In this document: positions 1 through 64,000 of the stretch, piece by piece
How positions within the stretch are numbered: the first letter of the stretch is position 1
How the letters are laid out: every line of letters starts with the position of its first letter
IMG/VR virus record: IMGVR_UViG_3300001525_000506
Location: 11,552 to 75,551 of that record
DNA: 64,000 nucleotides
DNA from: a virus
Lineage: Duplodnaviria > Caudoviricetes
Direction: 5' to 3' (one strand)
Notes under the pieces: model-generated
Seen by the model: only the letters and a program-made list of their open reading frames with translations
What the model was told of the DNA's origin: nothing
Database searches by the model: none
Program-made: the position numbers and the translations under genes

Positions 1-238
1 ACTGGTTGCCGAAAGAGGGCGGACCAGGGAACGAGATACGGATGAGCGAATCGGGGTTGTTCGTTAGCGGACACGAGATACGAGGGAGACGGGCAGAATC
101 GAACACATGGAAAGTGTAGTTAAGCCCGCGACGAATCAAACACGTATCGGAAGTAGGAACGGCATTGATACCGAAGTATCGGAGCATTGCGAACGGGTCC
201 GAAGTTGAAACTGGTGGTATGCGATAGTTAGTTCTCAT
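1..238 (-). CDS. Hypothetical protein, partial (runs off left edge)
   Basis: ATG at 238, open to window edge (MRTNYRIPPVSTSDPFAMLRYFG...); TTGCGC-18-TATACT promoter 9 nt upstream, no SD. Confidence 0.55.
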   Translation of the reverse strand, partial: MRTNYRIPPVSTSDPFAMLRYFGINAVPTSDTCLIRRGLNYTFHVFDSARLPRISCPLTNNPDSLIRISFPGPPSFGNQ

Positions 239-410
239 AGTGGAGTAAGTATAACACACCACACACACGTAGCGCAAGAGGTCAAGGAACGGAAATTTCG
301 CAAATTTTGCGGAATTTTCTGTCCCGCCCCCGCACCTCAAAATGTTACGCATAAAGCGAACAAAGAACAAGGTCTAAAGCCTCTCTACGTTCGACTTCAA
401 ACCGAGCTCA

Positions 411-908
411 AATGTTTCACAAAAAGTCTATGTTAAGAAAAGCGACAGCAAAAGAAGCAGAAGAACAAAAGAAAGAAAAAGGTACGTAGTACCTACAAAG
501 AAAGAAAACAAGAAGAGTGTGAAACATACATCTTGACAAGTGAAAATATATTTACTACGTAAATATATAAAGAAAAATCGAGGCAACATTTTCCGCGTTC
601 TTTTTGAGTATTAGCCTAAGGTATTCGTATATATTATTTCGTATATATATTAACATATATATACTCATAAATATACTCATACCATTAGGCGTAGGGTTAA
701 TTTTTTTTTGCTTTCCGTACGCAAGGAAGGAAAATCGCAAGAGAAAAAAATGAAAAAAACCTCCTTCGCGCGCGGACCGATTACGAAAATGGACGATACG
801 CCTCATGCTATGAGTATGGGTATAGAGTATATATATGTTAATATATATACGAATATACACATACGATATAGCTGAGGCTAATACTCGAAATCAACTGGGA
901 ACATGTTG
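411..908. repeat. Repeat unit U1 (diverged direct repeat of 63570-64000, containing two inverted arms)
   Basis: aatgtttcacaaaaagtctat...ggtacgtagtacctacaaagaaag shared with 63570+; arms ~606-693 and 797-908, each with core palindrome gtatatatat-N4-atatatatac. Confidence 0.9.
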
Positions 909-1258
909 TTTTTGGGAACATATTTGACACGTCTTAAATTTCCCCCCTTAGGGGGAAATTCGGGACACGAAACGTATTTGAGAGAGAGGGAAGTTCTTCT
1001 TTTTGAGGCGATACTACGTATCGCCGTTTTTCTTCTATTGGGAGTATGAGTTCTTTCGGGATGGAAGGGGCTTTTCTTAAAAAAGAGGCGAAAAAAGGTA
1101 AACTTTTGAACTAATTTGGTCAAAAATCTACCTTTTTTTCTTATTTCTTTCTTTTAAGACCCACGAAGTGGGTCTATTTCTTTCTATTGTTCTTTTGTTT
1201 GGGTTTTTCTTTTACGCTTTTTCTTTTTTCGGGCTCAAAAACTGGCTCGATTTGGAAG

Positions 1259-1873
1259 TTACCTGCCCTCCGCACTCAATCGAGAGGCGATATCGAGGAA
1301 TTGTTCGATAACGTCCTCGTAGCGGTAAACGGGACCTTTTTTACGCTTAACGGATGCAAACGTAGCAGGGTGACGGGAACAGCTCTTCTCGCTCACACCC
1401 AAAATAATCGACCGAGCGGGTTCGGGAGCGGACTCGAGAACGGAGATAGCGAGAGCAGGGTCGGAAACACAAGCGTTCGGCGTCTTTACGGCGAAGGCTT
1501 GGCGAGCGCGAGCGGTGACGAAGTTAGAGAACTTCATAGCGGACGCAGTCTGGGGGTAGAGTTGAACGCAATCGGCGATGAAAGCATAAGCGGTCGCGGT
1601 ATCGATATCGAACTTCCACGAGAGGAAGTAGGAGAGTGGCGCATCTTGTTTGAACACATCGGAGTAGAAGTTCTCGACGACGATACGAGCAAGCGCCTCC
1701 GAATTAAAAGCCGACCCGAGTGTAACGCGACACCCGAAGATATCGGCATAGGCTTTGTACTTATTTCGAGACTTGTCGAAACAAACCCCCGACAGGAAGA
1801 CGTTGCGCTGCCCCGCAACGTTTTTCTTCGAGTTCAAGTCTTGTTCATTTTCGTAATTTTCGTTATTTTTCAC
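1259..1873 (-). CDS. AP2-like DNA-binding domain protein
   Basis: SGVCFDKSRNKYKAY...RVTLGSAFNSEALAR resembles phage AP2 domains; probable GTG start at 1873 (ORF track starts 1930). Confidence 0.55.
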   Translation of the reverse strand: MKNNENYENEQDLNSKKNVAGQRNVFLSGVCFDKSRNKYKAYADIFGCRVTLGSAFNSEALARIVVENFYSDVFKQDAPLSYFLSWKFDIDTATAYAFIADCVQLYPQTASAMKFSNFVTARARQAFAVKTPNACVSDPALAISVLESAPEPARSIILGVSEKSCSRHPATFASVKRKKGPVYRYEDVIEQFLDIASRLSAEGR

Positions 1874-1996
1874 GAGAGTGTACCTCACAAAATCATTTAT
1901 TTTCGCATTAGACAGCCTCAGACCGCCCAAAAACGAGCGTTAGCCCTAAAATCGATAACTTGTTCGACCTCAAAGCCAACGCCTCCTTAAAATCGA

Positions 1997-2578
1997 TTAC
2001 AGAAGGTCAATGCGTTTTCGTATCAAACTTTTGTACTCAATCATATCGAGTCCGTACTTTGTCATGAACAGAGCGCGAGCGGTATCGTTGAGGACTTGAT
2101 GTTGCAAATCAGCGCAGACCTTGGACTCATACGACTCGTCCTCGTATTCGATAGGGAACTTGCAGTGGAGCAGTTCATGTATGAGCGTTTCTTCTTGGAA
2201 CATAATAAAGTGTTCGTTCCGAGGTTGTTTGTAAATTGTTATTACGCTCGTCTTGGAATCGAAGTCGTAATCGTTATGACCGAGTTCCAATCCTTCACTT
2301 TCTTCATCCACAAGAACGTACGTTATCGCCCAGTCAGCGAGACCGAGAACATCAGCCCATTTCTCTCCACACTTACGCATCTCGAGCCCGTTCTGGAATG
2401 ATTCCCTCAACGGTTCTTTTTCTTTAATATTCATTTTCATAAAACCTCCTTGTGCCATATTCGTTCGCATAAAAACGAGAACGCATTTGTTACAAATCCT
2501 CAAAATCTCAGTTTCGTTCAAACTTCGAAAATAGTCTAAACCGCTACTGAATAGAGGAAATGTCAAATGCGTTCGCAA
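1997..2578 (-). CDS. HExxH metallopeptidase-like protein (true start probably internal, ~2458)
   Basis: EETLIHELLHCKF motif. Confidence 0.55.
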   Translation of the reverse strand: MRTHLTFPLFSSGLDYFRSLNETEILRICNKCVLVFMRTNMAQGGFMKMNIKEKEPLRESFQNGLEMRKCGEKWADVLGLADWAITYVLVDEESEGLELGHNDYDFDSKTSVITIYKQPRNEHFIMFQEETLIHELLHCKFPIEYEDESYESKVCADLQHQVLNDTARALFMTKYGLDMIEYKSLIRKRIDLL

Positions 2579-2588
2579 AAGTTTTTCA

Positions 2589-3188
2589 TTAGCCTCTCTT
2601 ATATTTTGTGTGTAGAATTTGATGGACGCGTTGACGGGAGAGTCCGTAAACGGCTCCGATTTGTTTGTAGGTCAGACCGTCCTCGATATACATCTTCCGC
2701 ATTTCTTCGGCGTTCGGGTTGCGATGAGAAGGAGAAATTTCGGAGACGAGTTTTTTGTATTCGTCTTTATCCTTCCTCTCGATTTGGGAGAGGCGATTCT
2801 TGCGACTTTCGCGACGAGCGTCAATTTCTTCTTTGGGCATGTATTCAAGTTCGCCTTTGTGGATGAGACGTCCGTAGCAGTTACGGCACAAGCCTTTTGC
2901 ATAGACCTCTGGGAATCCGCAACAAGAGCAAACAGAGATGCCCGCAGTCTCATAATCGAAAGACGAGAGCGACCCGTATTCGTCGATAAGCGTCTTGCGC
3001 AACGAGTGTGGTGCGGGCGCGCAATTGTGACACGTCAACACACGCATTGATACAAGGTCTTCTTCGGGGACGAGGAAGGAAGGTCCCGACCCACACGAGC
3101 ATATACACTCACACACACCGTCATCGTTTTGAGAGACGACGGTGAGACGACCGAATCTTGTTCCTTTATCTATTTTGTACTTCGGCAT
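2589..3188 (-). CDS. Zn-binding protein with C-terminal sigma-70 region-4-like HTH
   Basis: FGRLTVV..CECICSCG, CSCC..CRNC, GLTYKQIGAVYGLSRQRVHQIL; start MPKYK at 3188. Confidence 0.65.
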   Translation of the reverse strand: MPKYKIDKGTRFGRLTVVSQNDDGVCECICSCGSGPSFLVPEEDLVSMRVLTCHNCAPAPHSLRKTLIDEYGSLSSFDYETAGISVCSCCGFPEVYAKGLCRNCYGRLIHKGELEYMPKEEIDARRESRKNRLSQIERKDKDEYKKLVSEISPSHRNPNAEEMRKMYIEDGLTYKQIGAVYGLSRQRVHQILHTKYKRG

Positions 3189-3408
3189 TTTGTTGTCTCG
3201 CCTCCTTTTTGATTCTGCGGAGATTACGGGCGCAGATTGACCCGTCTTCGCGTTCTTGTTGAGTTGCATTGCAGTGATAATCGTGGACGCGACGAGCGCA
3301 GCCCTCGCAGTAGTACATACCGCCGCTTTGGTCGCAGGACGTTGCAATACTACGATACCACTTTTCTTGGTCGAGTTTGATTTGTTGTCTTCTGAGTGAT
3401 TCTGCCAT
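3166..3408 (-). CDS. Small Cys-rich hypothetical protein
   Basis: Start MAESLRRQ at 3408; YYCEGC..YHCNA..SICA. Confidence 0.55.
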   Translation of the reverse strand: MAESLRRQQIKLDQEKWYRSIATSCDQSGGMYYCEGCARRVHDYHCNATQQEREDGSICARNLRRIKKEARQQNAEVQNR

Positions 3409-3425
3409 AATAATCGTCACCTCCG

Positions 3426-3704
3426 TTATTCTTCGTCGTCGAAATCGATATAAATGATGTTGAAGAAAGCGCCGTTGTAACTGGGCTCGACAAGAATTTT
3501 CCACACACGATTAATATCCTTGATAGAGTTGAGGTTCTTTTCGAGCGAGGCAGCATCGCAGCGAATGACGCGATATTGCGGCGGCTTTCGTTCGATACCG
3601 ATAGTTACAGCGCGGTCTTCATCCGCATCGTCCACAGTTTCTTCAGCGACTTCGTCCACGACCTTTTCTTCTTCGTTTTCTAAAATTTTCTTTTTGTAAG
3701 GCAT
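3426..3704 (-). CDS. Acidic hypothetical protein
   Basis: RBS aaggagatt upstream, packed in operon. Confidence 0.6.
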   Translation of the reverse strand: MPYKKKILENEEEKVVDEVAEETVDDADEDRAVTIGIERKPPQYRVIRCDAASLEKNLNSIKDINRVWKILVEPSYNGAFFNIIYIDFDDEE

Positions 3705-3728
3705 AATTTTATAATCTCCTTCTTGTTT

Positions 3729-3917
3729 TTATTTATTCTTTTCGGCGCAAGTTGCGACGCGTTTTATATATGCGGATAAATCGCGGTTTTCTTCGAGCCT
3801 GCGTTGTTTTATGACTTCGCGTTTGGCTTTGAATTCGGCATAGCCCGAACACGAATCGTGACAGGCTAAATGCCGAATGGTACAATCTTTGCAAGGACAA
3901 GTGCAATCCAGTTTCAT
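3729..3917 (-). CDS. Small Cys-rich protein (paralogue of 15165-15356)
   Basis: CPCKDC...CHDSCSGYAEFKAKRE; downstream of promoter 3941-3970. Confidence 0.65.
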   Translation of the reverse strand: MKLDCTCPCKDCTIRHLACHDSCSGYAEFKAKREVIKQRRLEENRDLSAYIKRVATCAEKNK

Positions 3918-3940
3918 AATTTTTCTCCTTTACAACCGAT

Positions 3941-3977
3941 ATTATATCATAATATGACAGAACTTGTCAAGGGGTTT
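3941..3977 (-). promoter_or_regulatory. sigmaA-type promoter
   Basis: AAACCCC-TTGACA-18-TATAAT. Confidence 0.7.
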
Positions 3978-4320
3978 GAATCTGATTTTTCTCTTTATGC
4001 CAAAACGCCACAGTATCGATATTGGTTACGATAATTGTACCGTAGGTGGTGATATAAGAAGACGGTTGTTTCGGGTCGAGGATGATTTCAACAATGTCAT
4101 TGTCATAGATTTTATAAGATTCGACTTTTGCCCATTGCGACCAATATTTTATCTGGACGTAGATGCTTTCGTATCTTTTGCCCGATACTTCTTCAAGAAC
4201 GATATGAGCCGAAGATATGCCCGTCTTCGAATCCGAGTCAGAATCGCATCCGCTGAAAAGAAAAAGTCCGAGGGCGATTACGAGAACGAGAACAATTGAT
4301 ATGATTGTTTTTTTAGTCAT
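3967..4320 (-). CDS. Putative lipoprotein
   Basis: Basic N-terminus, hydrophobic helix, lipobox LFSG-C. Confidence 0.7.
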   Translation of the reverse strand: MTKKTIISIVLVLVIALGLFLFSGCDSDSDSKTGISSAHIVLEEVSGKRYESIYVQIKYWSQWAKVESYKIYDNDIVEIILDPKQPSSYITTYGTIIVTNIDTVAFWHKEKNQIQTP

Positions 4321-4766
4321 TTTTTAGCCTCCTTTGGAATGAATCTACGGTATTTGTCAAGTCCCGCAATCTTATTAGCCCAACTCTCTGTAAAAAATTC
4401 GTAGTAGGACTTGTTGTGTTTTTTTCTGTACTTATCACCGAATGCAGCCCAACATAGAGACGGGATACCGATGACAAAGAGATAGAGCGGTCCGAGGATA
4501 AGGCTTTGAATTGAGTGTCCGTATTCATGGGCGGCAAGGGTTTCGTCATCGTCTCTGTTCAAGAACATAAACATACCGAGAGACAGCGAGCCGTAAGGTA
4601 TATTCCACTTAACCGCTTTTGCATATTTTTGATGTTCGAGCGGGGGATTTATTATGTGGCAATCGCTATTTTGATTACAACTCCACATAAGATACCAAAC
4701 AAGTCCGAAAATGTTTTGTAGAAAACCCCAAGTCCACTGAATGAGTATATATAAAAACTTTTTCAT
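4317..4766 (-). CDS. Membrane protein with HEYGH zincin motif
   Basis: AAHEYGHSIQSLILGPLYLFVIGIPS; hydrophobic segments. Confidence 0.65.
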   Translation of the reverse strand: MKKFLYILIQWTWGFLQNIFGLVWYLMWSCNQNSDCHIINPPLEHQKYAKAVKWNIPYGSLSLGMFMFLNRDDDETLAAHEYGHSIQSLILGPLYLFVIGIPSLCWAAFGDKYRKKHNKSYYEFFTESWANKIAGLDKYRRFIPKEAKK

Positions 4767-4768
4767 TA

Positions 4769-5194
4769 TCAGACCTCCAACAACTCGGGATTATCAAAAA
4801 TATTTCCGATAATTTCGAGGTCTGCATTCACACCGTCTTCAAAAGTGCGCAGATTGTGTTTTACGCCAAGCGCAACTTGAGTCATTTTGCCTTTGCAAAC
4901 GGACCATTCAACACCGAACACGCAGCAAGTGAATTGGACATCGCCGTTATAGGCACCTTCTAACGTAAGTATATCGCCCTCGAAGATAGGTTTACCGTTC
5001 TTGTCATAAAGACCTGTGAATTCCACAATGGTTTCAGGTTTGACTTCGTAAGCGGTTATGCCGCCAGTAAAGAATCCAACGCCGATGCTTTTTGCGATAA
5101 ACATTTGCCCTTTTCGGTCGCAGCCTTTGACGGCATATCCGACTTCCCATTCGTCGTTATCGATTCGCTTACCTTTACAAATAATATCTCTCAT
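4769..5194 (-). CDS. YopX-family protein
   Basis: MRDIICKGKR...VEFTGLYDKNGKPIFEGDIL...EIIGNIFDNPELLE; ATGA overlap with upstream gene. Confidence 0.85.
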   Translation of the reverse strand: MRDIICKGKRIDNDEWEVGYAVKGCDRKGQMFIAKSIGVGFFTGGITAYEVKPETIVEFTGLYDKNGKPIFEGDILTLEGAYNGDVQFTCCVFGVEWSVCKGKMTQVALGVKHNLRTFEDGVNADLEIIGNIFDNPELLEV

Positions 5195-5685
5195 TTTTTC
5201 GTTTCCTCCGTTTGGGTTCTTATATGATGTTTGCATCCGATACACGTTCTATCCGAATCTGTCTGCACTATACAAGGTTCAAAACAATCCATAAAATCGT
5301 TTGAACAAAGTGCGTGATATAATTCTTCGAGCCCGTTTCGCAATGTTTTATCAATTATAGGGCTGTTTATAATTTGCAAAAGAAATGTTTTTGCCTTGAA
5401 TCTTGTAATTTTTGTTCCTCCTTTGGTCGCTGGCATGGCGTTGGCGGTGTCATAGTCGCCCGTTGCGTTCGTGGTTGTAACGCCGACGCCTTTATCGAAT
5501 TCGTCGTCATCAAGTTTTTTGATAAATCCTGATGCCGTTCTTATTTTTCCTCCAGGCGTTATAAGGTTTCCACCTGATTGCCCACAACAAGGACAAGTCC
5601 AGCTGTACCAAAACTGGTCACAGAAATCGATTTTAACTATTGCGCCACATTTAGGACATTTTGTCGGTTCTAATGGGTAGTACAT
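5191..5685 (-). CDS. Zn-ribbon hypothetical protein
   Basis: KCPKCG..TCPCCG. Confidence 0.55.
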   Translation of the reverse strand: MYYPLEPTKCPKCGAIVKIDFCDQFWYSWTCPCCGQSGGNLITPGGKIRTASGFIKKLDDDEFDKGVGVTTTNATGDYDTANAMPATKGGTKITRFKAKTFLLQIINSPIIDKTLRNGLEELYHALCSNDFMDCFEPCIVQTDSDRTCIGCKHHIRTQTEETKK

Positions 5686-6139
5686 TTCTAAACACTCCTA
5701 TTGATTTTTCTTCTACTTCTACGGGTTTGATATCGTTATCGAAATCGAATTCAGGATAAAAGTGTTCCTTTTCGTCTTTGAATTCAAATTTAACCAGGCA
5801 CACCCCGTCAGGAATCGGACTTGGTTTGCGTTCGGGGACGACCAATTTTTCGTCGTCGGGTTCTATCCAAAAATACTGATATTTTTCATCTGGTCTCTCA
5901 TACGCACAGAGTTGAATAAATAATTGTGCGTTTTGAATCGCATATCCACATACGAGCGCTTTTTCGTTGTTGTACTCGACGACGCCACTTAGATTCGGGA
6001 GAATGGCGATATGTTCTTTTTCGATTTCGCTTTCGAGTTCAACCAAACGCGCAATCAAATCGTCTTTTGTGTATCCGCGTCTGATACCGACACTGCCGTC
6101 GGACGCGACTACGGTTAAGGGCTCGTAGTTGTCATTCAT
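5651..6139 (-). CDS. Hypothetical protein
   Basis: RBS aaggagaaaaaac ATG; operon packing. Confidence 0.6.
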   Translation of the reverse strand: MNDNYEPLTVVASDGSVGIRRGYTKDDLIARLVELESEIEKEHIAILPNLSGVVEYNNEKALVCGYAIQNAQLFIQLCAYERPDEKYQYFWIEPDDEKLVVPERKPSPIPDGVCLVKFEFKDEKEHFYPEFDFDNDIKPVEVEEKSIGVFRNVLPIRTDKMS

Positions 6140-6151
6140 TGTTTTTTCTCC

Positions 6152-6340
6152 TTAATTTTTACAAAATTCTAATATGGTTAATACAAGGCACGTGACCGTT
6201 ATCAGCCCCGTACTAAGAGCCATTCTCAAAGATAGAACGTAGATTACTTCTGGAAATTTTTTCTTTTTTGTAACGATAGCTGTTCCGATGAAATACGCGA
6301 AGAAACAGGCGCATAAAATTGTCAAAATTATTGGCAACAT
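6152..6340 (-). CDS. Small 2-TM membrane protein
   Basis: Two hydrophobic helices; RBS gcaggaga. Confidence 0.55.
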   Translation of the reverse strand: MLPIILTILCACFFAYFIGTAIVTKKKKFPEVIYVLSLRMALSTGLITVTCLVLTILEFCKN

Positions 6341-6398
6341 AACTTATATCTCCTGCTGCGATTCTTTGCGATATGAACAGTATCGTGTGTATTTGTAG

Positions 6399-6680
6399 TT
6401 AGTTTTCCACACATACAACATTTTGCTTTCTGCATTTCGTTTTACTCCTTTTTCTTTCCACGTTTATCAACTGGAACGAGAGAATCCCAACATTATTAAG
6501 TTTCGACTCTTTTTCTATAAAGTCCCTTATACCATTGATTGTGTTTGCGGAATCGATTTTACGATTTATACTGATAATTGTAGTACCAATTCCGTCCGCA
6601 AAAATATATGCAATCAAATAATTATATGTTTTCATTGTTTCCTTCTTCTCCTTCACATTCGACTTCTCAGATGTTTTCAT
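6399..6680 (-). CDS. Hypothetical protein
   Basis: Operon packing. Confidence 0.5.
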   Translation of the reverse strand: MKTSEKSNVKEKKETMKTYNYLIAYIFADGIGTTIISINRKIDSANTINGIRDFIEKESKLNNVGILSFQLINVERKRSKTKCRKQNVVCVEN

Positions 6681-7293
6681 TTCTGTTCAAAGCCTTTTCG
6701 GCGTCCTCATACGTTTCATATAAGAATTGCTCTTGTGCTCTATACTTCTTTCCATAAAGCAAATATGATACGGATTTTTTATTAACAAAAACTTTTCTTA
6801 TCTTATATTCCTTCACGCACTTTTCGAATTTCATAGAACGGACGTTGTATTCGGGCTCTATTACAAAAACAGACTCACCCTGTTTGAATTTTGGTTGCGG
6901 ATAGTTGTCGGTTCCATTATTTTTGTTATAAAACATTTTCATATTGCCTCTTGTGTCTATTTCTATCAAAGGCGCATTCTCGCAACAGAAAGTTGCAGCG
7001 TGAACGGCAGCACCGCATAACGCACTTAGAGTAGTTTCAAGGTCGTCTATAATGAGTCCTTCTTTTTTAATTTCTTCTTTCGTTTCGGGATACACTTTTA
7101 GTTGTTCCCAAACTTTTACCGAAAGCGGCATGGGTATATCATATCCCAAGTTCTGTGCTTGCCAGCATATACATCTTGCCGCTCCCTCGTTGAATGTAAG
7201 GATTCGGCGCCCCGTTTCTGCCGATTCTTGTATGAGTCTTGTTGTCTTTCCTGAGGCGCGACCGCCAACAATTATTTTCATTCTTCGTTCCAT
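6667..7293 (-). CDS. Protein with short N-terminal P-loop domain fused to a second domain
   Basis: IIVGGRASGKTT Walker A. Confidence 0.55.
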   Translation of the reverse strand: MERRMKIIVGGRASGKTTRLIQESAETGRRILTFNEGAARCICWQAQNLGYDIPMPLSVKVWEQLKVYPETKEEIKKEGLIIDDLETTLSALCGAAVHAATFCCENAPLIEIDTRGNMKMFYNKNNGTDNYPQPKFKQGESVFVIEPEYNVRSMKFEKCVKEYKIRKVFVNKKSVSYLLYGKKYRAQEQFLYETYEDAEKALNRNENI

Positions 7294-7940
7294 CTCCTTT
7301 CAGCTTCTTCCTCATCTTGCTTTTTCCACATTTCGAATACACGTTTCCAGCACTCGACGGCGTCATCGCATTCGCATTCGCCCTCGACACCGCCGCAGTA
7401 GTCGAACATTTCTTCGTCGAGCGGTGAATAGTTACAAGGCGAATCAAAACTGTCTGCAAGATGTTTTGCAACCATTCTCGTAAATTTTTCGATTTCTTTA
7501 TCGAGTTGACGCTCGAATTCGGTCTGCGGCGACTTCAAAATTGCGAACGGGATTTTATCGGGGAGAAAATATTTCGTCGGATGGATTTCGAGACCGCATA
7601 TCGTCGGCGGGATATCAAGTACCTTAGTACGCCCTCCGCCCTGGTCGATAGAGATAGGGATAGAAGGGGTTTTGCAAACATTTTCGTTTACGATAATCGT
7701 GTTTGCGAATACTTTCTCACGCAATGCAACGTCTTGTGCTTTTTTGATTTTTTGGACAATGTCTTCGAGCGTTTTCGTTTCAAAAGCGTCGTCTTTTGCC
7801 TTCTCGATGTCTTTTTCGGAAATGAATATACGATAATGTTCGTCTTTTGTCGCATTATATAAATCGACTTGATACATATTTATATTGCCGATAAATTCGA
7901 TTGCGTCTATTTCAATTCTGTCACTCATTATGTTCCTCAT
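7278..7940 (-). CDS. Hypothetical protein
   Basis: Operon packing; C-terminal Cys cluster. Confidence 0.55.
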   Translation of the reverse strand: MRNIMSDRIEIDAIEFIGNINMYQVDLYNATKDEHYRIFISEKDIEKAKDDAFETKTLEDIVQKIKKAQDVALREKVFANTIIVNENVCKTPSIPISIDQGGGRTKVLDIPPTICGLEIHPTKYFLPDKIPFAILKSPQTEFERQLDKEIEKFTRMVAKHLADSFDSPCNYSPLDEEMFDYCGGVEGECECDDAVECWKRVFEMWKKQDEEEAERRWNEE

Positions 7941-8223
7941 TTTTCTTCTCGATTTCGAAATAAATCGTTTTCGGGTCGTACCCGCGTTTTTCCAATTCCT
8001 CGATAAAAGTTGGATAGTCTATCCATTCTTTCTTCTCCTTATCCCATTCACGATTTCTTATGGGACGGTTTAAGAATAAGTCAAATAAGAGAAATAAATC
8101 CCATCTTCCTTTGCTATTTTCGGGTACAATTCCAAAGAAATCGTTTCCGAGGTCGGGATTGTTCTCGATATAAGCAAATTTCATTTTATTGCTTGGCTTA
8201 AACCCTCTTTTTCTTGGTTTCAT
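7921..8223 (-). CDS. Hypothetical protein
   Basis: Overlapping start/stop with neighbours. Confidence 0.55.
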   Translation of the reverse strand: MKPRKRGFKPSNKMKFAYIENNPDLGNDFFGIVPENSKGRWDLFLLFDLFLNRPIRNREWDKEKKEWIDYPTFIEELEKRGYDPKTIYFEIEKKNEEHNE

Positions 8224-8621
8224 TGCGCCCTTTCCTCCAACTGGTCAACAATATATTTACACTGGTCTTCGACGTATTCGAGCCCCCATACAACGCCGTT
8301 TTGCAAATAGGAAAAATCGTTTTCTCTTTGGTCTCTTGTTTCGGCATCAATTAGACCGTATTCATAAGCCGTATCAAAGTCGCGGTCGTCGCCACAATGT
8401 CCGCAATCGAAACCAATGTAATATTTTGCCTTTTGTCCATAATCGTAAGGTAATGTGCCTGAAAAAGACAAACCGCCGTGACAATCGATATCGTAATCAA
8501 TATAATCTTTATCCGTAGGCACCGACACATAGCCGTTTCGGAAACCCATGTGAGTGAATACAATAATACAATCGTGACCTTTGTACTCGAATTGCTTTTC
8601 TACTATACCGAATTTATTCAT
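8220..8621 (-). CDS. Conserved phage hypothetical protein
   Basis: FRNGYVSV...CHGGLSFS...YIGFDCGH motif typical of a phage family. Confidence 0.65.
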   Translation of the reverse strand: MNKFGIVEKQFEYKGHDCIIVFTHMGFRNGYVSVPTDKDYIDYDIDCHGGLSFSGTLPYDYGQKAKYYIGFDCGHCGDDRDFDTAYEYGLIDAETRDQRENDFSYLQNGVVWGLEYVEDQCKYIVDQLEERAQ

Positions 8622-8970
8622 TGTCTTCTACCTCCTCCAAGTTTGGTTCTTGCAAAAATTCAAAGAATTGTGCCTGTATCTCATACGGTGCTATGTTTCC
8701 CCATTTTTCAGCATAAGACATCAATCGCGATGCAAAATTAACTAATGTTTCAGTTCGATATTGCTTAAGTTTCGCAATCTCGGTTTTATACTCGGAAACA
8801 TCGCCGTAACCTGCCTTAATGAGTAACTCTGCACAATCTTCGGCGGTATTAAAATTTTCCACATAATAAAGTGTCCCATCGGACATAACGCCTGTTTGTT
8901 TGACATTTTTACCAGCAGCGATTTTGATAATCTCTGCCATTCTTTTAATTTGTTCTTGTTCAGTCTGCAT
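8614..8970 (-). CDS. Hypothetical protein (GYGDVSEYK family)
   Basis: AELLIKAGYGDVSEYKTEI shared with 15985 and 27747 genes. Confidence 0.6.
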   Translation of the reverse strand: MQTEQEQIKRMAEIIKIAAGKNVKQTGVMSDGTLYYVENFNTAEDCAELLIKAGYGDVSEYKTEIAKLKQYRTETLVNFASRLMSYAEKWGNIAPYEIQAQFFEFLQEPNLEEVEDNE

Positions 8971-9331
8971 GTTCTACCTCCTTGATGAGTTCGTCTATAA
9001 AGTATTTCACGTTATCTTTTGTGGCAAATGGGTTATATGGACTAATATCATAAATGTGCTTTTTCACTTTATTCAGCACGTCGATTTGCGCTTGTTTTTT
9101 TGACTCTTCCAATTCAACAAGTTCAAAGTTGTTCTCGATAATGGTTTGGTCTTGCTTAATAATCTTTGTTTTTAGCCGCTCAATCTTGTTTTCATATTTA
9201 CATATAAGAGCAAGAATATCTTTTAGCGTTTTTATCGGAATCCAATCTGCATGACCCTTATCCTCGTTTTTTGCATAGTTTATCTCGTATTCCAAAATTT
9301 GTTTAATATCTTTACTACGAATCTTTGCCAT
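8960..9331 (-). CDS. Coiled-coil hypothetical protein
   Basis: KQAQIDVLNK..IDELIKEV shared with 27747 gene; follows promoter 9367-9396. Confidence 0.6.
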   Translation of the reverse strand: MAKIRSKDIKQILEYEINYAKNEDKGHADWIPIKTLKDILALICKYENKIERLKTKIIKQDQTIIENNFELVELEESKKQAQIDVLNKVKKHIYDISPYNPFATKDNVKYFIDELIKEVEHAD

Positions 9332-9366
9332 TTTACAATTACTCCTTTTGTTTGATTTGTACTCGT

Positions 9367-9403
9367 ATTATAGCAGAATACTATATGCTGTGTCAAGAGG
9401 GTT
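9367..9403 (-). promoter_or_regulatory. sigmaA-type promoter
   Basis: AAACCCTC-TTGACA-18-TATAAT. Confidence 0.7.
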
Positions 9404-9407
9404 TAAT

Positions 9408-9436
9408 AAAGAAAAAGACCGAAATTTATTCGGTCT
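9408..9436 (-). terminator. Intrinsic terminator
   Basis: agaccgaa-N5-ttcggtct followed by T-tract on minus strand. Confidence 0.6.
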
Positions 9437-9746
9437 ATATCCTTCCGACGATTTCTCGTATCTTATCCACGATGTTCTCGTAATACTCCTTTTCCGATTT
9501 CAGCTTTTGTTCGTCTTTTAATTCGGAAATTTCTCGTTGCAGGGCTTGAATTTGCGATTGCAGGTCTTTCTTTTCTTCTTCGTAGTCGGCTACGATATCG
9601 GCAACGTATCCGAATCCAGAATTGAACAGTTTATTCGCACAAAACTCAGCGAACCCTTCGAGAGAAAGATTGAAAAGTGCCGTTTCATAAATGATATTTT
9701 TCATAGACTCGATTTGTTTGCCATATCGCTCATTCGGTCTGTTCAT
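9435..9746 (-). CDS. Hypothetical coiled-coil protein
   Basis: RBS aaggaggaccc; operon packing. Confidence 0.55.
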   Translation of the reverse strand: MNRPNERYGKQIESMKNIIYETALFNLSLEGFAEFCANKLFNSGFGYVADIVADYEEEKKDLQSQIQALQREISELKDEQKLKSEKEYYENIVDKIREIVGRI

Positions 9747-9999
9747 TTGGGTCCTCCTTATATTCGCTTGTGTCCAGTCCGATAATATCGCCTACAACAC
9801 GAAACATTGCTCTCAGCTGCTTTTGAATCTCGATGTCCGACCAGTATTCGTGTTTGTCGCATTGTTGTATTGTGTCTGTCATCATCCTATCAATTATGAA
9901 CAATAGAACAAATTCGTGTTGTTCTGCCGTTTCTGTATATGCGTCGAATTTTCTTCTGAGTTCAATTGCGTCTTCCCTTGTTACTATCTTCATATCCAC
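9730..9999 (-). CDS. Hypothetical protein
   Basis: Operon packing. Confidence 0.5.
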   Translation of the reverse strand: MDMKIVTREDAIELRRKFDAYTETAEQHEFVLLFIIDRMMTDTIQQCDKHEYWSDIEIQKQLRAMFRVVGDIIGLDTSEYKEDPNEQTE

Positions 10000-10232
10000 T
10001 CCTTTTCCCCGAACACGACATATCCATTTTGTTGTGCATAATCGGTAATATACGTAATTTGATAGAACTTCCCAAACATCTTCTTGTTCAGTTCGGCGTC
10101 GTCAACGACATTGTACATAACGATATCGCCGACTTCGTAATTGCGGTCGTTCTTGCGAATCTCGAACATTTTATCGCCGTTGAGTTTCGGTAACGCGAAT
10201 TGCGCTTGTATCTTTAAGTTGTGAATTTTCAT
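9990..10232 (-). CDS. ASCH/DUF3850-like protein
   Basis: MKIHNLKI...KMFEIRKNDRNYEVGD. Confidence 0.8.
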   Translation of the reverse strand: MKIHNLKIQAQFALPKLNGDKMFEIRKNDRNYEVGDIVMYNVVDDAELNKKMFGKFYQITYITDYAQQNGYVVFGEKEWI

Positions 10233-11383
10233 TACGGCGACACTCCTTCTTTATTGAATATCCCACTATCGATAAGTCTTGTTACGAGCCTTTTAATCAT
10301 TAGTGGTGGTACACTCATTCCGCATATATATTCTGATTTTTCTATGCCCAAATCGTAATCTTCAGGGAATGTTTGTGCGTGAAGCACATCTTCATCGCTT
10401 GGGTGATTACCTTTTTCTGTCCATATATCTCCGTGTCCCGCTGTTTGTGTTGGATATATATCGCTTTCTTTAACTACTCTATGAGTTATTCCGCTATTAA
10501 CTCCATAGATACGCATCATACATTCGTTTACGGCTTCATTTGGTCGAATTTGTTTTATTGCCTCGCTCATCTTGCCTTTTGCAATCTTTTCGTGGTCAGT
10601 CTTAAAATCGCCATATTTTATAGGCTCATAGTAGAAGTTGAGGTCAATATCTTGCAAGTCAAAGTCCAATCTTGTTGCTACAAAAAATACACGATGACGA
10701 GTTTGTGGTACGCCCATATCTTCGCCCTTTAAGAGTTCGTGTCGCACTTTATAGCCTATGTCGTGGAACATTTTATAGATTTGTTTGACATACTTCCAAG
10801 CATTACCCAAAAGCAATCCCTCCACATTCTCCATAATCGCAACCTTTGGTCTTAATTTTGCAACAGTTTCGATAAAAACGAATACAAGGTCATCAAGAGT
10901 TTGTACTTTTTGCCCCTCTCTGAATTTCTTTTCTTTACCCCAAGCGTTCTCTCGTTCTCCTGCCATACTAAATGTTGAGCAAGGGGGCGAGCCATCAAGA
11001 ATATCAAGGTGGTAAAGTTCTTCGGGTAGGTCATCAAGATTGTTAAAATCTCGAATATCCATAAGATAGTTGTACTTTGGGTGATGGTTTTTTACATAGA
11101 CATTGTTCATTCTTTTGTCGAGTTCACAATCTCCAATTACATCGCACCCTGCAAGTTTATATCCCATTGTACTGCCCCCCCCACAAGCAAAGCAAGAAAA
11201 GACTTTCAAGCCATTTTTAGGAGGATAGTCGGCAAAACTCCATTTCCAATCTGTTGATTTTTCTCTTTTCAAATGATTTTTCATTTTATCATCTTCTGAC
11301 AAAAAATCAAAAATACTTTGTTCGTTGTCCATAATTAATACCCCTCCTTTGTTATTCTTTTTTCGCAACGTTCCATAAGCCAT
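10232..11383 (-). CDS. DNA cytosine-5 methyltransferase (orphan; probable start ~11332)
   Basis: Motif I FACGGG, catalytic GSPPCSTFS, ENVEGL, QTRHRVFF. Confidence 0.92.
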   Translation of the reverse strand: MAYGTLRKKNNKGGVLIMDNEQSIFDFLSEDDKMKNHLKREKSTDWKWSFADYPPKNGLKVFSCFACGGGSTMGYKLAGCDVIGDCELDKRMNNVYVKNHHPKYNYLMDIRDFNNLDDLPEELYHLDILDGSPPCSTFSMAGERENAWGKEKKFREGQKVQTLDDLVFVFIETVAKLRPKVAIMENVEGLLLGNAWKYVKQIYKMFHDIGYKVRHELLKGEDMGVPQTRHRVFFVATRLDFDLQDIDLNFYYEPIKYGDFKTDHEKIAKGKMSEAIKQIRPNEAVNECMMRIYGVNSGITHRVVKESDIYPTQTAGHGDIWTEKGNHPSDEDVLHAQTFPEDYDLGIEKSEYICGMSVPPLMIKRLVTRLIDSGIFNKEGVSP

Positions 11384-11673
11384 TCTTTGCCGCAGAAACG
11401 AATATCGCGTATGAATCTCTCGTGTTCAGGTCCGAAACCGCAATAGCCTGGTTCGTACACGCAGGTGGTTGCGTCTTCATACAATCTCTTTACGAGTCTG
11501 TCGTGGTCGTGAAGTAGCGCATAAGCGGACTTGTATTCGGCGCTGTCTTCAGAATAGTCCAAGAGCGTGTTCTCGAGTCCGCCGAGAATGTCGTTCGCCG
11601 CATATTTGATGTTGTAAAACGCTTTCTTTTGTCTTTGATTCATTTTGCTAACTTTCATAATATACCCTTCCAT
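11335..11673 (-). CDS. Early hypothetical protein
   Basis: Second gene after tandem promoter unit. Confidence 0.6.
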   Translation of the reverse strand: MEGYIMKVSKMNQRQKKAFYNIKYAANDILGGLENTLLDYSEDSAEYKSAYALLHDHDRLVKRLYEDATTCVYEPGYCGFGPEHERFIRDIRFCGKEWLMERCEKRITKEGY

Positions 11674-11823
11674 TTATTCAATAGCACTTTGCATATAGTC
11701 CAACACTTCGTCGATACTGTTAAGAGCCGAATTGAGATTGTCCATAACGGATTCAAGACGGTCTCTAAGTTCTTGCATTTGGTCTGCTATGTTTTCAATT
11801 TCTTTTCTGCGTTGTTTGTTCAT
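11674..11823 (-). CDS. 49-aa helical protein (not in ORF track)
   Basis: MNKQRRKEIENIADQMQELRDRLESVMDNLNSALNSIDEVLDYMQSAIE; RBS aaggagtaactacc. Confidence 0.6.
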   Translation of the reverse strand: MNKQRRKEIENIADQMQELRDRLESVMDNLNSALNSIDEVLDYMQSAIE

Positions 11824-11880
11824 GGTAGTTACTCCTTTTGTGTTTTTGTGTCATTATCATATCATATGTCAACAGTCTGC

Positions 11881-12046
11881 GTCAAGTAGGGTTATGAAAA
11901 AAAATATAAAAGAAAAAAAGGCGTTTGCAGACACCTTTTTTCTCGTAGTTTCCTAAAATGCAAGGAAATAGCCACATGTTAATATGTATGTATTTTCTTT
12001 ATTTTATCACATCGATACCCGTTTGTCAATGGGTTTTCAAAAAGTT
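11881..12046 (-). repeat. Tandem-promoter/terminator unit, copy 1
   Basis: High-identity direct repeat of 17212-17371; TTGACA-17-TAAAAT at ~12002-12029 and TTGACG promoter at 11880-11885. Confidence 0.85.
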
Positions 12047-12054
12047 AATAGCGA

Positions 12055-12324
12055 TTAAGATAGCCAAGAATCGTCATCGATTTCGTCGTTGCCTATGTTT
12101 TCGAGAACGAATTTTATTATGCCGATGAGCCAATCGAATGCGGCTTGCGAATGCGAGTCCGAGCGCTCCGATTCGTCCGCTTTGTCGGCTTGTTCGATGA
12201 GCTCTTCAAGTTTTTGTATGTTCGGGTCAAAAACCATTTTACGCTCAAGGCTGTCAGGCTCGTATTCGTTTGCCTTATCTTTGAATTCTTGTACTGCTTT
12301 TAACAAATCTTCATAGGTTGCCAT
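12055..12324 (-). CDS. Acidic hypothetical protein
   Basis: RBS ggaggaggaata. Confidence 0.6.
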   Translation of the reverse strand: MATYEDLLKAVQEFKDKANEYEPDSLERKMVFDPNIQKLEELIEQADKADESERSDSHSQAAFDWLIGIIKFVLENIGNDEIDDDSWLS

Positions 12325-12737
12325 TATTCCTCCTCCTTTTCTGTTTCTACATCGCGAAAGCGTACGGTTTCGATTTCGTCTGTGTAAAACGTTGCAGGTA
12401 CAGTAACTCTACTTTCAAGACAAAGCCTTCCATCCCTAAATGTGTAAATTTTCCCGCAATTATCGCGGCGGTATCTCTGTCCTTGTTTTTGATTCTTGAT
12501 AATATCTGACAGTTTCAAGTTAAACGGATGTCGTTTCTGGTATTCAACCAATTCTTGTGCTGCTTTTTTTATATGCTCGGAATCGGAAGGGATATAATTG
12601 GCATTTGGATTATCATAACATTCATGCTCCATCCATTTTATTATTTTTTTTCGTGCGTTATCGCAATCGCCTTTCACATCACCAAAATCTTCAAGCGGTA
12701 TTTTAACTGCCATTTTTACTTCAAATTCAATTAACAT
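12324..12737 (-). CDS. Hypothetical protein
   Basis: TAATG coupling. Confidence 0.55.
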   Translation of the reverse strand: MLIEFEVKMAVKIPLEDFGDVKGDCDNARKKIIKWMEHECYDNPNANYIPSDSEHIKKAAQELVEYQKRHPFNLKLSDIIKNQKQGQRYRRDNCGKIYTFRDGRLCLESRVTVPATFYTDEIETVRFRDVETEKEEE

Positions 12738-12925
12738 TATTTACTCCTTTTTCTGCACTCATCGCAGACTTTATTTCCTTTTGTGATTTCGGGACAAAAA
12801 CAATATTCTTCATCACACTTATGTATTATATATGTTGTACTTGTTTCTCTTTTACATTCGGTTGCAATGCACTTGTTACCGTGAATATACTTGCAATTAC
12901 TCGGACAGCCTGTCGTTATTTCCAT
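12737..12925 (-). CDS. Small Cys-rich protein
   Basis: Multiple CxxC-like pairs; coupled. Confidence 0.5.
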   Translation of the reverse strand: MEITTGCPSNCKYIHGNKCIATECKRETSTTYIIHKCDEEYCFCPEITKGNKVCDECRKRSK

Positions 12926-13175
12926 TCTTCAATTCCTCTCTCCTTTTATTGCTTCTTTCCACAAAATCGAACATTGCTTTTTCAAACTTTTCTTCCTCTG
13001 TCAACTCGTGTCGTGTCTTATTCGGTTTTGACAACCTATATTGCCTTTTAGCCTCACGAATATTGTTCCGTCTTTTTCGATTGTTTAGTGGATATACTTT
13101 GTCATCAGAAAACGACATACATTGATTTAGAAACGCAATCACTCTTGGTATTCTATAATCACTTTTACTTTTCAT
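12897..13175 (-). CDS. Basic hypothetical protein
   Basis: Operon packing. Confidence 0.5.
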   Translation of the reverse strand: MKSKSDYRIPRVIAFLNQCMSFSDDKVYPLNNRKRRNNIREAKRQYRLSKPNKTRHELTEEEKFEKAMFDFVERSNKRREELKNGNNDRLSE

Positions 13176-13536
13176 TTTTCAATTCCTCCAACTTCTTTTC
13201 GGCTGCGGCTTTGTCGAAAAACAGTCTATCGCCTACTCCACTCAAATATTCAGCGTTATAATCATCTGTACCGTCATTCCCTAATCTGAATAGAATATCC
13301 CAACCTAAAATGTCTATTCTTGCAACTTTCCATTCTTGAATATAATTGCCATAACAAGTGTAAGCGGCATCTCCGACCTTGCAAGGCAACTCTATAAGTG
13401 TTCCAGCCTCGATTTTATCTTCGAGTTCCCAAAGCCTGTCGATTAGGTCTTGAATTGTGACCTTGCCTTTACTTGTAACCGTTTTTATGTTTCTACCGTT
13501 TACGACTTGTGTTGTTGTCAATCTTTTATATTCCAT
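13165..13536 (-). CDS. Phage hypothetical protein
   Basis: MEYKRLT..RLWELEDKIEAGTLIELPCKVGD..FFDKAAAEKKLEE, common phage small-ORF motif. Confidence 0.65.
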   Translation of the reverse strand: MEYKRLTTTQVVNGRNIKTVTSKGKVTIQDLIDRLWELEDKIEAGTLIELPCKVGDAAYTCYGNYIQEWKVARIDILGWDILFRLGNDGTDDYNAEYLSGVGDRLFFDKAAAEKKLEELKNEK

Positions 13537-13538
13537 AT

Positions 13539-13901
13539 TTATTCTTCCTCCTTATGATTTTCATAATACAACTTTGCGTGTTCACTTTTCTCGAAGAAGT
13601 ATTGCAGTATATCCATCAAATTGCATACGTGACATAACATTTTGTTGAATTTATCGAAGTCTGAATCGCTTGCAATTTCAGTATGAGGAATATGTACTCG
13701 TATTCGTTTGAGGTAAGAATCGTCTTCCGTAAAATCTGCGTAGAATTCGATTTGCGGATATTCTACGCTTTCAATGTGAGCCATACAGATATTCCCATTC
13801 GGCTTTTGGCTGAACCAAAATCGGCAATCAAGATATCTATATCTATAAAAAATCGTTCCGTCTTGTTCTTTACTTGTATATTCTACTTCAAATCCTTTCA
13901 T
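13539..13901 (-). CDS. Hypothetical protein
   Basis: ATGA overlap. Confidence 0.55.
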   Translation of the reverse strand: MKGFEVEYTSKEQDGTIFYRYRYLDCRFWFSQKPNGNICMAHIESVEYPQIEFYADFTEDDSYLKRIRVHIPHTEIASDSDFDKFNKMLCHVCNLMDILQYFFEKSEHAKLYYENHKEEE

Positions 13902-14605
13902 TCTTCATTATCCTCCGATACATACTGCCAACCTTTTGGCGGGTTTCTTAATATATTTCCGCAATGTTCTTCCCAATAGTCGTATTGACCGCCGTGGTAT
14001 AAAGCATATTCTTCTTCGTCGGGCGGTATTGTTATGATACCGTATTTGCAAGCGCGATAATAGTGATACGGGTCGGGGCAAGGTTTGAAGAAGTCGCTGA
14101 CCTGTTTGGGTTCGTCATATATCTTCAAATCGGATATGCGCCAGCCATAAAGCGGTTTGCCTTTGCCTAGTTTTTCGAGTTCAGAGCATTTCAAGTCAGT
14201 CGCTTCGCTGTGGCACTTCAAATACGGAAAGTAAGATGTACAATCATTTGGATAATCTACATAATACTTGTGGTCGTGGTTGTATTGCCATTCTATAATT
14301 TTGTCGCATACGAACTCGCCGATAACGTGTTCGTTACCGATATTCCAATCAACATTGCCATCTACGTCGCAATTAAATGCGTTTCGGTAATCGCCAATAA
14401 TGGCGTGGCGACCGTCTTTGCTTATAAGCAATGAGTTGCCCTGTGTTCCTTTTGTCGCATAAATATATCCCTTAAACGGCACTCCGCATTTCGGTGCGGT
14501 CTTGGACACGAGTACGGTACAATCGCCGTTTGCGACTTTTTCACAAATTCGGGGTGATACCGATTTCATTACTGCTTTCATTTCAGTCCACCTCCGAATA
14601 GCCAA
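13898..14605 (-). CDS. ASCH/PUA-like protein (diverged)
   Basis: MKAVMKSVSPRICEKVANGDCTVLVSKTAPK..PFKGYIY..GEFVCDKI. Confidence 0.6.
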   Translation of the reverse strand: MAIRRWTEMKAVMKSVSPRICEKVANGDCTVLVSKTAPKCGVPFKGYIYATKGTQGNSLLISKDGRHAIIGDYRNAFNCDVDGNVDWNIGNEHVIGEFVCDKIIEWQYNHDHKYYVDYPNDCTSYFPYLKCHSEATDLKCSELEKLGKGKPLYGWRISDLKIYDEPKQVSDFFKPCPDPYHYYRACKYGIITIPPDEEEYALYHGGQYDYWEEHCGNILRNPPKGWQYVSEDNEE

Positions 14606-15180
14606 GTCAATCCGAAAAGGCTCAAAATTGATAATATAAACGTCATAAAGTTCATTTTTTTTGCACCTCCAAAAATATGTTCATTTACCGCATTCTTAAA
14701 CGGGATACATTGATAGTCTTTCAATACAAACATCCACGCATTCGGCGCGTCGTATTCGTATAGTTGGAATATGCAGTCCTTCCAGTTCTTCATATTTGCA
14801 GATTTGAAGCGAGGCACTTGTATTTGATACTTTTTATCGTTGACAAAAAACTCCAATTCCATAGCCATACCGTAATTGAATTCGATTACTGAATCGAATT
14901 TAACCTTATCGGCATTATTTCCGAAAAACATCTTAAATATGAATTTTATCGTTTTTTCGGTTTCTTTGGTTTTCGATTCTCCCCATACATTATGCAAGTC
15001 CATATACAAGCCATAATCGTCAAATCCGTTCACGATAGCAGCTGCATAACCGTTAAGGGCATCTAATTCGATTTCGATGTTTTTCTTTTCAAACTCGCGA
15101 AAATCGATTACTTTCTTTACTTGTTCAAGACTCTCCGTACAAGGTATTATATTATCAAACATATTTATTTCTCCTTCCAC
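14578..15180 (-). CDS. Hypothetical protein
   Basis: Operon packing. Confidence 0.55.
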   Translation of the reverse strand: MEGEINMFDNIIPCTESLEQVKKVIDFREFEKKNIEIELDALNGYAAAIVNGFDDYGLYMDLHNVWGESKTKETEKTIKFIFKMFFGNNADKVKFDSVIEFNYGMAMELEFFVNDKKYQIQVPRFKSANMKNWKDCIFQLYEYDAPNAWMFVLKDYQCIPFKNAVNEHIFGGAKKMNFMTFILSILSLFGLTWLFGGGLK

Positions 15181-15356
15181 ATTCTGTGTTTATTTCTTCT
15201 GCGGACACGAGCCGCATAATCGTATTTTTCTGCGCGAACGCTATCGAGCATAATTTCACGTTTGGTTTTGAATTCGGCATAATCCGAACACGTAGCGTGA
15301 CAGGTTTCGGTACGAGACGTGCAGTGCCTACAAGGGCAGTCGGATTCAATCTTCAT
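15165..15356 (-). CDS. Small Cys-rich protein (paralogue of 3729-3917)
   Basis: MKIESDCPCRHC..CHATCSDYAEFKTKRE. Confidence 0.6.
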   Translation of the reverse strand: MKIESDCPCRHCTSRTETCHATCSDYAEFKTKREIMLDSVRAEKYDYAARVRRRNKHRMWKEK

Positions 15357-15540
15357 TTTCTTCCACTCCCTGATTCGTTTCATCGATGTCATCGATGTAA
15401 TCAAGAAAATAGCATTTGCATTTGACACCGAGTATGTTATCATCCAATGCTTTGTCGCAAGTTGCTCCGTCATTGGTCTCTTGTTTGTGCAATTTGCAAT
15501 ATCCGTTCAACCAAAATAGACAATTCTCACAATGTGTCAT
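15346..15540 (-). CDS. Small Cys-rich protein
   Basis: MTHCENCLFW..YCKLHK..TCDK. Confidence 0.55.
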   Translation of the reverse strand: MTHCENCLFWLNGYCKLHKQETNDGATCDKALDDNILGVKCKCYFLDYIDDIDETNQGVEENED

Positions 15541-15838
15541 CTTTTACTCCTAATGCTCTATCGATATTCTCTACCATTTTATCGCGCAATTCAGGGTGGA
15601 ATTCACCATCTTTGTGTATTTTCCCTTGCGCCCAATCTTTAAGGCAATTGAGATACTCGTCCTTTACTTTGACTTTATGCTCAAGAGATAAGACACTCTT
15701 GTAGTTCATTAGACAAAGAGTGCTAATTGTATTCGCGAGGACATCAGGACGAGATTTCAAAAAACCAAGAATGAACTCTTCGTCTGACAAACAATTTCCT
15801 AAATGACGATATTTGTCAACATATTCTATTAGTGTCAT
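15527..15838 (-). CDS. Hypothetical protein
   Basis: Start MTLIEY at 15838 after RBS ggaggtgg. Confidence 0.55.
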   Translation of the reverse strand: MTLIEYVDKYRHLGNCLSDEEFILGFLKSRPDVLANTISTLCLMNYKSVLSLEHKVKVKDEYLNCLKDWAQGKIHKDGEFHPELRDKMVENIDRALGVKDDTL

Positions 15839-16004
15839 TATTTTCCACCTCCGCTTGTTTACATTCGGCACAACGCTTTCCGAGTGGTACTTTCTTGTGC
15901 AAAAGAATGCACCAGTAAAAGCCCGCCATATCGTAGTATTTGTATATACATCCGTCGCAATATTTGCCGCCTGGCACTTCCGTTTCAACCTTTATCTTCA
16001 CCAT
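15816..16004 (-). CDS. Small Zn-finger protein (C.QAEVE family)
   Basis: YCDGC..WCILL..RCAECKQAEVE. Confidence 0.6.
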   Translation of the reverse strand: MVKIKVETEVPGGKYCDGCIYKYYDMAGFYWCILLHKKVPLGKRCAECKQAEVENNDTNRIC

Positions 16005-16395
16005 CTCGTACCTCTTTGATGAGCTTTTCTATTTCGGACTTAGGAACACCAATAAAGTGTCCATCAGATACAACCTTATCAAGAGCCATATTCAAGACTG
16101 TCTCTGCAATAAGTTTTTGATTTACCTTGCCACTAATGTTATCTCCCATCCCCATATAATATCCATCCCAGACTCCATAATTATAACATTTTGAACGCAA
16201 CTCTCTTGATTCAATTTCTTCTTTATATTCTGATACGTCACCGTAACCATTTTTAATGAGCACATTTGCGCAAATTTCACAAACCTTGGCTTCCCAAAAT
16301 GCCGCGTTTTTCAGAGATGCAGAATAATTATTGTTAGTAAGTGCTTCAAACAAAATTTTTTTAAGCGTATCTTTTTCTTCTTGTTCAGTTTTCAT
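15985..16395 (-). CDS. Hypothetical protein (GYGDVSEYK family)
   Basis: Start MKTEQ at 16395 after aaggaggag; LIKNGYGDVSEYKEEI. Confidence 0.6.
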   Translation of the reverse strand: MKTEQEEKDTLKKILFEALTNNNYSASLKNAAFWEAKVCEICANVLIKNGYGDVSEYKEEIESRELRSKCYNYGVWDGYYMGMGDNISGKVNQKLIAETVLNMALDKVVSDGHFIGVPKSEIEKLIKEVRDGEDKG

Positions 16396-16531
16396 TTTCG
16401 TCTCCTCCTTTATCCGATTCCCACATATCTCCGAATCGGCACTGGTCACAATATTTTTCATTACAGCCTTTGCAACGGTACGTGTATGTTCCGAGGGTTG
16501 CATCTTCTGGCTCTTTTCCGTACATAATCAT
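16385..16531 (-). CDS. 48-aa Cys-rich protein (not in ORF track)
   Basis: MIMYGKEPEDATLGTYTYRCKGCNEKYCDQCRFGD...; RBS aaggagaagga. Confidence 0.5.
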   Translation of the reverse strand: MIMYGKEPEDATLGTYTYRCKGCNEKYCDQCRFGDMWESDKGGDENEN

Positions 16532-17151
16532 TCCTTCTCCTTTGCCAAAAACGTATTCACCGATATCTCGTAAGCAGTTCGTATCTCAATCGATTCGTCA
16601 TCGTGAATTTTCTGATATTCTCGTGACTGAAAACGTCCCGAAACCGTTATCATGTCGCCCTTTTTATAGTGCATTATACGTCTTGCATTGCCGTTCCAAA
16701 CCAAACAAGGTACAAATGAAACGTGACCGTCTTCGGTCTTGGTTACGCAAATGAAATCGGCAATAACTCGTCCCTTTGGCGTTTCGCGAATTAACGGCGA
16801 ATTATACATCGTTCCGTTGAATTCGACAAAGTTATAATACTCGTCTTCGATTTCAGCCCCGTCTGTAAACGATTCGCCATAAGCGCGGATAATTGCTCGT
16901 TTTTTCATTATGTATCTGTCGTATCGGCTATAAGTAATAACCTTCCCGTAAACAGCTACAACATCACCGAAACCGTACTTAAACGGCGTTTTTGCGCTAT
17001 ATTGAACCTTGATTATATCATCAACGCCCGAATCGCGCTTAATTGCGAGGTCGAATTCGTATTCGTCGATTTCGATATCGAATGCGATTTTAACTTTTTG
17101 TGGAATGCTTGCCACAATGCCTTTTAATCTTAAAGTGTTTTGATAATCCAA
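16528..17151 (-). CDS. ssb: Single-stranded DNA-binding protein, tandem OB folds
   Basis: LIRETPKGRVIADF..FVPCLVWNGNARR..GRFQSREYQK; TTG start. Confidence 0.85.
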   Translation of the reverse strand: MDYQNTLRLKGIVASIPQKVKIAFDIEIDEYEFDLAIKRDSGVDDIIKVQYSAKTPFKYGFGDVVAVYGKVITYSRYDRYIMKKRAIIRAYGESFTDGAEIEDEYYNFVEFNGTMYNSPLIRETPKGRVIADFICVTKTEDGHVSFVPCLVWNGNARRIMHYKKGDMITVSGRFQSREYQKIHDDESIEIRTAYEISVNTFLAKEKE

Positions 17152-17211
17152 TGTTTTCTATTGCTCCTTTTGTGTTTTGTGCCTTTATTATATCAATCGT
17201 CAATATACTGT

Positions 17212-17371
17212 GTCAAGTAGGGTTATGAAAAAAATATAAAAGAAAAAAGGCGTTTGCAGACACCTTCTTTCTCGTAATTTCCTAAAATGCAGAGGAAATT
17301 GCCACAGTTTGTTTAGTTTCTTTCTTTATTTTACCATATCGATACCCGTTTGTCAATGGGTTTTGAAAGTT
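17212..17371 (-). repeat. Tandem-promoter/terminator unit, copy 2
   Basis: gtcaagtagggttatgaaaaaa...gatacccgtttgtcaatgggtttt shared with 11881-12046. Confidence 0.85.
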
Positions 17372-18891
17372 TTCCATCTTCGCAGCGACGGCAATAACGG
17401 CGCCTTTGCATATTCAACACACGTCAATACGTGGTCGTTGCCGTCTTCACGAGCCTCACCTTTTTTGCCACGACGTGCGTTCTTAATCTCTCGAACGAGG
17501 TTTTTGCACTTATCGGACACAAGGAAGTCGCCGTAAGCCATCAAAAGTCTATCGAAGTCAACACGAGTTTGAATTGAGAGTTTCGTTGATGCCATAAAAC
17601 GAAGATTATACAGCCCATATTCGTGTGCTTTCATTTCCAAAACTTGTCTGAAACCGACGTCGGCGCTGTCAACATAAACGTTTATAGTTCCTCGCATAAG
17701 AATTGTTCCGAGATTGCCATAATATTCCGTCCATTTAATGATTTCGTTGATAAGCCTATCCGCTTGTTCGGGCAAGCCTATGCTCTCGCGGTCGTCCGTA
17801 TTCATATAGTTATCGGCTTTATTATTGCTGTGGAAATACTCGTCTATTGTCGCAATTTTCTGCAAATCAGCCGTAACCGCACACAAAGACATAGTCGTCG
17901 CCGCACGCACCTTCAAATCCGCATTTTCGTTTTTACCGACTTTGAGGACGTGACCGCCACCGTCAGAGAGACCAGTATCGATACCGATTGAGAAGTCAGC
18001 CCATTGCGTACGCGTACCCGTAAGCCCCAATAGCGTCGGCAACGGTACTATCAGCGAATCGTTCCATTCGGGATAAACTGCAGCCGTCGTGTTACCGAAC
18101 ATCCCCAAGAACTCAACTTTATATATTTCGGGCGCCTTTCTCTTCATTTCGAGTGCTGCCGCATCATAAGAGTCCTTATCGCGGAATTCGTTGATTTTAT
18201 ATGTGGATTTGTGCAAATATAAGCCTTTGCCGTAAGGACCTATGAATTCGGGGTCATAATAGTCCACATACGTCACGTCATCGCGGTCGAGCGTCGCATA
18301 ATCGTCGTCGAGCCTATTCTTGAAGAATTCTTGATTGAGCCACGAATCGCCGTCCCAAGCGTTGAAACACATCGTAATTTGAAAATTTAACGGATACGGC
18401 AATTTACCACGCAATGAACCGTCGATTTTACGAAAGTCCTCAAACGACGGAACTTCAAACGCCTCGTCGATATATGCGTCTGTAAAATAACCGTTTGCAA
18501 ATGTGATACCGTTTAGAGATGTCGGGTTGTTCAAACCACGGAAAATAATTTGTTGTCTGGTCGGCTTATATTCGATTACGAGCGGATTCTTTGAGATTTT
18601 GAACGCATCTTCGAGACCTAAATCGACAATACAACCACACACGTTCTCGAACGTTGATTGTCTGTTATCGCTGTCGTTTTGACGGGCGATAAGGACGTTT
18701 CGCCTCGAATCCGATATTATCTTCATAATCGGCTCGTATCCGATTATATTCTTCGATTTCTTTGTGGAACGCGCACCGCAAAAGAGACGGTAACGGCAGT
18801 GGTTATTCATAAACCACGCTTTTGTGTAACCGCCTCCAATGAGTTTTTTAAGGGACATTTCCCCATTTGGCAAAAAGATATCGTCTCTCAC
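17353..18891 (-). CDS. terL: Terminase large subunit, PBSX-like
   Basis: RYRLFCGARSTKKSK Walker A, QQIIFRGLNNP, YIDEAFE Walker B, QITMCFNAW, C-terminal DGNDHVL nuclease motif. Confidence 0.93.
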   Translation of the reverse strand: MRDDIFLPNGEMSLKKLIGGGYTKAWFMNNHCRYRLFCGARSTKKSKNIIGYEPIMKIISDSRRNVLIARQNDSDNRQSTFENVCGCIVDLGLEDAFKISKNPLVIEYKPTRQQIIFRGLNNPTSLNGITFANGYFTDAYIDEAFEVPSFEDFRKIDGSLRGKLPYPLNFQITMCFNAWDGDSWLNQEFFKNRLDDDYATLDRDDVTYVDYYDPEFIGPYGKGLYLHKSTYKINEFRDKDSYDAAALEMKRKAPEIYKVEFLGMFGNTTAAVYPEWNDSLIVPLPTLLGLTGTRTQWADFSIGIDTGLSDGGGHVLKVGKNENADLKVRAATTMSLCAVTADLQKIATIDEYFHSNNKADNYMNTDDRESIGLPEQADRLINEIIKWTEYYGNLGTILMRGTINVYVDSADVGFRQVLEMKAHEYGLYNLRFMASTKLSIQTRVDFDRLLMAYGDFLVSDKCKNLVREIKNARRGKKGEAREDGNDHVLTCVEYAKAPLLPSLRRWKTFKTH

Positions 18892-19373
18892 TTGTTTTCT
18901 TCTTCCTTTTCTTGCTCGACTTCGATAAGTTCAATCATATCGGCGTCGAGAAGTCTTTTTATTTCGTCTGCACAATACTTATCGAGGTGCGTTGACGCAT
19001 AATAAACGTTGTGGTCGAAAGGGTCAAGACTTGCAAAACCGACCCAACCGTCAACAAACGGCTCGATTTGAATTCGCCAATCGGTCAGAACATGTCTGAA
19101 CTGGTCTGTAATAACGGCTTTGCCGCGTTTATATTTCAACCCGAGGCGAGTGCTGATAAGTTTTTCGTTCTTCGCATAGATTTTAGAACGCCATGTACCG
19201 TCGTTGTAAATGTGTTTGAGATTCCCTTGTACGAGTTCGCCGTCGAAGTCTTGCGGAATAATTTTTACAAGAACGGGATTCTCTGACGGAATCAAATCGT
19301 AATCCATATCGTTGAATTTATTGAGGTCAACGCCCTCTTTTACTCTATATACTTTTCCTTTTATTGTTGCCAT
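18888..19373 (-). CDS. Hypothetical protein upstream of terL
   Basis: GTGA overlap with terL. Confidence 0.6.
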   Translation of the reverse strand: MATIKGKVYRVKEGVDLNKFNDMDYDLIPSENPVLVKIIPQDFDGELVQGNLKHIYNDGTWRSKIYAKNEKLISTRLGLKYKRGKAVITDQFRHVLTDWRIQIEPFVDGWVGFASLDPFDHNVYYASTHLDKYCADEIKRLLDADMIELIEVEQEKEEENK

Positions 19374-19374
19374 G

Positions 19375-20793
19375 TTAAAACCTCTTTTTTAATGCTCTTC
19401 TTCTTTGAGTGTACGCTTTTTCGCAATATGGAATATTTGTGTCCACATAATCATAAATAAGCGGTTGTTTTTTGCCTTCGAGATAGCGTTCAATTCGACC
19501 TGCGCATTGCACAATCAAGCCTTTTTCTTTTGCAGGCGAGCAAAAATGCAATGTATCGAGTTCTTTTATAGAAACGCCTTCTTTTAGGAGTGCATAAGTT
19601 GCGACGATAACGTCCCAATCAATTTGTTGTTTCAATATCTTTTCGCGCCGTTTTGCAGGTGTTTCTCCAACACACAAAACTGCGTTTACGCCTCGTTCTT
19701 GTAACATCTGAACTAAGACTTTACAATGTTCAACTCTGAGTGAAAGAACGATTTGCTTTCTACCTTCTTGCGCGCATTTGACAATGTTTTCGACAATGAC
19801 TTCATTTCGTGTCTGTTTTTCGCATAGGAACGGAATCAGTTTCATATAATCAGTCATACCTGCGCTATCGAGAAGTTGCATCTGGTCGCGCATCGTAATC
19901 GGATAATCCAAATCGATTCTTATGTGTTTCGCCTCCATTGTCTTTACGCGCTCTCTATCGACCTTATACGTGGGGGAGAATGTCCCGTTAGGATTTGCTC
20001 CGATATACGCGTACATCGCGTTAATGAGCCCGTCAGCGCGTACAGGAGTCGCTGTAAGCCCGAATTTGTAACGGGCAGGTATCTTTGACAATACGCTCGT
20101 GAACATCTTCAATTTTGTAGGCGTTCCGCATACATGCGCTGCCTCATCACATATTATAACACCGAATTTATCTTTATACAAGTTCGGGTCGATTTTACAC
20201 ATTGTTTGAACCGTTGAAATTGTAATATCTTCGCCGATTTCGAGTTTGCCTTCGGTTGTGAGCCCGACTTTTGCCATAGGATACAGCTTGAGCAAATCAT
20301 CTTTTGCCTGTCGGAGCAAATCTCCTGTATGGCAGAGCCAAAGCGCCCTTTTCCCGAGCCGTTTTATAAGTTCCATTCCGAGATATGTTTTACCCGAACC
20401 GCACCCTGCAACGATTACGCCGCCTTTTGCATCGATAGCGGCATTGATTGCATCTTCTTGATAATCGAAGAACTCATCAATGCCCTGTACTTTGGCGCTC
20501 TTAAACGAAATATCCGAGGCATTGTTGAAAGATTGATAAATCTTACAGCCTGCTCTATTAAATGCGGGTAAAAGCGCATACAGACAGCCATACGGCACCA
20601 CGAGGATATCTCCGTCAAGATAATAGAGATATATCTTCTCTGGGATGCGTTTCCAACGAATATAATCGTCTTTGCCCATTCGTTTCAATTGTTGGTATTC
20701 AGGGTTATCATAAACAAGATAACGATTGCACCATGAAACGACTTCTGGCGTCGGATTTTCTATTCTGATTTCATTCGATACTATCGCTCGCAT
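19375..20793 (-). CDS. SF2 DEAD/DEAH-like helicase
   Basis: AGCGSGKT, ICDEAAH, GLTATP, LKEGVSI, QCAGRIER. Confidence 0.92.
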   Translation of the reverse strand: MRAIVSNEIRIENPTPEVVSWCNRYLVYDNPEYQQLKRMGKDDYIRWKRIPEKIYLYYLDGDILVVPYGCLYALLPAFNRAGCKIYQSFNNASDISFKSAKVQGIDEFFDYQEDAINAAIDAKGGVIVAGCGSGKTYLGMELIKRLGKRALWLCHTGDLLRQAKDDLLKLYPMAKVGLTTEGKLEIGEDITISTVQTMCKIDPNLYKDKFGVIICDEAAHVCGTPTKLKMFTSVLSKIPARYKFGLTATPVRADGLINAMYAYIGANPNGTFSPTYKVDRERVKTMEAKHIRIDLDYPITMRDQMQLLDSAGMTDYMKLIPFLCEKQTRNEVIVENIVKCAQEGRKQIVLSLRVEHCKVLVQMLQERGVNAVLCVGETPAKRREKILKQQIDWDVIVATYALLKEGVSIKELDTLHFCSPAKEKGLIVQCAGRIERYLEGKKQPLIYDYVDTNIPYCEKAYTQRRRALKKRF

Positions 20794-21199
20794 ATTCTAA
20801 AACCGCCTTAAATTCGTTTAAGTCCTCAATTTTTACTGATTTTTTGCCTTCTCTTTCTGACCTTAAGACTCTATCATAAGGCAAAAAATACAGTTTTTCG
20901 GGAGTGCGCTCCCAGTATATAACAAAACCCATATTGGTTATGTGTGCAAAGTTTTGGGCATACGACATTGACGTTTTTTGGTTTGGTTCAATTCTTTCAA
21001 AAGAGAATGAGGCTTTCTCTTCTTCAAGATGCTTTGCGTCAACAAACCAGATATCATCACATCTGCAAGCAATGATATCAAAGGGTTGTCCGCCAACCTT
21101 TTTCGGCAATATGTATGCCCAGTATCCATTCTCCCGAAGGAAATTGGCTATAAAGTTTTCCGTGGAGTTACCCACGATGTTTTGTACGTTTCCCATCAA
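20771..21199 (-). CDS. PD-(D/E)XK Holliday-junction resolvase-like nuclease
   Basis: GNSTE..GGQPFDIIA..WFVDAK. Confidence 0.75.
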   Translation of the reverse strand: MMGNVQNIVGNSTENFIANFLRENGYWAYILPKKVGGQPFDIIACRCDDIWFVDAKHLEEEKASFSFERIEPNQKTSMSYAQNFAHITNMGFVIYWERTPEKLYFLPYDRVLRSEREGKKSVKIEDLNEFKAVLEYASDSIE

Positions 21200-23703
21200 T
21201 CTTTTCTCCTGATATTAACGCCGTTCAGCCTTATGCCGTAATAGCACCACGCTTTTACGCCGTTACGTTGTCTGTTAATTCCGTCTTTTGAAGTAAGTTC
21301 GGAACTAAATTGACTTTCTTTCTTAACGAAATCGGTATTGTTTTGCGCCCAAACTTTATATGCCTCGTAAAGTTCGGTGCATTCAATAACCGAGTGCTTA
21401 TCAATGATACATTTTTCGTCGATAAATTGCAAAACTTGGTCGTTTTTCTTCTTAAATTCAGCCGTATCGGATACGGTTTGTTTTGCTTTGATAAGGTGTC
21501 CGAGTTCTTGATATTTCAAGAAACCTTTTATACACCAACCGAGAATTTTATCGGCGTCCATTCGCAATTTCGACGGGAGCGATTTGTCTTTTTGGTCGTC
21601 TCCGAAAATGTTCCTAAACACAAACAAGAAAAGACGTCGCCACATACCGTAATCGTTACCGCGAATGTTCGGAAGGTGGTTTGTTGCCATCCAAATCTTG
21701 AAGTTCGGGATGAACGTGAACGGATTTCCATACGGGAAACGAGCGTTTACGGGGTCGCTACCAGTCAAAATCTTGGTTTGAGCCTCCGACAAGCGTCCGC
21801 CTTCGTCCGTTTCACCCGTCGTAACAAATCTTACTTTTTGCAGACTTGCAATCGCATATTCAGCGGGCGAATTCGACTGTCCTTTTTGCGTAACGAGCAA
21901 TTTCGAGTCCATATTCGTTCCGTAATCGCCAATTACGTTCGAAATCGTTTCCACGAGCGTTGATTTGCCGTTTGAACCGTCGCCATATAGCAAGAACATA
22001 CATTGTTCTGCGGTTGAACCCGTCAGCGAATAACCGATACACGTTTGCAATGAGTCTATAATCTCTTGCGTGTCCGCAATGTTACCGTTGTCGAATACGC
22101 TCCAAAGGAATTTTTCCCAGACTTCCGAACGCTCAAACGATACTTTCGTGTGCGTGTTCTTTGCCAACAATTTCGTCTTGTCAAAAGGTGTTATCGCACC
22201 CGTTCTCAAATCGACGATTCCCGATTCCGTATTCAGTAGATAATCGTATCTATCAAACACGTCATTTTTTACGGGGATATCCTTTAATGTTTGAAGTTCG
22301 AACAACATTGCGTCTTTGCCCGCTTTGTTAGCGACACGAGCTGTATTCTTCTCCGACGCGTCGAGAATTTTTGTCATTCTCTTTGCCTCATCAACACGAC
22401 CTTGCGCTGTCAATACTTCGATTTTGTCTGCCATTGCGCGGTCATCTTCTTTCATTATTTCGATGAGTTTATTTGCGTATTTACGAATAATATTCGTTGC
22501 GTCTTTTATCCACGTTTTACCCGTCCAAAACATAAACACTTTGTCAGTAACGTTATATTTGAACAAATCTCCGAAATAATCATAGAATTTCAACGCATTG
22601 CCCGTATCCGAATACGGATATGACCCAAATATCTTCTTGATTCTAAAAATCGGCTCTCCGTCTTCATCGAGACTCGGCGTATAATTGAGTTCGGGTGACG
22701 TTTCGGTTTCGTTTTCGGTCGGTTTTGGCTTTTCAATAACGACCGTTTTCTTGCCGATATTGACCTTGTCAACGAGTTTCGTCTTTACAAAAGTTTCGCC
22801 TACGTTTCTGCATGCAACATCGATAGTAAGTTGTCCGTATGTTTTTACACCCCTATGCTCGTCCCATTTCGGGCGCATAAGACCGCTGTTTCGGAAAATC
22901 CTATCCATTTGCGCCTCGTCCTTATTGCACCAAAACGCGAGCATACTGCAAAATGCCATATCCGCTTTCGACGCGTCTCCACCTTGTAGGCTTATATCGC
23001 CTTTATCGTAATAGCGGAAGAACGTATCGCATTGTCTCGAATTCGCAACATTTGCGAGGACTTCTTCGTCCGAAAGTTTCAATGTTTCATACATTTCCGT
23101 GTTTGGACGCGAATATGCGGGTGTTTGGATTACGGGCGCAGGTGTGAATACATATTTCTCCCAAAGTGGCTTAATTTCGTCCTCACGGTCTTGTACGGGG
23201 ATATTTCGTATCGCTTTACCCGTAAATGCAAAAAAACGATTGGCGTCATACATTTCCACGCAGCCCTTTCGTCTTGAACCTTCGGGGAGTTTGCCTTTGC
23301 AGATTATGTGAATTCCTTTTCCGCTTTGCGACCATTCCGTATATGAGTTCAAAGTCGCCACGAATTCGTTCGCAAGTCGTTTGAATTCCGCCTCGTCTTC
23401 TTCCGATTGTCCTTCGGGTCCGATATGGTTATCCAAATCGACGCCAAAGATACCGTCACCGAGAACGAAACCGATTCCGTCAAAGTTATATTTTTCGCAC
23501 CCCGATAGCGCAAGTTTGAAGGTGGACCACGTGAGAGAATCGTTTACCTTCGCCATTTCTCCACTAAGAGAATTATAGGGACGTTTCGTAAGTTTCCCAC
23601 TGGCGAGGGTTTCGACCTTGTATCCTACCCATCGTTTTAAGTTTTTCAATTCTTGCGGTATTTTATTATATCGCAAGGAAAGTTCGTCAACCGTCATAAA
23701 CAT
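21196..23703 (-). CDS. Primase-polymerase / D5-like SF3 helicase fusion
   Basis: GIFGVDLD, YTEWSQSGKGIHI, VEMYD, DASKADMAFC..LAFW, GDGSNGKS Walker A, FIPNFKIWMATNHLP. Confidence 0.92.
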   Translation of the reverse strand: MFMTVDELSLRYNKIPQELKNLKRWVGYKVETLASGKLTKRPYNSLSGEMAKVNDSLTWSTFKLALSGCEKYNFDGIGFVLGDGIFGVDLDNHIGPEGQSEEDEAEFKRLANEFVATLNSYTEWSQSGKGIHIICKGKLPEGSRRKGCVEMYDANRFFAFTGKAIRNIPVQDREDEIKPLWEKYVFTPAPVIQTPAYSRPNTEMYETLKLSDEEVLANVANSRQCDTFFRYYDKGDISLQGGDASKADMAFCSMLAFWCNKDEAQMDRIFRNSGLMRPKWDEHRGVKTYGQLTIDVACRNVGETFVKTKLVDKVNIGKKTVVIEKPKPTENETETSPELNYTPSLDEDGEPIFRIKKIFGSYPYSDTGNALKFYDYFGDLFKYNVTDKVFMFWTGKTWIKDATNIIRKYANKLIEIMKEDDRAMADKIEVLTAQGRVDEAKRMTKILDASEKNTARVANKAGKDAMLFELQTLKDIPVKNDVFDRYDYLLNTESGIVDLRTGAITPFDKTKLLAKNTHTKVSFERSEVWEKFLWSVFDNGNIADTQEIIDSLQTCIGYSLTGSTAEQCMFLLYGDGSNGKSTLVETISNVIGDYGTNMDSKLLVTQKGQSNSPAEYAIASLQKVRFVTTGETDEGGRLSEAQTKILTGSDPVNARFPYGNPFTFIPNFKIWMATNHLPNIRGNDYGMWRRLFLFVFRNIFGDDQKDKSLPSKLRMDADKILGWCIKGFLKYQELGHLIKAKQTVSDTAEFKKKNDQVLQFIDEKCIIDKHSVIECTELYEAYKVWAQNNTDFVKKESQFSSELTSKDGINRQRNGVKAWCYYGIRLNGVNIRRKD

Positions 23704-23747
23704 TAGCCTCTTTATTGTTTATTTCTTTTGTTTTTGCAGATGTAGTC

Positions 23748-23787
23748 TTATAATAACAAACCCCACTGCGCTGTGTCAATGGGGTTT
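23748..23787 (-). promoter_or_regulatory. sigmaA-type promoter with -35 inside inverted repeat
   Basis: aaacccca-TTGACAcagcgcag-tggggttt, then TATTAT. Confidence 0.65.
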
Positions 23788-23808
23788 GTGAGTGAAATTT
23801 TACTTTTT

Positions 23809-24288
23809 TTAGAACGGGAGGTCTCCGTCAATAGGTTGCCAATTCTCTTCGTCTTGAGCAGGACCTGTCACTGCACCGCCGCCGACTTCGGACGGTCTGT
23901 AGGAGAGATATTTTACAACGTTCTTATCGGATGAGTGGTATTGGTTTGCGGGCTCGACGTCAACGGAGATAATCATATTTTTGCCGTTGAAGTATTGAAC
24001 GAGGTCGTCATAGTCGTCGAAATCGAGTTTTGCATTCGGAATTGCCGCGAGAATTGCGTTGATTTTTGTCTTGTTATAATCGTCGGTACCTCTTGCTTTG
24101 TAAATTGCGTCAAAGACAAATCTTCCGCCGAAAGGTTGTTCAACGTCGTTTCTGATTTGGAATTTGCAGTTGATATACGTACTGTCGCCTGATGCCGTTT
24201 TTTTGTATTCGCATTGAAGCGTTACTTCATAATCGCCTTTTTCGACGAGTTCAAAATTTGAGTCCACTTTACCTGAAAAATTAAGCAT
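23809..24288 (-). CDS. DUF669-like ssDNA-binding protein
   Basis: FELVEKGDYEV..GRFVFD..acidic tail ending DGDLPF. Confidence 0.75.
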   Translation of the reverse strand: MLNFSGKVDSNFELVEKGDYEVTLQCEYKKTASGDSTYINCKFQIRNDVEQPFGGRFVFDAIYKARGTDDYNKTKINAILAAIPNAKLDFDDYDDLVQYFNGKNMIISVDVEPANQYHSSDKNVVKYLSYRPSEVGGGAVTGPAQDEENWQPIDGDLPF

Positions 24289-24306
24289 AATTTGTTATTC
24301 TCCTTG

Positions 24307-24834
24307 TTATTTGTTTTCGTTTTCGTTTTGTTTTTTGTCGTATTCGTCCTTGCACTCTTTGGAGCACAATGCAATGCCGTATTTTGCCACGCTTGCGTCA
24401 TAAATGTTCTTGTCGATAATCTTACCGCAGACACTGCAAGCATATTGTTGTTTCGTCTCTGGTACCGCCTTTTTAAGTTGTTTCGGAGCGGGCGTATCTT
24501 TGATTCTGAGACAAGGAACCATATCACGTTGATATTTTGTAGTCGTTGCGAATACGACGACTTGTTTACCAATCCAACCGTCTGTGTCGCCAGTTCCGAG
24601 CGCCTTCTCGATTGCTTTACAATTTGTCTTGTTGAGTATCATCGGCTTGATTTCCACGCCGTTTACGTGGTCTTCGACAAAATGTGCCACAATGCAAGGG
24701 TCTTGTTTGCCGTTCGGACCCGTTACGAGTTCTTGCGCAACACTTTTGATTGTTACCGTTACTTCTTTTGCTATGCCGTCGAGCGAAAATGCGCCCATAT
24801 AATTGTAATCGGCAAGTTGTTTCCAATGAGCCAT
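24307..24834 (-). CDS. Putative single-strand annealing/recombination protein
   Basis: MAHWK..YMGA..KPMILNKTNCKAI..WIGKQV; sits between exonuclease and SSB-like gene. Confidence 0.6.
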   Translation of the reverse strand: MAHWKQLADYNYMGAFSLDGIAKEVTVTIKSVAQELVTGPNGKQDPCIVAHFVEDHVNGVEIKPMILNKTNCKAIEKALGTGDTDGWIGKQVVVFATTTKYQRDMVPCLRIKDTPAPKQLKKAVPETKQQYACSVCGKIIDKNIYDASVAKYGIALCSKECKDEYDKKQNENENK

Positions 24835-24835
24835 A

Positions 24836-25660
24836 TTATTTCTCCTTCTTTTTTACCTTTTCATCAACGCATTCGTAGCCAGCCTCTCTGAGTTGGTCGC
24901 CCGTTGCGCCAATGTAATTAAAATCGATTATTTTTGCTTTTTTTGTTTCCTTACAGTAAGAACAGCATTCACATCTGTTCGGTGCGATTTCGCCGTCGAG
25001 AATACCTTTAATTCGGGGTAGATTGTGTTTTACAATGTTCAACGCTTTATCGAGGTCTTCTTGCGGAATATTGAACACTCCGATATCTGACGGCGTTTCC
25101 TTCGTTATACACACGAGATAACAAGGGAGTCGGTTGCCCGTATTTTGATATACGATTTCTTGGAAGATTGCGAGTTCGATGTCGTAATTGTATGCGAGAA
25201 CGAAGTTAGTATATCCTCCGAAAGCGTCCGACCATACCTTTTTGAAATCTTTCATAACCTTCAAATCGACAATAGCCTCGTCTTTAAGATATGAGTCCAT
25301 TTTGATTTTGAAAGGCACTCCGTCGATTTCGCCCGTCATTATCGATTGCTTTTCGCCGTTCAAAAAGTGTGTCATTTCGGGGTCGAGTTTGATTCTGTCA
25401 ATCAATTCGTCGGCTTTTTTGAAACCTGCTTTGAGTTCGCCCGATTTCAAGAAGATTTCGGGATGTTCAATCTTAAAATCGTCCATTTCTTCGCTGAAAT
25501 ATGCGTCCACATACGACCCGATAAGTTGCGATTCCGTTGATGGTGTGTGATAATTCGCAGCCGCGCTCGCCTCGCATTCAAGAAAGCGACAGAATCTCGA
25601 ATACGACATATAATCGTGATTGTCTTTATAGTTTTGTTTCGTCAACGGTGTTAAGTTCAT
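24836..25660 (-). CDS. PD-(D/E)XK exonuclease (DUF3799-like)
   Basis: YMSYS..F..CE, PFKIKMD, IVDLK, YNYDIELAIFQE, C terminal CECCSYC. Confidence 0.8.
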   Translation of the reverse strand: MNLTPLTKQNYKDNHDYMSYSRFCRFLECEASAAANYHTPSTESQLIGSYVDAYFSEEMDDFKIEHPEIFLKSGELKAGFKKADELIDRIKLDPEMTHFLNGEKQSIMTGEIDGVPFKIKMDSYLKDEAIVDLKVMKDFKKVWSDAFGGYTNFVLAYNYDIELAIFQEIVYQNTGNRLPCYLVCITKETPSDIGVFNIPQEDLDKALNIVKHNLPRIKGILDGEIAPNRCECCSYCKETKKAKIIDFNYIGATGDQLREAGYECVDEKVKKKEK

Positions 25661-25868
25661 CTTCTAACTCGATTATTGCCTCCTTGCTGTCCAAGTTAAG
25701 TCCGTTTACAATCTTTATAAACGTTGCGGGTTGAGGTGCGCAAATACCTTTTTCAATATTTCGCAAATGGACCTCTGAAATCCCTGTCTGTTTCGATGCG
25801 TCTGCTATTGAAAGCCCTTTCAAGTAGCGTTGACTTCGAACGTATGCTCCAAATCGTTTAGTGTTCAC
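25626..25868 (-). CDS. XRE-family HTH regulator
   Basis: VRSQRYLKGLSIADASKQTGISEVHLRNIEKG. Confidence 0.85.
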   Translation of the reverse strand: MNTKRFGAYVRSQRYLKGLSIADASKQTGISEVHLRNIEKGICAPQPATFIKIVNGLNLDSKEAIIELEDELNTVDETKL

Positions 25869-26224
25869 TCGTTCCCTCCTTGCGCATTTTCTTTCTTTGC
25901 TTTTTCCATTGCCGCAGACACAATATCGAGGTCGGAAAGCGGTATTAAGAAAAGTTTATTCATTGCAGCAAAGCGCGGATTGAATTCGCATTCTCCGTCG
26001 TCGTCGATATAAATCGTAATCGTCGGCACTTTGAGTTCGACTTTGACTGCAAATCGTAACGACCTCTCGTCGAAACACGCGTAAGCCTTGTCAACTCTAA
26101 TAAACGAATTCAATTGGTCTATGAGTTCTTGCTGATGGCTATATTTCGACGCCTTGTCCATTACCGAACCCGAAATCGCGTCGAGTCTGGCGTTGATATC
26201 GTCTATGTCTTTTTTTCGTATCAT
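25865..26224 (-). CDS. Hypothetical protein
   Basis: Operon packing. Confidence 0.55.
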   Translation of the reverse strand: MIRKKDIDDINARLDAISGSVMDKASKYSHQQELIDQLNSFIRVDKAYACFDERSLRFAVKVELKVPTITIYIDDDGECEFNPRFAAMNKLFLIPLSDLDIVSAAMEKAKKENAQGGNE

Positions 26225-26225
26225 T

Positions 26226-26555
26226 TTATCGTTCCACCTCCATCACTACCGCCCTGGGTATCTTTTTGACTTCGACGGGTACGATATCGAATCTCACTTG
26301 TTTGCAATAAGGTTCTATTGCGTGATAGATGTCGGTGTCGCGAACGAACTCGCCCTTGAACACATATTGACCGTCTGTTCTCATAAACGAAACGACCTTG
26401 TCCCATATCATAGCCGCAGGTGCCTTTGAGAACTGCATCGTCACGTACTTGGTATCGTCATGAAGTATTGACATCGCCTCTGAATACAATATCGATTCCA
26501 AAGACTGTGCGAATTCATGTTCGTTTGTCGCGATAACAAATGCTATTTTATACAT
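26226..26555 (-). CDS. Hypothetical protein
   Basis: Operon packing. Confidence 0.55.
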   Translation of the reverse strand: MYKIAFVIATNEHEFAQSLESILYSEAMSILHDDTKYVTMQFSKAPAAMIWDKVVSFMRTDGQYVFKGEFVRDTDIYHAIEPYCKQVRFDIVPVEVKKIPRAVVMEVER

Positions 26556-26946
26556 TATCTTTTACCTCCTGTTTTGGTTCTTCAACGTCATCAAAAAATA
26601 CATAGTTGACTTTTGCTCCGAGTGGGTTTCTTTCTTCAACGACAATTCCCACGAGGTCCATTCTATCGATGTGATTTGGAACCCCTATAATCTTTTTCAC
26701 GTCATAATAACGATATTGGCTCGGTTTGACATCGGGATGTGCCTTGTAATAATCTCCGTCATCGGGTTCGGTTATTTGCCATACCATAACGGTTTCGAGT
26801 TTATGGTATCTATGGTAATAAGCTATTATGCCTCTATCATTTTCTGTCACGATTTCTTCGCGATAGATTTCAACCGTCGTATTCGGTGCCACGAACTTTT
26901 TTACGAAATAATTAAGTTGCATTGGATATTCCTGCTGTTCATTCAT
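26548..26946 (-). CDS. Hypothetical protein
   Basis: Operon packing. Confidence 0.55.
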   Translation of the reverse strand: MNEQQEYPMQLNYFVKKFVAPNTTVEIYREEIVTENDRGIIAYYHRYHKLETVMVWQITEPDDGDYYKAHPDVKPSQYRYYDVKKIIGVPNHIDRMDLVGIVVEERNPLGAKVNYVFFDDVEEPKQEVKDNV

Positions 26947-27199
26947 CTTTCATCTCCGTTTCAACCTCTTCATCACAGAACACAACATAACCTTTTTGTT
27001 GCATGTAGTCTGTGATATAGACAATGTGATAGAATTTGTCTTTGATTTTATCGTTTACATACGGGCTATCAATACAGGTGTATTTAATAATATCGCCCAC
27101 TTGATAATCACGGTCATTTAGTCGTATCTCAAACGGTTTAACGCCTTTTAATTTTGCATTTGCATATTCTGCTTTAATCTTTAACTCGTGTAATTTCAT
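26939..27199 (-). CDS. ASCH/DUF3850-like protein (paralogue of 9990-10232)
   Basis: MKLHELKI..KPFEIRLNDRDYQVGD. Confidence 0.8.
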   Translation of the reverse strand: MKLHELKIKAEYANAKLKGVKPFEIRLNDRDYQVGDIIKYTCIDSPYVNDKIKDKFYHIVYITDYMQQKGYVVFCDEEVETEMKDE

Positions 27200-27380
27200 C
27201 TTCCACCTCCGATTGTTTACATTGTTCGCATTGGTAATATATTGTTTCGTCTTTAGATACCCCGTTGCAAGTTATTGCGGAGAAACCAACTTCTTCATTG
27301 AAAAGGTCGCAAACATAACTGATATAAGTCGGACCGTAATGAGGGGCTGCGTGTTCGCAAAATTCACAATTCTTTTCCAT
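27174..27380 (-). CDS. Small Zn-finger protein (C.QSEVE)
   Basis: CEFCEH..VCDLF..QCEQCKQSEVED. Confidence 0.6.
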   Translation of the reverse strand: MEKNCEFCEHAAPHYGPTYISYVCDLFNEEVGFSAITCNGVSKDETIYYQCEQCKQSEVEDEITRVKD

Positions 27381-27579
27381 CTTCTACCTCCGCTTGCCTA
27401 CATTGTTCAAGTCTATTATAGAAACTATCGGGAGTTATCGGGAGATACTCATTAAACGCCATGCAATATGGTACTAACGAATGATTATCGATAAACTGAC
27501 ATCCATAACATTTTGAAGTATCGCCTTGCTTGTCGTTATTTATAAGTTCTATGTCCACTTTAATCTTTATTTTTGGCAT
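27364..27579 (-). CDS. Small Zn-finger protein (C.QAEVE)
   Basis: CYGCQF..YCMAF..QCRQAEVEDG. Confidence 0.6.
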   Translation of the reverse strand: MPKIKIKVDIELINNDKQGDTSKCYGCQFIDNHSLVPYCMAFNEYLPITPDSFYNRLEQCRQAEVEDGKEL

Positions 27580-27766
27580 CTTCCACCTCTGCTTTTTTGC
27601 ACTCGTCGCAACGTATGCAATAGTAGTGGTTTTCGTTATCTTCTTTTAATTCGCAATTATGAAAAGCACTGCAACGTGATATTCCATAATTGTCGGTATA
27701 ATACATAGAACAGTAACGTTCATTATCACAATATTGTTCAGGCACTTCAACCATTATCTTCGACAT
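27560..27766 (-). CDS. Small Zn-finger protein (C.KAEVE)
   Basis: YCD..YC..RCSAF..RCDECKKAEVED. Confidence 0.6.
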   Translation of the reverse strand: MSKIMVEVPEQYCDNERYCSMYYTDNYGISRCSAFHNCELKEDNENHYYCIRCDECKKAEVEDAKNKD

Positions 27767-28193
27767 TTTGCACCTCCTTGATGAGTTCGTCTATACCGCA
27801 CGTAACAACGTCATAAGTTAAAGTGCTATCCAAGAGTGACAGCGCCTCCGCTTCTTTGATGTTTTTTACACCTAAATAGTCAAAAAAAATATCTTTCAAC
27901 TTGTTCAGCACGTCGATTTGCGCTTGTTTGACTTTCGATTTGACAAGTTCTTCGTTTTCACAATACTCAATAATGTGTGTGAGCCGCTCAATCTCGGCTT
28001 TGTATTCGGACACGTCGCCGTAGCCTGCTTCGATAATAGCATCTGCGCAAAGTTCATAGACTTTATATTGCCAGCATCCATCATTCTCGGGGTCAACCTT
28101 GTCTGTATAATATGGCGGATTACTTTTGTCAGTAAGCGCATCATCGAATATATCTATCAACACATCTTTCAATTCTTCTTTACTCTTTATCAT
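27747..28193 (-). CDS. Hypothetical protein combining GYGDVSEYK and KQAQIDVLNK modules
   Basis: Both motifs present, each also found separately in the 8.6-9.3 kb genes. Confidence 0.6.
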   Translation of the reverse strand: MIKSKEELKDVLIDIFDDALTDKSNPPYYTDKVDPENDGCWQYKVYELCADAIIEAGYGDVSEYKAEIERLTHIIEYCENEELVKSKVKQAQIDVLNKLKDIFFDYLGVKNIKEAEALSLLDSTLTYDVVTCGIDELIKEVQNVEDNG

Positions 28194-28419
28194 ATCTTTT
28201 CATCCACTCCTCGTTTGCGATTTCTTCGAGTTTTTGAGGCATATATGCCCATAATACAACGGTGTCGAATTCGTTTTCGAAATCATCACATTGTGAGCAG
28301 TTGAAATGCCCATCATATACATTTAACGTAGCAATATAACCTGTTGCACAAAGAACAAGAACTTCTCCGTTCCTCGGCTTTTTCTCTTCGGGTTTGAACC
28401 ATTCAATAGTTGTCTTCAT
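28180..28419 (-). CDS. DUF551-like protein
   Basis: IEWFKPEEKKP..EVLV..VVLWAYMP. Confidence 0.65.
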   Translation of the reverse strand: MKTTIEWFKPEEKKPRNGEVLVLCATGYIATLNVYDGHFNCSQCDDFENEFDTVVLWAYMPQKLEEIANEEWMKRYDKE

Positions 28420-28445
28420 ATTTGTCTCCTTTTGTTTTTGTGCCT

Positions 28446-28486
28446 ATATAATAGCAAACTCCCCTGCGATAACGCAAGGGGGTTTG
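28446..28486 (-). promoter_or_regulatory. sigmaA-type promoter with -35 inside inverted repeat
   Basis: caaacccc-TTGCGT-tatcgcaggggagtttgc-TATTAT. Confidence 0.6.
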
Positions 28487-28511
28487 TGAAAAATTTTTTG
28501 TTTTTTTGTTT

Positions 28512-28706
28512 TTATTTTTGTTCGGTTTCGATTGGGATATCGGTTTCGATATAAATCGGTGCTATCAGACCCCGTTCAAAGAACCAGTCATCAACCCAAT
28601 CTTCCGCGACGTCGTAATCGTGTTTGTCCTTAGAATTGTGTATCTTTACGCCTTTATCGCTCCACCTACGGATATGGTTTGTGTTGAATATTTCGCTTAC
28701 TATCAT
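28512..28706 (-). CDS. Small protein downstream of LRR adhesin
   Basis: TAATG coupling; ends YIETDIPIE. Confidence 0.6.
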   Translation of the reverse strand: MIVSEIFNTNHIRRWSDKGVKIHNSKDKHDYDVAEDWVDDWFFERGLIAPIYIETDIPIETEQK

Positions 28707-29989
28707 TATGCTGTCACCTCACTTGCTTTGTATATATAATCCGCATACGTTGACCAATTCGCTGCTGCTATCCATTCGTCATAGAGCGAATCTGGGACGA
28801 TGATTTTCGCAATGGCATTTATTCTATAAAAAGCATTGTTTCCCAGAGAAGGGATGCTCGTAAATTGAGAAAAATTATAATTCATTAGTGAATAACAATT
28901 ATCAAATACACTGTACCCCAGTTTTGTAACACTATTTGGAATTATCACGCTTTCTAAAACACTACAACCGCTGAAGGCGCTATAACCAATTTCAGAGGGT
29001 GAACCCGAAAACGTAACGTTTGTCAAATTAGAACAAGAAGAAAACACCGAAGGACCAATAACATTACACGGAATTGTAACACTTGTAAGCGATTTACAAT
29101 CACCAAAAGCACTACCATAAAGGGACTTTACGTTGTTGTGAATTACTATTTCTGACAATGCGATACATTCCATAAAAGCATATGTTTGAATCTCTGTAAT
29201 ATTCTTGCTAATCGCAATGTTTGTCAACGCTCTACATTGCCAGAAAGCATTAGTGCCGATGCGTGATATACCCATACCAAGACTCACACTTGTCAATCTA
29301 TCACAACCTTGAAAAGCATAAAGGGAACCTGTTGTAACGCTGTTAGGGATTATTATATGTGTTAATATACGACAAAAACTAAAAGTATGGCTACCAATAT
29401 CCGTAATCTTATTTGATAATGTTACTGTTGCTAAAGACCAACTAAATCCAAAAGCATAAGCGCCAATTTCAGTTATATTTGCCAACCTTGCAGTAACACA
29501 ATAATAATTAAGAGTATTTGTCGATTGCCCAAACAATCCGCTATCCTCGGACGTTGTCATCGTCGTCCCATCACATTTGATAGTATAATCCCCGTATGTA
29601 GTATATGTATGTGTCGTTTCTGTATCACTCGTGCCATCGCCCCAGTCTTTTGTGCCGTCCATATTAAGCGTCACTGATAATCCCGTAACCTTTGTCAATG
29701 TGATATCGAATTCGTTTTGACCGCTCGCCGTAGTGTAAACAGCACCGACCATAACGTTATTGTCGGCGATAGTAATTTTATTATCTGTAATTGCTTGCGA
29801 GGCGCTCCATTCTTGGAACACCAGTCCTTCGTGAGACGGCGCAGCAGGCAAATCGAAACTGTCGCCGTTGTTGCCGCGTTTCTCGAGCAATACGGTTCCG
29901 TCATAATCTATAACTTTAACCCAAAAATCGCCTGTACCTACGCCATGGTCGATTTCGGTTTCGGGAATGAGTCGTACTATTTTCGCCAT
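28706..29989 (-). CDS. BspA/LRR_5 leucine-rich-repeat protein (putative receptor-binding)
   Basis: ~9 repeats IxxxAFxxCxxLxxVxIPNSV. Confidence 0.88.
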   Translation of the reverse strand: MAKIVRLIPETEIDHGVGTGDFWVKVIDYDGTVLLEKRGNNGDSFDLPAAPSHEGLVFQEWSASQAITDNKITIADNNVMVGAVYTTASGQNEFDITLTKVTGLSVTLNMDGTKDWGDGTSDTETTHTYTTYGDYTIKCDGTTMTTSEDSGLFGQSTNTLNYYCVTARLANITEIGAYAFGFSWSLATVTLSNKITDIGSHTFSFCRILTHIIIPNSVTTGSLYAFQGCDRLTSVSLGMGISRIGTNAFWQCRALTNIAISKNITEIQTYAFMECIALSEIVIHNNVKSLYGSAFGDCKSLTSVTIPCNVIGPSVFSSCSNLTNVTFSGSPSEIGYSAFSGCSVLESVIIPNSVTKLGYSVFDNCYSLMNYNFSQFTSIPSLGNNAFYRINAIAKIIVPDSLYDEWIAAANWSTYADYIYKASEVTA

Positions 29990-29990
29990 A

Positions 29991-31703
29991 TTAGTCCTCC
30001 ATTACGATATATAATGCTTGATTTATGTATTTTGTGCCAGTTTCGCCTGTATATTGATATACTTTACCGATATTGCTACCTGTCGCTTTCGCGTCCAATT
30101 CCGCCTCGGATTGTGCCTCTTCAAACACGCTATTGGATAGTTGCTGTTCGAGTACGTAACTGGGTCCGATAGTGGTTGTTTTTGTAAAGTTCGCGGTCTT
30201 ACCGAATATAGCGTTAAAGATGTCGGGACGGTTAATTTTTGTTATAGTCGCAGGTGCCGTATATGTCGTCCCGTCAATTTCGATGCTCTCAGGAATCGTA
30301 ATGCTTGCTTTTGTAGGCGTTTCATCTTCGGGGCTTATGATATACGGGTCTTCTACTCCAAGTTCGGCATAAGCTATCAATACTGCAGCGTCGCCACCCT
30401 TTGCGATTGTGGGAGATATCATAGCACCATAATCATCATTTTCGCTTACGGGATATGGATTTTCTTGGTTTAAGAAAATATATGTTGCTGTATCCGATGC
30501 GAATTCGGCGCTTGGTATCTTTTCTACTAAGGCATAAAATTCGTCGTAAGTGATAGATTGGTTCACATACATAGTCGAACCCACAAAAGCATCACCGACT
30601 TCGAACGGAGACTCGGCTGCGTAGTCATTGTGTTGTATATATTTTTCTGCGACCTTATATACGCCACCCTCAATATACTTGTTGTTGACTTCGCTACCTG
30701 CCATGTTTGTAAGTATTAAAGCGTCATCGACAGCAACTGTGTATGAACCCGTTCTATTTACATAAAGCAATTGGATAACTCCGTTCAAAGAATCCATTGT
30801 AGATTCACCTGTATCACCTTCGAAGTTTGTCCAACCTACATCCCAGTCTTCATCGGCAGTCCAAGTATCTATGACTGTACCAGACTTTATGTGATACAAG
30901 AACGCAGGAGTTGTGACATTACTTACTTCATTGCCTGCGCTATTGAGATAGCTTGCCTCAATACCCAAAGCATAACCATGCGTACCGTCAATATTTGTAA
31001 ATTTATATACTTTAGTTTTAATGTAATATGTTAAAGCCGCTGAGCCAGAACCGCCAGTAATAGTTAGACTAAGCACAACCTTTTCGCTTTCACCCGCAAG
31101 CCACTTGTCAATATATGAACACATACGCTGAATGCCTATGCTCTCGTAATTGAATTTAGCCTGGTCATAAGTTGCAGCTGCAGGCAATGCCATATGATAT
31201 TTTGCATATTCCATTCTCACAAACGAGTCTTTATACTCTGCAGCGATATATGCGTCCATTTCGGCATCGGTCGTAGCGATATATGGATTCGATACGCCTC
31301 CGTCCACGTTGACGGTCACTTGACTGTAAGCATTCACGCCGTCATCTGCAGGATAATATATACCGTTTTCGGTGACGACCTTATCCGAAACTTTATATTG
31401 TCCTTCCAGTTTCTCGCCTTTGCCGTTATATGCTTGATATCCGTCAAGAACCTTCGAGGAATCCGCAGGATTATTTAACGCCTCAAGGTAAAAATACGGC
31501 GCGAAAAAATAAACATACTCGAGTCCTTCCAATTTTCTGGACACTCGATAGATATATCCGTTTTCGTATTCGGTCGCACTCGTTCCCGTATATTTTACGA
31601 ACATGTCTAAATAGCGTTCGCTTAAATATTTAGGCATTTGCGACGAACTTGTAACAATTATGGGATTGGTATCGAGCCAAACCGATAACATTCTTCCTAT
31701 CAT
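29991..31703 (-). CDS. Putative tail/fibre protein
   Basis: Repeated YTGxxxxYxxGxxY motifs; ENGIYYPADDGVNAYSQVTVNV; located in adhesin module. Confidence 0.6.
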   Translation of the reverse strand: MIGRMLSVWLDTNPIIVTSSSQMPKYLSERYLDMFVKYTGTSATEYENGYIYRVSRKLEGLEYVYFFAPYFYLEALNNPADSSKVLDGYQAYNGKGEKLEGQYKVSDKVVTENGIYYPADDGVNAYSQVTVNVDGGVSNPYIATTDAEMDAYIAAEYKDSFVRMEYAKYHMALPAAATYDQAKFNYESIGIQRMCSYIDKWLAGESEKVVLSLTITGGSGSAALTYYIKTKVYKFTNIDGTHGYALGIEASYLNSAGNEVSNVTTPAFLYHIKSGTVIDTWTADEDWDVGWTNFEGDTGESTMDSLNGVIQLLYVNRTGSYTVAVDDALILTNMAGSEVNNKYIEGGVYKVAEKYIQHNDYAAESPFEVGDAFVGSTMYVNQSITYDEFYALVEKIPSAEFASDTATYIFLNQENPYPVSENDDYGAMISPTIAKGGDAAVLIAYAELGVEDPYIISPEDETPTKASITIPESIEIDGTTYTAPATITKINRPDIFNAIFGKTANFTKTTTIGPSYVLEQQLSNSVFEEAQSEAELDAKATGSNIGKVYQYTGETGTKYINQALYIVMED

Positions 31704-31712
31704 TTTATCACC

Positions 31713-33968
31713 TCACGCCATTATATGAGTCAACACGACATTAAACGTTTTTTCTTCTGTCGGTATCTTCTTCGCATAGATTCTTATACCAAAAATGTCT
31801 GCGCCCCAAGTTTCAACAAATGGCGCAAAATTACCGCTATATATATCATCTACGCTTGTCGGGATTACTTCGGGAACATATGTATTTATATCATACACAA
31901 TATTTTGCCTAATGCTGGCTGGACATATCAATTCAATGCTATAATTATATCCATATTCTTGATATTTTGTATCTTGTGTCCAAGAAGATACTCCTGCCGT
32001 TACCGAAAACGAAACTATGTTTGTATCGATTGAGTTTTTCGCCGTTATATCTATCGAGTCAGTCAAGGTTCCATCTGTTTTCGAAAACACAACGGTTGTC
32101 GTTGTGTTATCTTCGGTAATTTCCGTTTTTGTTACTCTTGCGGTGCTAATACCGACGCCCTGTTCGCCTTGTTGTCCTTTTACATTTTTGAAAGCAAAAG
32201 CAAAACGGGGTGCCAATGTTGTTCCGCTTTTTGTCACATCTACTGACGGAGTACCGACATTATTATCAACGGTAGCAGATATAGTTATATTTGGTGTCGC
32301 ACCTGTATCGCCTTGCCCGCCTTTTAATCCTTTGAATTTCAAATTAAAAGTAGGATTCTCCGCAGTTCCGCTTTTTGTCACATCTACTGACGGAGTACCT
32401 GTCGTATTCTCAACGAGTGCAGACATGTTTATATCTGGCGTATTTCCAATTTCACCCTTTAGGTTGCTGAAAGCAAAATCAAATACTTTTCCACCAGGAT
32501 AATCACCGTCATTACCAGTTGTAACTTTTACAGAAGGCGTCCCTACATTATTGTCAACCGTTGCCGTGGCTCGCACGTGCGGAGTTGTGCCATTATCTCC
32601 CTTTTGACCTTTTAAGTTTTTGAAGGCAAGAGTAAATTTTGGGTAATCTATAGAGGTACTTTTTGTTATTTCTACAGACGGGATGCCGACATTATCGTCG
32701 ATGGTTGCCTCCATTGTTATAAACGGTGTTTTTCCCGTCTCGCCTTTTATATTTTTGAACGCAAAGTCAAAAACAGGATTTGAAAGTGTACCACTTTTTG
32801 TGACTTCTGCAGAAGGCGTCCCTACATTATTATCGACAGTTGCGGATATGCTTATATTTGGAGGAGCACCTCTTGTTGCGAGAACAGCATATACATACAA
32901 AGGTTCTTTTATATCAGACGCGCCTCCAATATGTCCGATAACCAAAAAAGTATCACCCGAAACAGAGTTTTCCCAAAAATATATTATATCATCATATATG
33001 GATACTTCTCTATTATACCATTGCGCTTGTCCAGACAAATCGTACCAACCGTTAATTTGAGGGTCAGTGTCGAATACGAGTTTTGTTTGACAAATAACAT
33101 ATCCTAAACCTGTTTTTCCCGTATTACCCGTAAAACAAACCGCAGTCGTGCTGTCGAATTGCGCCGAAACGATTTCGTCATCGGATATATTAGTAACCGT
33201 TGCCATTACGACATAGTCTTTGGAAGTGTCCTCGAGTTCGTAAAAATACAAGAAACTCTCGTCTTTTTTCGGCATTCTGTTGAAATCATCCGCTTTCATT
33301 TGCATGCTGAAAACAGTCCCGTCTTTTGTAAACGCGTCTTCGGATTCTTTTTGGTCTATTTTGTTGTAAACGAGTTGCGGTCTGAGATAATCGCCGAGAA
33401 TATATTGTTGCAAAAGCCAGTTAAACTCAGAACTGTTCACGATACCGTCGGGCAACAGAACCGCATCCTCGACCGTAAACGCAACGCGTTCGAGAGAAAG
33501 CCAATTTGATATGACAGTAGAATCTGCAACGGCAACTTTTCCAGCCTGAATCGTCATCAAGACCGTTCCGCCACGCTTAAACACATCGCCTTCGGAAACG
33601 TATTCGATAGTGGTTTTGTCTGCGTTTGCGAGTTCGGAAAGCCTTCCACACGGAACTTCTATTGCAAAGAACTCGTACTCTTTGCCGTATTGGAAGTGTT
33701 TAAGGTCACGGTTCCTGTCGAACGGAACGGTTTTTGTCACGAGATTATCATCGCGGGTTACGGAATAATCTTCGTTCAAAACCTCGCCGTCTGCGAGTTG
33801 GAACCAGTATTTTAATGAATATATGTTTTTCGCGATTTTGCCCGAATCGGGTCTGCTGGCATCTTCGATAAAAACATTGACCGTATTCACGCCAACGTTG
33901 TATTGTCGCAATGCCTCATCGTTTATAGTTTCGAGCAATGTGCCCTTGCTGTCAAAATATAAATACAC
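31713..33968 (-). CDS. BppU-like fibre protein with five ~46-aa repeats
   Basis: GTG start after aaggag; N-terminus YLYFDSKGTLLETINDEALRQYN paralogous to 45432-46286; repeats SATVDNNVGTPSVxVTKSGT..F.F.FKN.KG..G. Confidence 0.75.
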   Translation of the reverse strand: MYLYFDSKGTLLETINDEALRQYNVGVNTVNVFIEDASRPDSGKIAKNIYSLKYWFQLADGEVLNEDYSVTRDDNLVTKTVPFDRNRDLKHFQYGKEYEFFAIEVPCGRLSELANADKTTIEYVSEGDVFKRGGTVLMTIQAGKVAVADSTVISNWLSLERVAFTVEDAVLLPDGIVNSSEFNWLLQQYILGDYLRPQLVYNKIDQKESEDAFTKDGTVFSMQMKADDFNRMPKKDESFLYFYELEDTSKDYVVMATVTNISDDEIVSAQFDSTTAVCFTGNTGKTGLGYVICQTKLVFDTDPQINGWYDLSGQAQWYNREVSIYDDIIYFWENSVSGDTFLVIGHIGGASDIKEPLYVYAVLATRGAPPNISISATVDNNVGTPSAEVTKSGTLSNPVFDFAFKNIKGETGKTPFITMEATIDDNVGIPSVEITKSTSIDYPKFTLAFKNLKGQKGDNGTTPHVRATATVDNNVGTPSVKVTTGNDGDYPGGKVFDFAFSNLKGEIGNTPDINMSALVENTTGTPSVDVTKSGTAENPTFNLKFKGLKGGQGDTGATPNITISATVDNNVGTPSVDVTKSGTTLAPRFAFAFKNVKGQQGEQGVGISTARVTKTEITEDNTTTTVVFSKTDGTLTDSIDITAKNSIDTNIVSFSVTAGVSSWTQDTKYQEYGYNYSIELICPASIRQNIVYDINTYVPEVIPTSVDDIYSGNFAPFVETWGADIFGIRIYAKKIPTEEKTFNVVLTHIMA

Positions 33969-34039
33969 GGAAATTATCTCCTTTTTCGTTATATCATTAG
34001 TATAAAACAAAAAAATATGTTAGTCAAGATTTACAGAAC

Positions 34040-34189
34040 AAAAAAATCCGCCCCACCAAAGTATTAACGACGGCTCGGAAAGCGAGCAATCTTCTTTGAG
34101 TAGAGCGGTTGTGTTACGGGTTCACGGCAAACTAAACAACATTCGCTATCCGTAACGATTGTGTAAGATTACTTTCGGAGGAACCTCAC
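34040..34189 (-). ncRNA. Putative ~150-nt structured sRNA (rod with central bubble)
   Basis: Own promoter TTGACA-17-TAGAAT; paired CTCCGAAAG/CTTTCCGAG, TAATCTT/AAGATTG, GTTACGG/CCGTAAC; ends at GC-rich stem plus T7; no meaningful ORF. Confidence 0.6.
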
Positions 34190-34195
34190 ACACAT

Positions 34196-34224
34196 ATTCT
34201 AAAATATTTGTACGACGTTGTCAA
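34196..34224 (-). promoter_or_regulatory. sigmaA promoter for sRNA
   Basis: TTGACA-acgtcgtacaaatattt-TAGAAT. Confidence 0.75.
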
Positions 34225-34227
34225 CCC

Positions 34228-34677
34228 CTATTTGACGACTCTCATATAATATTTTAATGTTTTGCATTTACCGACGTCTTTATCATCGAGCCAGTCTTTT
34301 GCCAATTGTGCATACGTTGCCGTATCGAAACGCGGATTATAGTAGTCGCTGTAGCACATATTTATTGCAGAGAAGAAGTCAGACGGGTCGGCATCGGGCG
34401 CGTATTGCTTTCGAACCGATTCCGTTTCTTCCCACGTCCAATGACCACCTCGAGAGCCGTCCTTGTTCTCCATAGCCGAAACCCATTCTTTCGCGAGGTC
34501 TTCTCCGAGATGACCATCATGAGCGATTTTATGGACTTTGTAAACGATTTCGCAATACTCGTCCTTGTCGCTCTCACGCAAATCTTCGACTACTTCATTG
34601 AACAATTCTTCGAGTTTCTGCATATCTTCGGGCTTACCGTGTTCGATTATATGACGTATATCGTGTTTTAATATCAT
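34228..34677 (-). CDS. Cassette gene 7: helical protein
   Basis: AKEWVSAMENKDGSRGGHWTWEET..AINMCYSDY..LAKDWLDDKD. Confidence 0.75.
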   Translation of the reverse strand: MILKHDIRHIIEHGKPEDMQKLEELFNEVVEDLRESDKDEYCEIVYKVHKIAHDGHLGEDLAKEWVSAMENKDGSRGGHWTWEETESVRKQYAPDADPSDFFSAINMCYSDYYNPRFDTATYAQLAKDWLDDKDVGKCKTLKYYMRVVK

Positions 34678-34886
34678 TTTTGTTGTCCCTTTAAGAGAGC
34701 TATTATCTCTTCGTTCTGTTTTATGATGGTTGCCAGCATAGAGTTTTGGTTCTTTCGGAGTTCATCCATGATGCCGTCCACTTGTTGTTGGTTCAAATTC
34801 AGGTTTTCTAACCCGATTATGAACGAAAGTACCGTTAATACATCTAAAAAATCTAAATTCCAATCGTCCATACTGACAACCGCCAC
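34674..34886 (-). CDS. Cassette gene 6: small TM/coiled-coil protein
   Basis: LDVLTVLSFIIGLENL..IIKQNEEIIALL. Confidence 0.7.
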   Translation of the reverse strand: MAVVSMDDWNLDFLDVLTVLSFIIGLENLNLNQQQVDGIMDELRKNQNSMLATIIKQNEEIIALLKGQQK

Positions 34887-34889
34887 AAA

Positions 34890-35306
34890 TTAGAGTTTAA
34901 CTACGGTCATATCCGCATTCGAAACCGTAATCGCCACACCGCTGTTCAAGAGCGTAAGCGTATCAATAATGTTTTGACTATTGTACGTTCTTACGATTGC
35001 CGCGAATGACAAGCTGCGGACTTCGGTCGTTGCCGTCGTTATGGTCGTGCTTGCAGTTCCACCTACAACTGCCGTGCCGTTTTGTTGGAGTGCGATTGTA
35101 ACCGTACCCGCAGCAGGAGCCGTGAACGTAACCGTCACATTTACGAGATAGAAGTTGGAACCGCAGTCGCTTATTGCTACTCCAGTACCTGATTGCACTA
35201 TCTCTCCACCGCGTCTACGCACAGTATTTGAAAACGGGATTACAGCATTTGCCAAGACGGAAGTTGAAGTCGTTGTTGCAACATCAATCAATGATTTACA
35301 AGACAT
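34890..35306 (-). CDS. Cassette gene 5: BclA C-terminal/TNF-like beta-sandwich protein
   Basis: All-beta, Thr/Ala/Val-rich: VIPFS..FYLVNVTVTFTAPAAGTVTIALQQNG..NADMTVVKL. Confidence 0.65.
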   Translation of the reverse strand: MSCKSLIDVATTTSTSVLANAVIPFSNTVRRRGGEIVQSGTGVAISDCGSNFYLVNVTVTFTAPAAGTVTIALQQNGTAVVGGTASTTITTATTEVRSLSFAAIVRTYNSQNIIDTLTLLNSGVAITVSNADMTVVKL

Positions 35307-35408
35307 ATTTGAATCTCCTTTATTTTATTTTTGAAAGAGGGACAAGGTTTTTGCCCTGCCCCTCTAAAATCGTCGGCTAACAGAGCCTTAATTCAGTTTA
35401 GACCCAAA

Positions 35409-35969
35409 TTAGATTGTGCCGTAGCCATATCCGCAACCGCAACCGCTGCAGAACGGGGATGCGCCCGCGTTATAAGTGATTGCTTGAGGATAACGGACTA
35501 CGCCAGACAACGCTTGTTGAAGTTCAAGTTGGCTGATTTTGCCTTGCAATGCCGAAATCTTGTCCTCAGAGAGTCTGTCGAGAATCTTTTGAGTTTGTGC
35601 CGTAACGTTCGCGTTGATAAGCGCGGTGGATTGGTCGATACGAGAATACGTCGAACCAAATTGCTGTGCCATTTCGTAACCGAGACTGCACAAACCGTTT
35701 TGGATTGCGTCCGTTTTGCGTTCGACAACGTTACCGTTGTTCATTACTTGGCTTTCGAGACGAGTGAAGTTTGCGCTGTTGTTCAAATCTTCAACAGTTG
35801 CGCATCTGCCGTCAGCTCCGCGGTTGCCCCAGAGACCGCCACCGCCCCACATCATAGCGAGTATGGCGAAGATAACCAAAAAGGAACCATCACCGCCGAA
35901 AATTCCATCGTTACCATAGCCGTAGCCAGGGTTCATACTCATTACAGGTTGAATACCAGAACCTTCCAT
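35409..35969 (-). CDS. Cassette gene 4: Gly-rich TM plus coiled coil plus Cys/Gly tail
   Basis: GIFGGDGSFLVIFAILAMMWGGGG; TQKILDRLSEDKISALQGKISQLE; FCSGCGCGYG. Confidence 0.8.
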   Translation of the reverse strand: MEGSGIQPVMSMNPGYGYGNDGIFGGDGSFLVIFAILAMMWGGGGLWGNRGADGRCATVEDLNNSANFTRLESQVMNNGNVVERKTDAIQNGLCSLGYEMAQQFGSTYSRIDQSTALINANVTAQTQKILDRLSEDKISALQGKISQLELQQALSGVVRYPQAITYNAGASPFCSGCGCGYGYGTI

Positions 35970-36034
35970 TTTTTGCTTCTCCTTTTATAAATTTATTTAT
36001 ACACATCGACATAGACGTCATTTGCCGATTTGTA

Positions 36035-36283
36035 TCATTGTTTCAGCGCGTTTATCAAATCTTGCGGATTGATACCTTGCTGTTTGCACATATTTTCCAA
36101 GACCGTTTGCGGATTTTGTCCTTTGCACATTCGCATAACTTGTGCGAATCTTGGGTCGTTTTGTAACATAGCCATAGGATTGCCTCGTGCCATTCCCATA
36201 ATGCCTTTGACTTGTTGAATATTTTGCATTAGTTGCGGAGGCAAACCGCCGCCGCTACCACCGCCGTTTCCAAGTATGTTCAT
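36035..36283 (-). CDS. Cassette gene 3: Gln/Met/Asn-rich small protein
   Basis: NPMAMLQNDPRFAQVM..GQNPQTV..MCKQQGINP. Confidence 0.75.
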   Translation of the reverse strand: MNILGNGGGSGGGLPPQLMQNIQQVKGIMGMARGNPMAMLQNDPRFAQVMRMCKGQNPQTVLENMCKQQGINPQDLINALKQ

Positions 36284-36382
36284 TTTTCGTCTCCTATTCC
36301 GATAAATTCACGAAGTGCTTTGTTTTCGCGTTCGAGTTCGACTACGCGTTCGCGCAGTTTCTTGTTTTCGGTCGCGAGTCGC

Positions 36383-36862
36383 TTACTTGGCTGTGCCGTT
36401 GTTGCTACTGTTGACGATGTTTGTTCCTGTTCCATTCGCAGTTCCACTCCTTACTACTGTTATTTTCGATATTTTGTCTGTAAGCGCTTTCAATTCGTCC
36501 TGTAATGCCTCAAATTCGCCTCTCGGCACATATCCCGACAAATCCACTTGCGGTTGCGCTTGTTGCGTCGTATCGCTGTTACACTCGGTTATTTCATAGG
36601 CTTTGACTTCGAATTGTCCATTCGCGTCAACTTTCTTTTGATACAATATCGATTTCTCGTTATCTAAGAATATAAATTCACTATTAGGCGGGAGCGGACG
36701 CATACGAACATCCTCGATACCGCTTACGAACGTTTTATTCGTGTTCACTTGCGACGGGACAGGTTGTTGTTGCGGTGGCATCGAATACGGATTAAACGGA
36801 TATCCGAACGGTTGCGTCGCTGTCGGCATCGTGTTGAAACTGTAATTGGGATAATTAGCCAT
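36383..36862 (-). CDS. Cassette gene 2: Pro/Gln/Tyr-rich N-terminus plus small beta domain
   Basis: FVSGIEDV..LPPNSEFIFLDNEKSILYQKKVDANG..VDLSGYVPRGEF. Confidence 0.75.
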   Translation of the reverse strand: MANYPNYSFNTMPTATQPFGYPFNPYSMPPQQQPVPSQVNTNKTFVSGIEDVRMRPLPPNSEFIFLDNEKSILYQKKVDANGQFEVKAYEITECNSDTTQQAQPQVDLSGYVPRGEFEALQDELKALTDKISKITVVRSGTANGTGTNIVNSSNNGTAK

Positions 36863-36968
36863 TTTCGTTTTCCTCCAGGATTAAAAATATATGTTCATCG
36901 TTGTCGAGTACGGTATATATCGAACTCGGCTCGACTTGTATCAATCCTAATTCTTCATAAATTTCCAT
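36855..36968 (-). CDS. Cassette gene 1: 37-aa acidic peptide (not in ORF track)
   Basis: MEIYEELGLIQVEPSSIYTVLDNDEHIFLILEENENG; RBS aaggcggt; stop overlaps next start. Confidence 0.5.
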   Translation of the reverse strand: MEIYEELGLIQVEPSSIYTVLDNDEHIFLILEENENG

Positions 36969-37000
36969 AGCCGTACCGCCTTGTGATTTCTTTCAACTTG

Positions 37001-37029
37001 ATTGTAAAGCCTGTTTTTGCGAAATTCAA
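37001..37029 (-). promoter_or_regulatory. Cassette promoter
   Basis: TTGAAT-17-TACAAT; TCTACA direct repeat immediately upstream. Confidence 0.65.
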
Positions 37030-37075
37030 TCTACAGTTAATCTACATTTTCGAAAAAGTTGTATAAAAAAACGAG

Positions 37076-37098
37076 AAAAACCGTCAGAAATGACGGTT
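37076..37098 (-). terminator. Terminator of ncRNA operon
   Basis: aaccgtca-tttc-tgacggtt followed by T-tract. Confidence 0.7.
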
Positions 37099-37239
37099 AA
37101 TCTCGGTTACTATGATATAGAGGAGTTAGTTGCGCCTTTATGCTCGCCTACGGTTGCGACCCTTATCTCTCCTATGCAACATTACGGAGTGATTAGTTCC
37201 ATATAGGACTAATCAAATATAAACGGGCACAAAGGCTTG

Positions 37240-37320
37240 TGGTGGAGCTGACGAGAATCGAACTCGTTTCTTACGCAGTGCGCTTTGGCTTTATGCGCAA
37301 TCGAAACCATTCTCAACCCC
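37240..37320 (-). ncRNA. Mini-tmRNA: tRNA-like domain only (81 nt)
   Basis: GGGGTTG/CAGCTCC acceptor with G3:U70, 13-nt stemless D region AGAATGGTTTCGA, 7-bp helix, GAA, T-arm ACGAG-TTCGATT-CTCGT, encoded ACCA. Confidence 0.88.
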
Positions 37321-37327
37321 ATATTCC

Positions 37328-37397
37328 GCGCGACTTTTTACATCCACACGGAACTCAAATAGGGAGGAATAAAACGTTCCGTATCGCGCTTGTGGAT
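37328..37397 (-). ncRNA. Compact RNA pseudoknot with nested hairpin
   Basis: ATCCACA/TGTGGAT crosses GCGCGAT/GTCGCGC; nested ACGGAAC/GTTCCGT. Confidence 0.55.
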
Positions 37398-37406
37398 ATT
37401 GTGGGG

Positions 37407-37490
37407 TTGTAGACGACGTCGGATTTGCACCCAACAATTCAGGTTATTAGAGGAGAACGTTACCTGCGTGTTTCGTTACACTAATCGTCC
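37407..37490 (-). ncRNA. Atypical tRNA-like RNA with 17-nt anticodon-position loop
   Basis: Acceptor GGACGAT/GTCGTCT, D stem GTGT/ACAC, stem CAGGT/ACCTG, T-loop TGCAAAT with bulged T stem; no encoded CCA. Confidence 0.65.
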
Positions 37491-37507
37491 ACGTCGTTTG
37501 TGCCATT

Positions 37508-37545
37508 ATAATATCACTTCATATATGGCTGTGTCAAGAGGGGTT
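37508..37545 (-). promoter_or_regulatory. Promoter of ncRNA operon
   Basis: AACCCCTC-TTGACA-18-TATTAT with extended TG. Confidence 0.7.
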
Positions 37546-37979
37546 ATCAATATATTTTTGCAATTTCTTTTTATAACGCCACCTGTCTTGCTTTATCGTT
37601 TGCGCGTCAACAAAATATCGTTTCGCAATATCTTCGTCTTGTTCCGTTCCGCGTATGATATCCCACACGTATTCGATACGGTTATGGCGCACTTTGCTTT
37701 CAAGACAAATCGATATGAATTCGTCCTTGGTGCAAGAATAAATCGATATCTTCGGCGTTTGAGCCTCTTTTAGCGCGTTTCTGACATCGACATAGTCTTG
37801 AATCTTGTACAAAATAAAGCACAAAATCAATTCTACGACCACACCCGATAATATGCTGTTATATGCTTGTCGAATAAGAACGCGAACGCAAATATCATCA
37901 AGAATATAAAGGCATATAATCCGTACTTGTACGCTAAGAATTTTATGCGCAATCTTTTAGGTAATAAATTATTTTGCAT
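37534..37979 (-). pseudogene. Split membrane-anchored HTH regulator (N part 37833-37979; C part 37534-~37860 in another frame)
   Basis: TM N-part MQNNLL..FAFLFDK stops; other frame continues SILSGVVVELILCFILYKIQDY..QDEDIAKRYFVDAQTIKQDRWRYKKKL (HTH). Confidence 0.5.
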
Positions 37980-38121
37980 CTTTCTTAGACTCTTTTTCCT
38001 TGATAATCGCGATAGTCTTTTCGATAGCAGCGATATCGTCGGGATTTTTAAGTGTCTTCTTGAAATCTTCAAGTTGTGCTACAGTTTTGGACATAAACAA
38101 TGAACCCAAGAACCAACCCAT
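37969..38121 (-). CDS. 50-aa peptide (not in ORF track)
   Basis: MGWFLGSLFMSKTVAQLEDFKKTLKNPDDIAAIEKTIAIIKEKESKKDAK; TAATG coupling. Confidence 0.55.
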   Translation of the reverse strand: MGWFLGSLFMSKTVAQLEDFKKTLKNPDDIAAIEKTIAIIKEKESKKDAK

Positions 38122-38690
38122 TATTCAACAGCCTCCTTTTTAGTTTTTCTTAAACACACGTACATATAGTACAGCGCTATCATAATATAATAATCTATTG
38201 CGAAAACGACTGTAAATATGACATTGTTCGCAAATATAGCCAATTCTTTTCCTCTTATATACAATGACGCAATTTGGAATAAAACGTTCAAAGCCAATCC
38301 CAAGAATCCCGTCCACCACTTCTTGCTCAAAACTGCGGGCAATACGATAAACATAACGCATTCGAGCGCAAAACCGATTTTGGGGAAGAAAAATTTTATG
38401 AACCAAACGGGTATATTTACGCTTTCGATTACAAGTAGTTGTTTCCAACTCGGTTTCGGCGTAAGTCCCGATGACAAGATAATGAACGTGTTCGAAACTA
38501 CTGATAATGCACCACCGACGATATAGGTTACATATATGCCGTCGGATGATAGCCAATTACAAACGTCTATAAAACGTTGGTTCGAGATTGCGACTTCAAA
38601 AACTTTGCTACCGCATAACTTGAATATCATACATATTGCCAGCAAGCACCAGCATATTATGATACAAGTCTTTATCGCTTTCTTATTCAT
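38121..38690 (-). CDS. Polytopic membrane protein (~5-6 TM)
   Basis: Continuous hydrophobic helices; RBS aaggggaaaaatt. Confidence 0.7.
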   Translation of the reverse strand: MNKKAIKTCIIICWCLLAICMIFKLCGSKVFEVAISNQRFIDVCNWLSSDGIYVTYIVGGALSVVSNTFIILSSGLTPKPSWKQLLVIESVNIPVWFIKFFFPKIGFALECVMFIVLPAVLSKKWWTGFLGLALNVLFQIASLYIRGKELAIFANNVIFTVVFAIDYYIMIALYYMYVCLRKTKKEAVE

Positions 38691-38767
38691 AATTTTTCCC
38701 TTTTGCGTATAAAAATCCCCTAATGAAAAGCATTCAACTTTATCATTAGGGGTTTAGGTTTGGTCTA

Positions 38768-39388
38768 TTATTTAGTTTGTTCTGCTTTCCAGGCTTGGAA
38801 GTTGCCTTTATATCCGTTTGCAATCGCAACTCTAAATGCTTGCTCTTCTTTCGCCTTTTCGACTTCTGCCGCCTTCTCAGCTTCTGCTTTTTGTTTCTCG
38901 GCAACATAATCGTCAAGAGAAACATCTACGGAGACGGAACCATCAAGCATACCTGCGCGCCATTCGGATTCATATTTAGTCCTTGCGGCTTCTGCTTGAG
39001 CTTTTTCTTGTTCCAACTTTTCTTCCTCAGCTTGTTTCGCAGCCTCTTCCTCAGCCTCGAAATCTTGCTCCGCTTTCAAAATCGCGTCATAAGCCTTATC
39101 GAAACCGACTTTTTCAGCAATCTTTCTGCCTTCATATTGTTTTACATTCTCGAAGCCAGCGCCTTTTACGCCGAAAATGTTCGCGATAAACAACACGATA
39201 CAGATAATAACGCCGATGCAAATATTTGCCCACAACGGGAGCTCTACGTGACCGACGAGCAAACCGCAAGTGGTTGCGCCGCCTGTTGCTACAGAAGCAA
39301 TAAGACCAGAAACCATACCAACGATGGTCTTCGGGTTTCTCTTCAAAAAGTTCAAGAATTTGTTTTCCTTGATTTTTTCCTTACACAT
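38768..39388 (-). CDS. 2-TM plus coiled-coil protein (holin-like)
   Basis: RBS gaggt then MCKEK; two TM helices, EAEKAA-rich tail; frame stays open upstream to ~39690 without a canonical start. Confidence 0.6.
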   Translation of the reverse strand: MCKEKIKENKFLNFLKRNPKTIVGMVSGLIASVATGGATTCGLLVGHVELPLWANICIGVIICIVLFIANIFGVKGAGFENVKQYEGRKIAEKVGFDKAYDAILKAEQDFEAEEEAAKQAEEEKLEQEKAQAEAARTKYESEWRAGMLDGSVSVDVSLDDYVAEKQKAEAEKAAEVEKAKEEQAFRVAIANGYKGNFQAWKAEQTK

Positions 39389-39689
39389 ATCTATAAACCT
39401 CAATATTTTATTTATTTTATCGTTACCTTCTTTATAGGTAAGCTTTTTTACTGCAGGTTTCAGTACAACTGTAATACCTTTCGCAAGTCCCTTTGCTGTG
39501 ACTTTTACGGTTTGTGTTAGTACAACTACTAATAAAAACGATAAGGTTTTGGCGATAACGGTTGTTATTGTGTATGCTATTGCCTCTTCTATAAATTCTT
39601 CTATAATTTCGTATGTAAGAAGTAATCCGAACCCCTTACAAAACGTCTTTATCCAAGAACCAAATTTCCCCTTGTTTTCGTGAACCTTA

Positions 39690-40007
39690 TTACAAGACGA
39701 GCGACACCATTTCGGGCACAGCGTCGGATGCGACTTCAACAACGTTTTGCTCATCTTGCGCCTCCGATGCCTCAACAACGGGCTCTTCAACCACATCGAC
39801 AATACCCAATCTCGATTTCAAATCATCACGATAGGCAATTACTTGCGCAATATTTTCTTCGGTGTATTCCGCAACATTCGCTTGTGCTTGTTCGTAAGCA
39901 ATCTTTGCTTCTTCAAGTTTTTCAACGGCTTTATCTTTGCCGTCAATCCACTCGTTACACTCATCGAGTTTATCTCGCATAAGTTTTTCGATGTTGATAA
40001 GTTCCAT
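39690..40007 (-). CDS. Acidic coiled-coil protein
   Basis: RBS taggagatatatt. Confidence 0.6.
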   Translation of the reverse strand: MELINIEKLMRDKLDECNEWIDGKDKAVEKLEEAKIAYEQAQANVAEYTEENIAQVIAYRDDLKSRLGIVDVVEEPVVEASEAQDEQNVVEVASDAVPEMVSLVL

Positions 40008-40029
40008 AATATATCTCCTAATGATATTT

Positions 40030-40656
40030 TCAAATAATTTTTAGTCCACTCAATACGCCGAGTGTTATTGCCCCAGCCAGTATTAGACCGAATATAATCC
40101 ACACTGTGACCTTAATTCTCGGTCGTGTGCGTTCGTCCGCTTTCTCGTAGCGACAAATGATACCGTCAATCCCGTCTATCAACATTCTAACAAATCCGCA
40201 CGGTACTTTGATTACAAGTACGCCGATAAGATAGAACGGTGTCAAGAGCGGAACGACTATCATCTGCAACCACTTGGGCAAGTGAGAAACGATGTTGAAC
40301 GTGTCAAAAAGCGTCTTGTTGCTGTCGAACTCGGACTTTTGCAACTCGGTTTCGCTGTCTTTCAAGTCCTTTTTCGTCTTGGTGATTTTCGCTTGTTGCT
40401 CACCAATGAGTTCGTCTTGCTTGCCTTTCGCGAGGGCTTGAACGGTTGCTTCATCTTCCACCGCTTTCGCCGTCGCCATTGCGTTCACGACATCTTTCGC
40501 TTGCTCTTCGTAGGATTGGTCTGTATTGAGTTTGAATTTGACATCTTTCAGCGAAACATCGGCAATCGGCTTGTCCGTGGTATCAGCCACTTGCATAGCC
40601 TTTTCTTGCGCATTTTCGCTTTCGATTTTGTCAAAGTCAACCATATCAACCATCAT
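40030..40656 (-). CDS. Coiled-coil plus 2-TM membrane protein
   Basis: RBS gtaggtaga; C-terminal hydrophobic helices. Confidence 0.6.
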   Translation of the reverse strand: MMVDMVDFDKIESENAQEKAMQVADTTDKPIADVSLKDVKFKLNTDQSYEEQAKDVVNAMATAKAVEDEATVQALAKGKQDELIGEQQAKITKTKKDLKDSETELQKSEFDSNKTLFDTFNIVSHLPKWLQMIVVPLLTPFYLIGVLVIKVPCGFVRMLIDGIDGIICRYEKADERTRPRIKVTVWIIFGLILAGAITLGVLSGLKII

Positions 40657-40733
40657 TCTACCTACTCATCTCGCACTATAAACCTTTTATCCGCGAATGT
40701 CAATACTTTATGACAATTTTGTTGGAAAAATTT

Positions 40734-41099
40734 TTACAGCAACTTGATTGTAGCCTCTTTGCTCGCAATCGCCGCCTCGTAATCGTTGATTTGTTTGCGC
40801 CAACTCTTGCGTTGCTCTTTAATCGGCGCATAGTCAACTTCAAGCATTTCGCCCTCCGCAAACTTAATCGCTTGGTAGTCGGTTTTGTTGAGGTTGCGTT
40901 TCAAGTCCGAGATTGTGCGCACCAACTCATTGATTTCGTCACGAATTGCAGCGATATTCAAATTCCTGTTGCGTTGCGAAGTCGCCTCGTCCGCTTTCGC
41001 TTGGAAATATGCGCTGTCCTCTTCCGTCATAATGTGCGCATTGTCTGGGAGAATGTACTTTTGTTTGCTACCATCTTCTTTATCTACTACATATATCAT
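40734..41099 (-). CDS. Tail-fibre-associated chaperone-like protein
   Basis: LKRNLNKTDYQAIKFAEG..Y..IKEQRKSWRKQIN, typical of small genes after fibre genes. Confidence 0.6.
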   Translation of the reverse strand: MIYVVDKEDGSKQKYILPDNAHIMTEEDSAYFQAKADEATSQRNRNLNIAAIRDEINELVRTISDLKRNLNKTDYQAIKFAEGEMLEVDYAPIKEQRKSWRKQINDYEAAIASKEATIKLL

Positions 41100-41112
41100 A
41101 GATTATACCTCG

Positions 41113-42216
41113 TTAGCCAATCTGTGTTCTTATGTATTCTGCCATAAGAATAGCATTCGCTGCTTGAACTGTTATAGGGTCATACAAGACTGTGATTGTG
41201 ACCTGATTGGTATCTGAATTTTGTACGGTACTATAAGCATTATGACAAAAACAAATAGTTGGGTCGTTTGACATATCGCTCGAAACCAAAGAATAACCTG
41301 TATATGATGCCAACGGAGCACCATTTTTTTCATAGGCAATGAAATCACTTGAAGAAAAGTTTTTCCATTTACTCAAAAAACTATCAATATCGAAACTATC
41401 TTTTATTACATAAGTTCCGCAAGTCATTGCGCCCCTAATTGTCCCACTACGGACTTCTTGCCCAGTTATTTTACCGTTGAACTCGGCAACGAGATAACCA
41501 ATTGCTTTGGCATAGCTTCTTCCTGAATATATTAAATTCCAAGCACCAGCTCGCCCGTTCTGTGGCGTGGTTTTTTGAGAAGATAGCGCACTGTCTTGTA
41601 AATTGTTTAGATTTGTATACGAACCGACATCGGTAGTCGTCCCGCAAATAACAGTGAACAAATCGTTTAGCACGCGACAAACTATTGATGTAGCGTAACA
41701 TTGTGTTGCGGGTATTCCAACGACTGTATCCTCTTTTAGAAATGCGCTTTCGTTTATGCCAAAACAAAACTGCGGGACATTATTGTCGAACGCTACTTGC
41801 GCAAGACCAATTACTAATTTTGCGCCATAACTCGTATGTGAGCCAAGTGCTGCGTATGAAGTATATGCGCCAGTACAATCAAATACATATTCGACCCCTG
41901 AATCGTTCCACGGAATATCGCTCCAATATTTGTCGCTGGTAGGTGCAACTTGTGTAAACGCCACATAAATGCCGTTAATAACGAAACGTTTATGGTCGCT
42001 GTCATAAGACACTTCTTTATCCCACACTCCATAAACAGTGTCGTACTTTAACAAATAAGCCAATTGGTCAGGGTCGCTAACATCATTTACTGCTGCAACT
42101 GTTATCGTGTAGCCGCCAATAGAAGAAAAATCGTTAAATTTACTATCAAAAAGCATTCTCAACAATCGTCTGCCGAGAACACCAAGACCGTTTATACCAA
42201 CTTTCAATTCTGCCAA
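41113..42216 (-). CDS. GAPDH homologue lacking catalytic residues (pseudoenzyme)
   Basis: KVGINGLGVLGR, AVNDV, LLKYD, IPW, FDCTG, RAGAWNLI, AKAIG..FNGKITG, LVSSD; ASCTTNC replaced by PATQCYA and TIHAY by DVGSY; TTG start with aaggagg. Confidence 0.9.
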   Translation of the reverse strand: MAELKVGINGLGVLGRRLLRMLFDSKFNDFSSIGGYTITVAAVNDVSDPDQLAYLLKYDTVYGVWDKEVSYDSDHKRFVINGIYVAFTQVAPTSDKYWSDIPWNDSGVEYVFDCTGAYTSYAALGSHTSYGAKLVIGLAQVAFDNNVPQFCFGINESAFLKEDTVVGIPATQCYATSIVCRVLNDLFTVICGTTTDVGSYTNLNNLQDSALSSQKTTPQNGRAGAWNLIYSGRSYAKAIGYLVAEFNGKITGQEVRSGTIRGAMTCGTYVIKDSFDIDSFLSKWKNFSSSDFIAYEKNGAPLASYTGYSLVSSDMSNDPTICFCHNAYSTVQNSDTNQVTITVLYDPITVQAANAILMAEYIRTQIG

Positions 42217-42228
42217 AACTATTCCTCC

Positions 42229-43848
42229 TTAATATATATCATTGAAAAAACTCGTTGTCTGTGTACCACCACTAATCGTGCCCAAGTCAATAAGACCGCT
42301 GCTGTCAGCCGTATATGTCGTTCCATTCACCTTGACTTGCAAATTCACCCATTTCGGGGCTAACGAACCGCCTTGCGACATCGCAAATTGACTTGATGAA
42401 CCGCTGTTACCGCTGAATTGTAAAGACTTTGAAACGTTTATTCCACTACTGAATGTTTTGAAACCAGAAAAAGTTTGCGCCTCACCATCCGACATTGTTT
42501 GTTGCTTTACCCAAGGACTCCAACTGGCTGGAGGAACTACTGAATAACGGACATAAGTAGTGAACTCAACAGTGCTATAAGGTCCGATTTTATACAATGT
42601 CTGTTTAGCATAATTATTTTTACTCTTTTCAATTTCAAGTATAAACGGCATAGTATCCGTAATATCACTCGGTCTATGTGTACAAGTATTACCGCTTGCT
42701 GCACGATACCAGCCAACTTCCATAATTGAGTTCAAATTTTCGTTTGTGAGTTCAGTGTACCCGTGTTTCGAGTTGTCCGTCTCACTGGGAATTGTTGGCT
42801 TATCAGCCAGGTCGTTATAAGAACCCGAAGTCGCAACAGCTGCGAGGTCTGATTTTTCTGCATAATCGACATTTTCTGCTGATGTTACACGACCTTGTGA
42901 ATTCACATGAACGTTATTATATTTACCTTCAGTTACTCCTGTATTAGCTAAATTAACTGTAAGACCAGTCCCCTTACCGCTACTTCGTTGTGTGAGTGAA
43001 AACGAGCCAGGTGGAAAATAAATCATCTTATATTCAGACCCGTCGTAATCAAATTCTCTTCGTACTGAATTGTTTTCAGTTCCAGATACATTTAATACAT
43101 TTGCAACTTTACTTGCGGTCGGAGTTCCCAAATCCACCAATCCAGTATCGTCTGGCGATTTCGTTTCGTCTCCTATCTTAACCTGTGTTACAGTGCCCTT
43201 ATTTGTTGTGTATCCACTATCGTTCGTGAGTTCGGACACTTTGGTCGGCACGTCCGAGTACAGAGCCAAGTCATTGCTGTTGTACTTAGGTCTTGTTTCT
43301 TTACCACGCAAACGAGCATTATACGAGGAACTACCCATCGTCAGGTCGGTAGCGTTCATAAAGCCGAATATTGTGCTTGTGCCGCTGTCGGTTATTTGAC
43401 CGTTCTCACCGTTGTTAAGAGCAATTTTAGACGCATTTGCGCCGTCACCACCCGTTACTTTAAGTGGGCTCGTGAGAGTACCGCCCGCAAGTCCGTCAAT
43501 AGATGTTACCGCACTCGGGACGTCCGATGCCAATGCTAAATCTTTATACGTAGTGCCATCGGTTGTGTATTGAGGGCGTGCCAAACTACCACGCAACGTA
43601 ATTGGGAACGTGGTCTGTCCGAAAAACACTCGCTCGGCATTGAAATGATACATCGCATTGCCTTTCGAGTTTTCAAGCGTGTCCATTTTGGGAGTACCTG
43701 TAAATGTCCAAACACCCGAAATCGTTTCCGCATCTGCTTTCTTGGCATAAACCGAAAGGTCGGGTGGATTGGATAACACATTATATGGTATCCTTACCTC
43801 CTCTTTTTCGGTGGCACTTGTTTTTTTATATATCTTATATGTTGCCAT
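42229..43848 (-). CDS. Tail fibre protein
   Basis: TGVTEGKYNNVHVNSQGRVT, VATSGSYNDLADKPTIP, knob-like LNSIMEVGWY..PFILE..WSPW. Confidence 0.8.
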   Translation of the reverse strand: MATYKIYKKTSATEKEEVRIPYNVLSNPPDLSVYAKKADAETISGVWTFTGTPKMDTLENSKGNAMYHFNAERVFFGQTTFPITLRGSLARPQYTTDGTTYKDLALASDVPSAVTSIDGLAGGTLTSPLKVTGGDGANASKIALNNGENGQITDSGTSTIFGFMNATDLTMGSSSYNARLRGKETRPKYNSNDLALYSDVPTKVSELTNDSGYTTNKGTVTQVKIGDETKSPDDTGLVDLGTPTASKVANVLNVSGTENNSVRREFDYDGSEYKMIYFPPGSFSLTQRSSGKGTGLTVNLANTGVTEGKYNNVHVNSQGRVTSAENVDYAEKSDLAAVATSGSYNDLADKPTIPSETDNSKHGYTELTNENLNSIMEVGWYRAASGNTCTHRPSDITDTMPFILEIEKSKNNYAKQTLYKIGPYSTVEFTTYVRYSVVPPASWSPWVKQQTMSDGEAQTFSGFKTFSSGINVSKSLQFSGNSGSSSQFAMSQGGSLAPKWVNLQVKVNGTTYTADSSGLIDLGTISGGTQTTSFFNDIY

Positions 43849-43869
43849 TGCGTTTCCGACCTCGTACGA

Positions 43870-45417
43870 TTATGATTGCAACTCCATAAACAAGCCACCA
43901 ATCATAAGACTATCACTGGGCTTTGTTTGACCTTTTGTTCCCCATTCAATGGATTGTCCACCAGCAGTTACACGACCTTTTGCATTTACATTTACGGCGC
44001 TGTATTGACCTGCAACAACACCCGTCGGACGAAGATGGATATTTGTTCCAGTATATTCCGAACCGTCATAAACGTTGTCCGATACGGCATTGCCATAGAA
44101 GTCATCTTTATCGAAAGACAAAACCTTCTTTTCCGAGCCGTCATAAGCATTGTGAGTTATCTCACTGCTGTTTGTCTCGTCAGGTGTCGTAATCAAGAAC
44201 TTGTTCGCGACCTTATCCGATGACGCAGCGTGTTTTGCCTCTTTTACGGTCGTTGTGTTGCCGTCAAAGATATCGCTTATATTTCGGTCGCCGATTTTTT
44301 CGGTAACTTTTTTAGCCGTATCCGCAGATGTTGCGTGGTCTGCCTCAGCTGCCTTGCCTACTGCTGTCGTGCCATCTTTGATGTTTGAAATCTCGGTCGC
44401 ATTCGCATTCGCTTTCGAAAGCGCATTATCTGCAGTCTCTTTTACTTCGTTGATTGCACCGACAATCGTCTTAGCGTCGGTTTCAAGCTTCTCATCTTCT
44501 TTCTTTTGATAATCGTCCAAATCCGTTGCCAAATCGTCTTTGGTTACGTAATTCGTCAAATCGACCTTTTCCGTTTCCAACTTCGAGAAAGTGAAGTAGC
44601 CAACGGTAAGACCATAAGTAGTATCGAGCGCATCAACAATTGCTTGGTCAGTTGTATAAGTATAAAGTGTGCTAACAGCATTAACACGAGATACCCACAA
44701 ATCTGGCACACCGAGTGTCTTGATATACACATTATCACCGACACCCATTGCAGTTGAACCCAAAGCATCAGTTGCGGTTACAAACGCCTGATAGTTATCA
44801 TACGTGAATGTTCTCGCTTTTCCTGCAATAGCCTCTTGCAACTCTTGCTTGGTCGCATAGCCTTTATCTTCTGCCTCAAGAACACGACCTTTGTTATCGA
44901 CCTTAATGCCCTGATAAGTGCCAGGTGTAACACCAGTCTTTTTCAATGAATAAGACACCGATTGCGTAGAAGAGGACGTATTGCCCTCCATAACAAAGTC
45001 ATCGCCGTCCATCGACAATTGCGTATCTTTTGAACCGTCATACGGAACAGAAGTTATACCGCCGCCGTCAAGTGTGCCAGATAAGCGCAAGTCGTGAGTA
45101 ACCTTGCCTGCCTCTTTAACGACTTTATCTTTATCGGCGGTATTGTCAACGTTACCGAGACCAACTGCAGCCTTGGACAATTTCGCAATCTTATCTTCGA
45201 CAATTGACTCGCCGTTTACGTCTTGTACATCATCTACTTTGCCTGCACTTGCGACGCCTTCAGCCAATTCTTGAAGAGCGCCTTCAACATTTGTGGAAGT
45301 AAACTTGTCGCCAGCATCAGCAAGCGTTACTTGCTCAGCCGAAGTTTCGGGAAGGACTTGTATTAGAGTACCGTCAGCGTCCACAACGCGATGTATTCTT
45401 CGTTTTTCAGTTGCCAT
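43870..45417 (-). CDS. Tail fibre protein
   Basis: VGLGNVDNTAD, two TGVxxGxY..V.V..KGRV repeats, LETDAKTIVGAINEV. Confidence 0.8.
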   Translation of the reverse strand: MATEKRRIHRVVDADGTLIQVLPETSAEQVTLADAGDKFTSTNVEGALQELAEGVASAGKVDDVQDVNGESIVEDKIAKLSKAAVGLGNVDNTADKDKVVKEAGKVTHDLRLSGTLDGGGITSVPYDGSKDTQLSMDGDDFVMEGNTSSSTQSVSYSLKKTGVTPGTYQGIKVDNKGRVLEAEDKGYATKQELQEAIAGKARTFTYDNYQAFVTATDALGSTAMGVGDNVYIKTLGVPDLWVSRVNAVSTLYTYTTDQAIVDALDTTYGLTVGYFTFSKLETEKVDLTNYVTKDDLATDLDDYQKKEDEKLETDAKTIVGAINEVKETADNALSKANANATEISNIKDGTTAVGKAAEADHATSADTAKKVTEKIGDRNISDIFDGNTTTVKEAKHAASSDKVANKFLITTPDETNSSEITHNAYDGSEKKVLSFDKDDFYGNAVSDNVYDGSEYTGTNIHLRPTGVVAGQYSAVNVNAKGRVTAGGQSIEWGTKGQTKPSDSLMIGGLFMELQS

Positions 45418-45431
45418 ATTTTATTCTCCTA

Positions 45432-46286
45432 TTAGTTTTCAATATATACATAATCGTCTTTGTCAAGTTTGCTAAAATCGACTTCGCTTACATCCTTGAC
45501 CGCAACGATTTTTGTTGTCATATCCTTGACCTCTTGTAAGGTCATTCTAAAGCCGACACCGTTATCACTGACAAACACTTCAGCCGATTGTCTAAACGTC
45601 TTTGTCGGCGGCACAGCGAGGCTACGGAACGATTTCAGATTTATCGGCACCAGCCCCAAATCCTCTGCGGTTTTATTCCCTTGCAGTGTCACGTCATTGA
45701 TTGACGGCTTGTTGATAAGATTGTTGTAATCTTTATTATCCGCAGCCGATTTTTCGACCACTCTCAATAGATATTCGAATTGCGAGACCGAAATCGAATC
45801 CGACGGAATCACGACTTCTTTTTCGATTGTGAACACGACTTTGCCGAGAGTTAGTTCTTTTACGCCTTTCTCGTATATAGCCTTTATCGACAACGAAACT
45901 GGTCCCGAATCCTCGAATATGTTGTATTCATAGATATCGTTCCCGTCCTCGTCCTTGTCGATAATCTTTCCGCTCGGCATTCGGATTTTGAACATCTTGT
46001 ACTGAACGCCGTACTTGAACTTCTGCAAATCGCGCTTTGAGTTCATCGGAATGGTCTCGATAACGATTTCGTCGCCAGGGTGGTCGATTGTCGAATACAC
46101 TTCGGTTTCGTCACCGTTCGGGCGCTCGAACCAGTATTGTAGATAACTCAACCCGTCGGGCAATTCCGTTGTAGGCGAATTCTCGATGTAAACATACATC
46201 GTATTCACGTCATAGTTATATTGTCTTAAAGCCTCGTCGTTTATGACTTCGAGCAAGACGCCTTTTGGGTCAAAATACAAATACAT
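45432..46286 (-). CDS. BppU-like baseplate/fibre anchor protein
   Basis: YLYFDPKG..INDEALRQYN; DYNNLINKPSINDVTLQGNKTAEDLGL. Confidence 0.7.
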   Translation of the reverse strand: MYLYFDPKGVLLEVINDEALRQYNYDVNTMYVYIENSPTTELPDGLSYLQYWFERPNGDETEVYSTIDHPGDEIVIETIPMNSKRDLQKFKYGVQYKMFKIRMPSGKIIDKDEDGNDIYEYNIFEDSGPVSLSIKAIYEKGVKELTLGKVVFTIEKEVVIPSDSISVSQFEYLLRVVEKSAADNKDYNNLINKPSINDVTLQGNKTAEDLGLVPINLKSFRSLAVPPTKTFRQSAEVFVSDNGVGFRMTLQEVKDMTTKIVAVKDVSEVDFSKLDKDDYVYIEN

Positions 46287-46290
46287 CTCG

Positions 46291-46662
46291 TTACCTTATC
46301 AATGTTATGTACCAAAAATACACCATTTCTGAACTGAACTCAGTCTCTTTCATCGATATACGCTTTTGGATAGTATCGACGCGCCAAAGTTGATTGTTAT
46401 ATTTGACGATTGAGTTCTCAGTCATTCCCGTCAAGTCGTCTCTGCTTTCGAGTTGGACATCGTGCCTATCGACGAGGAACGTTCCCATTATGGTGTTTTG
46501 TCCGTCGTTTTGAGCATCGATTTCTTTCGCATAGAAATATCCAGACGGCTTTTTGTTGTAAACATATTCTTCGGAGTTGCCGACACCGTCCTCGTTCCGA
46601 ATCCAGAACGGGCAAAGGTTGTACATACTTCTTCGAGAATGATACAAATCTATTCTTGACAT
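46291..46662 (-). CDS. Putative head-closure/stopper protein
   Basis: Size, beta-rich, VKYNNQLWRVD, position after adaptor. Confidence 0.55.
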   Translation of the reverse strand: MSRIDLYHSRRSMYNLCPFWIRNEDGVGNSEEYVYNKKPSGYFYAKEIDAQNDGQNTIMGTFLVDRHDVQLESRDDLTGMTENSIVKYNNQLWRVDTIQKRISMKETEFSSEMVYFWYITLIR

Positions 46663-46663
46663 C

Positions 46664-47101
46664 TCAACAACTCCACAATCCCGTTCCAGCCCAATCGCTC
46701 ATACGGATTTTCTTGCTCCACAAACCGCACAGTTGCAATTCGCGCTTTGCATTCGGAGCCAAAGCTAACTTTTTCAATGTTTCAATATCGACTATGATGC
46801 CCTTTTCGGGGTCCATACCGCTATCGACCGAAATGTCGCCGTTCTTGAATATATATATGGCTTGTTCGAGCAATGCTCTTTTATAGTGTTCTTTTTGGTA
46901 ATCAGAAAAATTAGGGTACTCGACACTAACCTTTCGGAAACATTCTGCGTCTATCATCGATTCCATTCTGTCCTCGATACGTTTCAAGAACGCCATTTGC
47001 TTATTACTCGGATTAGTATCGTCTTTCAATATCGACAAATCGATACCGAAATAGTCCCTAAAATCGTCTGGTGTTATATACTTTGTTTGAAGTTGTCCCA
47101 T
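46664..47101 (-). CDS. Putative head-tail adaptor
   Basis: YITPDDFRDY..KRALLEQAIY..LAPNAKRELQLCGL. Confidence 0.65.
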   Translation of the reverse strand: MGQLQTKYITPDDFRDYFGIDLSILKDDTNPSNKQMAFLKRIEDRMESMIDAECFRKVSVEYPNFSDYQKEHYKRALLEQAIYIFKNGDISVDSGMDPEKGIIVDIETLKKLALAPNAKRELQLCGLWSKKIRMSDWAGTGLWSC

Positions 47102-47164
47102 GTTCTTACCTCAACTTAGAGTGTACCACAATCGTAGGCGAATTGCAAGCGTTATTTTTATGTT

Positions 47165-50100
47165 TTAAGTCGTCGTTTCGATTTGTGTTCTAACCGAAGA
47201 AGATATAGAAACTTCGTTTACTTCGAAATGGAAATCAACATAACCATCTTGCAAGTTTACTGCTATGTTTACGGGGATTGCGAAAGATTTTGTACTTTTC
47301 GCCCCCATTTCTTCATCGAAATCTTTTTTAGCTGCGCCATTTTTATCAAAGATATTACCTTTGACCGATACCGCAATAGGATTCGGGTTAAAAACGGTTA
47401 AGTCCACGTATTGCCTTGAAGCGCCTATTTCGGAACTTGCACTATAATCGGTCGGTGTTGCAATCGAAAGTTTCAATTGTACAGCTTTTTGTTCGGGCGC
47501 TACCGTCAATTCGTATGAGTTTTTCTTTATAACTTGGTTGCCTATAACCCACGATTCGAAGATTTCACTTTCACATTGCAAAGGCACTTGCTCTCCCACA
47601 TAACGACTTATACTATTGGTCTCGAATACGTTATCGACTAAACTATCGACATTGAACTTAACCATATTCGGACTCGTTGCTATCGGGTCAAAAGTCTGAT
47701 ATGTCGGTGGTTCATATTCTCCATTCTCGTCAACGCAATTGTGTACGATACCGACTTGTCTGCCTACGCTATCATAAACGCGTTCGTCTCTGTTTGTCGT
47801 CTTCGTGATATAGATGTCGATATAACCGCGGTCGAAATCTTCTTTGGTTACATTGACACCAAACACGAAATGATAGCCAGAACGGTCAGGCGTGCTCTTG
47901 TAATAAGACGCGCTATTGGTATAATCTCGTTGATATGCCGAGTCGAAATCGAAATACCAGTATCTTATCGATTGCGTTCCAGACGGAACTTGGTCTAATG
48001 CAACACGTAACTTCTTCTCGGGGACGCCTTTGTCCCTGTCGTTCACTATAGAGAATACTTCGGAAGGCTTTATCGTCGCGAACTTTTTGCCATCGTCATT
48101 ATAGTTATAAGGCAAAATCTTTGACGCGATAGTTTTGTTTATAGCTTCTTCGCTAAATTCCAAAAACATATTACGCTCTACAAGCATATTTTTCTCATAG
48201 TTTATATATGATTGTCCATCGGCACCGCTTGTAGATAATCCAGTTGGACCAGATGACATACTTGGTGAGACCTCATACTTATAATCAAAAACTTCATCAT
48301 AGAGACCACGCGCTATTGGATGGAACTCAATCTTATTTAATTGCGTGATACTTTGACCACTATTCTTTGTCCATCGAGTTATTTCTCCGTCGCCCTTTAA
48401 TATCAAATGCTTTTTATCAATTCCCGCTTCTGATACATACTCCCAATAAATACTTTGTGCGTTAAAGTTACATTGCATCCACGCGCTTTCATACCCAGTA
48501 GTTTTTACTGAAATATCTAATGTAAATTTTTGAGCGTTTTCCGCTCCTCCCTTATTTGATAATAAATTTTTAATATATCTATAACTTGTATCGGTTTGAA
48601 TTTGAATTGTTTTGCCTGTGCCTTGACTCGTTTCTATAAGAGAATATGAGAAAAAAACAGGCTCCCCCATTGATGTTCCGCTATAATTTTGACTATAACC
48701 ATTTATTCGCGGTTTTGTATCCATAGATACATCGATTTTTGCATTTCTATTCGTCAAAACTAAATCGCTTAATTTTAAGAGATATTGACCGATAACAATA
48801 TTTTTATCAGATGCAATTGGCTCAACCTGAAATGTCATATCTATGCGTTCTTTATTATCTTTGTGTATGTTTTTTTCAGAAGACGACATACTGAGCAATC
48901 GTTGTTCTCCTGGCAGTGATAATGTTTTTACAGGAAGATTTTTGCAATACGAATAGAATTGGTCCAGTGTCGCTCTACCCGAATCATTATCTAACACCAA
49001 ATTAGGTATAGAGACATCTGTATGGCTTAATTGATAATCCATATCTTTTATTGCCCCAGTTTCGCGGTCATCTACAATATCATACCATTGTTGTTCCGAA
49101 CCGACATAATATTGGTCATCTTCAGAAGGATGCAAAGCCAAAATTTTCCAATCAGAACTCCAAGTATCAATAAAATTACCTCCTGAAATATTATCAGGCA
49201 TTGCAACATTAAAACACAAACTGTTGCCGCTCGTAAATGTCTGCTCATCTACAAAAAACGGGTTCTTATCTGCGTGCGTTTTTATTATCGCATTATTTAT
49301 GTCGCATATTCTGCTCGAAGGCAAAAATGCGCTAAACAATGTTTCTACGCCTATTTCTGTTATCTTATCTGCCTCTTCTTCTTCAAACCAATCGACAAAA
49401 TATGGCATTATGCTTATTTCGTCTATTATTTGATAAAGAATTATAAGATACTTACCGTTTCTATCTTCTTGACCGCCTTCGCCCGTTATTGTAATAGGTA
49501 AAAAATAATGTTTACCTATTGTAAGAGAATAAGCATCAAGTATGCCACCTGCTAAAAAAATCTTTCCTTTGAAAGCATCCCATACTGATGACTGAGAAGA
49601 TATTGTTTGCGAACATTTTATGGTTTCAAAGTTATATTTGTGCCCCTTTATCTCAAAAAATGTTTTTTCGTCTTTATGTTTTTTGTTTTTAGACAAAAGT
49701 ATAAGCGTTTTTTTATTTTCAGCCCGATTCACAGATTCGCCATAAGACATAAGCTGATATGTCCTATATTTTGCATAAACACTTGTATAAAAATTCTTCA
49801 AGACATAATCTTGTATCCCCGCATATGACACGGAAATATAATTATCGAATATCGAATATTCTCTGCGATAAATGATTACGTCATCATCTGCACCAATAGT
49901 ACCCGTATTCCCAAGCCTTAATATATTCGCAACAGAATAATTATTGCCATCGAGACGACCTTTTAACAAATGTGTCTTATTTGCGAATCTGTTTAATTTC
50001 TCTTTTTGAGATAACCCATCTTTTTCGAGTAGTGTGAGAGAAGAAGAAGAATTATCATTAGAAATAATATTATCTCTGCCCTCATCTCTTGAGTGTACTA

Positions 50101-51808
50101 TTGCCCCATCATAAAATCCCTCATATTCTATTTCAAAAAACACCGTTTTTAGACGTTGGGTATTAGATATCCCTTCAAAGGGATATAATTTTTCAAAATT
50201 TGATACCCAATTATTTGGTATAAAAGTATTTACAAGAACATAATTTTTTGCCGATATATTTTGTTCTTTATAAGTTGCTCCATTATACAAATAAATCATT
50301 CCGTGGGTAAAATCGTCTGTTGTAGTTCCCGTATGTCGATAATAATTATTCTCAATGGGCGTAAAATCGCTTTCAGAGAGGTCTTGTTCTTTTATATTAA
50401 GCTCATTTTCTTTTTCCCTTAGAAAATCTTGCATTTGAGCGAATTCTGTTATTTCGTCTATCGCATAATTCGCGCATACTTTTTTTAAGATATTTTCAAT
50501 ATAAGTAGCTGTTACGTTATAGACCGAAAGACCATCACCACCCTCTACTATTTGGTCAACACGAGAACCCCACCCTTCTATTGTGTTTCCACCTATAGAA
50601 TATGATACTGTACTAATCTTAAATTTTGCCAAATCTTCAATAGAGGTAGGTATTTCTTTTAATTTTTTCCAATCCTGACTAAGCAAATTCCACTCGGTTT
50701 TTTCCTTTACCAATGGTAAAATATCATATTTTGACAATGTATAAACAGGTGTAACTTCTGCGTTTTCTAAACGTATAACTTCGCAAGAGAGATAAAAACA
50801 CATATTGAATTTTTTTACTTTATACAATTTATGTGTTGTTTCCAAACGCATATTTTCAAGTATCATCAAAGCACTATCTTTGCTTCTAAACCCAAAATAT
50901 TCTATAAAATTACACGTGCCATCTTGAGAAAGGGCATCAGAATATTGTCTTCTTGTACCATCACAAAAATCAGAGCTACCCATTTGCCCGACGATACGCG
51001 AAATCATACCTTCTTTTTGCAAGGTAGCAAGGTCGTATGTTTTTGTCCCCCAAGGGGTTTCTGTTCTTTCCGAAATCGCCTTTGCATATATCACGTTATC
51101 TTTGACATACGGTATCATATCCAAAGTAATCATAAGTGAAGATAAAACATCTCTCAAATTCGGATTCGATAACGAGAAATCTTGAGAATAAAAATCACTA
51201 AAAATGGATTTGAGTTCTGGTGCAACTGTGTATTTTTGCACATATTCCCAAGAGTTAATATCTACGTTTTTATCATCATCGTGGATGATTTTGTATTTTT
51301 TATACTTTGGAGAATACAAGTTTACGAAACGCACCAAATACGTATATATGTCAATCTTCTTCGAAACCACCAACGGTTGCGTAACTGAAATATTCGGGAG
51401 CTGAACGACTTCAAGCCCCTTAGTTTCGCTAAAAAGTTCAAGCGAATATGAATATATGTCTTCACTAAGATTAATAATATCTTCCGTGAATTTATCAACA
51501 AGCAAATGACGATAAAACGGGATTCTTACACCCGTTTCTTTGTCAATTTCATCTCCGTCGTGAAGCGTACCGCCGCGTCTCCAAAGTCCGATATGCGAGC
51601 CAAACCATTTTGTCTCATCTTCGCCTTCGGGCGCGCTTTCGTAAATATACACATCATCATATGGTTTTAAGCCTACGATTTGCCCCTTGATATGAGACAA
51701 TCTAACTACGCCGCTATCAAGCGTTTCGTTATATTCTTCGGTAAAAGTCACACCTTGCGCGACTTCGTGTATATATTCTTTATCGTGTATTCTAACAGTT
51801 AAGTTCAT
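47165..51808 (-). CDS. Large tail/baseplate hub protein
   Basis: 1547 aa; FTEEYNETLDSG N-terminus; tail-operon position; AT-rich central region. Confidence 0.65.
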   Translation of the reverse strand: MNLTVRIHDKEYIHEVAQGVTFTEEYNETLDSGVVRLSHIKGQIVGLKPYDDVYIYESAPEGEDETKWFGSHIGLWRRGGTLHDGDEIDKETGVRIPFYRHLLVDKFTEDIINLSEDIYSYSLELFSETKGLEVVQLPNISVTQPLVVSKKIDIYTYLVRFVNLYSPKYKKYKIIHDDDKNVDINSWEYVQKYTVAPELKSIFSDFYSQDFSLSNPNLRDVLSSLMITLDMIPYVKDNVIYAKAISERTETPWGTKTYDLATLQKEGMISRIVGQMGSSDFCDGTRRQYSDALSQDGTCNFIEYFGFRSKDSALMILENMRLETTHKLYKVKKFNMCFYLSCEVIRLENAEVTPVYTLSKYDILPLVKEKTEWNLLSQDWKKLKEIPTSIEDLAKFKISTVSYSIGGNTIEGWGSRVDQIVEGGDGLSVYNVTATYIENILKKVCANYAIDEITEFAQMQDFLREKENELNIKEQDLSESDFTPIENNYYRHTGTTTDDFTHGMIYLYNGATYKEQNISAKNYVLVNTFIPNNWVSNFEKLYPFEGISNTQRLKTVFFEIEYEGFYDGAIVHSRDEGRDNIISNDNSSSSLTLLEKDGLSQKEKLNRFANKTHLLKGRLDGNNYSVANILRLGNTGTIGADDDVIIYRREYSIFDNYISVSYAGIQDYVLKNFYTSVYAKYRTYQLMSYGESVNRAENKKTLILLSKNKKHKDEKTFFEIKGHKYNFETIKCSQTISSQSSVWDAFKGKIFLAGGILDAYSLTIGKHYFLPITITGEGGQEDRNGKYLIILYQIIDEISIMPYFVDWFEEEEADKITEIGVETLFSAFLPSSRICDINNAIIKTHADKNPFFVDEQTFTSGNSLCFNVAMPDNISGGNFIDTWSSDWKILALHPSEDDQYYVGSEQQWYDIVDDRETGAIKDMDYQLSHTDVSIPNLVLDNDSGRATLDQFYSYCKNLPVKTLSLPGEQRLLSMSSSEKNIHKDNKERIDMTFQVEPIASDKNIVIGQYLLKLSDLVLTNRNAKIDVSMDTKPRINGYSQNYSGTSMGEPVFFSYSLIETSQGTGKTIQIQTDTSYRYIKNLLSNKGGAENAQKFTLDISVKTTGYESAWMQCNFNAQSIYWEYVSEAGIDKKHLILKGDGEITRWTKNSGQSITQLNKIEFHPIARGLYDEVFDYKYEVSPSMSSGPTGLSTSGADGQSYINYEKNMLVERNMFLEFSEEAINKTIASKILPYNYNDDGKKFATIKPSEVFSIVNDRDKGVPEKKLRVALDQVPSGTQSIRYWYFDFDSAYQRDYTNSASYYKSTPDRSGYHFVFGVNVTKEDFDRGYIDIYITKTTNRDERVYDSVGRQVGIVHNCVDENGEYEPPTYQTFDPIATSPNMVKFNVDSLVDNVFETNSISRYVGEQVPLQCESEIFESWVIGNQVIKKNSYELTVAPEQKAVQLKLSIATPTDYSASSEIGASRQYVDLTVFNPNPIAVSVKGNIFDKNGAAKKDFDEEMGAKSTKSFAIPVNIAVNLQDGYVDFHFEVNEVSISSSVRTQIETTT

Positions 51809-51811
51809 AGT

Positions 51812-52429
51812 TTAATACTCCGTTCCCCTTCCGCCATTTACAAGACTGGCTCGCGATGCCATAAATTCGGTTTGTGCATTTATAGCATTCAATTGCATAT
51901 TATGTTGTTCGATTTTTTGGTCGCGTTCTGCCCTCGTCATTATACCAGTCTTTACACCGCTTGATATTGCGCCTATTACCGCTCCCACAGCCATTACTCC
52001 AATGTTGCCAGTAACAGCACCAGCCGCTGCACCAGCCGCAGCGCCCGAACCAATTGAAGACAACATCGATTTCGCCGTTCCAATTTGCGTCTGAATAGCA
52101 TTCATTTTGTTTTGTCCCAAGTAGTCTTCAGTAAGCGTAAAATATCGATTATGCTCCATCATTGCTATTGAATATGCCGTAGATAAAGCATCTCCTAATA
52201 CTTTTGCGCCTATACCAACCGCTGCCGTTGCGCCACTGCTACCTCCAAGAAAATCAATCGCGGCATTCTTTACGTCTTCTTGAGCTGTTTGTATCGGGTG
52301 CAAAACCTTATTTAATCCTTCTCGCATTAAATCGGCAGGCGTTTTTTCTTTTTTCTTTGGTGCTCCGCCACCACCGTCACCAGTACCACCTTCGCCCAAT
52401 ATGGTTATTACGATATCGCCTCTTTCCAT
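51812..52429 (-). CDS. Short tape-measure/ejection-like protein
   Basis: Gly/Ala-rich amphipathic stretch GAAAGAAAGAVTG; only 205 aa. Confidence 0.5.
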   Translation of the reverse strand: MERGDIVITILGEGGTGDGGGGAPKKKEKTPADLMREGLNKVLHPIQTAQEDVKNAAIDFLGGSSGATAAVGIGAKVLGDALSTAYSIAMMEHNRYFTLTEDYLGQNKMNAIQTQIGTAKSMLSSIGSGAAAGAAAGAVTGNIGVMAVGAVIGAISSGVKTGIMTRAERDQKIEQHNMQLNAINAQTEFMASRASLVNGGRGTEY

Positions 52430-52432
52430 ACA

Positions 52433-53602
52433 TTACTCCACAAAAGCCAAAGAAATCGTCGGAATTTGCCCGATTTCTTGTGAACTCGTCGCATTAGTTA
52501 GTTTATATTCTTTTATACGAGCGTGCTTACCGTCTCTAAAAATGGTCCCGAGTTTGAACGTCTTGTTGACCTTACCGTCTGTATCGCTATTATAACTTAC
52601 AGAAGGTTTTTCCTTAAGCTGTTCTCTCATAACCCATTTTTTGCCTTGATAACGCCAAAGAGTACAATCTTCTTCTCCTATGACGGAAAGATTATCCCAC
52701 ATTGACTCTGGATAAACTCTTTTTCCCTCTACATCCGTTTTTTCTTCAAGTTTTTCTTTTATATAAGAATCCGTAAGAGGGAGATATTCTTTAGTATCTT
52801 CGTCTTTTGGCTGTTCCATCACATATTTGCTCGTGTAATCTCCGAGAACACAAACCCAATCATCGTCTGCTGGCGATACCATACCGAGAATGTCCAAAAT
52901 ATCGTTTATGAGCCTGTTATCGCTCAGCACCAAAGTCGTAAAGCCCACGGTTACAGCCCCGAACCCGATTTCACTTCGGGTGAAGTCGTGTGAGTTATAG
53001 AACGCTTGCGTGTCGGGATTGCCCACGAACGCGAACGATGCCGAGATTTGCGGGACTTCGTCTGCATACGTTACGTCTTTATATACGTTTTTACCGTCTT
53101 CTGTGCCAACAAATTGCCTTTCGGTGTAATAGTAATATACTGTATAATCGTTCGAGTTCTTGCCGATAACGAACGCTGCCGACATCGTAACGACACTGCG
53201 GAAACCTTCGTAAACGGGATTGAAGTTGGACGAAATCGTCGGAGATTCGTAAACTTGATTTATCGTTTCGCCATTGGCACGATGAAGATTGTATTTTTGA
53301 GCGTATTCATAAAGCAATGAATATGTCGCGTCCAAACGATTCTGCTCAGTCAAAGCCGTAATCGTTGCGGGCAAGACCGTTTGACCAAACACAACATCTG
53401 CCGCACCGAATTTGACAACGATATACAATGCGTTCGGGTCTTTGTCTTTTAACTTCATAAATTGTTGTTCTTTTGACAATACGATTTTATAGCCCTTGTA
53501 TTTTTCGTGGTTTTCGGGGGCGTACATATATTCGTATAGCTGACCTTCTATTAAAGTCAGCACCTCATCAAAATCAAGTTCAATTACTTCGTTTTCCGCC
53601 AT
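52433..53602 (-). CDS. Putative tail protein
   Basis: Position in tail operon; 389 aa. Confidence 0.5.
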   Translation of the reverse strand: MAENEVIELDFDEVLTLIEGQLYEYMYAPENHEKYKGYKIVLSKEQQFMKLKDKDPNALYIVVKFGAADVVFGQTVLPATITALTEQNRLDATYSLLYEYAQKYNLHRANGETINQVYESPTISSNFNPVYEGFRSVVTMSAAFVIGKNSNDYTVYYYYTERQFVGTEDGKNVYKDVTYADEVPQISASFAFVGNPDTQAFYNSHDFTRSEIGFGAVTVGFTTLVLSDNRLINDILDILGMVSPADDDWVCVLGDYTSKYVMEQPKDEDTKEYLPLTDSYIKEKLEEKTDVEGKRVYPESMWDNLSVIGEEDCTLWRYQGKKWVMREQLKEKPSVSYNSDTDGKVNKTFKLGTIFRDGKHARIKEYKLTNATSSQEIGQIPTISLAFVE

Positions 53603-53603
53603 T

Positions 53604-54029
53604 TTAACCCTTCCTTGACATATCCATATTCATTCTCGTTATCCCGTTAGTTGCCGCCCAAGCCATTATAGCCCTATTCAAGCAATGCGCGAGATAATCT
53701 TTGTGCATTCCGCTAAAACCGCCCGTCAAATTCACTTCAACAGCATAGCTATCGGTGCTGGTATTTTTTATGATACCGTATTTGCGATAGAACCCGATAT
53801 CGTATATCTGAGGCGGTATTTTTACCTGATAATTACCCTCACCGTCTGTCGAAACGTCTATACTTCGTAACAATTGACCCGACAAGTGAATAGATTTGAA
53901 TTCAAGCCGAAACTGTTCTGCCAAAATATTCGCCAGACTTTCTTTTAGCTTTTCTATATCGGTCGTTTTCGAGTCCGTTTCGGGTGCGGACAATAATCCT
54001 ATATTTGCCATATTTTTATTATATAACAC
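53604..54029 (-). CDS. Putative tail-completion protein (start probably 54011)
   Basis: HLSGQLLRSI motif reminiscent of HK97 gp10-like proteins. Confidence 0.45.
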   Translation of the reverse strand: MLYNKNMANIGLLSAPETDSKTTDIEKLKESLANILAEQFRLEFKSIHLSGQLLRSIDVSTDGEGNYQVKIPPQIYDIGFYRKYGIIKNTSTDSYAVEVNLTGGFSGMHKDYLAHCLNRAIMAWAATNGITRMNMDMSRKG

Positions 54030-54046
54030 AAACTATGATTTTTCAA
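54018..54046 (-). promoter_or_regulatory. Tail operon promoter
   Basis: TTGAAA-17-TATAAT. Confidence 0.6.
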
Positions 54047-54179
54047 GTCTTTTATATAAAAATGCGAACGCAGTTTTTTAGACCACGTCCGCAGGCAAAG
54101 GGAAAACGCAAAGCACATAACTGTACGTCTGCTCTTTATATCTTAATATATCTGCAAAAAAAAATCAAGCATAAAACGA

Positions 54180-54210
54180 AAAAAGCCTCACGGAAATGTG
54201 AGGTTTTTTT
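54180..54210. terminator. Intrinsic terminator (possibly bidirectional)
   Basis: aaaagcctcac-ggaaat-gtgaggttttttt. Confidence 0.7.
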
Positions 54211-54211
54211 G

Positions 54212-54580
54212 TTATTGAGGCGAAAACGTAATCGTCATACCTCTGTTCGGTTCAATTTTGGATTCGCTCGGATTCGATTTCAGAATCGAAAGGATTTCGT
54301 CCAACTTCGCATTAACCTCCGAAAGCAATCCCGCATCATCGTCCGCTACGGGCATTGTTACTTCCTCAGCCGTCTCTACGGGCGCGCTGGCGTTGTTCTC
54401 GATAACTTGTTCGGGTTCGGGTTCAGGCTCGTAATAAGCCGTTACAAGCCCGTCTATGTCATCTTGCGACATTCCTCTGCACATACCTTGAACAATTCCT
54501 GCCGCTCTCTCATCGCCGTGACGCGACGCCTCCAGTATCTCATTGAATTTTCCGTTATTGATATAAGCCATATCACGCAT
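54212..54580 (-). CDS. Acidic hypothetical protein
   Basis: Coupled to upstream 51-aa ORF (54575-54728); promoter TTGACA-17-TATAAT at 54760-54788. Confidence 0.55.
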   Translation of the reverse strand: MRDMAYINNGKFNEILEASRHGDERAAGIVQGMCRGMSQDDIDGLVTAYYEPEPEPEQVIENNASAPVETAEEVTMPVADDDAGLLSEVNAKLDEILSILKSNPSESKIEPNRGMTITFSPQ

Positions 54581-54791
54581 CTTCCTTTTTCTTATTTTTA
54601 GGCAAAACCCCGAACAGCCTCAATACGCTTTCGGGTATGCCTTTTCTTATTTTGTCGATTTTTTGTTTGTGAGTCGTAACAAGTTCGATATTGTTACCGC
54701 TACCGCACGTGTTTGAGTTTTCGTCCATTTTATTTGTCCTCTTTTATTACTCAAATAACATTATACGAGACCGATACGCGATTGTCAAGAA

Positions 54792-55217
54792 TTAAATGCG
54801 GTGATATATCTTAATCGTTTTATCGTCGCTTATCTCGTCTTTGATAACACTCAAAACCGTATCCCAATCGCCAGACGCAATTTCGCACCCGTAATGGAAC
54901 GGAAACGCAACTCTCATCATACCGTGAACGTTCATAAAATCGTTCACGTTTCGCATACAATCCCTCAATGCATTGCAATCGGTTACGAATCTCTCATTTT
55001 GGCTGAAACAATTCGCGATAACATACGTAGGCGTTGGCGCATAACACACTTCGCCCAAACGTTTCGGTTTGAATTTGACATACTCTGCATTGACTTCGGG
55101 ATATTCGTCTGCAATCTGAGCCGCGATTCCAGCGCCCATAACACCTTGCAGATTCACTTGGTGACACAACATATCGCAATCGTTTCTGAGTGCGTCGCCG
55201 TAAACGTCTATTACCAT
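54792..55217 (-). CDS. Macrodomain protein (TARG1/DarG-like)
   Basis: LCHQVNLQGVMGAGIAAQI..IANCFSQ..VAFP..GCEIASGDW. Confidence 0.85.
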   Translation of the reverse strand: MVIDVYGDALRNDCDMLCHQVNLQGVMGAGIAAQIADEYPEVNAEYVKFKPKRLGEVCYAPTPTYVIANCFSQNERFVTDCNALRDCMRNVNDFMNVHGMMRVAFPFHYGCEIASGDWDTVLSVIKDEISDDKTIKIYHRI

Positions 55218-55396
55218 TCGTAATCCTCCCAGCGATTATTGCGCCAAATGGGGTCGCTCAACGCATAAGAATACTCGTTAGCAGGGTCCCACAATTTCTC
55301 GTAGAACTCAGTGCCTTCCTTGTCATATTGTTTTGCCCATTCTTTTTGCTCGTCCGTACATTTAGTGAACGGCGTTTCGTCTTCTATTTTAATCAT
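55211..55396 (-). CDS. Small acidic protein (candidate immunity/antitoxin)
   Basis: 61 aa, coupled downstream of kinase. Confidence 0.5.
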   Translation of the reverse strand: MIKIEDETPFTKCTDEQKEWAKQYDKEGTEFYEKLWDPANEYSYALSDPIWRNNRWEDYEW

Positions 55397-56385
55397 AGAA
55401 CCTCCTTTGGTTTCCCTATTGTCTTCAAATGCTTTGGCTTTTGTCCATACGGCACATCGTTGCTATAAATCAACATACCGCCTATGTCTTTATTCCTCGC
55501 CAACGCATTTATCGTTTTTACAATGCCGTAATCAGAACGATATACGACCTCGCGAGGCACATATCGCGCTTGTCCGTTGCCCTTCTTCAAATTGCCTTGA
55601 AAACGCAAATCGTTTCTTCTTTCAGCCTCTTGCGCGGGCAAATCGTTATACACAACATCGATTGTATATCCGTATTCTTTTAGTCTGTTCACGACTTTTT
55701 CTATGCTACTCGGAGAACCACCGACTTTGCCGATAAGAACATTCGCACCGTCCTCCAATGCCTGTCTTTGCATATTATCCGCAAGAATACCCGCCTCTTT
55801 CTGCGTCTTCCCAGACATTGTCGGGTCGGCTTGGAATTCGGGTATGTATCTCGTCTTGAAAATGTCCGAATCGATTTCGTACGCGCCGTTGCTCTCTAAT
55901 ATCGGATTTGAAAGCGAACTCTTTCCGCTCCCAGGCAATCCCAACATCAAAACCGCGTGGCGTCCGTGTTGTATCTTTCGTGACGACTGCTGTTTCGCGA
56001 TTTCGTCGTCAACCCACTTTTTTCGAAGTGACTCACGCTCTTCGCTGTTGTCATAAATCGTAGGTTTTCTGCCGTCGTTCGCTCTGGCTATAAAATCTTC
56101 ACCATAGACTTCTTTGTCTTTTTCAAGTAGTCTATTGAAGAAATCTTTTCTCTCGTTATCCGACATTCCAACAAGACGCGTTATTTTTCGTCCTCCTCGT
56201 TGCCTATATTCTTCTTCTAAAAGGTCTTCGAGTTTGAATATTTTATGAGGCTCCCCGAAAAGCCTATTTGCTTGCTCTTCGGGGTTATCATAATACGTAT
56301 TCGGTTCGCCGTCGCTTATATATCGTCCAGTCTCGGGATTATAATCTTCCATCCCGTGACCGCCGTTTCCCATTTTCTGTGCCAT
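55393..56385 (-). CDS. Zeta-toxin-like P-loop kinase with N-terminal extension
   Basis: LMLGLPGSGKS, EIDSDIFK, GANVLI, GYTIDVVY..AERRN..R, RYVP; start MAQK at 56385. Confidence 0.8.
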   Translation of the reverse strand: MAQKMGNGGHGMEDYNPETGRYISDGEPNTYYDNPEEQANRLFGEPHKIFKLEDLLEEEYRQRGGRKITRLVGMSDNERKDFFNRLLEKDKEVYGEDFIARANDGRKPTIYDNSEERESLRKKWVDDEIAKQQSSRKIQHGRHAVLMLGLPGSGKSSLSNPILESNGAYEIDSDIFKTRYIPEFQADPTMSGKTQKEAGILADNMQRQALEDGANVLIGKVGGSPSSIEKVVNRLKEYGYTIDVVYNDLPAQEAERRNDLRFQGNLKKGNGQARYVPREVVYRSDYGIVKTINALARNKDIGGMLIYSNDVPYGQKPKHLKTIGKPKEVL

Positions 56386-56416
56386 GTCTTTTTCGCTCCG
56401 TATTATACCAAATAGG

Positions 56417-56644
56417 TTATTCCGCGTCAATAGGGTTTCTGAAATATTTTTGGACAATACCCAAAATCCTATCTTTCAAAGACATTATATGGTTGAACGT
56501 CTTATTTGTCAACTGCTGTGTACCTTCAAGAAACCCCGTAACGTTATCCGAGATTTCCAAATCGGGGTCAGTATCAGCAATTACGCCGAGAGCCTCTTTT
56601 GCCTCATATTCGCTTATGCCAAGCATTCGTGCAATTTCTTCCAT
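56417..56644 (-). CDS. Small acidic protein (candidate immunity)
   Basis: 75 aa directly after ART-like gene. Confidence 0.5.
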   Translation of the reverse strand: MEEIARMLGISEYEAKEALGVIADTDPDLEISDNVTGFLEGTQQLTNKTFNHIMSLKDRILGIVQKYFRNPIDAE

Positions 56645-56650
56645 ATAATA

Positions 56651-57673
56651 TTACCAGTCCTTTGTTGTTTTAACGTGTTTATAGTTGAGTATGAGCGAAT
56701 AATTCGCGCCCGTATTATACACACAATCGTATCCGAGCATGAGCGCAGGAAATAATTCGTCATTCATTGCTGTGTTGTGAAATTGTCTTACAACATTATC
56801 GCAATAAGTGTCGTCTTTTCCCCGTTTTTGCAAAGATTCTCTCAGATTCTTTTCCATTTCGGGAAGTCGTACCTGAAATTCTCGCGAAACGACGTGATAA
56901 TCCGTATCAGTTATTGTATGTCCGTTTTTGTTATCGATTAAGTATCGCATAACCACACCGCTTGACCCCGCATAAGAGCGGGCTGTATGTGTGTCATAAG
57001 CAGAGTAAATACAACTTCCGTACATTCCGTTTGGCAAGACCAATTTGTTATCAGTCTTACCCAATGAATCCGCAAGTCTATCGTCTGCATTGTGCACACC
57101 TCTTGTAACACATGCAACGTCCATATACGGGAAATTCTTATAACTGCTCGTATTCATTCTCTGCGCCATTCTCCATTCTCTATTGAACTGCGCATTATCG
57201 AGTTCCGTAACGGGATTGAACTTTTTCTTCGCGACCAAATTCGTCAATATTGCGTTGATATGTGAATGCGACGTTCTCGTGGTCCCGAAATAACTTCCGT
57301 TTCTATCCGCAGTATGGAACCCCGCCTTCTCAATTTCGTCCAACATATCGTCTTCATAAAACTTGTCGATATTATCCACGACATATTGAGTATCTCTGAG
57401 TTCGTTACTCTTCCACCAACGCTCTTTCTGGACTTGCTCCCAAATCGAATTCGCTTTCGGAGCGTTATCGTCACTATCGGTCAACCACGACCATTTTTGA
57501 GATGGTTTTTTATTCGTATCCGAGGCGTCAGTCAACCACGAATATTTCTTCTTACTTTTTCCCGTAGTTGAAGAAGGCGCAGTCGTTTTACCGTCTGCGC
57601 CCTCACTCGGTGAACTCGAAAATCTTCCTTGCGCGTCGTGGTTCGGATTTCCTTTCGTGTTACTCGATTTCAT
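56651..57673 (-). CDS. Putative internal head protein with C-terminal ADP-ribosyltransferase-like fold
   Basis: N-terminal GNPNHDAQGRFSS; VTRG..GMYGSCIYSA..ARSYA..GYDCV..YSLILN. Confidence 0.55.
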   Translation of the reverse strand: MKSSNTKGNPNHDAQGRFSSSPSEGADGKTTAPSSTTGKSKKKYSWLTDASDTNKKPSQKWSWLTDSDDNAPKANSIWEQVQKERWWKSNELRDTQYVVDNIDKFYEDDMLDEIEKAGFHTADRNGSYFGTTRTSHSHINAILTNLVAKKKFNPVTELDNAQFNREWRMAQRMNTSSYKNFPYMDVACVTRGVHNADDRLADSLGKTDNKLVLPNGMYGSCIYSAYDTHTARSYAGSSGVVMRYLIDNKNGHTITDTDYHVVSREFQVRLPEMEKNLRESLQKRGKDDTYCDNVVRQFHNTAMNDELFPALMLGYDCVYNTGANYSLILNYKHVKTTKDW

Positions 57674-57674
57674 C

Positions 57675-58526
57675 TTAAGCCTCCTCGATTGCCTTCTTGA
57701 CCTCGTCAAAGCTATCGATATCGCCGTCGGCAAACGCTTTAACCATTCCGTCAACATTCAACGTCTTTCCCTTGTTCTTCGCCATATCGGCTATGCTTTG
57801 AATTTCGTCATAGTTGTCCTGAATGAACTTCTTCGGGTCGCTTTGAGCCAATGAACGGTCGGGAGACGATGTCGGTTGAGCCTGAGCCTGAGCCTGAGGT
57901 TGAGATTGTGCTGCTTTCTTCTTTGAGAATGTGTTAGGCATATTCTTCGCTTGAGGTGCGTATTGTTTCGCATACGCTGAAATGTTCGCACTCGTGATTT
58001 TAATCGTATTCGTCGGCGTCTTTCCGCCTTTGCCCTTAGCCGTTTCGCCAAGACCAAAAGCACCAAAACTTCCGCCGTTGTCGTCTTTATGGAATTCCAT
58101 AAACGATTTAATGAATTCGTCTGCACTCGTTACCGTGTCGGGCATAATATACTTCTTGCCCGAACTCGCAATGAACGTGCCTTTTCCCGTCTTTTTCGAG
58201 AACGAAATTTCCCAGCCCTTCATAAACGGAGGCACCGTTTTGCCCCTCGACGGTCCATATTCTAATTCCTTTTTGTTGGCTGAATTGTATGTGAATTGTC
58301 CGTCTTTGTCACGAGGCTGGCTCACTCTCACCAATGCGTCAGGGTGATTTCTTCTATACTCGTCTGCCTCTTTTGGCGTGTCCGCCACGTAATCGATTTT
58401 TTGACCTTTTGCCATCGGAGTGCCGCCGCCAGTGGACTCTTTGAAGTTTCCGATTTGAGTTCCTGTACCGCCTTGTTTACTGGGAGTAAATATGTTGCCC
58501 CAGTTCGTTTTTGGGTTTTTAGCCAT
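57675..58526 (-). CDS. Putative internal head/ejection protein
   Basis: First gene after capsid; QPRDKDGQFT motif; QAQAQAQ linker. Confidence 0.5.
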   Translation of the reverse strand: MAKNPKTNWGNIFTPSKQGGTGTQIGNFKESTGGGTPMAKGQKIDYVADTPKEADEYRRNHPDALVRVSQPRDKDGQFTYNSANKKELEYGPSRGKTVPPFMKGWEISFSKKTGKGTFIASSGKKYIMPDTVTSADEFIKSFMEFHKDDNGGSFGAFGLGETAKGKGGKTPTNTIKITSANISAYAKQYAPQAKNMPNTFSKKKAAQSQPQAQAQAQPTSSPDRSLAQSDPKKFIQDNYDEIQSIADMAKNKGKTLNVDGMVKAFADGDIDSFDEVKKAIEEA

Positions 58527-58556
58527 TATTTCCGCTACTCCTTATTATCTTTTTAA

Positions 58557-58590
58557 TGAAAGGGGCGAACCCTTTATCGAATTCGCCCCA
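58557..58590 (-). terminator. Terminator-like hairpin after capsid gene
   Basis: ggggcgaa..ttcgcccc followed by TTTC. Confidence 0.6.
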
Positions 58591-58619
58591 AGCGATTTTA
58601 CGCTACTTGTCGCCGTTGA

Positions 58620-59906
58620 TTAGCCAACTGGAACCGTGGTCGTTGCCAAGATTTTCTTGTCGCTATCGATTGCGTAGTATTTGGTTGCCGCAGATACGAC
58701 GTCGCCCTCATGAGCAAGAGTGAAGTTCGTAAGCGTATCGCCGACATCCTTCGTGGTTGTGCCGCTACCGCCGTCAGACTTGGTGTCGGTAGAAGTGCCA
58801 ACAAAGACGAGTGCGTTACCAGGAATGGTCGCAATAGAGGAGATGATGTGCTTGTTGTCGCTCTTTCTGACTTTCGTCATAATGTCAAGAGCAAGTGCGG
58901 GTACGACATCCTCAGATTTTTTGACTTTGTTGAGGTAGATTGCAATTCTCTTGTTGTCGGGTACGAACACGTCGTGATAAATTCTCGCGAAAATCGTGTA
59001 ACCGTCGAAACCACGTGCTGCAAGGTTTGCCTCGCCAGAGATAACTTTGACTTTCTCATATTTCACAACGTGCATAATCGCACTCTTTGCGACCATAAGG
59101 AAGTTGATGCCTCTGGAACCTTCGCCCCAAGTATAACCGCCGCTTACGAGGCTGATATCGGTACGAAGTCTGTCGGGAGATACCGTGATAAGTGTTCTGC
59201 CTTCATATTTCTCAATCTTGAAACGAATATCTTTGTTTGCATTGTAATCTTCTTGGGTGAGGAATTTGTGAATTTCGCCAGAGTTACGCAATGCCGTCAT
59301 AAATGCGGGCGAGCAGAATGCGACTTGGTCGTCTGCAGGAACTTCGTGCTCCTCGAAATATTGGAATGCCGCGTTCAATGCAGCAAGCGGTTTTGCGGTT
59401 GCAGGGTCACTGTAATCGCCTTCAACGGTTGCAGCACTCGTTGCATAACTTGCAATCGTGCTCAAGCAGTATGCGTCAACTTCAGGAACGATGGTCGTTC
59501 TGCTGATTTCCGTTACGCCGAGACCGACAAGTTCGTCACCGCTCTCTTCGTTGTCGAAGTATTCGATTTCAAATGCAGCCGCGCGGTCACATCTGAGAGT
59601 GAACTCTTCCCAAGTAAGTCTTGCGGGGCTCTTTTGATAGCCGAAATCGCTTGCGCCCACAAAATTCGTGTCAGAGGACGGAACTTGCGGAACTCTGCTG
59701 TCGCCGTAGCCGTTTGCGTTGTTGTTTCTGTAGTAGTCGTTAAGACCACCGTTTTGGAATTTACCAATCTTAACGGTCTTTGCACCCGTGAATTGCAAAA
59801 GTTTCGGATTCGCGTCGAGTACGCTCGTGACCGCTTCTTGTTTGTACACAAGGTCCCAATACTTAGGACTGTAATTGGTAATAAGTTCAATGTTGTTGTT
59901 AGGCAT
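58620..59906 (-). CDS. Major capsid protein with C-terminal extension
   Basis: NNIELITNYSP..DLVYKQEAVTSVLD, GAKTVKI, WEEFTL..DRAAAFEIE..DNEE, VPEVDAYCLS, RIYHDVFVPDNK; follows scaffold. Confidence 0.88.
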   Translation of the reverse strand: MPNNNIELITNYSPKYWDLVYKQEAVTSVLDANPKLLQFTGAKTVKIGKFQNGGLNDYYRNNNANGYGDSRVPQVPSSDTNFVGASDFGYQKSPARLTWEEFTLRCDRAAAFEIEYFDNEESGDELVGLGVTEISRTTIVPEVDAYCLSTIASYATSAATVEGDYSDPATAKPLAALNAAFQYFEEHEVPADDQVAFCSPAFMTALRNSGEIHKFLTQEDYNANKDIRFKIEKYEGRTLITVSPDRLRTDISLVSGGYTWGEGSRGINFLMVAKSAIMHVVKYEKVKVISGEANLAARGFDGYTIFARIYHDVFVPDNKRIAIYLNKVKKSEDVVPALALDIMTKVRKSDNKHIISSIATIPGNALVFVGTSTDTKSDGGSGTTTKDVGDTLTNFTLAHEGDVVSAATKYYAIDSDKKILATTTVPVG

Positions 59907-59991
59907 AATTCTTACTCCATGCTTTTATTTTATTTTTTCTTTTTTTCAGCCGAAGTGCAATTATGCTTTTGTCGATTTTCCCTTGCTATCC

Positions 59992-60384
59992 TTATTTGTT
60001 GCTGTTGAATCCGAACAGTTTCGCCGCTTTCTTTTCGTCGTCGTCCTCTTCGTCTGCTGCCGCTGCCTTCGGTTCGTTTTCGGGTTCGTCTTTCTTCTCG
60101 CCCTCGTCGTCGCCGAACTCTTTCGCCTTCTCAACGTCTTCTTTATCGACGCCTTCTGCCGCAGATTCCGTTTGTTTCAAACCGTTCTTCTTCTTGTCTT
60201 CGTCCGACATCGCCTCGAACTCTTCCGTGAATTCGTAACCCATAAGCTCCGTAAGCGCTCTCAAGTCGTCCAAATCCATTTTATCGTTCGCATACATAAG
60301 GTAAAGCGTCTTGACAATGTCTTCCTCGGAATAGCCTTCTGACTTCAATTGTTCCAAAGCCTTCTTCGCTTCTTCAATCGTCAT
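59992..60384 (-). CDS. Acidic scaffold-like protein
   Basis: Highly D/E-rich; ends AAKLFG like the upstream scaffold (VRNLFG). Confidence 0.5.
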   Translation of the reverse strand: MTIEEAKKALEQLKSEGYSEEDIVKTLYLMYANDKMDLDDLRALTELMGYEFTEEFEAMSDEDKKKNGLKQTESAAEGVDKEDVEKAKEFGDDEGEKKDEPENEPKAAAADEEDDDEKKAAKLFGFNSNK

Positions 60385-60419
60385 TTTTTGTTTGTCTCCT
60401 TTTCTCTATTTTCTCGAGA

Positions 60420-61178
60420 TTACATCCCGAACAAGTTTCTCACACGGTCTTCTTCCGTGTCAGTGCTACCGTCATCTTTAACCGTTGCCTCGTTGCCCAA
60501 TCTCCTCAATACTGTCGGAGGTTGCTGTTGTGCTTGAGGTTGATTTTGGTCTGCTGTCGTCGCTGGTGCTACCGCCGCCACTGATGCCGTTCTCCACTCG
60601 GGATGGCTCGCTATCTCCGCTTCAATGTTCTCAGGCGTGACTTCGTATCCCTTTCCTTTCAAGATATACTTCACGTCGTCCCATCTCGCGGCGTCAATGT
60701 TCGACTTCAACAACGCATTCTCCGTCATGAGTTGTACCATGCTCTCTTTCTGCTTGTTGTATTCGTCGTCGAGAGCCGCATAAGTTTGTCCCCTTCCAAA
60801 CACGTCATTCATTTCCTCATCGTTGCTTACACCATAACGTCCGTAAAGTTCGCGCATAGCACTCTCTCTGCCTTCTTGGCGCGCTCTCCCTACAAGTTCG
60901 TTTACTTGGCTCTGAGTAAGCATCTTCTCAGGTACGGGTTCGGGTTCGTTCGGGGCAATATTCGAATCGACATTCGATTCGCCGCCGTCTTCGGGTTGAA
61001 TCGGGGAGTCAATCGGTTGGTCCTCTTCGTTAACGGGCTCAGCTTGAACGTCCGTTTCTTCCGTCTCCGTCTCCGCTATCGGTTCTTCATCTGTAACCGA
61101 TACGTCTTCGTTCTGTGTTTGGTCCTCTTCGGTCGTAGGAGACTGCTGTTCAGCTCTCTTCTTCTCTTCTTCGTTCAT
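60420..61178 (-). CDS. Capsid scaffolding protein
   Basis: Acidic disordered N-terminus, KMLTQSQVNELVGRAR..HPEW; directly upstream of capsid. Confidence 0.75.
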   Translation of the reverse strand: MNEEEKKRAEQQSPTTEEDQTQNEDVSVTDEEPIAETETEETDVQAEPVNEEDQPIDSPIQPEDGGESNVDSNIAPNEPEPVPEKMLTQSQVNELVGRARQEGRESAMRELYGRYGVSNDEEMNDVFGRGQTYAALDDEYNKQKESMVQLMTENALLKSNIDAARWDDVKYILKGKGYEVTPENIEAEIASHPEWRTASVAAVAPATTADQNQPQAQQQPPTVLRRLGNEATVKDDGSTDTEEDRVRNLFGM

Positions 61179-61250
61179 TGTTTCCTTTTTACCTCTCTTT
61201 CTTCGAGTTTTTCCCGCTTATTTTACGATGTCGGTTCACATCTAATTCAT

Positions 61251-61279
61251 ATCTTAACACACTCTACACACAATTGCAA
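61251..61279 (-). promoter_or_regulatory. Head operon promoter
   Basis: TTGCAA-17-TAAGAT. Confidence 0.55.
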
Positions 61280-61682
61280 CACCTTTTTTAATCTTTTTTC
61301 GTGTTTATGCCCGCTTTTTCTCGTCTTTTGTGCTAAACGCGTTCGCATAGAGGCGGGGAGGAATTCGATTTGGGTTGGATACGTTCGCTGAACTCGACCA
61401 CAAAAAAATGAGTGGGGCTACGTGTGAGGTCCGTTGTGATGTGGGATTGGGCTAAATCCGTTCGCAAGAGGGGGCGGGTCGGGCATGGAGGCATTACTCA
61501 TATACCCCCTCTCCGAGAACCACACTACCCCCTACCCCTACCGTAGGCATATCCGCAGTCGGCGAGCGAGGCAGTGGGTGAGAGCGATAGCGCATACGCC
61601 TACAAGAGCTTGCCGTGCAAAGACGGCTATATGTGGAGTGAAAAATATCCGAAAAAAACTGAATTTATTTTGTAAAAAACTA

Positions 61683-61711
61683 TTGACAAAGCAAATCTTG
61701 TATGTTATAAT
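61683..61711 (+). promoter_or_regulatory. Consensus sigmaA promoter
   Basis: TTGACA-17-TATAAT with A-tract UP element. Confidence 0.85.
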
Positions 61712-61766
61712 CTACTTGTAAAAAGGTTGAGAGAAGTCCCAGCCGAAACAAAAGGAGATACGAATT

Positions 61767-62159
61767 ATGACACAAGAACAAGCAATTAGAAGAATTAGTG
61801 ATATTATCAAGAACGGCAACAACGACGATTTGATGTACATCAACAACGGCTATCAAAGCGAAGTCAATGGTGATAACTACATCTACCGCATGAACGATTT
61901 CGACGAGATTATGGGCGGCGAGATTGCGCCATCGGAATTGGCTTGCAGAATATTCTATGGCGATTTCAATCCAAATCATGATTTCTTTTGGTACGACGGT
62001 TACGGCAATTTGCAATCAAGCGATTATGTCAGCGATTGCCCTTATGTTGGCGAGGACGACATAGCTGAATGGTGTGTGGAACATGATGAGGATTTTGAAG
62101 ATTGGAGAATCAGAGATGTCCTTGACGAATATAACGAAAACGAAGAGGAGGAGGAATAA
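61767..62159 (+). CDS. Very acidic early protein (candidate DNA mimic)
   Basis: 35 D/E vs 7 K/R in 130 aa; RBS aaggaga; own promoter and terminator. Confidence 0.75.
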   Translation: MTQEQAIRRISDIIKNGNNDDLMYINNGYQSEVNGDNYIYRMNDFDEIMGGEIAPSELACRIFYGDFNPNHDFFWYDGYGNLQSSDYVSDCPYVGEDDIAEWCVEHDEDFEDWRIRDVLDEYNENEEEEE

Positions 62160-62196
62160 AAAAGGAGCGACGGTTACGAGCCGTCGCTTTTCTTTT
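62159..62196. terminator. Bidirectional terminator
   Basis: A-tract agcgacgg-N7-ccgtcgct T-tract between convergent genes. Confidence 0.8.
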
Positions 62197-62974
62197 AGTT
62201 TTGTCGCCGTGCAGACCGACGCATCATCGAAGTGAAGTCGTCGCAGGGAGCGAGTTCGTTCAGGTGTTTGTAAATTTCGTAACGTGTTCGGAAGTAAGCA
62301 TTGTCGTCGTAGTATTCAGGTGTGTAATGGTAAGCGTTGTATTGGTGTAGCACTTTCTTAGGCGACGACGATAGAACATCAGCAGTTGCGACGGGAACGA
62401 AGTAATGGCGACAGTAAGGACGAGTTGTAAGCCAAATAGGAGCCTTGACGACAGATTGAATGGTGCGGACGTTGCGGTTACGAATGTAGGCGAGGATTTT
62501 ATCCCTATCCATTGGTGTTACTTTTGTGCGCCAAAACCTATCGATGTAGATTTTGCCTTGATAATCATCATGACCACAAGAGCAGTTTGAATGGTACGAG
62601 CAAGCATAGAATATGGGTTCGTATCCGTAGTCTTGTTCGAATTGAGCCATAGCCTTGCCGAGAGCAATACGCTTTTGTCTTGAATCCGAAGACGCAAGTA
62701 CGCGTCGAGATGCAGACATGAACGAATCATAAGCCGTGCGAGATGAGAGGATACGAGTCCAGTCGTCGCCCGACGCTTTCAACCGACGAGCGTAGTTGTA
62801 TGCGTTGTTGAATAGACGAGCGCGTTCGCGACGGTTCAGTCCACCATAGGAATCGATTACGGTTCGGAGTGCGGTTGCAATTTCAGCGAGTCGAGCATTG
62901 TGTTTGATACCATTGGTTACGATACTCATAAGCTGCAGCGTTGCTTTTTCAGATGTGTATGTTTGTGTTCTCAT
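62195..62974 (-). CDS. Minor head protein (MuF/SPP1 gp7-like)
   Basis: YACSYHSNCSCGHDDYQGKIY..TTRPYCRHYFVP; start MRTQ at 62974, apparently leaderless. Confidence 0.75.
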   Translation of the reverse strand: MRTQTYTSEKATLQLMSIVTNGIKHNARLAEIATALRTVIDSYGGLNRRERARLFNNAYNYARRLKASGDDWTRILSSRTAYDSFMSASRRVLASSDSRQKRIALGKAMAQFEQDYGYEPIFYACSYHSNCSCGHDDYQGKIYIDRFWRTKVTPMDRDKILAYIRNRNVRTIQSVVKAPIWLTTRPYCRHYFVPVATADVLSSSPKKVLHQYNAYHYTPEYYDDNAYFRTRYEIYKHLNELAPCDDFTSMMRRSARRQN

Positions 62975-62980
62975 ACGACG

Positions 62981-63009
62981 AGTATAACACACAAGGAGTA
63001 GCCGTGCAA
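62981..63009 (-). promoter_or_regulatory. Promoter giving leaderless mRNA
   Basis: TTGCAC-17-TATACT, ATG 6 nt downstream. Confidence 0.65.
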
Positions 63010-63092
63010 GTAGTGATATAATAAAAATCGCAGCGGAACAAAAAGGTCGTCGAAAAAAATACAAAAAATTTTTACCAAATGTGTTAAAACGC

Positions 63093-63121
63093 TTTACAAA
63101 TAAAATCATATTTGATATAAT
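63093..63121 (+). promoter_or_regulatory. sigmaA promoter
   Basis: TTTACA-17-TATAAT. Confidence 0.75.
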
Positions 63122-63169
63122 CAAGATGATGGTTGAGGGAGTCAACCGATACAAAGGAGTTAAGAAACT

Positions 63170-63451
63170 ATGACAAATCAAAACGCTTACATGCAACAAC
63201 TTATCATCAACGACCATGGTGTTGAAACGGTTTACGTAAACATTTGCAAATACCGCCCGTCGTACGCAAAGATTGTTGCTTGGAAAAACAAAATGGACAA
63301 GCAATACAAAATCAACGAGAATGGACATTTTGAAATTAATTCATACAGAGGTTTCAAGTGGGTTGGCATTGGAGTAACGATTGAAACAAAGACATACGAC
63401 ATTGGAACTGGAACGGGTTGTCAGCCGATGGAATATCTTCCTCTGGCGTAA
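63170..63451 (+). CDS. Early hypothetical protein
   Basis: RBS aaggag; own promoter; terminator 63474-63508. Confidence 0.65.
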   Translation: MTNQNAYMQQLIINDHGVETVYVNICKYRPSYAKIVAWKNKMDKQYKINENGHFEINSYRGFKWVGIGVTIETKTYDIGTGTGCQPMEYLPLA

Positions 63452-63569
63452 TCGATATCAAACACACAACAAGAAATAGCGGTTGAGAAATCGACCGTTA
63501 TTTTTTTTATCTTTTGTATTCGTAACCCGTGCAAAGCCTTATCGTCTGCAGCAAGTGTTCGAGAGCGAA

Positions 63570-64000
63570 AATGTTTCACAAAAAGTCTATCGTTAAGAAA
63601 AGTGCCTCAAAAGAATCAAAAGAACAGTAGAAAGAAAAAGGTACGTAGTACCTACAAAGAAAGAGGAAAGAAAAGTTGTGAAACATTGGCTTGACAAGTA
63701 AAACTATATTTATTATATAAATATAGAAAAATTTTTTGAGCAACATGTTCCCATTTGATTTCGAGTATTAGCCTCAGGTATATCGTATGTATATATTCGT
63801 ATATATATTAACATATATATACTCTATATCCATACTCATACCATGAGGCGTATTCTTATTTTTTTTTTGCTTTCCGTACGCGATGAAGTAAAATCGTGAG
63901 GGAACAAAATGAAAATGAACTACTTGCGCGCGGAAACGTTACGAAAATGAGCCGTACGTCTAATGGTATGAGTATATTTATGAGTATATATATGTTAATA
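63570..64000. repeat. Repeat unit U2 (truncated by window edge)
   Basis: Diverged direct copy of 411-~845; left arm 63741-63852, right arm from 63955. Confidence 0.9.

Follow-up and report, generated by a model that had tools for sequence, protein, structure and literature searches.

In HSV, the origins oriS and oriL are AT-centred palindromes located between transcription units, and one of the origin types is present in two copies per genome; the genome itself is split into long and short segments, and the oriS copies lie inside large identical inverted repeats that drive segment inversion. Two separated cis elements are also known from phages, P4 having an ori and a crr that are bound by its alpha primase-helicase, and SPP1 having oriL and oriR. 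Exchange of sequence within palindromes is likewise known, as the non-coding hairpins of plastids undergo recurrent small inversions and homogenisation of their arms, and large palindromes undergo arm-to-arm conversion. The PrimPol-SF3 helicase replicon pRN1 requires a stem-loop of ~100 nt that is conserved in structure and not in sequence and that is situated directly downstream of the pRN1 replication gene, and the same authors pointed out similar stem-loops in phages, such as BIP-1 (PMC4234260).

Here we describe two composite palindromic units, U1 and U2, in an uncultured phage from a human gut sample. The window analysed (64 kb, G000:C1:11552-75551; coordinates below are those of the window unless noted) is the final part of a 75.5-kb contig that is estimated to be complete. 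Relative to pRN1, the phage has a replication protein with both PrimPol and SF3 helicase domains, and a stem-loop that is conserved in structure and variable in sequence (five arm types, co-varying stems, z -11 and -21), whereas the element is not directly downstream of the replication gene. On balance, we consider it probable that the units are origin-like composite palindromes for the PrimPol-helicase, whose arms undergo occasional homologous gene conversion.

Location and anatomy of the units

The end of the window is the end of the contig and therefore U2 is cut in its right arm: the contig stops within a 29-bp core common to all four arms and only 46 nt of that arm are present. The contig (G0) is colinear with that of a relative, G2, yet circularly permuted, and therefore its end joins its own start via U2. 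The circular map deduced from the permuted colinear relatives places U1 and U2 at fixed positions ~12-12.4 kb apart. These relatives form a family of ~75-78-kb uncultured human-gut phages, without a cultured relative in the collection searched, in which a unit occurs at the same two map positions, UB (U1) and UA (U2), in G1, G2, G6, G9, G10 and L068, as well as in five ENA human-gut contigs. The UA position marks the border between an early plus-strand block and a long minus-strand block; GC skew merely tracks gene strand. No large AT-rich palindromes other than the units exist in the genome, and none comparable was found in or near the replication module.

U1 (404-960) is a composite palindromic non-coding unit between two minus-strand genes that as ssDNA folds into a single giant hairpin (-100 kcal/mol, z = -11.5). 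Its orthologues include G2 63129-63674 and G1 14675-15218, plus units in G6, G9, G10 and L068. The U1 leader (412-527) has inverted boxes ATGTTTCACA and TGTGAAACAT (412-421 and 518-527) enclosing a hairpin, GGTAC-GTA-GTACC (481-493), identified in a terminator scan; on the minus strand a T-run follows the stem, and it reads as an outward-facing terminator (494-480). The box TGTTTCAC is nearly restricted to the units (four of the five copies in the contig), and the leader hairpin stem co-varies among relatives (GGTGATAC/GTATCACC, GGTGTAC/GTACACC, GGACGATAC/GTATCGTCC and ATCCAC/GTGGAT). A TTGACA (533-538) and an AT-rich hairpin (546-568) follow, together having the look of a plus-strand promoter and operator (533-568) directed into the arm, although there is only a poor -10 element and not a good one; the stem of this hairpin also co-varies between U1, U2 and relatives.

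The left arm of U1 (armL, type 1, plus strand, 584-693) contains a 10-4-10 palindrome (641-664), short direct repeats (TCGTATATAT and ATACTCATA, twice each) and a promoter-like site that faces inward, TTAACA-16-TATACT. Identity of the arm to its orthologues in G1, G2 and G6 is 93-95%, although that of the flanking genome is only ~72-77%. The spacer (694-796, plus strand) is a polar core with a T9 run, followed by a GC-rich stem (713-730 with 760-776) and a purine-rich loop; its polarity is shared by all units of all relatives and its stem co-varies (AAGGAAGG/CCTCCTT vs. GATGAG/CTCATC). The right arm (armR, type 2, minus strand, 797-908) has its 10-4-10 palindrome at 827-850, and its position in G1, G2 and G6 is held by an unrelated AT-rich palindrome. 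The right flank (936-1175, plus strand) comprises a hairpin, AAATTTCCCCCC-TTA-GGGGGAAATT (936-960), and two tandem plus-strand terminators (1007-1025 and 1157-1175), and is kept in G1, G2, G9, G10 and L068. As no plus-strand gene lies upstream of these terminators, they imply transcription exiting the unit.

U2 (63563-64000) is a unit of the same type, truncated inside armR. It consists of a type-2 armL (63741-63852, plus strand; 10-4-10 palindrome at 63799-63822), a spacer that is direct relative to that of U1 (63853-63954, plus strand) and the 46 nt of a type-1 armR (63955-64000, minus strand). U2 armL and its positional orthologue, the UA armL of G1, share only 82.6% identity, and no type-2 arms besides those of this genome were found in IMG/VR. 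Relatives have the full UA unit, a palindrome of ~670 bp in which a second leader occurs in inverted orientation, and that of G2 (51392-52060) folds at -168 kcal/mol (z = -21). The order of parts from the outside to the inside is GTTTCAC boxes, outward terminator hairpin, TTGACA with AT hairpin, outer inverted box, AT-rich hairpin arm and polar GC-hairpin core, and then the mirror image of all parts. A full unit measures ~0.55-0.67 kb, carries four GTTTCAC boxes and has outward-facing terminators at both borders. No DnaA box (TTATCCACA) was found, and the iteron-type content consists of these four boxes, arm repeats that occur only as pairs (TCGTATATAT and ATACTCATA) and the AT-rich hairpins.

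A candidate for the origin-recognising enzyme is the replication protein encoded at 21196-23703 (minus strand; phrog_1829, E = 5e-190), which contains a PrimPol of the NrS-1 type (HBD), a D5_N domain and an SF3 helicase (PF22763, PF08706 and PF19263); its gene and the units are separated by 18-20 kb or more. The adjacent coordinates 23809-25660 hold a minus-strand recombination module of three genes, for a PD-(D/E)XK exonuclease (DUF3799, 24836-25660), an unknown protein (24307-24834) and a DUF669/SSB-like protein (23809-24288), and this exonuclease/SSB module is our candidate for the machinery of arm-to-arm gene conversion. The UB unit is always adjoined by the gene of a fast-evolving 223-aa protein (1259-1930, minus strand), whose synteny extends to all relatives with an identity of only 25-35%, compared to 40-66% for its neighbours. 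This protein had no Pfam match even at E <= 1 and its sole PHROG match was weak (phrog_953, E = 0.009); we suspect it to have a DNA-binding (AP2-like) role.

Crosswise similarity of the arms

The initial annotation of this DNA described U1 and U2 as direct repeats 63,159 bp apart whose arms match best crosswise, and its measurements were reproduced. Contig positions 11955-12394 and 75114-75551 align at 81.5% identity over 444 nt (E 3e-110). Of the crosswise pairs, U1 armR and reverse-complemented U2 armL agree at 107/112 positions and U1 armL and reverse-complemented U2 armR at 45/46, while same-side arms are 85% identical and within-unit pairs 83-87.5%. The spacers align directly (83/104) and gave no inverted alignment. 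The 10-4-10 palindrome that was ascribed to every arm is complete at 641, 827 and 63799, whereas the fourth arm shows 17 nt of it only. By Fisher's test, the 112-nt pair shows a significant crosswise excess (p = 0.004-0.012) and the 46-nt pair no more than a marginal one (p = 0.06-0.11); the piece of U2 armR that is present is the most conserved part of the arm, with 95.7-97.8% identity to all type-1 arms in relatives. Moreover, two arm variants on four sites allow three possible pairings, and therefore the prior for a crosswise one is ~1 in 3.

It is highly improbable that the pattern is an assembly artefact, that is, a two-strain chimera or a path switch between arms. The arms do share exact 29-41-mers and the contig does break inside one of them; however, the members of the 112-nt pair differ at five scattered sites (longest exact run 37 nt), each arm sits in a locus-specific leader, spacer and flank orthologous to those of relatives, so that both sides of the arm are anchored, and a chimera would require two path switches within each 112-nt arm. 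The high crosswise identity ends exactly at the arm ends.

The pattern was not kept in relatives. The closest arms of G1 and G2 are the same-side ones (88-90%), an outcome that the initial annotation had named as refuting its reading, those of G9 are within-unit (93.4%) and same-side (93.2%), and the crosswise arrangement is confined to this genome, all three possible pairings thus being found across different genomes. What is conserved is the architecture of the unit, whereas arm sequences can be swapped on it: one scaffold accommodates at least five unrelated types, and in G3 two arm types are mixed within a single unit. Type-1 arms keep 93-98% identity between genomes whose remaining sequence is ~75% identical. 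Compensatory or concerted changes were seen in the hairpin stems and outer boxes, one example being CCGAG in all four boxes of G1 vs. CCCAG in all four of G2, and the terminator loop is flipped between the same relatives (GTA in G1, TAC in G2). The G2-type unit had one polarity in seven of seven independent assemblies.

As the crosswise match is real and present in this genome only, it points to copying from arm to arm and not to a flip-flop or telomere system. Of the earlier interpretation, gene conversion between opposite arms is supported, as the simplest account of the 95.5% pair, and the suggestion of paired origin sites fits the unit anatomy; flip-flop and telomere resolution are not supported. 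The arms would be interchangeable modules evolving in concert, and the crosswise identity would be the lineage-specific outcome of non-reciprocal homologous exchange between arms in inverted orientation. Such exchange would extend no further than the 112 nt of homologous sequence, and its probable drivers are the exonuclease/SSB recombination genes that the phage itself encodes. If both crosswise pairs were under gene conversion, two conversion events would be needed, or one unusual event.

Alternative readings of the units

An active flip-flop, in which recombination between the near-identical inverted arm pairs would repeatedly invert the 62.8-kb and/or the ~12-kb segment, is in our judgement unlikely, as is its corollary that virion or replicating DNA is a mix of isomers in which recombination keeps the crosswise pairs alike. 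In its favour, the two arms that bound a given segment of G0 are each other's closest match (107/112 for one segment and 45/46 for the other), recombination functions are encoded by the phage, and the contig breaks inside U2. However, the repeats are short (112 nt with exact runs of 37-41 nt), G1, G2 and G9 lack the crosswise arrangement, and both the large and the small segment are colinear in every relative, neither ever being inverted in the assembly consensus. One arm is an unrelated palindrome in G1, G2 and G6, and therefore such inversion cannot be a function of the family. The absence of a visible recombinase or protelomerase, previously noted for the window, is true of the entire contig, including the 11.5 kb outside the window: six-frame searches of all 75.5 kb gave no match at E <= 0.1 to tyrosine or serine recombinases (PF00589 and PF00239), for which control genomes were positive, and the ResT/TelK catalytic domain of protelomerases (PF16684) likewise had no match. 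Site-specific flip-flop of the 2-micron Flp/FRT or Gin/Hin type is not supported, as no such recombinase is encoded, nor is homologous-recombination flip-flop of the plastid or herpesvirus type, given the arms (112 nt, 95.5%, exact runs of at most 41 nt, unconserved in relatives), nor a protelomerase telomere-resolution site, as there is no protelomerase and no perfect dyad symmetry through the centre. A variant that we find slightly harder still to credit is that the paired units are recombination-active origins, at which extrusion of the arms as hairpins or cruciforms would load the PrimPol-helicase and also start inter-unit recombination, producing 63-kb/12-kb isomers without a site-specific recombinase. 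If true, it would represent a herpesvirus-like L/S isomerising genome in a bacteriophage, and isomers, if found, would make the genome organisation unusual among phages.

That the units are mainly transcription elements and not origins is rather doubtful, though it deserves more weight than inversion; they would then be convergent promoter/terminator cassettes that could give rise to non-coding RNAs, either long hairpins or antisense, or serve to insulate the operons next to them, with the arm pattern still due to gene conversion. The outward terminators at both borders, the tandem plus-strand terminators right of U1, the inward promoter-like sites (TTGACA in leaders and TTAACA-16/17-TATACT in arms) and a stem covariation compatible with RNA structure are consistent with this. 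Conversely, there was no match to an Rfam family, the promoter scan did not exceed the shuffled expectation, and the conservation of the type-1 arm described above indicates sequence-specific recognition and not pairing alone. It is very unlikely that U2/UA represents the physical genome ends or a packaging start (pac, cos or the boundary of a terminal repeat), with palindromes as terminase or end-processing signals. Three independent assemblies (G0, M53 and M54) start or end at or beside UA, breaks that could reflect physical ends or a packaging site and not only a palindrome-induced assembly break, and UA lies at the border of the early plus-strand and long minus-strand blocks noted above; against this, the assemblies of G1, G2 and G9 pass straight through UA and break elsewhere, the G0 break inside the 29-bp core of all arms is that expected of a de Bruijn graph, the large terminase gene is ~17 kb from U1 and ~45 kb from U2, and the second, internal copy (U1) is left unexplained.

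The reading that we favour is that of origin-like units with convertible arms. Several observations weigh against an origin role: GC skew tracks gene strand, no DnaA box was found, the -10 element after the leader TTGACA is poor, and the primase gene is 18-20 kb away from the units, unlike the replication gene of pRN1, which is next to its stem-loop. The function of the unit is most likely that of a replication-origin or regulatory module, whose extrudable hairpins would be recognised by the phage PrimPol-SF3 helicase, and the units are probably transcribed on both strands and insulated by their own terminators.

Significance and comparison with known systems

For initiation by PrimPol-helicases, the units provide a concrete and testable cis-element candidate, present twice per genome. 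They also illustrate clearly, in nature, how hairpin arms evolve in concert and are swapped as modules, all three pairings being seen in sister genomes, and they are a warning that crosswise identity in one palindrome-cut assembly should not be taken as a flip-flop or telomere system.

The phage replication protein has the same domain logic as ORF904 of pRN1, PrimPol plus SF3 helicase, and in both systems the cis element (here a candidate) takes the form of a long stem-loop that keeps its structure while its sequence turns over, with a small terminator hairpin beside it. Unlike the pRN1 element, the phage unit is a ~0.6-kb composite in which a polar GC hairpin is enclosed by two AT hairpins; each genome has two such units, situated 18-20 kb from the gene for the replication protein, and their origin role is that of a candidate only. 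As with HSV oriS/oriL, the phage units are AT-centred palindromes between transcription units, in two copies and with two genome segments, yet they are direct repeats of ~80% identity and there is no segment inversion between genomes. P4 and SPP1 similarly have two separated cis elements with repeated short motifs and a phage initiator that is a primase-helicase or origin-binding protein, and the P4 octamer TGTTCACC resembles the box TGTTTCAC, which we consider a lead only; P4- or SPP1-style iteron arrays were not evident.

Like the yeast 2-micron plasmid (Flp/FRT) and plastid genomes, the circular map of the phage is cut into two segments by repeats with inverted arms. However, these are 112 nt and imperfect, as opposed to identical repeats of 599 bp or ~25 kb, no recombinase is encoded, the arrangement is unconserved in relatives and no assembly contains an inverted isomer. 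The units share with the telRL sites of N15, PY54 and phiKO2 that they are AT-rich palindromic elements in a phage, but differ in the lack of a protelomerase, in a 10-4-10 centre (TAAC/GTTA; TAAA in the UB of G2) that is not self-complementary and thus not dyad-symmetric, in the four copies per genome inside larger units and in the permuted assemblies. As in plastid hairpins and large palindromes, alignment in both orientations would lead to concerted arm evolution and loop flips, such as that of the terminator loop; in the phage, exchange would occur not only within units but also between units 12 or 63 kb apart.

Crosswise arm identity and the contig end

Reading of the window ends together with a repeat scan resolved two colinear units, U1 (404-960) and U2 (63563 to the end), which are 81.5% identical across 444 nt (E 3e-110) and whose starts lie 63,159 bp apart. 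Each is an imperfect palindrome, laid out as leader, left arm (armL), spacer and right arm (armR). In pairwise alignments U1 armR was identical to the reverse complement of U2 armL at 107 of 112 positions, and U1 armL to the reverse complement of U2 armR at 45 of 46, compared with 85% for same-side pairs (armL/armL, armR/armR) and 83-87.5% for the two arms within a unit. The spacers aligned directly (83/104) and gave no inverted alignment. The initial annotation had described the direct-repeat layout, the distance, both crosswise figures and the non-inverted spacers; the first three were reproduced exactly and the last was borne out, and the crosswise match in this genome is real. The crosswise excess was significant for the long (112-nt) pair (p = 0.004-0.012), and the 46-nt pair showed it only marginally (p = 0.06-0.11).

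The source contig (75,551 bp, an IMG/VR virus with a completeness estimate of 100%, the window being its final 64 kb) terminates in U2 armR, within a 29-bp core (TTCGTATATATATTAACATATATATACTC) that is exactly common to all arms. Because it stops inside this shared core, only three full 10-4-10 palindromes are present in the data and the fourth arm, U2 armR, is known for just 46 nt; of the palindromes proposed for every arm, three were therefore found complete, the fourth arm being broken off by the contig end. Given where it stops, the contig also looks as if assembly had broken at a palindromic word that recurs. The known 46 nt of U2 armR are 95.7-97.8% identical to every arm in the relatives of type 1, the variant of U1 armL and U2 armR, and so the 46-nt pair tells little beyond "type 1". 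Type 2 (U1 armR and U2 armL) is unique to this genome, as no further type-2 arms were found in IMG/VR. Both the generic type-1 match and the uniqueness of type 2 weaken the crosswise reading.

Related genomes and the architecture of a unit

Searches with the 24-nt palindrome as a pattern, then with further motifs of the unit and with the portal protein, yielded relatives in IMG/VR, in ENA human-gut metagenomes and in one MAG. Both units occur at matching positions (UB for U1, UA for U2) in the related contigs G1, G2 and G9, and one unit each in the fragments G3, G6, G10 and L068 and in five ENA contigs. G2 (75,979 bp) is colinear with the contig under study and circularly permuted, which indicates that the end of the latter joins its own start through U2; the map is thus circular, with the units ~12.4 kb apart one way and 63 kb the other. 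About 240 nt are missing between window 64000 and contig position 1, the outer 66 nt of U2 armR among them. UA in the relatives is a complete ~670-bp palindrome carrying a second, inverted leader, with a fold of -168 kcal/mol (z = -21); the fold of U1 alone is -100 kcal/mol (z about -11). Five unrelated viral contigs that matched an 18-mer arm motif were chance matches from which the unit is absent. Cultured-phage DNA searched with the unit gave no match, and the primase and terminase had only distant relatives (30-37% identity). An exact look-up of the protein encoded beside U2 returned no further assemblies on record.

Reading inward, a unit begins with inverted ATGTTTCAC boxes, which are almost confined to the units (four of the five copies in the contig), followed by a small triloop hairpin, whose stem co-varies among genomes and which, having a T-run after it on the outward strand, is terminator-like. 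Then come TTGACA and an AT hairpin (stem also co-varying, -10 element poor), an outer inverted box, and an AT-rich hairpin arm, in which short direct repeats occur together with a promoter-like site that faces inward, TTAACA-16/17-TATACT. The innermost part is a polar core, where a T-run accompanies a GC-rich hairpin whose loop is purine-rich; the core has a single orientation across all units and genomes. Two tandem plus-strand terminators stand right of U1 with no plus-strand gene before them, which implies that transcription exits U1 rightward; the predicted convergent transcripts would stop at 494-480 (minus strand) and at 1007-1035 and 1157-1185 (plus strand). U1 and U2 are the sole large AT-rich palindromes in the genome, with none in the replication module. 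No DnaA box (TTATCCACA) was found and relaxed boxes were not enriched at the units; GC skew was rejected as an origin marker, as it tracks gene strand only. A small spacer ORF (SD-like GAGGG plus ATG/TTG/GTG) was likewise rejected, its length ranging from 12 to ~41 codons and its frame shifting relative to the GC stem. The terminator right of UB has an equal stem (GGCGATAC/GTATCGCC) in the sister genomes G1 (15270-15295) and G2 (63735-63760), and its loop has undergone a small inversion between them, reading GTA in the former and TAC in the latter.

Several observations concern the wider genome. At contig (L007) 300-6100 and window 61683, the plus strand carries about nine strong and nearly identical early promoters in repeated intergenic cassettes, each with an A/T-rich UP element, TTGACAA, 17 nt and an extended -10; since one of them is left of U2, the early block extends across U2. 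A ~200-bp intergenic direct repeat (11844-12041 and 17175-17368, 86% identity, 5.3 kb apart, weaker third copy at 37496) looks like a promoter/terminator cassette recurring in the minus-strand block. On the minus strand, 37240-37320 matched the Rfam tmRNA family (RF00023; 56.9 bits, over the gathering score) across just 81 nt; ARAGORN called neither a tmRNA nor a tRNA there, and no tRNA genes were found. The segment looks like a stand-alone tRNA-like domain of tmRNA. A 765-aa tail-protein gene (31713-34010) contains four to five 144-nt (48-aa) tandem repeats (32221-32864), and the structural block includes a 1,547-aa minus-strand ORF (47165-51808) without a PHROG or Pfam match.

L068 (CAZLVK010000023.1), a related phage contig of 16 kb, belongs to the bin of a MAG with the label uncultured Bacteroidaceae, and in this phage family both the promoters (sigma-70-type, TTGACA-17-TATAAT) and the ribosome-binding sites (AGGAG) have a Firmicutes-like look. 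The binning may be wrong. A 1.1-kb patch of G9 (L046; reverse-complement coordinates 20105-21197) is 93.8% identical to contig 21795-22887 (window 10244-11336), overlapping a DNA methyltransferase gene (10232-11383); as identity elsewhere is ~70%, the patch points to a putative recent mosaic exchange.

Arm modules and their proposed exchange

The conserved scaffold accommodates no fewer than five unrelated arm sequences: the type of the genome under study, G1 and G2, those of G9, G10 and L068, and the odd right arm of UB in G1, G2 and G6. The single unit of G3 combines a left arm of the first type with a right arm of G9 type, and all four outer boxes read alike within G1 (CCGAG) and within G2 (CCCAG), each change being matched on the partner arm. 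Copies inside one genome change together, and the arms are modules evolving in concert. In one ENA contig (M50; L050, ERZ808258, 1,075 bp) the leader and left arm are G9-UA-like and the spacer and right arm G9-UB-like; this hybrid reflects either exchange between UA and UB or, at a low coverage of about 2, a chimera.

The closest arms are crosswise in the genome under study, same-side in G1 and G2 (88-90%), and both within-unit (93.4%, hairpin part identical by eye) and same-side (93.2%) in G9. Two variants on four sites permit just three pairings, and all three were observed across the genomes. The crosswise pattern is hence not kept in relatives, and their same-side matches are the outcome that the initial annotation had named as refuting its reading. 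We lean towards lineage-specific gene conversion: in two composite palindromes that resemble origins, the hairpin arms would be interchangeable, and conversion among them would have produced the crosswise identity in this lineage. The analysis demonstrates conservation, architecture, covariation, swapping of modules, lack of recombinases and colinearity; the origin function and the conversion mechanism are inferred.

The initial annotation had proposed inversion or gene conversion between opposite arms, as in a flip-flop isomer system, or else paired origin or telomere-resolution sites. Profile searches in six frames, run over the entire contig with the 11.5 kb that precede the window, found no tyrosine recombinase, serine recombinase or protelomerase, extending the absence already noted within the window. 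No relative has the 62.8-kb segment inverted with respect to the ~12-kb one, G2-type UA has one polarity in seven independent assemblies, and in G1, G2 and G6 one arm is swapped for an unrelated palindrome, so that arm-mediated inversion of the large segment is not a conserved function. At the level of assemblies these results tell against a flip-flop system, and the missing protelomerase, together with a 10-4-10 centre that is without dyad symmetry, speaks against telomere resolution. That homologous recombination actively isomerises the genome is improbable given this colinearity, even with recombination genes present.

The units might instead be mainly transcriptional or non-coding-RNA elements. 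The terminators at U1 would fit such a role; a search of the units against Rfam found no family, only sub-threshold miRNA-like noise. We regard this explanation, which is compatible with gene conversion, as possible though rather unlikely. That U2 represents genome ends or a packaging site would suit a contig stopping there; the assembly of G1, G2 and G9 straight across UA and the break-like end make it quite unlikely. An assembly artefact, for which the repeated core offers an opening, is very hard to credit, since the 112-nt crosswise arms differ at five scattered sites and every arm sits in locus-specific sequence orthologous to that of relatives.

Replication genes and comparison with pRN1

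The genome encodes a PrimPol (NrS-1-type HBD), D5_N and SF3-helicase protein (gene at 21196-23703), a second helicase and SSB-like proteins, and a PD-(D/E)XK exonuclease gene adjoins that of a DUF669 protein. The PrimPol-SF3 protein and the exonuclease, DUF669 and SSB genes indicate a self-priming replicative helicase plus homologous-recombination functions; no DNA polymerase family was matched among the ORFs scanned. A fast-evolving 223-aa protein (1259-1930) always adjoins the U1-position unit. An AP2 domain in it was rejected (nothing in Pfam at E <= 1, PHROG match weak only), as was a tie between its divergence and arm type, since G1 and G2 have type-1 arms like those here and their proteins are just 25-27% identical to the one encoded here. 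Two genes from U1, a 252-aa protein (2589-3347, minus strand) with a sigma-70 region-4/HTH C-terminus is kept in all relatives at ~40% identity.

In pRN1, a replicon with a PrimPol-SF3 helicase, a stem-loop of ~100 nt is needed for replication and its structure is kept while its sequence is not; the authors point out that phages whose replication protein is of this kind have comparable stem-loops (PMC4234260). The units described here share this pattern of structure over sequence, and differ from the pRN1 stem-loop in position and copy number.

What the first reader, a model, noticed from the sequence alone, without database searches (positions are those of the whole stretch)
37240..37320. Phage mini-tmRNA: intact tRNA-like domain with the whole mRNA domain removed
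The 81-nt sequence is GGGGTTG-AGAATGGTTTCGA-TTGCGCA-[16 nt]-TGCGTAA-GAA-ACGAG-TTCGATT-CTCGT-CAGCTCC-ACCA. It keeps the established tmRNA TLD hallmarks: G3:U70 alanine identity, a 13-nt stemless D region with GG-N-TTCGA (SmpB-binding region), a 3-nt linker, a T-arm and encoded CCA. The 3' end CAGCTCCACCA equals that of E. coli tmRNA. The ~270-nt pseudoknot and tag-ORF region is replaced by a 16-nt loop. Inference: an alanylated SmpB/EF-Tu-binding decoy that blocks trans-translation, or that releases stalled ribosomes without degradation tagging. Either could help against tRNA-cleaving or ribosome-stalling defences. Reduced ssrA derivatives may have been reported before, so novelty should be checked.
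Basis: partly seen in the sequence, partly recalled or inferred. Interest (0 to 1): 0.88.

Follow-up and report, generated by a model that had tools for sequence, protein, structure and literature searches.

The report
Phage tag-less mini-tmRNA gene
This uncultured 75-kb phage carries a real 81-base gene for only the alanine-accepting, tRNA-like end of the bacterial ribosome-rescue RNA (tmRNA); the type is already known from mycobacteriophage DS6A, is common but unannotated in phages, and probably interferes with the host's ribosome rescue.

Summary
Window 37320..37240 (minus strand) matches Rfam tmRNA (RF00023) end to end at 56.9 bits (cut-off 47, E 1e-19). About 308 model positions (mRNA-like domain and pseudoknots) are replaced by a short capped helix. 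ARAGORN misses it.

It is a conserved gene, not a relic. A sister phage (terminase 92% identical) keeps it at 76/81 identity. Four of the five changes lie in helices and preserve pairing, while the flanks align at only 32-40%. A strict pattern found 32 viral contigs (21 distinct sequences). Across 27 sequences, 94.9% of the proposed pairs form, with strong compensatory change.

The phage encodes no integrase, SmpB, Pth or ArfB. In both phages a near-consensus promoter and a terminator bracket a small non-coding unit.

The type is not new. Mycobacteriophage DS6A's 'TLD only' tmRNA (Hudson 2014; Mao 2009) has the same architecture and matches my model at 58 bits. That molecule is reported to inhibit E. 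coli tmRNA.

The most likely mechanism is competition for SmpB, blocking trans-translation. This is inferred, not tested; expression could not be checked.

This scan has already noted the same kind on other DNA (over 100 notes in at least 85 genomes).

Verdict: a new member of a known kind, of moderate interest.

The parts
37240..37320 (-). Mini-tmRNA gene (81 nt): a tRNA-like domain of tmRNA with no mRNA-like domain and no pseudoknots
   Evidence: RF00023 56.9 bits, E 1.2e-19, model 1-374. Own model R1 78.8 bits. 76/81 identical in the sister phage, against 32-40% in the flanks.
37314..37320 (-). Acceptor stem, 5' strand (GGGGUUG), with G3 of the G3:U70 alanine identity pair
   Evidence: Pairs with 37244-37250. 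G3:U70 is found in 27/27 aligned family members, though the scan pattern forced it in most of them.
37301..37313 (-). Stemless D region AGAAUGGUUUCGA (the GG.UUCGA motif of tmRNA TLDs)
   Evidence: Aligned to the RF00023 consensus at posterior 9-*. The GAGAAN signature is shared with a subgroup of mini-tmRNAs.
37294..37300 (-). Helix P2, 5' strand (UUGCGCA)
   Evidence: All 7 pairs show changes on both sides across the family. One compensatory G-C to A-U change relative to the sister phage.
37278..37293 (-). 16-nt cap replacing the mRNA-like domain: purine-rich UAAA, a small GC/GC hairpin with a CAAA loop, then GCAC
   Evidence: 23 long-class members place a small hairpin here. Summed MFE is -46.2 against -17.5 +/- 5.3 in shuffles, with 0/300 shuffles as low. 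No conserved reading frame with a stop.
37271..37277 (-). Helix P2, 3' strand (UGCGUAA)
37251..37267 (-). T arm ACGAG-UUCGAUU-CUCGU, preceded by the GAA linker at 37268-37270
   Evidence: 100% of cells pair, and 4 of 5 pairs show changes on both sides. The inner 15 nt (CGAGUUCGAUUCUCG) match the DS6A TLD exactly; the outermost pair is A-U here and G-C in DS6A.
37240..37250 (-). Acceptor stem, 3' strand CAGCUCC, plus discriminator A and encoded CCA
   Evidence: Identical to the last 11 nt of E. coli ssrA.
37508..37537 (-). Promoter-like site TTGACA-18-TATTAT with TG (11/12), about 180 nt upstream of the mini-tmRNA
   Evidence: The sister phage has TTGACA-17-TATTAT with TG about 300 nt upstream of its copy. 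This is a consensus match only; the number of sites in the region is not above shuffle expectation.
37079..37098 (-). Intrinsic-terminator-like hairpin plus T run, closing the non-coding unit
   Evidence: The sister phage has an 11-bp hairpin plus T run at the equivalent place.
37410..37490 (-). Context: a probably co-transcribed tRNA-shaped RNA with a 17-nt 'anticodon' loop. It is not part of the mini-tmRNA.
   Evidence: RF00005 28 bits (cut-off 29), E 0.0014. Cloverleaf. Not found in the sister phage or elsewhere in IMG/VR.

Best explanation
This is an expressed phage gene for a TLD-only ('CDS-less') tmRNA of the same class as the mycobacteriophage DS6A molecule. It is probably transcribed from its own promoter within a roughly 420-nt non-coding unit and processed like a tRNA. 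It folds into an acceptor stem with G3:U70/A73/CCA, a stemless D region, a T arm, and a 7-bp P2 helix capped by a small loop-hairpin. It offers everything the host needs for alanylation and for SmpB and EF-Tu binding, but it has no resume codon or tag frame. The most likely effect is competition with host tmRNA for SmpB, and possibly for stalled ribosomes, so that host trans-translation and ssrA tagging are blocked during infection. Shown here: identity, structure, conservation, family membership, absence of a coding part, and absence of integrase, SmpB, Pth and ArfB genes. Inferred: expression, processing, charging, SmpB binding, and the inhibitory effect and its benefit to the phage. My confidence in the identity is about 0.95. 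The 0.6 given here is for identity and mechanism together.
For: RF00023 match over the whole model at 56.9 bits, E 1e-19. 32 viral contigs (21 distinct sequences, 62-86 nt) carry the same design. All eight that I scanned score 56-73 bits on RF00023. Covariation over 27 sequences: 94.9% of cells paired against 69% in shuffles and about 50% in slid controls; 137 cells changed on both sides against 41.8 in shuffles; 0/500 shuffles reach the observed value. Sister phage (terminase 92% aa, neighbouring gene 78% aa): RNA 93.8% identical, with 4 of 5 differences in helices and all keeping the pair, and flanks at 40% and 32%. The promoter/terminator bracket is conserved in both phages. In other phages the gene sits inside tRNA arrays, in one case 1 nt from tRNA-Ile, which suggests tRNA-type processing. 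The DS6A TLD at JN698994 28478-28560 has the same architecture and scores 58.3 bits on a model built without it. [quoted passage not shown] 2009). MAGs that carry mini-tmRNAs also carry a full-length ssrA, so the mini form is an addition, not a replacement.
Against: The promoter and terminator are consensus matches only. Charging and SmpB binding are untested. The original experiment (Mao 2009) could not be read and was done in E. coli with another sequence. This copy has U:A instead of the usual C:G at the base of P2, and GAA instead of GAC in the linker, so its affinity for SmpB is unknown. If simple SmpB titration needs no charging (as PMC4131195 reports), the strict retention of G3:U70 and CCA is unexplained and points towards a role on the ribosome. 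Blocking ribosome rescue could also harm phage translation. The host is not known.
Confidence: 0.6

Rival explanations
1. Tag-less ribosome rescue. The RNA is alanylated, enters stalled ribosomes with SmpB and EF-Tu, and accepts the nascent chain. The peptidyl-RNA is then released and hydrolysed by host factors. Ribosomes are freed without marking proteins for ClpXP-type proteolysis, which benefits a phage whose own or host mRNAs are being cut.
For: All elements needed for charging and EF-Tu binding are kept. G3:U70 is present in 27/27 members, including the few not selected by a pattern that forces it (DS6A, L041, second copies in L045/L064). CDS-less tmRNAs kept in jakobid mitochondria and some plastids are thought to help with incomplete mRNAs (PMC11915505).
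Against: The phage encodes no peptidyl-tRNA hydrolase or RF-1/ArfB-domain protein that could complete such a cycle. The published test of a similar molecule showed inhibition, with or without chargeability (PMC4131195). No mechanism is known for resuming or terminating translation without a tag frame.
Confidence: 0.2
2. A decoy or ligand for another TLD-binding factor rather than for SmpB on the ribosome. Candidates are tRNA/tmRNA-cleaving defence nucleases, RNase R, and defence systems with SmpB-like domains such as CoCoNuT.
For: CoCoNuT type II/III-A systems carry SmpB-like OB folds predicted to bind tmRNA (PMC11090510). A phage anti-CRISPR complex uses t(m)RNA fragments (PMC11662646). The long class keeps a conserved purine-rich loop plus mini-hairpin that a plain SmpB sponge would not obviously need. 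The 5' signature GAGAAN was found only in mini forms, never in a full-length tmRNA, among representative genomes of 185,579 species.
Against: There is no direct evidence. No conserved protein neighbour accompanies the gene across lineages. Short members of the family lack the inner hairpin.
Confidence: 0.08
3. A non-functional relic: a remnant of an ssrA-targeting attP site, or a decaying copy of a captured full-length tmRNA.
For: Prophages often carry the 3' part of ssrA. Some phages carry full-length tmRNAs, for example PegLeg gp91 at 403 nt.
Against: Both the 5' and 3' halves of the TLD are present and pair. There is no tyrosine or serine recombinase. The gene is 93.8% conserved with pair-preserving changes while the flanks are randomised. 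Covariation is seen across the family.
Confidence: 0.04
4. A degenerate tRNA-Ala, or another tRNA-like RNA with a non-translational role such as a Y-RNA-like module or a primer.
For: It shares the acceptor and T arm with tRNAs and lies beside another tRNA-shaped RNA.
Against: There is no D stem and no anticodon arm. ARAGORN calls nothing. Within the tRNA clan the tmRNA model wins clearly. No Y-RNA or other family matches at E up to 10.
Confidence: 0.03

Closest known systems
'TLD only' (CDS-less) tmRNA of Mycobacterium phage DS6A (tmRNA Website tmID 11587 / Phage__Mycobacterium.9; Mao et al. 2009 RNA Biol 6:355; Hudson, Lau & Williams 2014, PMC4131195; PMC11915505)
   Same: It is phage-encoded and of similar size (83 against 81 nt). 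The layout is the same: acceptor stem with G3:U70, stemless D region, P2 of 6-7 bp, purine-rich loop, small hairpin, P2', linker, T arm. The inner 15 nt of the T arm (CGAGUUCGAUUCUCG) are identical. There is no tag frame. It matches my family model at 58.3 bits.
   Different: DS6A is an actinophage and is temperate according to the literature. Its copy ends ACUA (no encoded CCA), has GGUGGUCGA instead of GGUUUCGA, and falls just below the Rfam cut-off (43.2 against 47 bits). The present copy has an encoded CCA, a U:A pair at the base of P2, and sits in its own promoter-terminator unit in a phage without an integrase.
Full-length bacterial tmRNA (ssrA, RF00023), e.g. E. coli K-12
   Same: The tRNA-like domain is the same. 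The last 11 nt are identical to E. coli ssrA, and it has the same D-region motif and alanine identity elements.
   Different: It lacks helices beyond P2a/b, all four pseudoknots, the resume codon and the tag reading frame. About 308 model positions are missing.
Full-length phage tmRNAs (cluster M and C1 mycobacteriophages, phage G, Melnitz)
   Same: They are phage-borne ssrA-type genes that often sit beside tRNA genes (PegLeg gp91).
   Different: Those are 350-400 nt, have tag frames, and are thought to supplement trans-translation. The present RNA cannot encode a tag.
CDS-less organellar tmRNAs (jakobid mitochondria, Jacob et al. 2004; ~65-bp plastid forms in Mallomonadaceae, PMC11915505)
   Same: Reduction to the tRNA-like domain with no tag frame.
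   Different: Those are the organelle's only tmRNA and co-occur with a targeted SmpB. Here the RNA is an extra copy brought in by a virus, alongside the host's own complete ssrA.
Synthetic TLD fragments used for SmpB-TLD crystal structures and ribosome complexes (Gutmann 2003; Bessho 2007; Neubauer 2012 - from my own knowledge and the reference lists in PMC11090510 and PMC4131195)
   Same: The same design: a TLD with P2 closed by a loop. Such fragments bind SmpB and EF-Tu and enter the A site.
   Different: Those are laboratory constructs. This one is a natural, conserved gene.

Membership tests
tmRNA (Rfam RF00023), tRNA-like domain | Score at or above the curated gathering threshold over both ends of the model | tested here: met
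   56.9 bits against 47, model 1-374, E 1.2e-19.
tmRNA (Rfam RF00023), tRNA-like domain | 7-bp acceptor stem with G3:U70, discriminator A73 and a 3' CCA | tested here: met
   GGGGUUG/CAGCUCC + ACCA. Family-wide pairing is 96.3%.
tmRNA (Rfam RF00023), tRNA-like domain | Stemless D region with GG.UUCGA, and a T arm of 5 bp with a 7-nt loop | tested here: met
   AGAAUGGUUUCGA and ACGAG-UUCGAUU-CUCGU. The T stem pairs in 100% of cells, and 4 of 5 pairs covary.
tmRNA (Rfam RF00023), tRNA-like domain | Helix P2 in place of the anticodon arm | tested here: met
   7 bp. All 7 pairs show changes on both sides across 27 sequences.
Complete (tagging-competent) tmRNA | mRNA-like domain with a resume codon, a tag reading frame and a stop codon | tested here: not met
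   Only 16 nt lie between the P2 strands. The one short frame ending in UAA lies inside the P2 helix and is lost in the sister phage.
Complete (tagging-competent) tmRNA | Pseudoknots PK1-PK4 | tested here: not met
   308 model positions are absent.
TLD-only / CDS-less tmRNA (DS6A type) | An RNA of 60-90 nt consisting of the TLD with P2 closed by a short cap, encoded by a phage | tested here: met
   81 nt in a 75.5-kb virus record with terminase and primase-helicase genes. Aligned with DS6A. DS6A is recovered by model R1 at 58.3 bits.
TLD-only / CDS-less tmRNA (DS6A type) | Inhibits host tmRNA function when expressed | not testable with these tools
   Reported for the DS6A-type molecule in E. 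coli (PMC4131195, PMC11915505).
tmRNA partners | Alanylation by AlaRS; binding of SmpB and EF-Tu | not testable with these tools
   The sequence determinants are present. The complex predictor takes proteins only. The phage itself encodes no SmpB.
Canonical tRNA-Ala | Cloverleaf with a D stem and an anticodon arm | tested here: not met
   ARAGORN finds no tRNA. The tRNA model is out-scored by the tmRNA model within the clan.
ssrA attP fragment of an integrative element | Only the 3' part of ssrA, next to an integrase gene | tested here: not met
   Both halves are present. No PF00589 or PF00239 match in the complete phage record.
Two-piece (permuted) tmRNA (RF04321) | Permuted order of the acceptor and coding pieces; score above the cut-off | tested here: not met
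   16.6 bits against 47, E 0.42, covering only the T arm and downstream sequence. The gene order here is the standard one.

The most novel reading that the evidence does not exclude
Phage mini-tmRNAs are an old lineage specific to mobile elements, not repeated recent truncations of host ssrA. Their GAGAAN D-region signature was found in no full-length tmRNA among representative genomes of 185,579 species. The long class shares a conserved purine-rich loop plus mini-hairpin from actinophage DS6A to gut Clostridia phages. In this reading the RNA is charged and acts on the ribosome, or on a defence factor with an SmpB-like domain, as a dedicated counter-defence or tag-less rescue device. Here it would be the conserved core of a swappable non-coding RNA operon, not a simple SmpB sponge.
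Probability: 0.15. Interest if true: 0.65.

Novelty: new member of a known kind. Interest (0 to 1): 0.35.

Why it matters
Trans-translation is the main ribosome-rescue and protein quality-control pathway in bacteria, and it is a drug target. A natural, widespread, 80-nt phage RNA that is expected to shut it down would be a compact genetic tool. It would also suggest that phages routinely manipulate ribosome rescue.

Standard annotation misses these genes. ARAGORN called none of the seven copies in the sequences I scanned with it, and the DS6A GenBank record carries no feature at the site. Phage RNA gene content is therefore systematically under-reported.

For this particular window the value is mainly confirmatory. 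It adds a well-conserved example with an encoded CCA, its own transcription unit, and a sister genome that shows purifying selection on the RNA.

Tried and rejected
- **ARAGORN.** No call in the window or for the mini-tmRNA in six related loci.
- **BLAST against GenBank phages.** blastn of the region and of the 81 nt gave no full-length match. Only the 3' halves of tRNAs and of cluster M full-length tmRNAs matched.
- **Mao et al. 2009 and Jacob et al. 2004.** Neither is held in the library. Their content is cited only through PMC4131195 and PMC11915505.
- **blastn against E. coli genomes.** No match. The 3'-end identity was checked by reading ssrA directly.
- **Host mimicry.**
  - The P2 base (GAUUGCG...CGUAAGA) resembles the tmRNA of two Christensenella MAGs. 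The T loop of the upstream tRNA-like RNA (GGGUGCAAAUCC) resembles the same tmRNA.
  - However, the MAG with the closest terminase (G195, 80%) and G053 have different TLDs. BLAST of the tRNA-like RNA against these genomes found nothing significant.
  - I therefore rejected this as evidence. The host assignment to Christensenellales rests only on a binned contig and is weak.
- **Trans-acting tag frame.** The downstream trailer holds a 15-codon frame that starts GCA and ends UAG UAA. It is not conserved in the sister phage, whose downstream region is unrelated, so I rejected it.
- **Permuted tmRNA.** The match is insignificant.
- **HDV-like or other ribozyme in the spacer.** No Rfam family matched at E up to 10.
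- **Conserved protein partner.** All-against-all comparison of ORFs within 3 kb of 27 mini-tmRNA loci found no family shared across lineages. The only shared 'ORF' was the artefactual one lying over the RNA itself.
- **Phage-encoded partners.** No SmpB, RF-1/ArfB or Pth.
- **Other copies of the tRNA-like RNA.** None in IMG/VR.

Full report
**1. Is it there?**

A gathering-threshold scan of the whole window against Rfam 15 returns a single hit, tmRNA (RF00023), at these exact coordinates. It scores 56.9 bits (cut-off 47) with E 1.2e-19 and aligns model positions 1-374, with 308 internal positions replaced by 14 nt. ARAGORN finds no tRNA or tmRNA anywhere in the window. The last 11 nt equal the 3' end of E. 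coli K-12 ssrA.

**2. Context**

- The window is bases 11552-75551 of a 75.5-kb IMG/VR virus record that CheckV rates as complete.
- It encodes a large terminase, an NrS-1-type primase-polymerase/D5 helicase, an SNF2/ResIII helicase, a C5 methylase and tail proteins.
- Nearly all genes lie on the minus strand, as does the RNA.
- The RNA lies in a 670-nt gap between minus-strand ORFs 37534..37842 and 36383..36862.
- A near-consensus promoter-like site (TTGACA-18-TATTAT with TG) lies at 37537..37508. A terminator-like hairpin with a T run lies at 37098..37079. Together they define a putative non-coding transcript of about 420 nt, whose fold z-score is -4.7.
- Inside it, upstream of the mini-tmRNA, is a tRNA-shaped RNA (37490..37410; RF00005 28 bits against a cut-off of 29) with a 17-nt loop where the anticodon loop should be.
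- The complete phage record has no tyrosine integrase, serine recombinase, SmpB, RF-1/ArfB-domain protein or peptidyl-tRNA hydrolase.

**3. Is it a conserved gene?**

A strict pattern for a TLD closed by 20-50 nt found 32 IMG/VR contigs with 21 distinct sequences of 62-86 nt. The eight I scanned all exceed the RF00023 cut-off, at 56-73 bits.

I built a covariance model (R1) from these sequences and aligned 27 strong matches. On that alignment:

| Measure | Observed | Control |
|---|---|---|
| Cells forming a standard pair | 94.9% | 69% in column shuffles; 45-58% with partners slid by 1-3 columns |
| Cells changed on both sides | 137 | 41.8 in shuffles (0/500 reach the observed value) |

All 7 P2 pairs and 4 of 5 T-stem pairs show compensatory change. 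There are two caveats. The alignment is fitted to the model. The pattern fixed G1-G4, the D-region motif, the T-loop and TCCACCA, so invariance at those positions is not independent evidence.

The clearest evidence is a sister phage (G001, 78 kb):

- Its terminase is 92% identical, and the gene downstream of the RNA is 78% identical.
- Its mini-tmRNA is 76/81 identical.
- Of the five differences, one pair is a compensatory G-C to A-U change in P2. One turns G-U into G-C in P2. One turns U-G into U-A in the acceptor stem. One lies in the small hairpin loop.
- The 258 and 297 aligned columns on either side are only 40% and 32% identical.
- It has the same bracket: TTGACA-17-TATTAT with TG about 300 nt upstream, and a hairpin plus T run downstream.
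- The accessory RNAs differ. It has no tRNA-like RNA upstream and a normal tRNA-Thr(UGU) downstream.

So the mini-tmRNA is the conserved core of a unit whose other parts are replaceable. In other phages the gene lies within tRNA arrays, in L008 one nucleotide from tRNA-Ile. That fits tRNA-type processing. No protein family recurs next to it across lineages.

**4. Anatomy beyond the TLD**

The long members (about 78-86 nt) share a design inside P2:

- a purine-rich stretch of 4-5 nt (UAAA in 8 of 23, 80% purine);
- a hairpin of 2-4 bp whose sequence varies while its pairing is kept (GCC/GGC, ACC/GGU, GCGC/GCGC, CCC/GGG, CGG/CCG and others);
- 1-3 unpaired nucleotides.

The summed folding energy of these inner segments is -46.2 kcal/mol, against -17.5 +/- 5.3 for shuffles (0/300 as low). 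In this window the hairpin is only G-C/C-G with a CAAA loop. Short members (62-71 nt) cap P2 directly.

No reading frame with a stop is conserved. The only UAA-terminated frame here lies within the 3' strand of P2 and disappears in the sister phage.

**5. Comparison with what is known**

Hudson, Lau and Williams (2014, PMC4131195) list 'Mycobacterium phage DS6A (TLD only)'. [quoted passage not shown] The 2025 tmRNA database paper (PMC11915505) repeats that the DS6A form inhibits endogenous tmRNA in E. coli. It adds CDS-less plastid forms of about 65 bp and the jakobid mitochondrial forms.

I located the DS6A element at JN698994 28478-28560 (RF00023 43.2 bits). The GenBank record has no feature there. 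It aligns with the present RNA and shares the inner 15 nt of the T arm, the P2, the purine-rich loop and the mini-hairpin. A model built without it recovers it at 58.3 bits. The present RNA is therefore a member of a published kind.

Full-text searches found no paper that describes the breadth of this family in phages. This scan, however, has already recorded it many times on other DNA: 104 notes in at least 85 genomes, with follow-ups reaching the same conclusion.

**6. Origin and host**

- A scan of one representative genome for each of 185,579 species with the 5' signature GGGGNUGAGAANGGUUUCGA gave 42 hits. Those that are RNA genes are all mini forms: two Christensenella MAGs, Lentisphaeria/Victivallales MAGs, and a cyanobacterial MAG. 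None is a full-length tmRNA, and the rest are chance matches in coding sequence.
- The MAGs that carry mini forms also carry a normal ssrA of 352-390 nt.
- Within the order that contains those Christensenella MAGs, 5 of 151 genomes have a match.
- One complete genome (G053) has four 81-nt copies. Their acceptor stem equals that of its own tmRNA, and two of them lie about 1.1 kb upstream of terminase-like genes.
- A contig binned in another genome of that order (G195) encodes a terminase 80% identical to this phage's. This hints weakly at a Christensenellales host. G195's tmRNA TLD differs from the phage RNA, so host mimicry is not shown.

**7. Mechanism**

From established knowledge of trans-translation:

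- AlaRS needs G3:U70.
- SmpB binds the D/T elbow and the top of P2.
- EF-Tu binds the acceptor/T stack.
- The complex enters the empty A site of a ribosome stalled on a non-stop mRNA.

The RNA keeps all of these elements but lacks the resume codon. It can therefore compete at every early step and cannot complete tagging.

The best-supported reading is competitive inhibition of host trans-translation through SmpB sequestration, as reported for the DS6A-type molecule. The strict retention of alanine identity and CCA leaves room for action on the ribosome, either as a dead-end block or as tag-less rescue. No phage-encoded hydrolase supports the rescue variant. A decoy role towards other TLD-binding factors is speculative; examples are the SmpB-like domains of CoCoNuT systems (PMC11090510) and t(m)RNA-fragment-based anti-CRISPR (PMC11662646). 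The relic/attP reading is disfavoured by the evidence in section 3 and by the absence of recombinases.

**8. Verdict**

This is a real, conserved phage gene for a TLD-only tmRNA, and a new member of a known kind. The identity is secure. Expression, charging, SmpB binding and the benefit to the phage are inferred. Interest is moderate. The single instance is ordinary. The family is widespread, unannotated and easy to test experimentally, but both the literature (one case) and this scan (many cases) already have it.

Noticed in passing
window 37410-37490 (-): A tRNA-shaped RNA just downstream of the promoter. It has a 7-bp acceptor stem (G1:U72, A3:U70), a D arm, a 5-bp 'anticodon' stem closing a 17-nt pyrimidine-rich loop (AACGUUCUCCUCUAAUA), an irregular T arm with a UGCAAAU loop, and no CCA. 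It scores 28 bits on RF00005 (cut-off 29). It is absent from the sister phage and not found elsewhere in IMG/VR, so covariation cannot be tested.
   Followed up: partly
window 37321-37409 and 37099-37239 (-): The spacer and the 3' trailer of the putative non-coding transcript fold strongly (whole unit z = -4.7). They match no Rfam family at E up to 10, including HDV-like ribozymes. Both regions are unrelated in the sister phage.
   Followed up: partly
L101, L105, L106, L107 (genome G053, order of the Christensenella MAGs): One complete 3.0-Mb bacterial chromosome carries four 81-nt mini-tmRNA copies (three identical). Their acceptor stem (GGGGAUG/CAUCUCC) equals that of the host's own tmRNA. 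Two copies are 24.9 kb apart, each about 1.1 kb upstream of a terminase-like gene, which suggests tandem prophages or satellites.
   Followed up: partly
L045, L046, L064 (Victivallales/Lentisphaeria MAG contigs): Two or more mini-tmRNA copies per contig, 0.7-3.5 kb apart. Their T loops are unusual (GGGAUCGAUACCC, GGGAUUGAUACCC) and their inner motif (AAAGCCGAAGCGCAC) is nearly the same as in this window.
   Followed up: no
L035, L066, L048 (archaeal MAG contigs): The 20-nt 5' signature also hits Bathyarchaeia and Nanohaloarchaea contigs. No T arm or acceptor 3' end follows, so these look like chance matches rather than RNA genes.
   Followed up: partly
JN698994 28478-28560 (L078 1501-1583): The published DS6A TLD-only tmRNA has no feature in the GenBank record, and it scores just below the Rfam gathering threshold (43.2 against 47 bits). 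Both standard routes to annotation miss it.
   Followed up: yes
window 55393-56457 (-): A 354-aa protein with a Zeta-toxin/AAA_33 kinase domain (PF06414, E 8e-19) in the phage late region.
   Followed up: no
window 37239-37412 (+): A spurious 57-aa ORF lies antisense over the mini-tmRNA. Equivalent 'ORFs' over the RNA in other loci cluster together in BLASTP. Gene callers could mis-annotate this RNA as a conserved hypothetical protein.
   Followed up: yes

Follow-up and report, generated by a model that had tools for sequence, protein, structure and literature searches.

Phage adhesins and tail-fibre assembly factors that act in trans are well established, gp38 of T2/T6-type phages and Tfa of Mu, P2 and lambda being the systems closest to the one described here. 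The gene that we analysed, which encodes a relative of the glycolytic enzyme GAPDH, resembles theirs in lying directly after a fibre gene and within an exchangeable host-range block, and by analogy its product would be expected to bind the C-terminal end of the fibre. However, the folds are unrelated, we found no sequence or profile similarity between the GAPDH-like cassette and these systems, and the phage GAPDH-like protein would attach through a five-residue C-terminal tail motif. We know of no such attachment in gp38/Tfa systems; our literature search returned no description of one there, and nothing relevant on a GAPDH-like phage tail protein.

Type I GAPDH (EC 1.2.1.12; TIGR01534; PF00044 + PF02800) shares with the phage protein its two-domain architecture, its fold (TM 0.8–0.9), 24–33% sequence identity and a set of residues and motifs (GxGxxG, Asp32, LLKYD, CTG, Thr179, the S-loop R-A-x-A-x-N, Arg231, VSSD and YD), but the phage protein is ∼30 aa longer and its genes sit in phage tail modules, not in glycolytic operons. 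In photosynthetic GAPDH, the acidic extreme C-termini of CP12 and of the GapB C-terminal extension enter the cleft and are held by arginines (PMC6800369, PMC4436894), and peptide carboxylates contact Arg195/Arg231 of GAPDH in MD simulations (PMC9287727). A surface-associated GAPDH from Gram-positive bacteria binds peptidoglycan (PMC4415926), and by analogy a protein of this fold that adheres to Gram-positive walls could be a plausible starting point for an adhesin. The moonlighting protein is an active housekeeping enzyme, whereas the phage-encoded one would be a dedicated, inactive paralogue that rides on the virion.

The window (i.e. the whole stretch of 64,000 nucleotides analysed, from an uncultured gut phage) carries the GAPDH-like gene at the end of a tail-fibre transcription unit, the original prediction having placed it within the tail-fibre operon, and its open reading frame was verified as reading from 42216 to 41113 (Table 1). 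The strong ribosome-binding site that had been claimed is the AAGGAGG listed there. The next unit begins at the promoter-like site, which makes the GAPDH-like and 121-aa genes the last two of the fibre unit.

Table 1. Coordinates of the features in the window.
Feature	Position	Strand	Remarks
515-aa fibre-like protein in variable block	43870..45417	minus	Weak tail-fibre PHROG matches (phrog_7389, 2e-5)
539-aa fibre-like carrier protein	42229..43848	minus	Internal fibre-type beta-hairpin repeats; no family match
Conserved ∼39-aa C-terminal module of the fibre-like protein (VNLQVKVNGTTYTADSSGLIDLGTISGG...FNDIY)	42232..42348	minus	65–83% identity between otherwise unrelated proteins
Codons for F-N-D-I-Y, C-terminal pentapeptide of the upstream fibre-like protein	42232..42246	minus	Motif [FY]N[DE][IY]Y-stop
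TAA stop (42231-42229) of the fibre-like gene overlapping the AAGGAGG Shine-Dalgarno sequence (42230-42224) of the GAPDH-like gene	42224..42231	minus	Translational coupling
GAPDH-derived, apparently non-catalytic protein, 367 aa, TTG start	41113..42216	minus	Both GAPDH domains and GAPDH fold, key residues replaced
121-aa partner: N-terminal beta-hairpin and long helical hairpin, motif TDYQAIKFAEGE...WRxEIN	40734..41099	minus	AF2 pLDDT 94
Promoter-like site TTGACA-17-TATAGT, 11/12	40675..40703	minus	Consensus match only; begins next unit

Homology of the 367-aa protein to GAPDH is far above chance, and it extends over the full length as first proposed: (i) Pfam matches are Gp_dh_N (6e-22) and Gp_dh_C (3e-10); (ii) the best PDB GAPDH matches at 2e-31; and (iii) the AF2 model (pLDDT 90.9) aligns with solved GAPDHs in Foldseek at TM 0.8–0.9. 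The S-loop is the sole low-confidence part of the model, yet it is the most conserved motif of the GAPDH-like family. The closest catalytic matches are Bacillota GAPDHs. All family matches are to GAPDH, and none is to gp38, Caudo_TAP or any other known family of tail-fibre assembly proteins. A full-length profile match to PHROG 21942 (function not assigned; E 5.2e-33, residues 5–358) scores no better than the match to cellular GAPDH, so this may be a generic GAPDH PHROG. The TIGR01534 score (145.3 bits) falls short of the curated equivalog cut-off (367.2), in line with the earlier view that the gene is not a metabolic AMG.

Comparison with catalytic GAPDHs confirms the losses that had been listed. 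In the 367-aa protein, (i) Thr171 stands at the Cys149 position (SCTTN to ATQCY); (ii) Gly198 stands at the His176 position (His of TxHAYT to Gly); (iii) the Pi site (Ser148/Thr208–Ala210; see PMC9287727 for its definition) is lost, with STGAA becoming GRSYA (STG to GRS); and (iv) the nicotinamide contacts Asn313/Glu314 are lost (YDNE to YDPI). Cys149, His176, Ser148/Thr150, Thr208/Gly209, Ser119, Arg10 and Asn313/Glu314 are replaced in 74 of the 74 aligned family members. Read from its residues, the protein is a GAPDH fold without those for thioester catalysis, inorganic-phosphate attack and nicotinamide positioning.

The motifs described as kept are likewise all there (GINGLGVLGR, ND, LLKYD, PW, CTG, GRAGAWN, AKAIG..NGK and VSSD). 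The adenosine-side NAD contacts (GxGxxG, Asp32) and the substrate-phosphate (Ps) site Thr179/Arg231 are preserved as residues, together with the S-loop GRAxAxN, and G10/G12/G15, D45, T201 and R256 are retained with almost no variation across the family. Standard position 195 is Asn in the 367-aa protein; family positions 194 and 195 are Gln and Asn/Val, respectively, and the Arg of its R-A-x-A-x-N motif corresponds to standard 197. The family alignment contains 12 invariant and 46 nearly invariant columns, concentrated in cleft and S-loop segments, of which the GxGxxG helix, LLKxDT, the S-loop, Thr179, Arg231 and VSSD are the most conserved; ordinary GAPDHs conserve these segments too, and they may therefore have been kept for the stability of the fold and not for a binding cleft.

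Such retention would also suit an enzyme or nucleotide-dependent binder with new chemistry, which might modify, for example, the fibre's C-terminal tyrosine tail or a phosphorylated cell-envelope polymer by means of the half of the Rossmann fold that binds adenosine, which is retained. GxGxxG, Asp32, Thr179, Arg231 and the S-loop are nearly invariant, the family has invariant polar residues of its own (Tyr62, Asn202–205, Asp208, Gln219 and Trp226), and basal members carry Cys149/His176. We nevertheless consider this improbable: the Cys149 column holds Gly, Thr, Ala or others with no consistent replacement nucleophile, the nicotinamide-half and pyrophosphate contacts (Asn313/Glu314, Ser119 and Arg10) are gone, and an enzyme whose substrate is fixed would not usually show the cassette swapping and hypervariability described below.

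About 70 metagenomic clusters match the 367-aa protein at E values of 1e-132 to 1e-35, with true GAPDHs trailing at ∼1e-33, and at least 85 metagenomic sequence clusters form a clade (support 0.988–0.996) that excludes 95 catalytic GAPDHs. A family-profile search of 185,579 species genomes gave 579 matches, the best 80 of which were all ordinary GAPDHs with 26–33% identity. Against 50,697 phage records, the nucleotide search of the region gave no match and the protein search returned ordinary GAPDHs only, from host-contaminated or very large records, while the family profile found one distant locus only (L007) in IMG/VR.

The gene is under purifying selection in this phage-restricted clade (dN/dS 0.19–0.30), and the expectation that its homologues would not be in neutral decay held. 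Loss of the catalytic residues is what one would see if a captured metabolic gene had lost its function and were decaying, but that reading has practically no chance of being correct and is already refuted by the family data: full-length frames are intact in more than 80 sequence clusters, the invariant and nearly invariant columns and the low dN/dS persist, and synteny and coupling are conserved. Basal clade members in the same slot (L007 and L099) keep Cys149, His176 and Asn313/Glu314, so loss of catalysis does not define the association with fibres; they may be intermediate stages that are still visible. In its ancestral state the clade may thus have had an enzymatic role.

Neither the 539-aa nor the 515-aa protein upstream has a match in PDB, Pfam or NCBIfam, and we call them fibre-like from weak matches and context. 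In 12 of the 13 phage types, the gene just before the GAPDH-like one encodes a protein with the terminus (F/Y)N(D/E)(I/Y)Y-stop, these carriers being otherwise unrelated fibre or adaptor proteins. Over six frames of 277 kb, the motif is terminal in 16 cases and internal in one. Its position before a GAPDH-like gene is a new observation. The codons of the motif show synonymous variation, all three stop codons are used and the fibre/GAPDH-like junctions have spacers of 5–14 nt without a constant frame, so selection acts on the peptide. The out-of-frame spacers and the use of all three stops also rule out a read-through or frameshift fusion of the two genes; no fused or longer fibre-GAPDH forms were found at E ≤ 1e-20, which is weak evidence. 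Of the 11 junctions read, 10 have a stop codon that overlaps the Shine-Dalgarno sequence, the exception being L094 (GGTGAG). The conserved C-terminal module of the fibre-like protein has no cysteines. Some carriers are tiny (114, 180 and 186 aa), in which case the GAPDH-like protein would make up most of the distal structure.

We also compared the locus with its close relative L009. Flanks are 90–95% identical, whereas the 515-aa protein is 41% identical to its counterpart, the 539-aa protein matches its counterpart through its C-terminal 190 aa alone (62%), and the GAPDH-like protein is 36% identical. Nucleotide identity is lost where the GAPDH-like gene begins and returns at the 121-aa gene. 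With flanks at 90–95%, fibres at 41–62% and the GAPDH-like protein at 36%, the GAPDH-like gene lies within a swapped host-range block; it is exchanged along with the fibres between close relatives. In tail modules of diverse phages, the neighbours of family genes include capsid, connector, Dit_N, collagen fibre, Peptidase_S74 and LRR genes. At L006, the locus continues straight into SpoIIA/SigF/SpoVA genes of a spore-forming Bacillota, whereas in its near-identical twin L005 integrase and repressor-like genes lie at that place. Three phages carry tandem paralogues of the GAPDH-like gene, and L094 has a duplicated cassette.

A ∼120-aa helical-hairpin gene lies directly 3' of the GAPDH-like gene in 12 of the 13 phage types. 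Its family comprises 73 clusters, found each time directly downstream of a GAPDH-like gene, and its members are 62–93% identical across loci whose GAPDH-like genes share 36–59%. The original prediction had called this gene fibre-chaperone-like, but the 121-aa protein matches no chaperone family. We found no similarity to Pfam (tested on all 38 family members), PDB or lambda Tfa, so that assignments to lambda Tfa/Caudo_TAP (hhalign probability 0.05 against lambda Tfa) or DUF4376 are unsupported. Fold searches with the 121-aa model returned generic helical hairpins only (ESCRT-III, prefoldin and designed bundles); their Z of ∼10 is a level that long helices reach by noise and indicates a generic likeness only.

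These observations suggest the following explanation. A phage lineage may have captured GAPDH from its bacterial host and converted it into a non-enzymatic part of a host-range cassette. The GAPDH-like protein would be made in step with the fibre protein, would attach non-covalently to the free C-terminal tail of the fibre and would form its distal, host-specific head, i.e. an adhesin in trans like gp38 of T2-type phages, with the ∼120-aa protein possibly serving as an assembly helper. That the GAPDH-like protein joins the fibre in trans, as a subunit or adhesin that docks on the C-terminal tail, stands, in our judgement, an even chance of being right. A counterpoint to the fibre-head reading is symmetry: GAPDH normally forms 222-symmetric tetramers, and most fibres are trimeric.

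Alternatively, the GAPDH-like protein could be a fibre assembly or capping chaperone that binds the C-terminal tail during folding or trimerization and then leaves, or stays without host contact, and is not a receptor-binding element. Tfa- or gp38-type factors classically occupy the slot directly after the fibre gene, translation of the GAPDH-like gene is coupled to that of the fibre gene, an invariant tail motif on unrelated fibres suggests a generic handle, and a second small helper-like protein co-occurs. However, a chaperone should co-vary with the domain that it folds, and here the fibre C-terminus is conserved (65–83%) while the GAPDH-like protein is the most diverged in the block (36%). 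Carriers of only 114–186 aa leave little to fold, tandem paralogues are more easily understood as alternative heads, and the small, highly conserved 121-aa protein is a better candidate for such a role. We therefore regard the chaperone as unlikely.

The most speculative step of the fibre-head explanation concerns the contact itself. The tail, with an acidic residue, a terminal carboxylate and flanking tyrosines, may insert into the former coenzyme/substrate cleft, a proposal made because the most conserved parts of the family lie at the cleft. CP12 and GapB would be the structural precedent for such a tail-in-cleft contact, since the phage tail is likewise free and acidic, being (F/Y)N(D/E)(I/Y)Y-COOH on the upstream protein in 12/13 phage types. 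By contrast, CP12 is a redox-switched inhibitor with a disulfide-stabilized helix and needs bound NAD, whereas the phage tail has no cysteines and another sequence (YNDIY), and its purpose would be assembly rather than regulation.

Three roles had been offered at the outset, namely a virion adhesin, a fibre-folding chaperone and an NAD/ADP-ribose sponge. A virion adhesin or fibre partner fits best, given the coupling to a fibre protein with an invariant tail and the swapped block; mucin and plasminogen as its targets are unsupported, and the one precedent of relevance that we can cite is the peptidoglycan binding noted above. The first account lacked what are the strongest features of the locus, namely the (F/Y)NDIY tail, the obligate ∼120-aa partner, the swapping of the cassette, the relatives with Cys/His and the parallel TIM-like genes. 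Nothing in the context favours the sponge against NAD-based defences. This intracellular role, or that of a dominant-negative subunit that poisons host GAPDH (and triosephosphate isomerase, TIM, in phages that have it) and redirects carbon flow, could draw on the retained adenosine half of the NAD site and on one phage with consecutive GAPDH-like and TIM-like enzymes, both altered at catalytic residues. Yet the gene sits in a late tail-fibre unit, is coupled to the fibre protein, is obligately linked with the C-terminal tail motif and the 121-aa partner, and is exchanged along with the fibres. Furthermore, ∼30% identity to cellular GAPDH makes mixed tetramers unlikely, and one TIM-like protein has a fibre-type N-terminal repeat. 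An intracellular role is thus very unlikely.

If the fibre-head explanation is true, the locus would represent (i) viral capture of a housekeeping glycolytic enzyme and its rebuilding as virion attachment hardware; (ii) a new class of host-range determinant in uncultured gut phages; (iii) a five-residue C-terminal 'plug' usable to predict fibre-head pairs from sequence; and (iv) a natural system for how pseudoenzymes gain binding functions. A wider version, which we think is unlikely, is that Bacillota phages repeatedly made triose-phosphate enzymes (GAPDH and, in some phages, pairs of His95-less triosephosphate isomerases) into receptor-binding heads of tail fibres, which would keep phosphate-gripping residues without catalysis, recognize glycerol-phosphate-type wall polymers (teichoic acids) and plug onto any fibre ending in (F/Y)NDIY, as a modular, swappable host-range system. 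Phage 'GAPDH' and 'TIM' calls should not automatically be annotated as auxiliary metabolic genes.

Base composition had also been cited, as the same low GC as the fibres. The GC content is 0.400 for the gene, 0.43–0.45 for the two fibre-like genes and 0.415 on average for the window, so the claim carries no information. Finally, some TIM-like genes were observed in family phages. Two consecutive glycolytic enzymes (GAPDH-like and TIM-like), each with catalytic-residue changes, are present in one phage; in one phage, triosephosphate isomerases without His95 follow a second YNDIY-tailed protein; and one TIM-like protein bears the fibre-type N-terminal repeat mentioned above.

The source IMG/VR virus record is 75,551 bp long and complete according to CheckV (the window is bases 11552–75551), and the genome carries one GAPDH-like copy and no triosephosphate isomerase (TIM) copy. 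Except at the window's two ends, nearly all ORFs of at least 100 aa lie on the minus strand, and a primase and a helicase are recognisable beside the head and tail genes. The promoter-like site after the 121-aa gene suggests that the GAPDH-like and 121-aa genes close the fibre unit. Past that unit, the products of 40030–40656 and 38768–39802 (minus) weakly match DUF2207_C (a predicted membrane protein) and may be the first members of a lysis or membrane module located after the promoter-like site.

Coordinates of features in the window and in compared phage loci (L handles)
Feature	Position	Strand	Remarks
GAPDH-like ORF	42216 to 41113	minus	TTG start, 367 aa
AAGGAGG ribosome-binding site	42230-42224	minus	overlaps upstream gene's TAA stop
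Strong promoter-like site	40703-40675		after 121-aa gene; consensus match only
Tail fibre, 515-aa protein	43870-45417		weak match
Head-tail adaptor	46664-47101		weak match
Major head protein	58620-59906
GAPDH-like gene keeping Cys149/His176/YDNE	L007:5998-7419		IMG/VR contig, 76.6 kb
GAPDH-like gene keeping Cys149/His176/YDNE	L099:678-2046
Tandem TIM pair	L096:7302-8908		same phage as L003; Pfam 1e-51, 4e-68
Tandem TIM pair	L097:5070-6774		IMG/VR contig of 127,636 bp; after fibre-like genes

The 367-aa protein matches both GAPDH domains in Pfam (Gp_dh_N, 6e-22; Gp_dh_C, 3e-10) and solved GAPDH structures at up to 2e-31, and it scores below the NCBI equivalog threshold for type I GAPDH (145 vs 367 bits). 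Its AlphaFold2 model, based on 74 relatives, has a mean pLDDT of 90.9, with the S-loop (~residues 200–225) as the sole uncertain part. Foldseek matches this model to GAPDH structures with TM of 0.8–0.9, and the corresponding search of BFVD found no viral structural protein with this fold. The original prediction had listed motifs kept and lost, and each of these motif statements was borne out when the family was aligned against 47 catalytic GAPDHs. In this alignment, (i) GxGxxG, Asn-Asp (Asp32), LLKYD, Trp, Cys-x-Gly, Tyr-Thr (Thr179), the S-loop Asp, R-A-x-A-x-N, Arg231, VSSD and Tyr-Asp are retained; (ii) Arg10, Ser119, Ser148-Cys149-Thr150-Thr151-Asn152, His176, Arg194 (to an invariant Gln), Ser-Thr208-Gly209, Pro233 (the R-V-P Pro, to Gly) and Asn313-Glu314 are substituted (Ps and Pi sites as defined in PMC9287727). 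That the protein has acquired enzymatic or nucleotide-dependent chemistry of a new kind is improbable. The GC content, said to be as low as that of the fibres, turned out to differ (gene 0.400, window 0.415, fibres 0.43–0.45).

A word-indexed search returned ~70 unnamed metagenomic clusters of 340–395 aa (E 1e-132 to 1e-35), behind which ordinary GAPDHs begin at ~1e-33. An exhaustive search was concordant and added a second subfamily of 324–345 aa with the motif AYTNxQNTIDS...GRAxAWN. FastTree groups the phage-type sequences in a single clade (support 0.988–0.996), and all 95 sampled catalytic GAPDHs fall outside it. Among 185,579 prokaryotic species genomes (one each), the best 80 of 579 matches were all ordinary GAPDHs with 26–33% identity, which suggests that the family scarcely occurs outside phages. 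A prophage-like region harbours one member: in locus L006 it abuts SpoIIAA/AB, SigF and SpoVA genes, so that the host there is a spore-forming Bacillota, and near-identical L005 carries integrase and repressor-like genes in that place. The strong Shine–Dalgarno sites would be consistent with Bacillota hosts. A 74-sequence alignment contains 12 invariant and 46 nearly invariant columns, and pairwise dN/dS (NG86) is 0.19–0.30. This reveals purifying selection and excludes neutral decay; a decaying remnant has next to no probability.

We compared the loci of 13 phage types (i.e. the window, L001, L002, L003/4, L005/6, L007, L008, L009, L010, L011, L092/93, L094 and L099). The GAPDH-like gene lies within the tail module in all of them, with neighbours that include capsid, connector, HK97 gp10-like, Dit_N, collagen-repeat fibre, Peptidase_S74, LRR and DUF5048 proteins; for a gene so placed, a role as an intracellular NAD sponge or dominant-negative subunit is very improbable. 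In 12 of the 13 types, the next gene encodes a member of a single family of 114–125-aa proteins. This family (73 clusters; several contigs carry both it and the GAPDH-like family) is always directly 3' of a GAPDH-like gene where found, and its members are 62–93% identical across loci whose GAPDH-like proteins are 36–59% identical. The predicted fold is a beta-hairpin plus a long helical hairpin (pLDDT 94), for which family and fold searches gave no informative match.

Also in 12 of the 13 types, (F/Y)-N-(D/E)-(I/Y)-Y forms the last five residues of the immediately upstream protein, right before the stop. These upstream proteins are otherwise unrelated to one another (114, 180, 186, 283, 308, 501, 504, 512, 539 and 701 aa, a 790-aa collagen-repeat protein and an end-cut one of at least 221 aa in L099), except that the ~35 residues preceding the motif (VxVNGTTYTADxxGLxDLGxISGG) are also conserved in most loci. 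Across six frames of 277 kb, the motif occurs 16 times C-terminally and once internally. Its codons show synonymous variation (AAT/AAC, GAT/GAG, ATA/ATT/ATC), and each of the three stops is found behind it. A ribosome-binding site of GGAGG type (GAGG in one case) overlaps the stop in 10 of 11 junctions read. The spacers are 5–14 nt without a constant frame. This argues that selection acts on the motif peptide and that the upstream protein and the GAPDH-like gene are translationally coupled. A read-through fusion of the two is ruled out by the spacers, the inconstant frame and the three stops. In L094 the cassette is duplicated (4191–7122): a fibre ending FNDIY precedes a very divergent 346-aa GAPDH-like protein without Pfam hit and a 125-aa partner, then a 379-aa GAPDH-like protein and a 119-aa partner, whose C-terminal half is nearly identical to the window 121-aa protein and whose N-terminal half is unrelated.

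Between the window and its close relative L009, the flanking 145-, 123-, 284-, 121- and 344-aa proteins are 90–95% identical and the 765-aa protein 86% (82–91% for flanking genes at the nucleotide level), whereas the two fibre-like proteins share only 41% and 62% (partial) and the GAPDH-like protein 36%, with no nucleotide similarity past the first ~70 bases of its gene. The same pattern holds against L002 (fibre tail 80%, 121-aa protein 89%, GAPDH-like protein 40%). Two GAPDH-like paralogues stand in tandem in three phages, and L094 doubles the whole GAPDH-like/partner pair. Conserved flanks around a replaced middle, with tandem alternatives, are what established phage biology would lead us to expect of receptor-binding modules, and the GAPDH-like gene thus appears to belong to an exchangeable host-range block. 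A role as a pure assembly chaperone is unlikely, though less so than the new-chemistry, intracellular and remnant readings. A second hypervariable giant protein is the 1547-aa product of 47165–51808 (minus), a gene 5' of the head-tail adaptor-like one whose GC is conspicuously low (0.36 vs 0.415). The protein matches nothing in Pfam, PHROG or NCBIfam and is only 39% identical to its L009 counterpart over ~450 aa, between neighbours at 90–95%. The 284-aa protein (45432–46286, minus) and the 765-aa 'minor tail' protein (31713–34010, minus) have an N-terminal domain in common, each matching the other's L009 counterpart (33–37% over ~190–240 aa), which suggests a shared domain that anchors both of these different tail proteins in the virion. 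L001, the closest relative with a GAPDH-like gene at 59% identity, has thymidylate synthase and HMUDK/HMUD1-type kinase homologues (17573–20304), a hint of hypermodified thymidine in its DNA.

Some members of the clade retain Cys149 (SCSTE/SCTTQ), His176 (T/S-x-HAYT) and YDNE (i.e. those of L007 and L099). Both genes occupy the same tail slot, each followed by a ~120-aa family member, and in L099 a protein ending GNDYY precedes (junction TAAGAGG). In the tree rooted on catalytic GAPDH, L007 and the L099 protein (P0213) lie outside the clade core (support 0.925), as do P0189 and P0243 (only Cys149 kept) and the divergent L094a (neither kept); deeper nodes are weakly supported (0.59). This suggests that association with the fibre cassette probably came before the loss of catalysis, and the L007 and L099 forms seem to stand midway from an active captured GAPDH to the window's dead form.

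We propose that the GAPDH-like protein docks during assembly on the free C-terminal tail of the fibre, whose distal, host-specific part it would form, with the ~120-aa protein possibly assisting assembly. The most conserved segments (residues 11–20, 51–60, 201–210, 221–230, 311–320 and 341–360) would, by homology to GAPDH, line the former coenzyme and substrate cleft. Together with the invariant acidic, tyrosine-flanked C-terminus of the fibre, this placement suggests that the tail may sit in the cleft. Photosynthetic GAPDH offers a precedent for such a proposed contact: in the GapB extension, an arginine fixes the last residue, a glutamate, within the active site (PMC4436894). In molecular dynamics simulations, glutathione carboxylates contact Arg195 and Arg231 of GAPDH (PMC9287727).

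TIM pairs occur outside the window in a similar setting, the tail modules of other phages. In the L003/L096 phage, a second protein ending VYNDIY (395 aa) precedes the pair; the L097 pair is orthologous to it (47–50% identity), and its 'a' copy begins with a fibre-type repeat (IIVNGTTLTDGRVGDVDI). Asn10/Lys12 (GNWKMN) and Glu165 with loop 6 (YEPxWAxGTG) are retained in all four proteins, and His95 is substituted in each (Gln, Gln, Asn, Gln); these three sites lie within the TIM active-site hydrogen-bond network (PMC3431843). Motif-tailed or fibre-type neighbours thus place two different folds, GAPDH and TIM, in the same kind of position, and their common property is triose phosphate binding. 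This parallel and the retained phosphate-site residues make glycerol-phosphate polymers an attractive guess for the host ligand of the head; pneumococcal GAPDH binds peptidoglycan (PMC4415926). No account of a GAPDH-like protein in phage tails turned up in full-text literature searches. Fibre components supplied in trans are a known logic (gp38, Tfa), of which the GAPDH-like protein would be an instance as a recruited pseudoenzyme; new here are the fold, the proposed plug at the C-terminus, the small partner as an obligate element and the theme of glycolytic enzymes. In the 113-nt 'gap' before the first L096 TIM-like gene (7189–7301), an N-terminal fibre repeat that is continuous in L097 is encoded in two frames, which join near a TTTAAAG run; this break may reflect either a sequencing error or a site of frameshifting.
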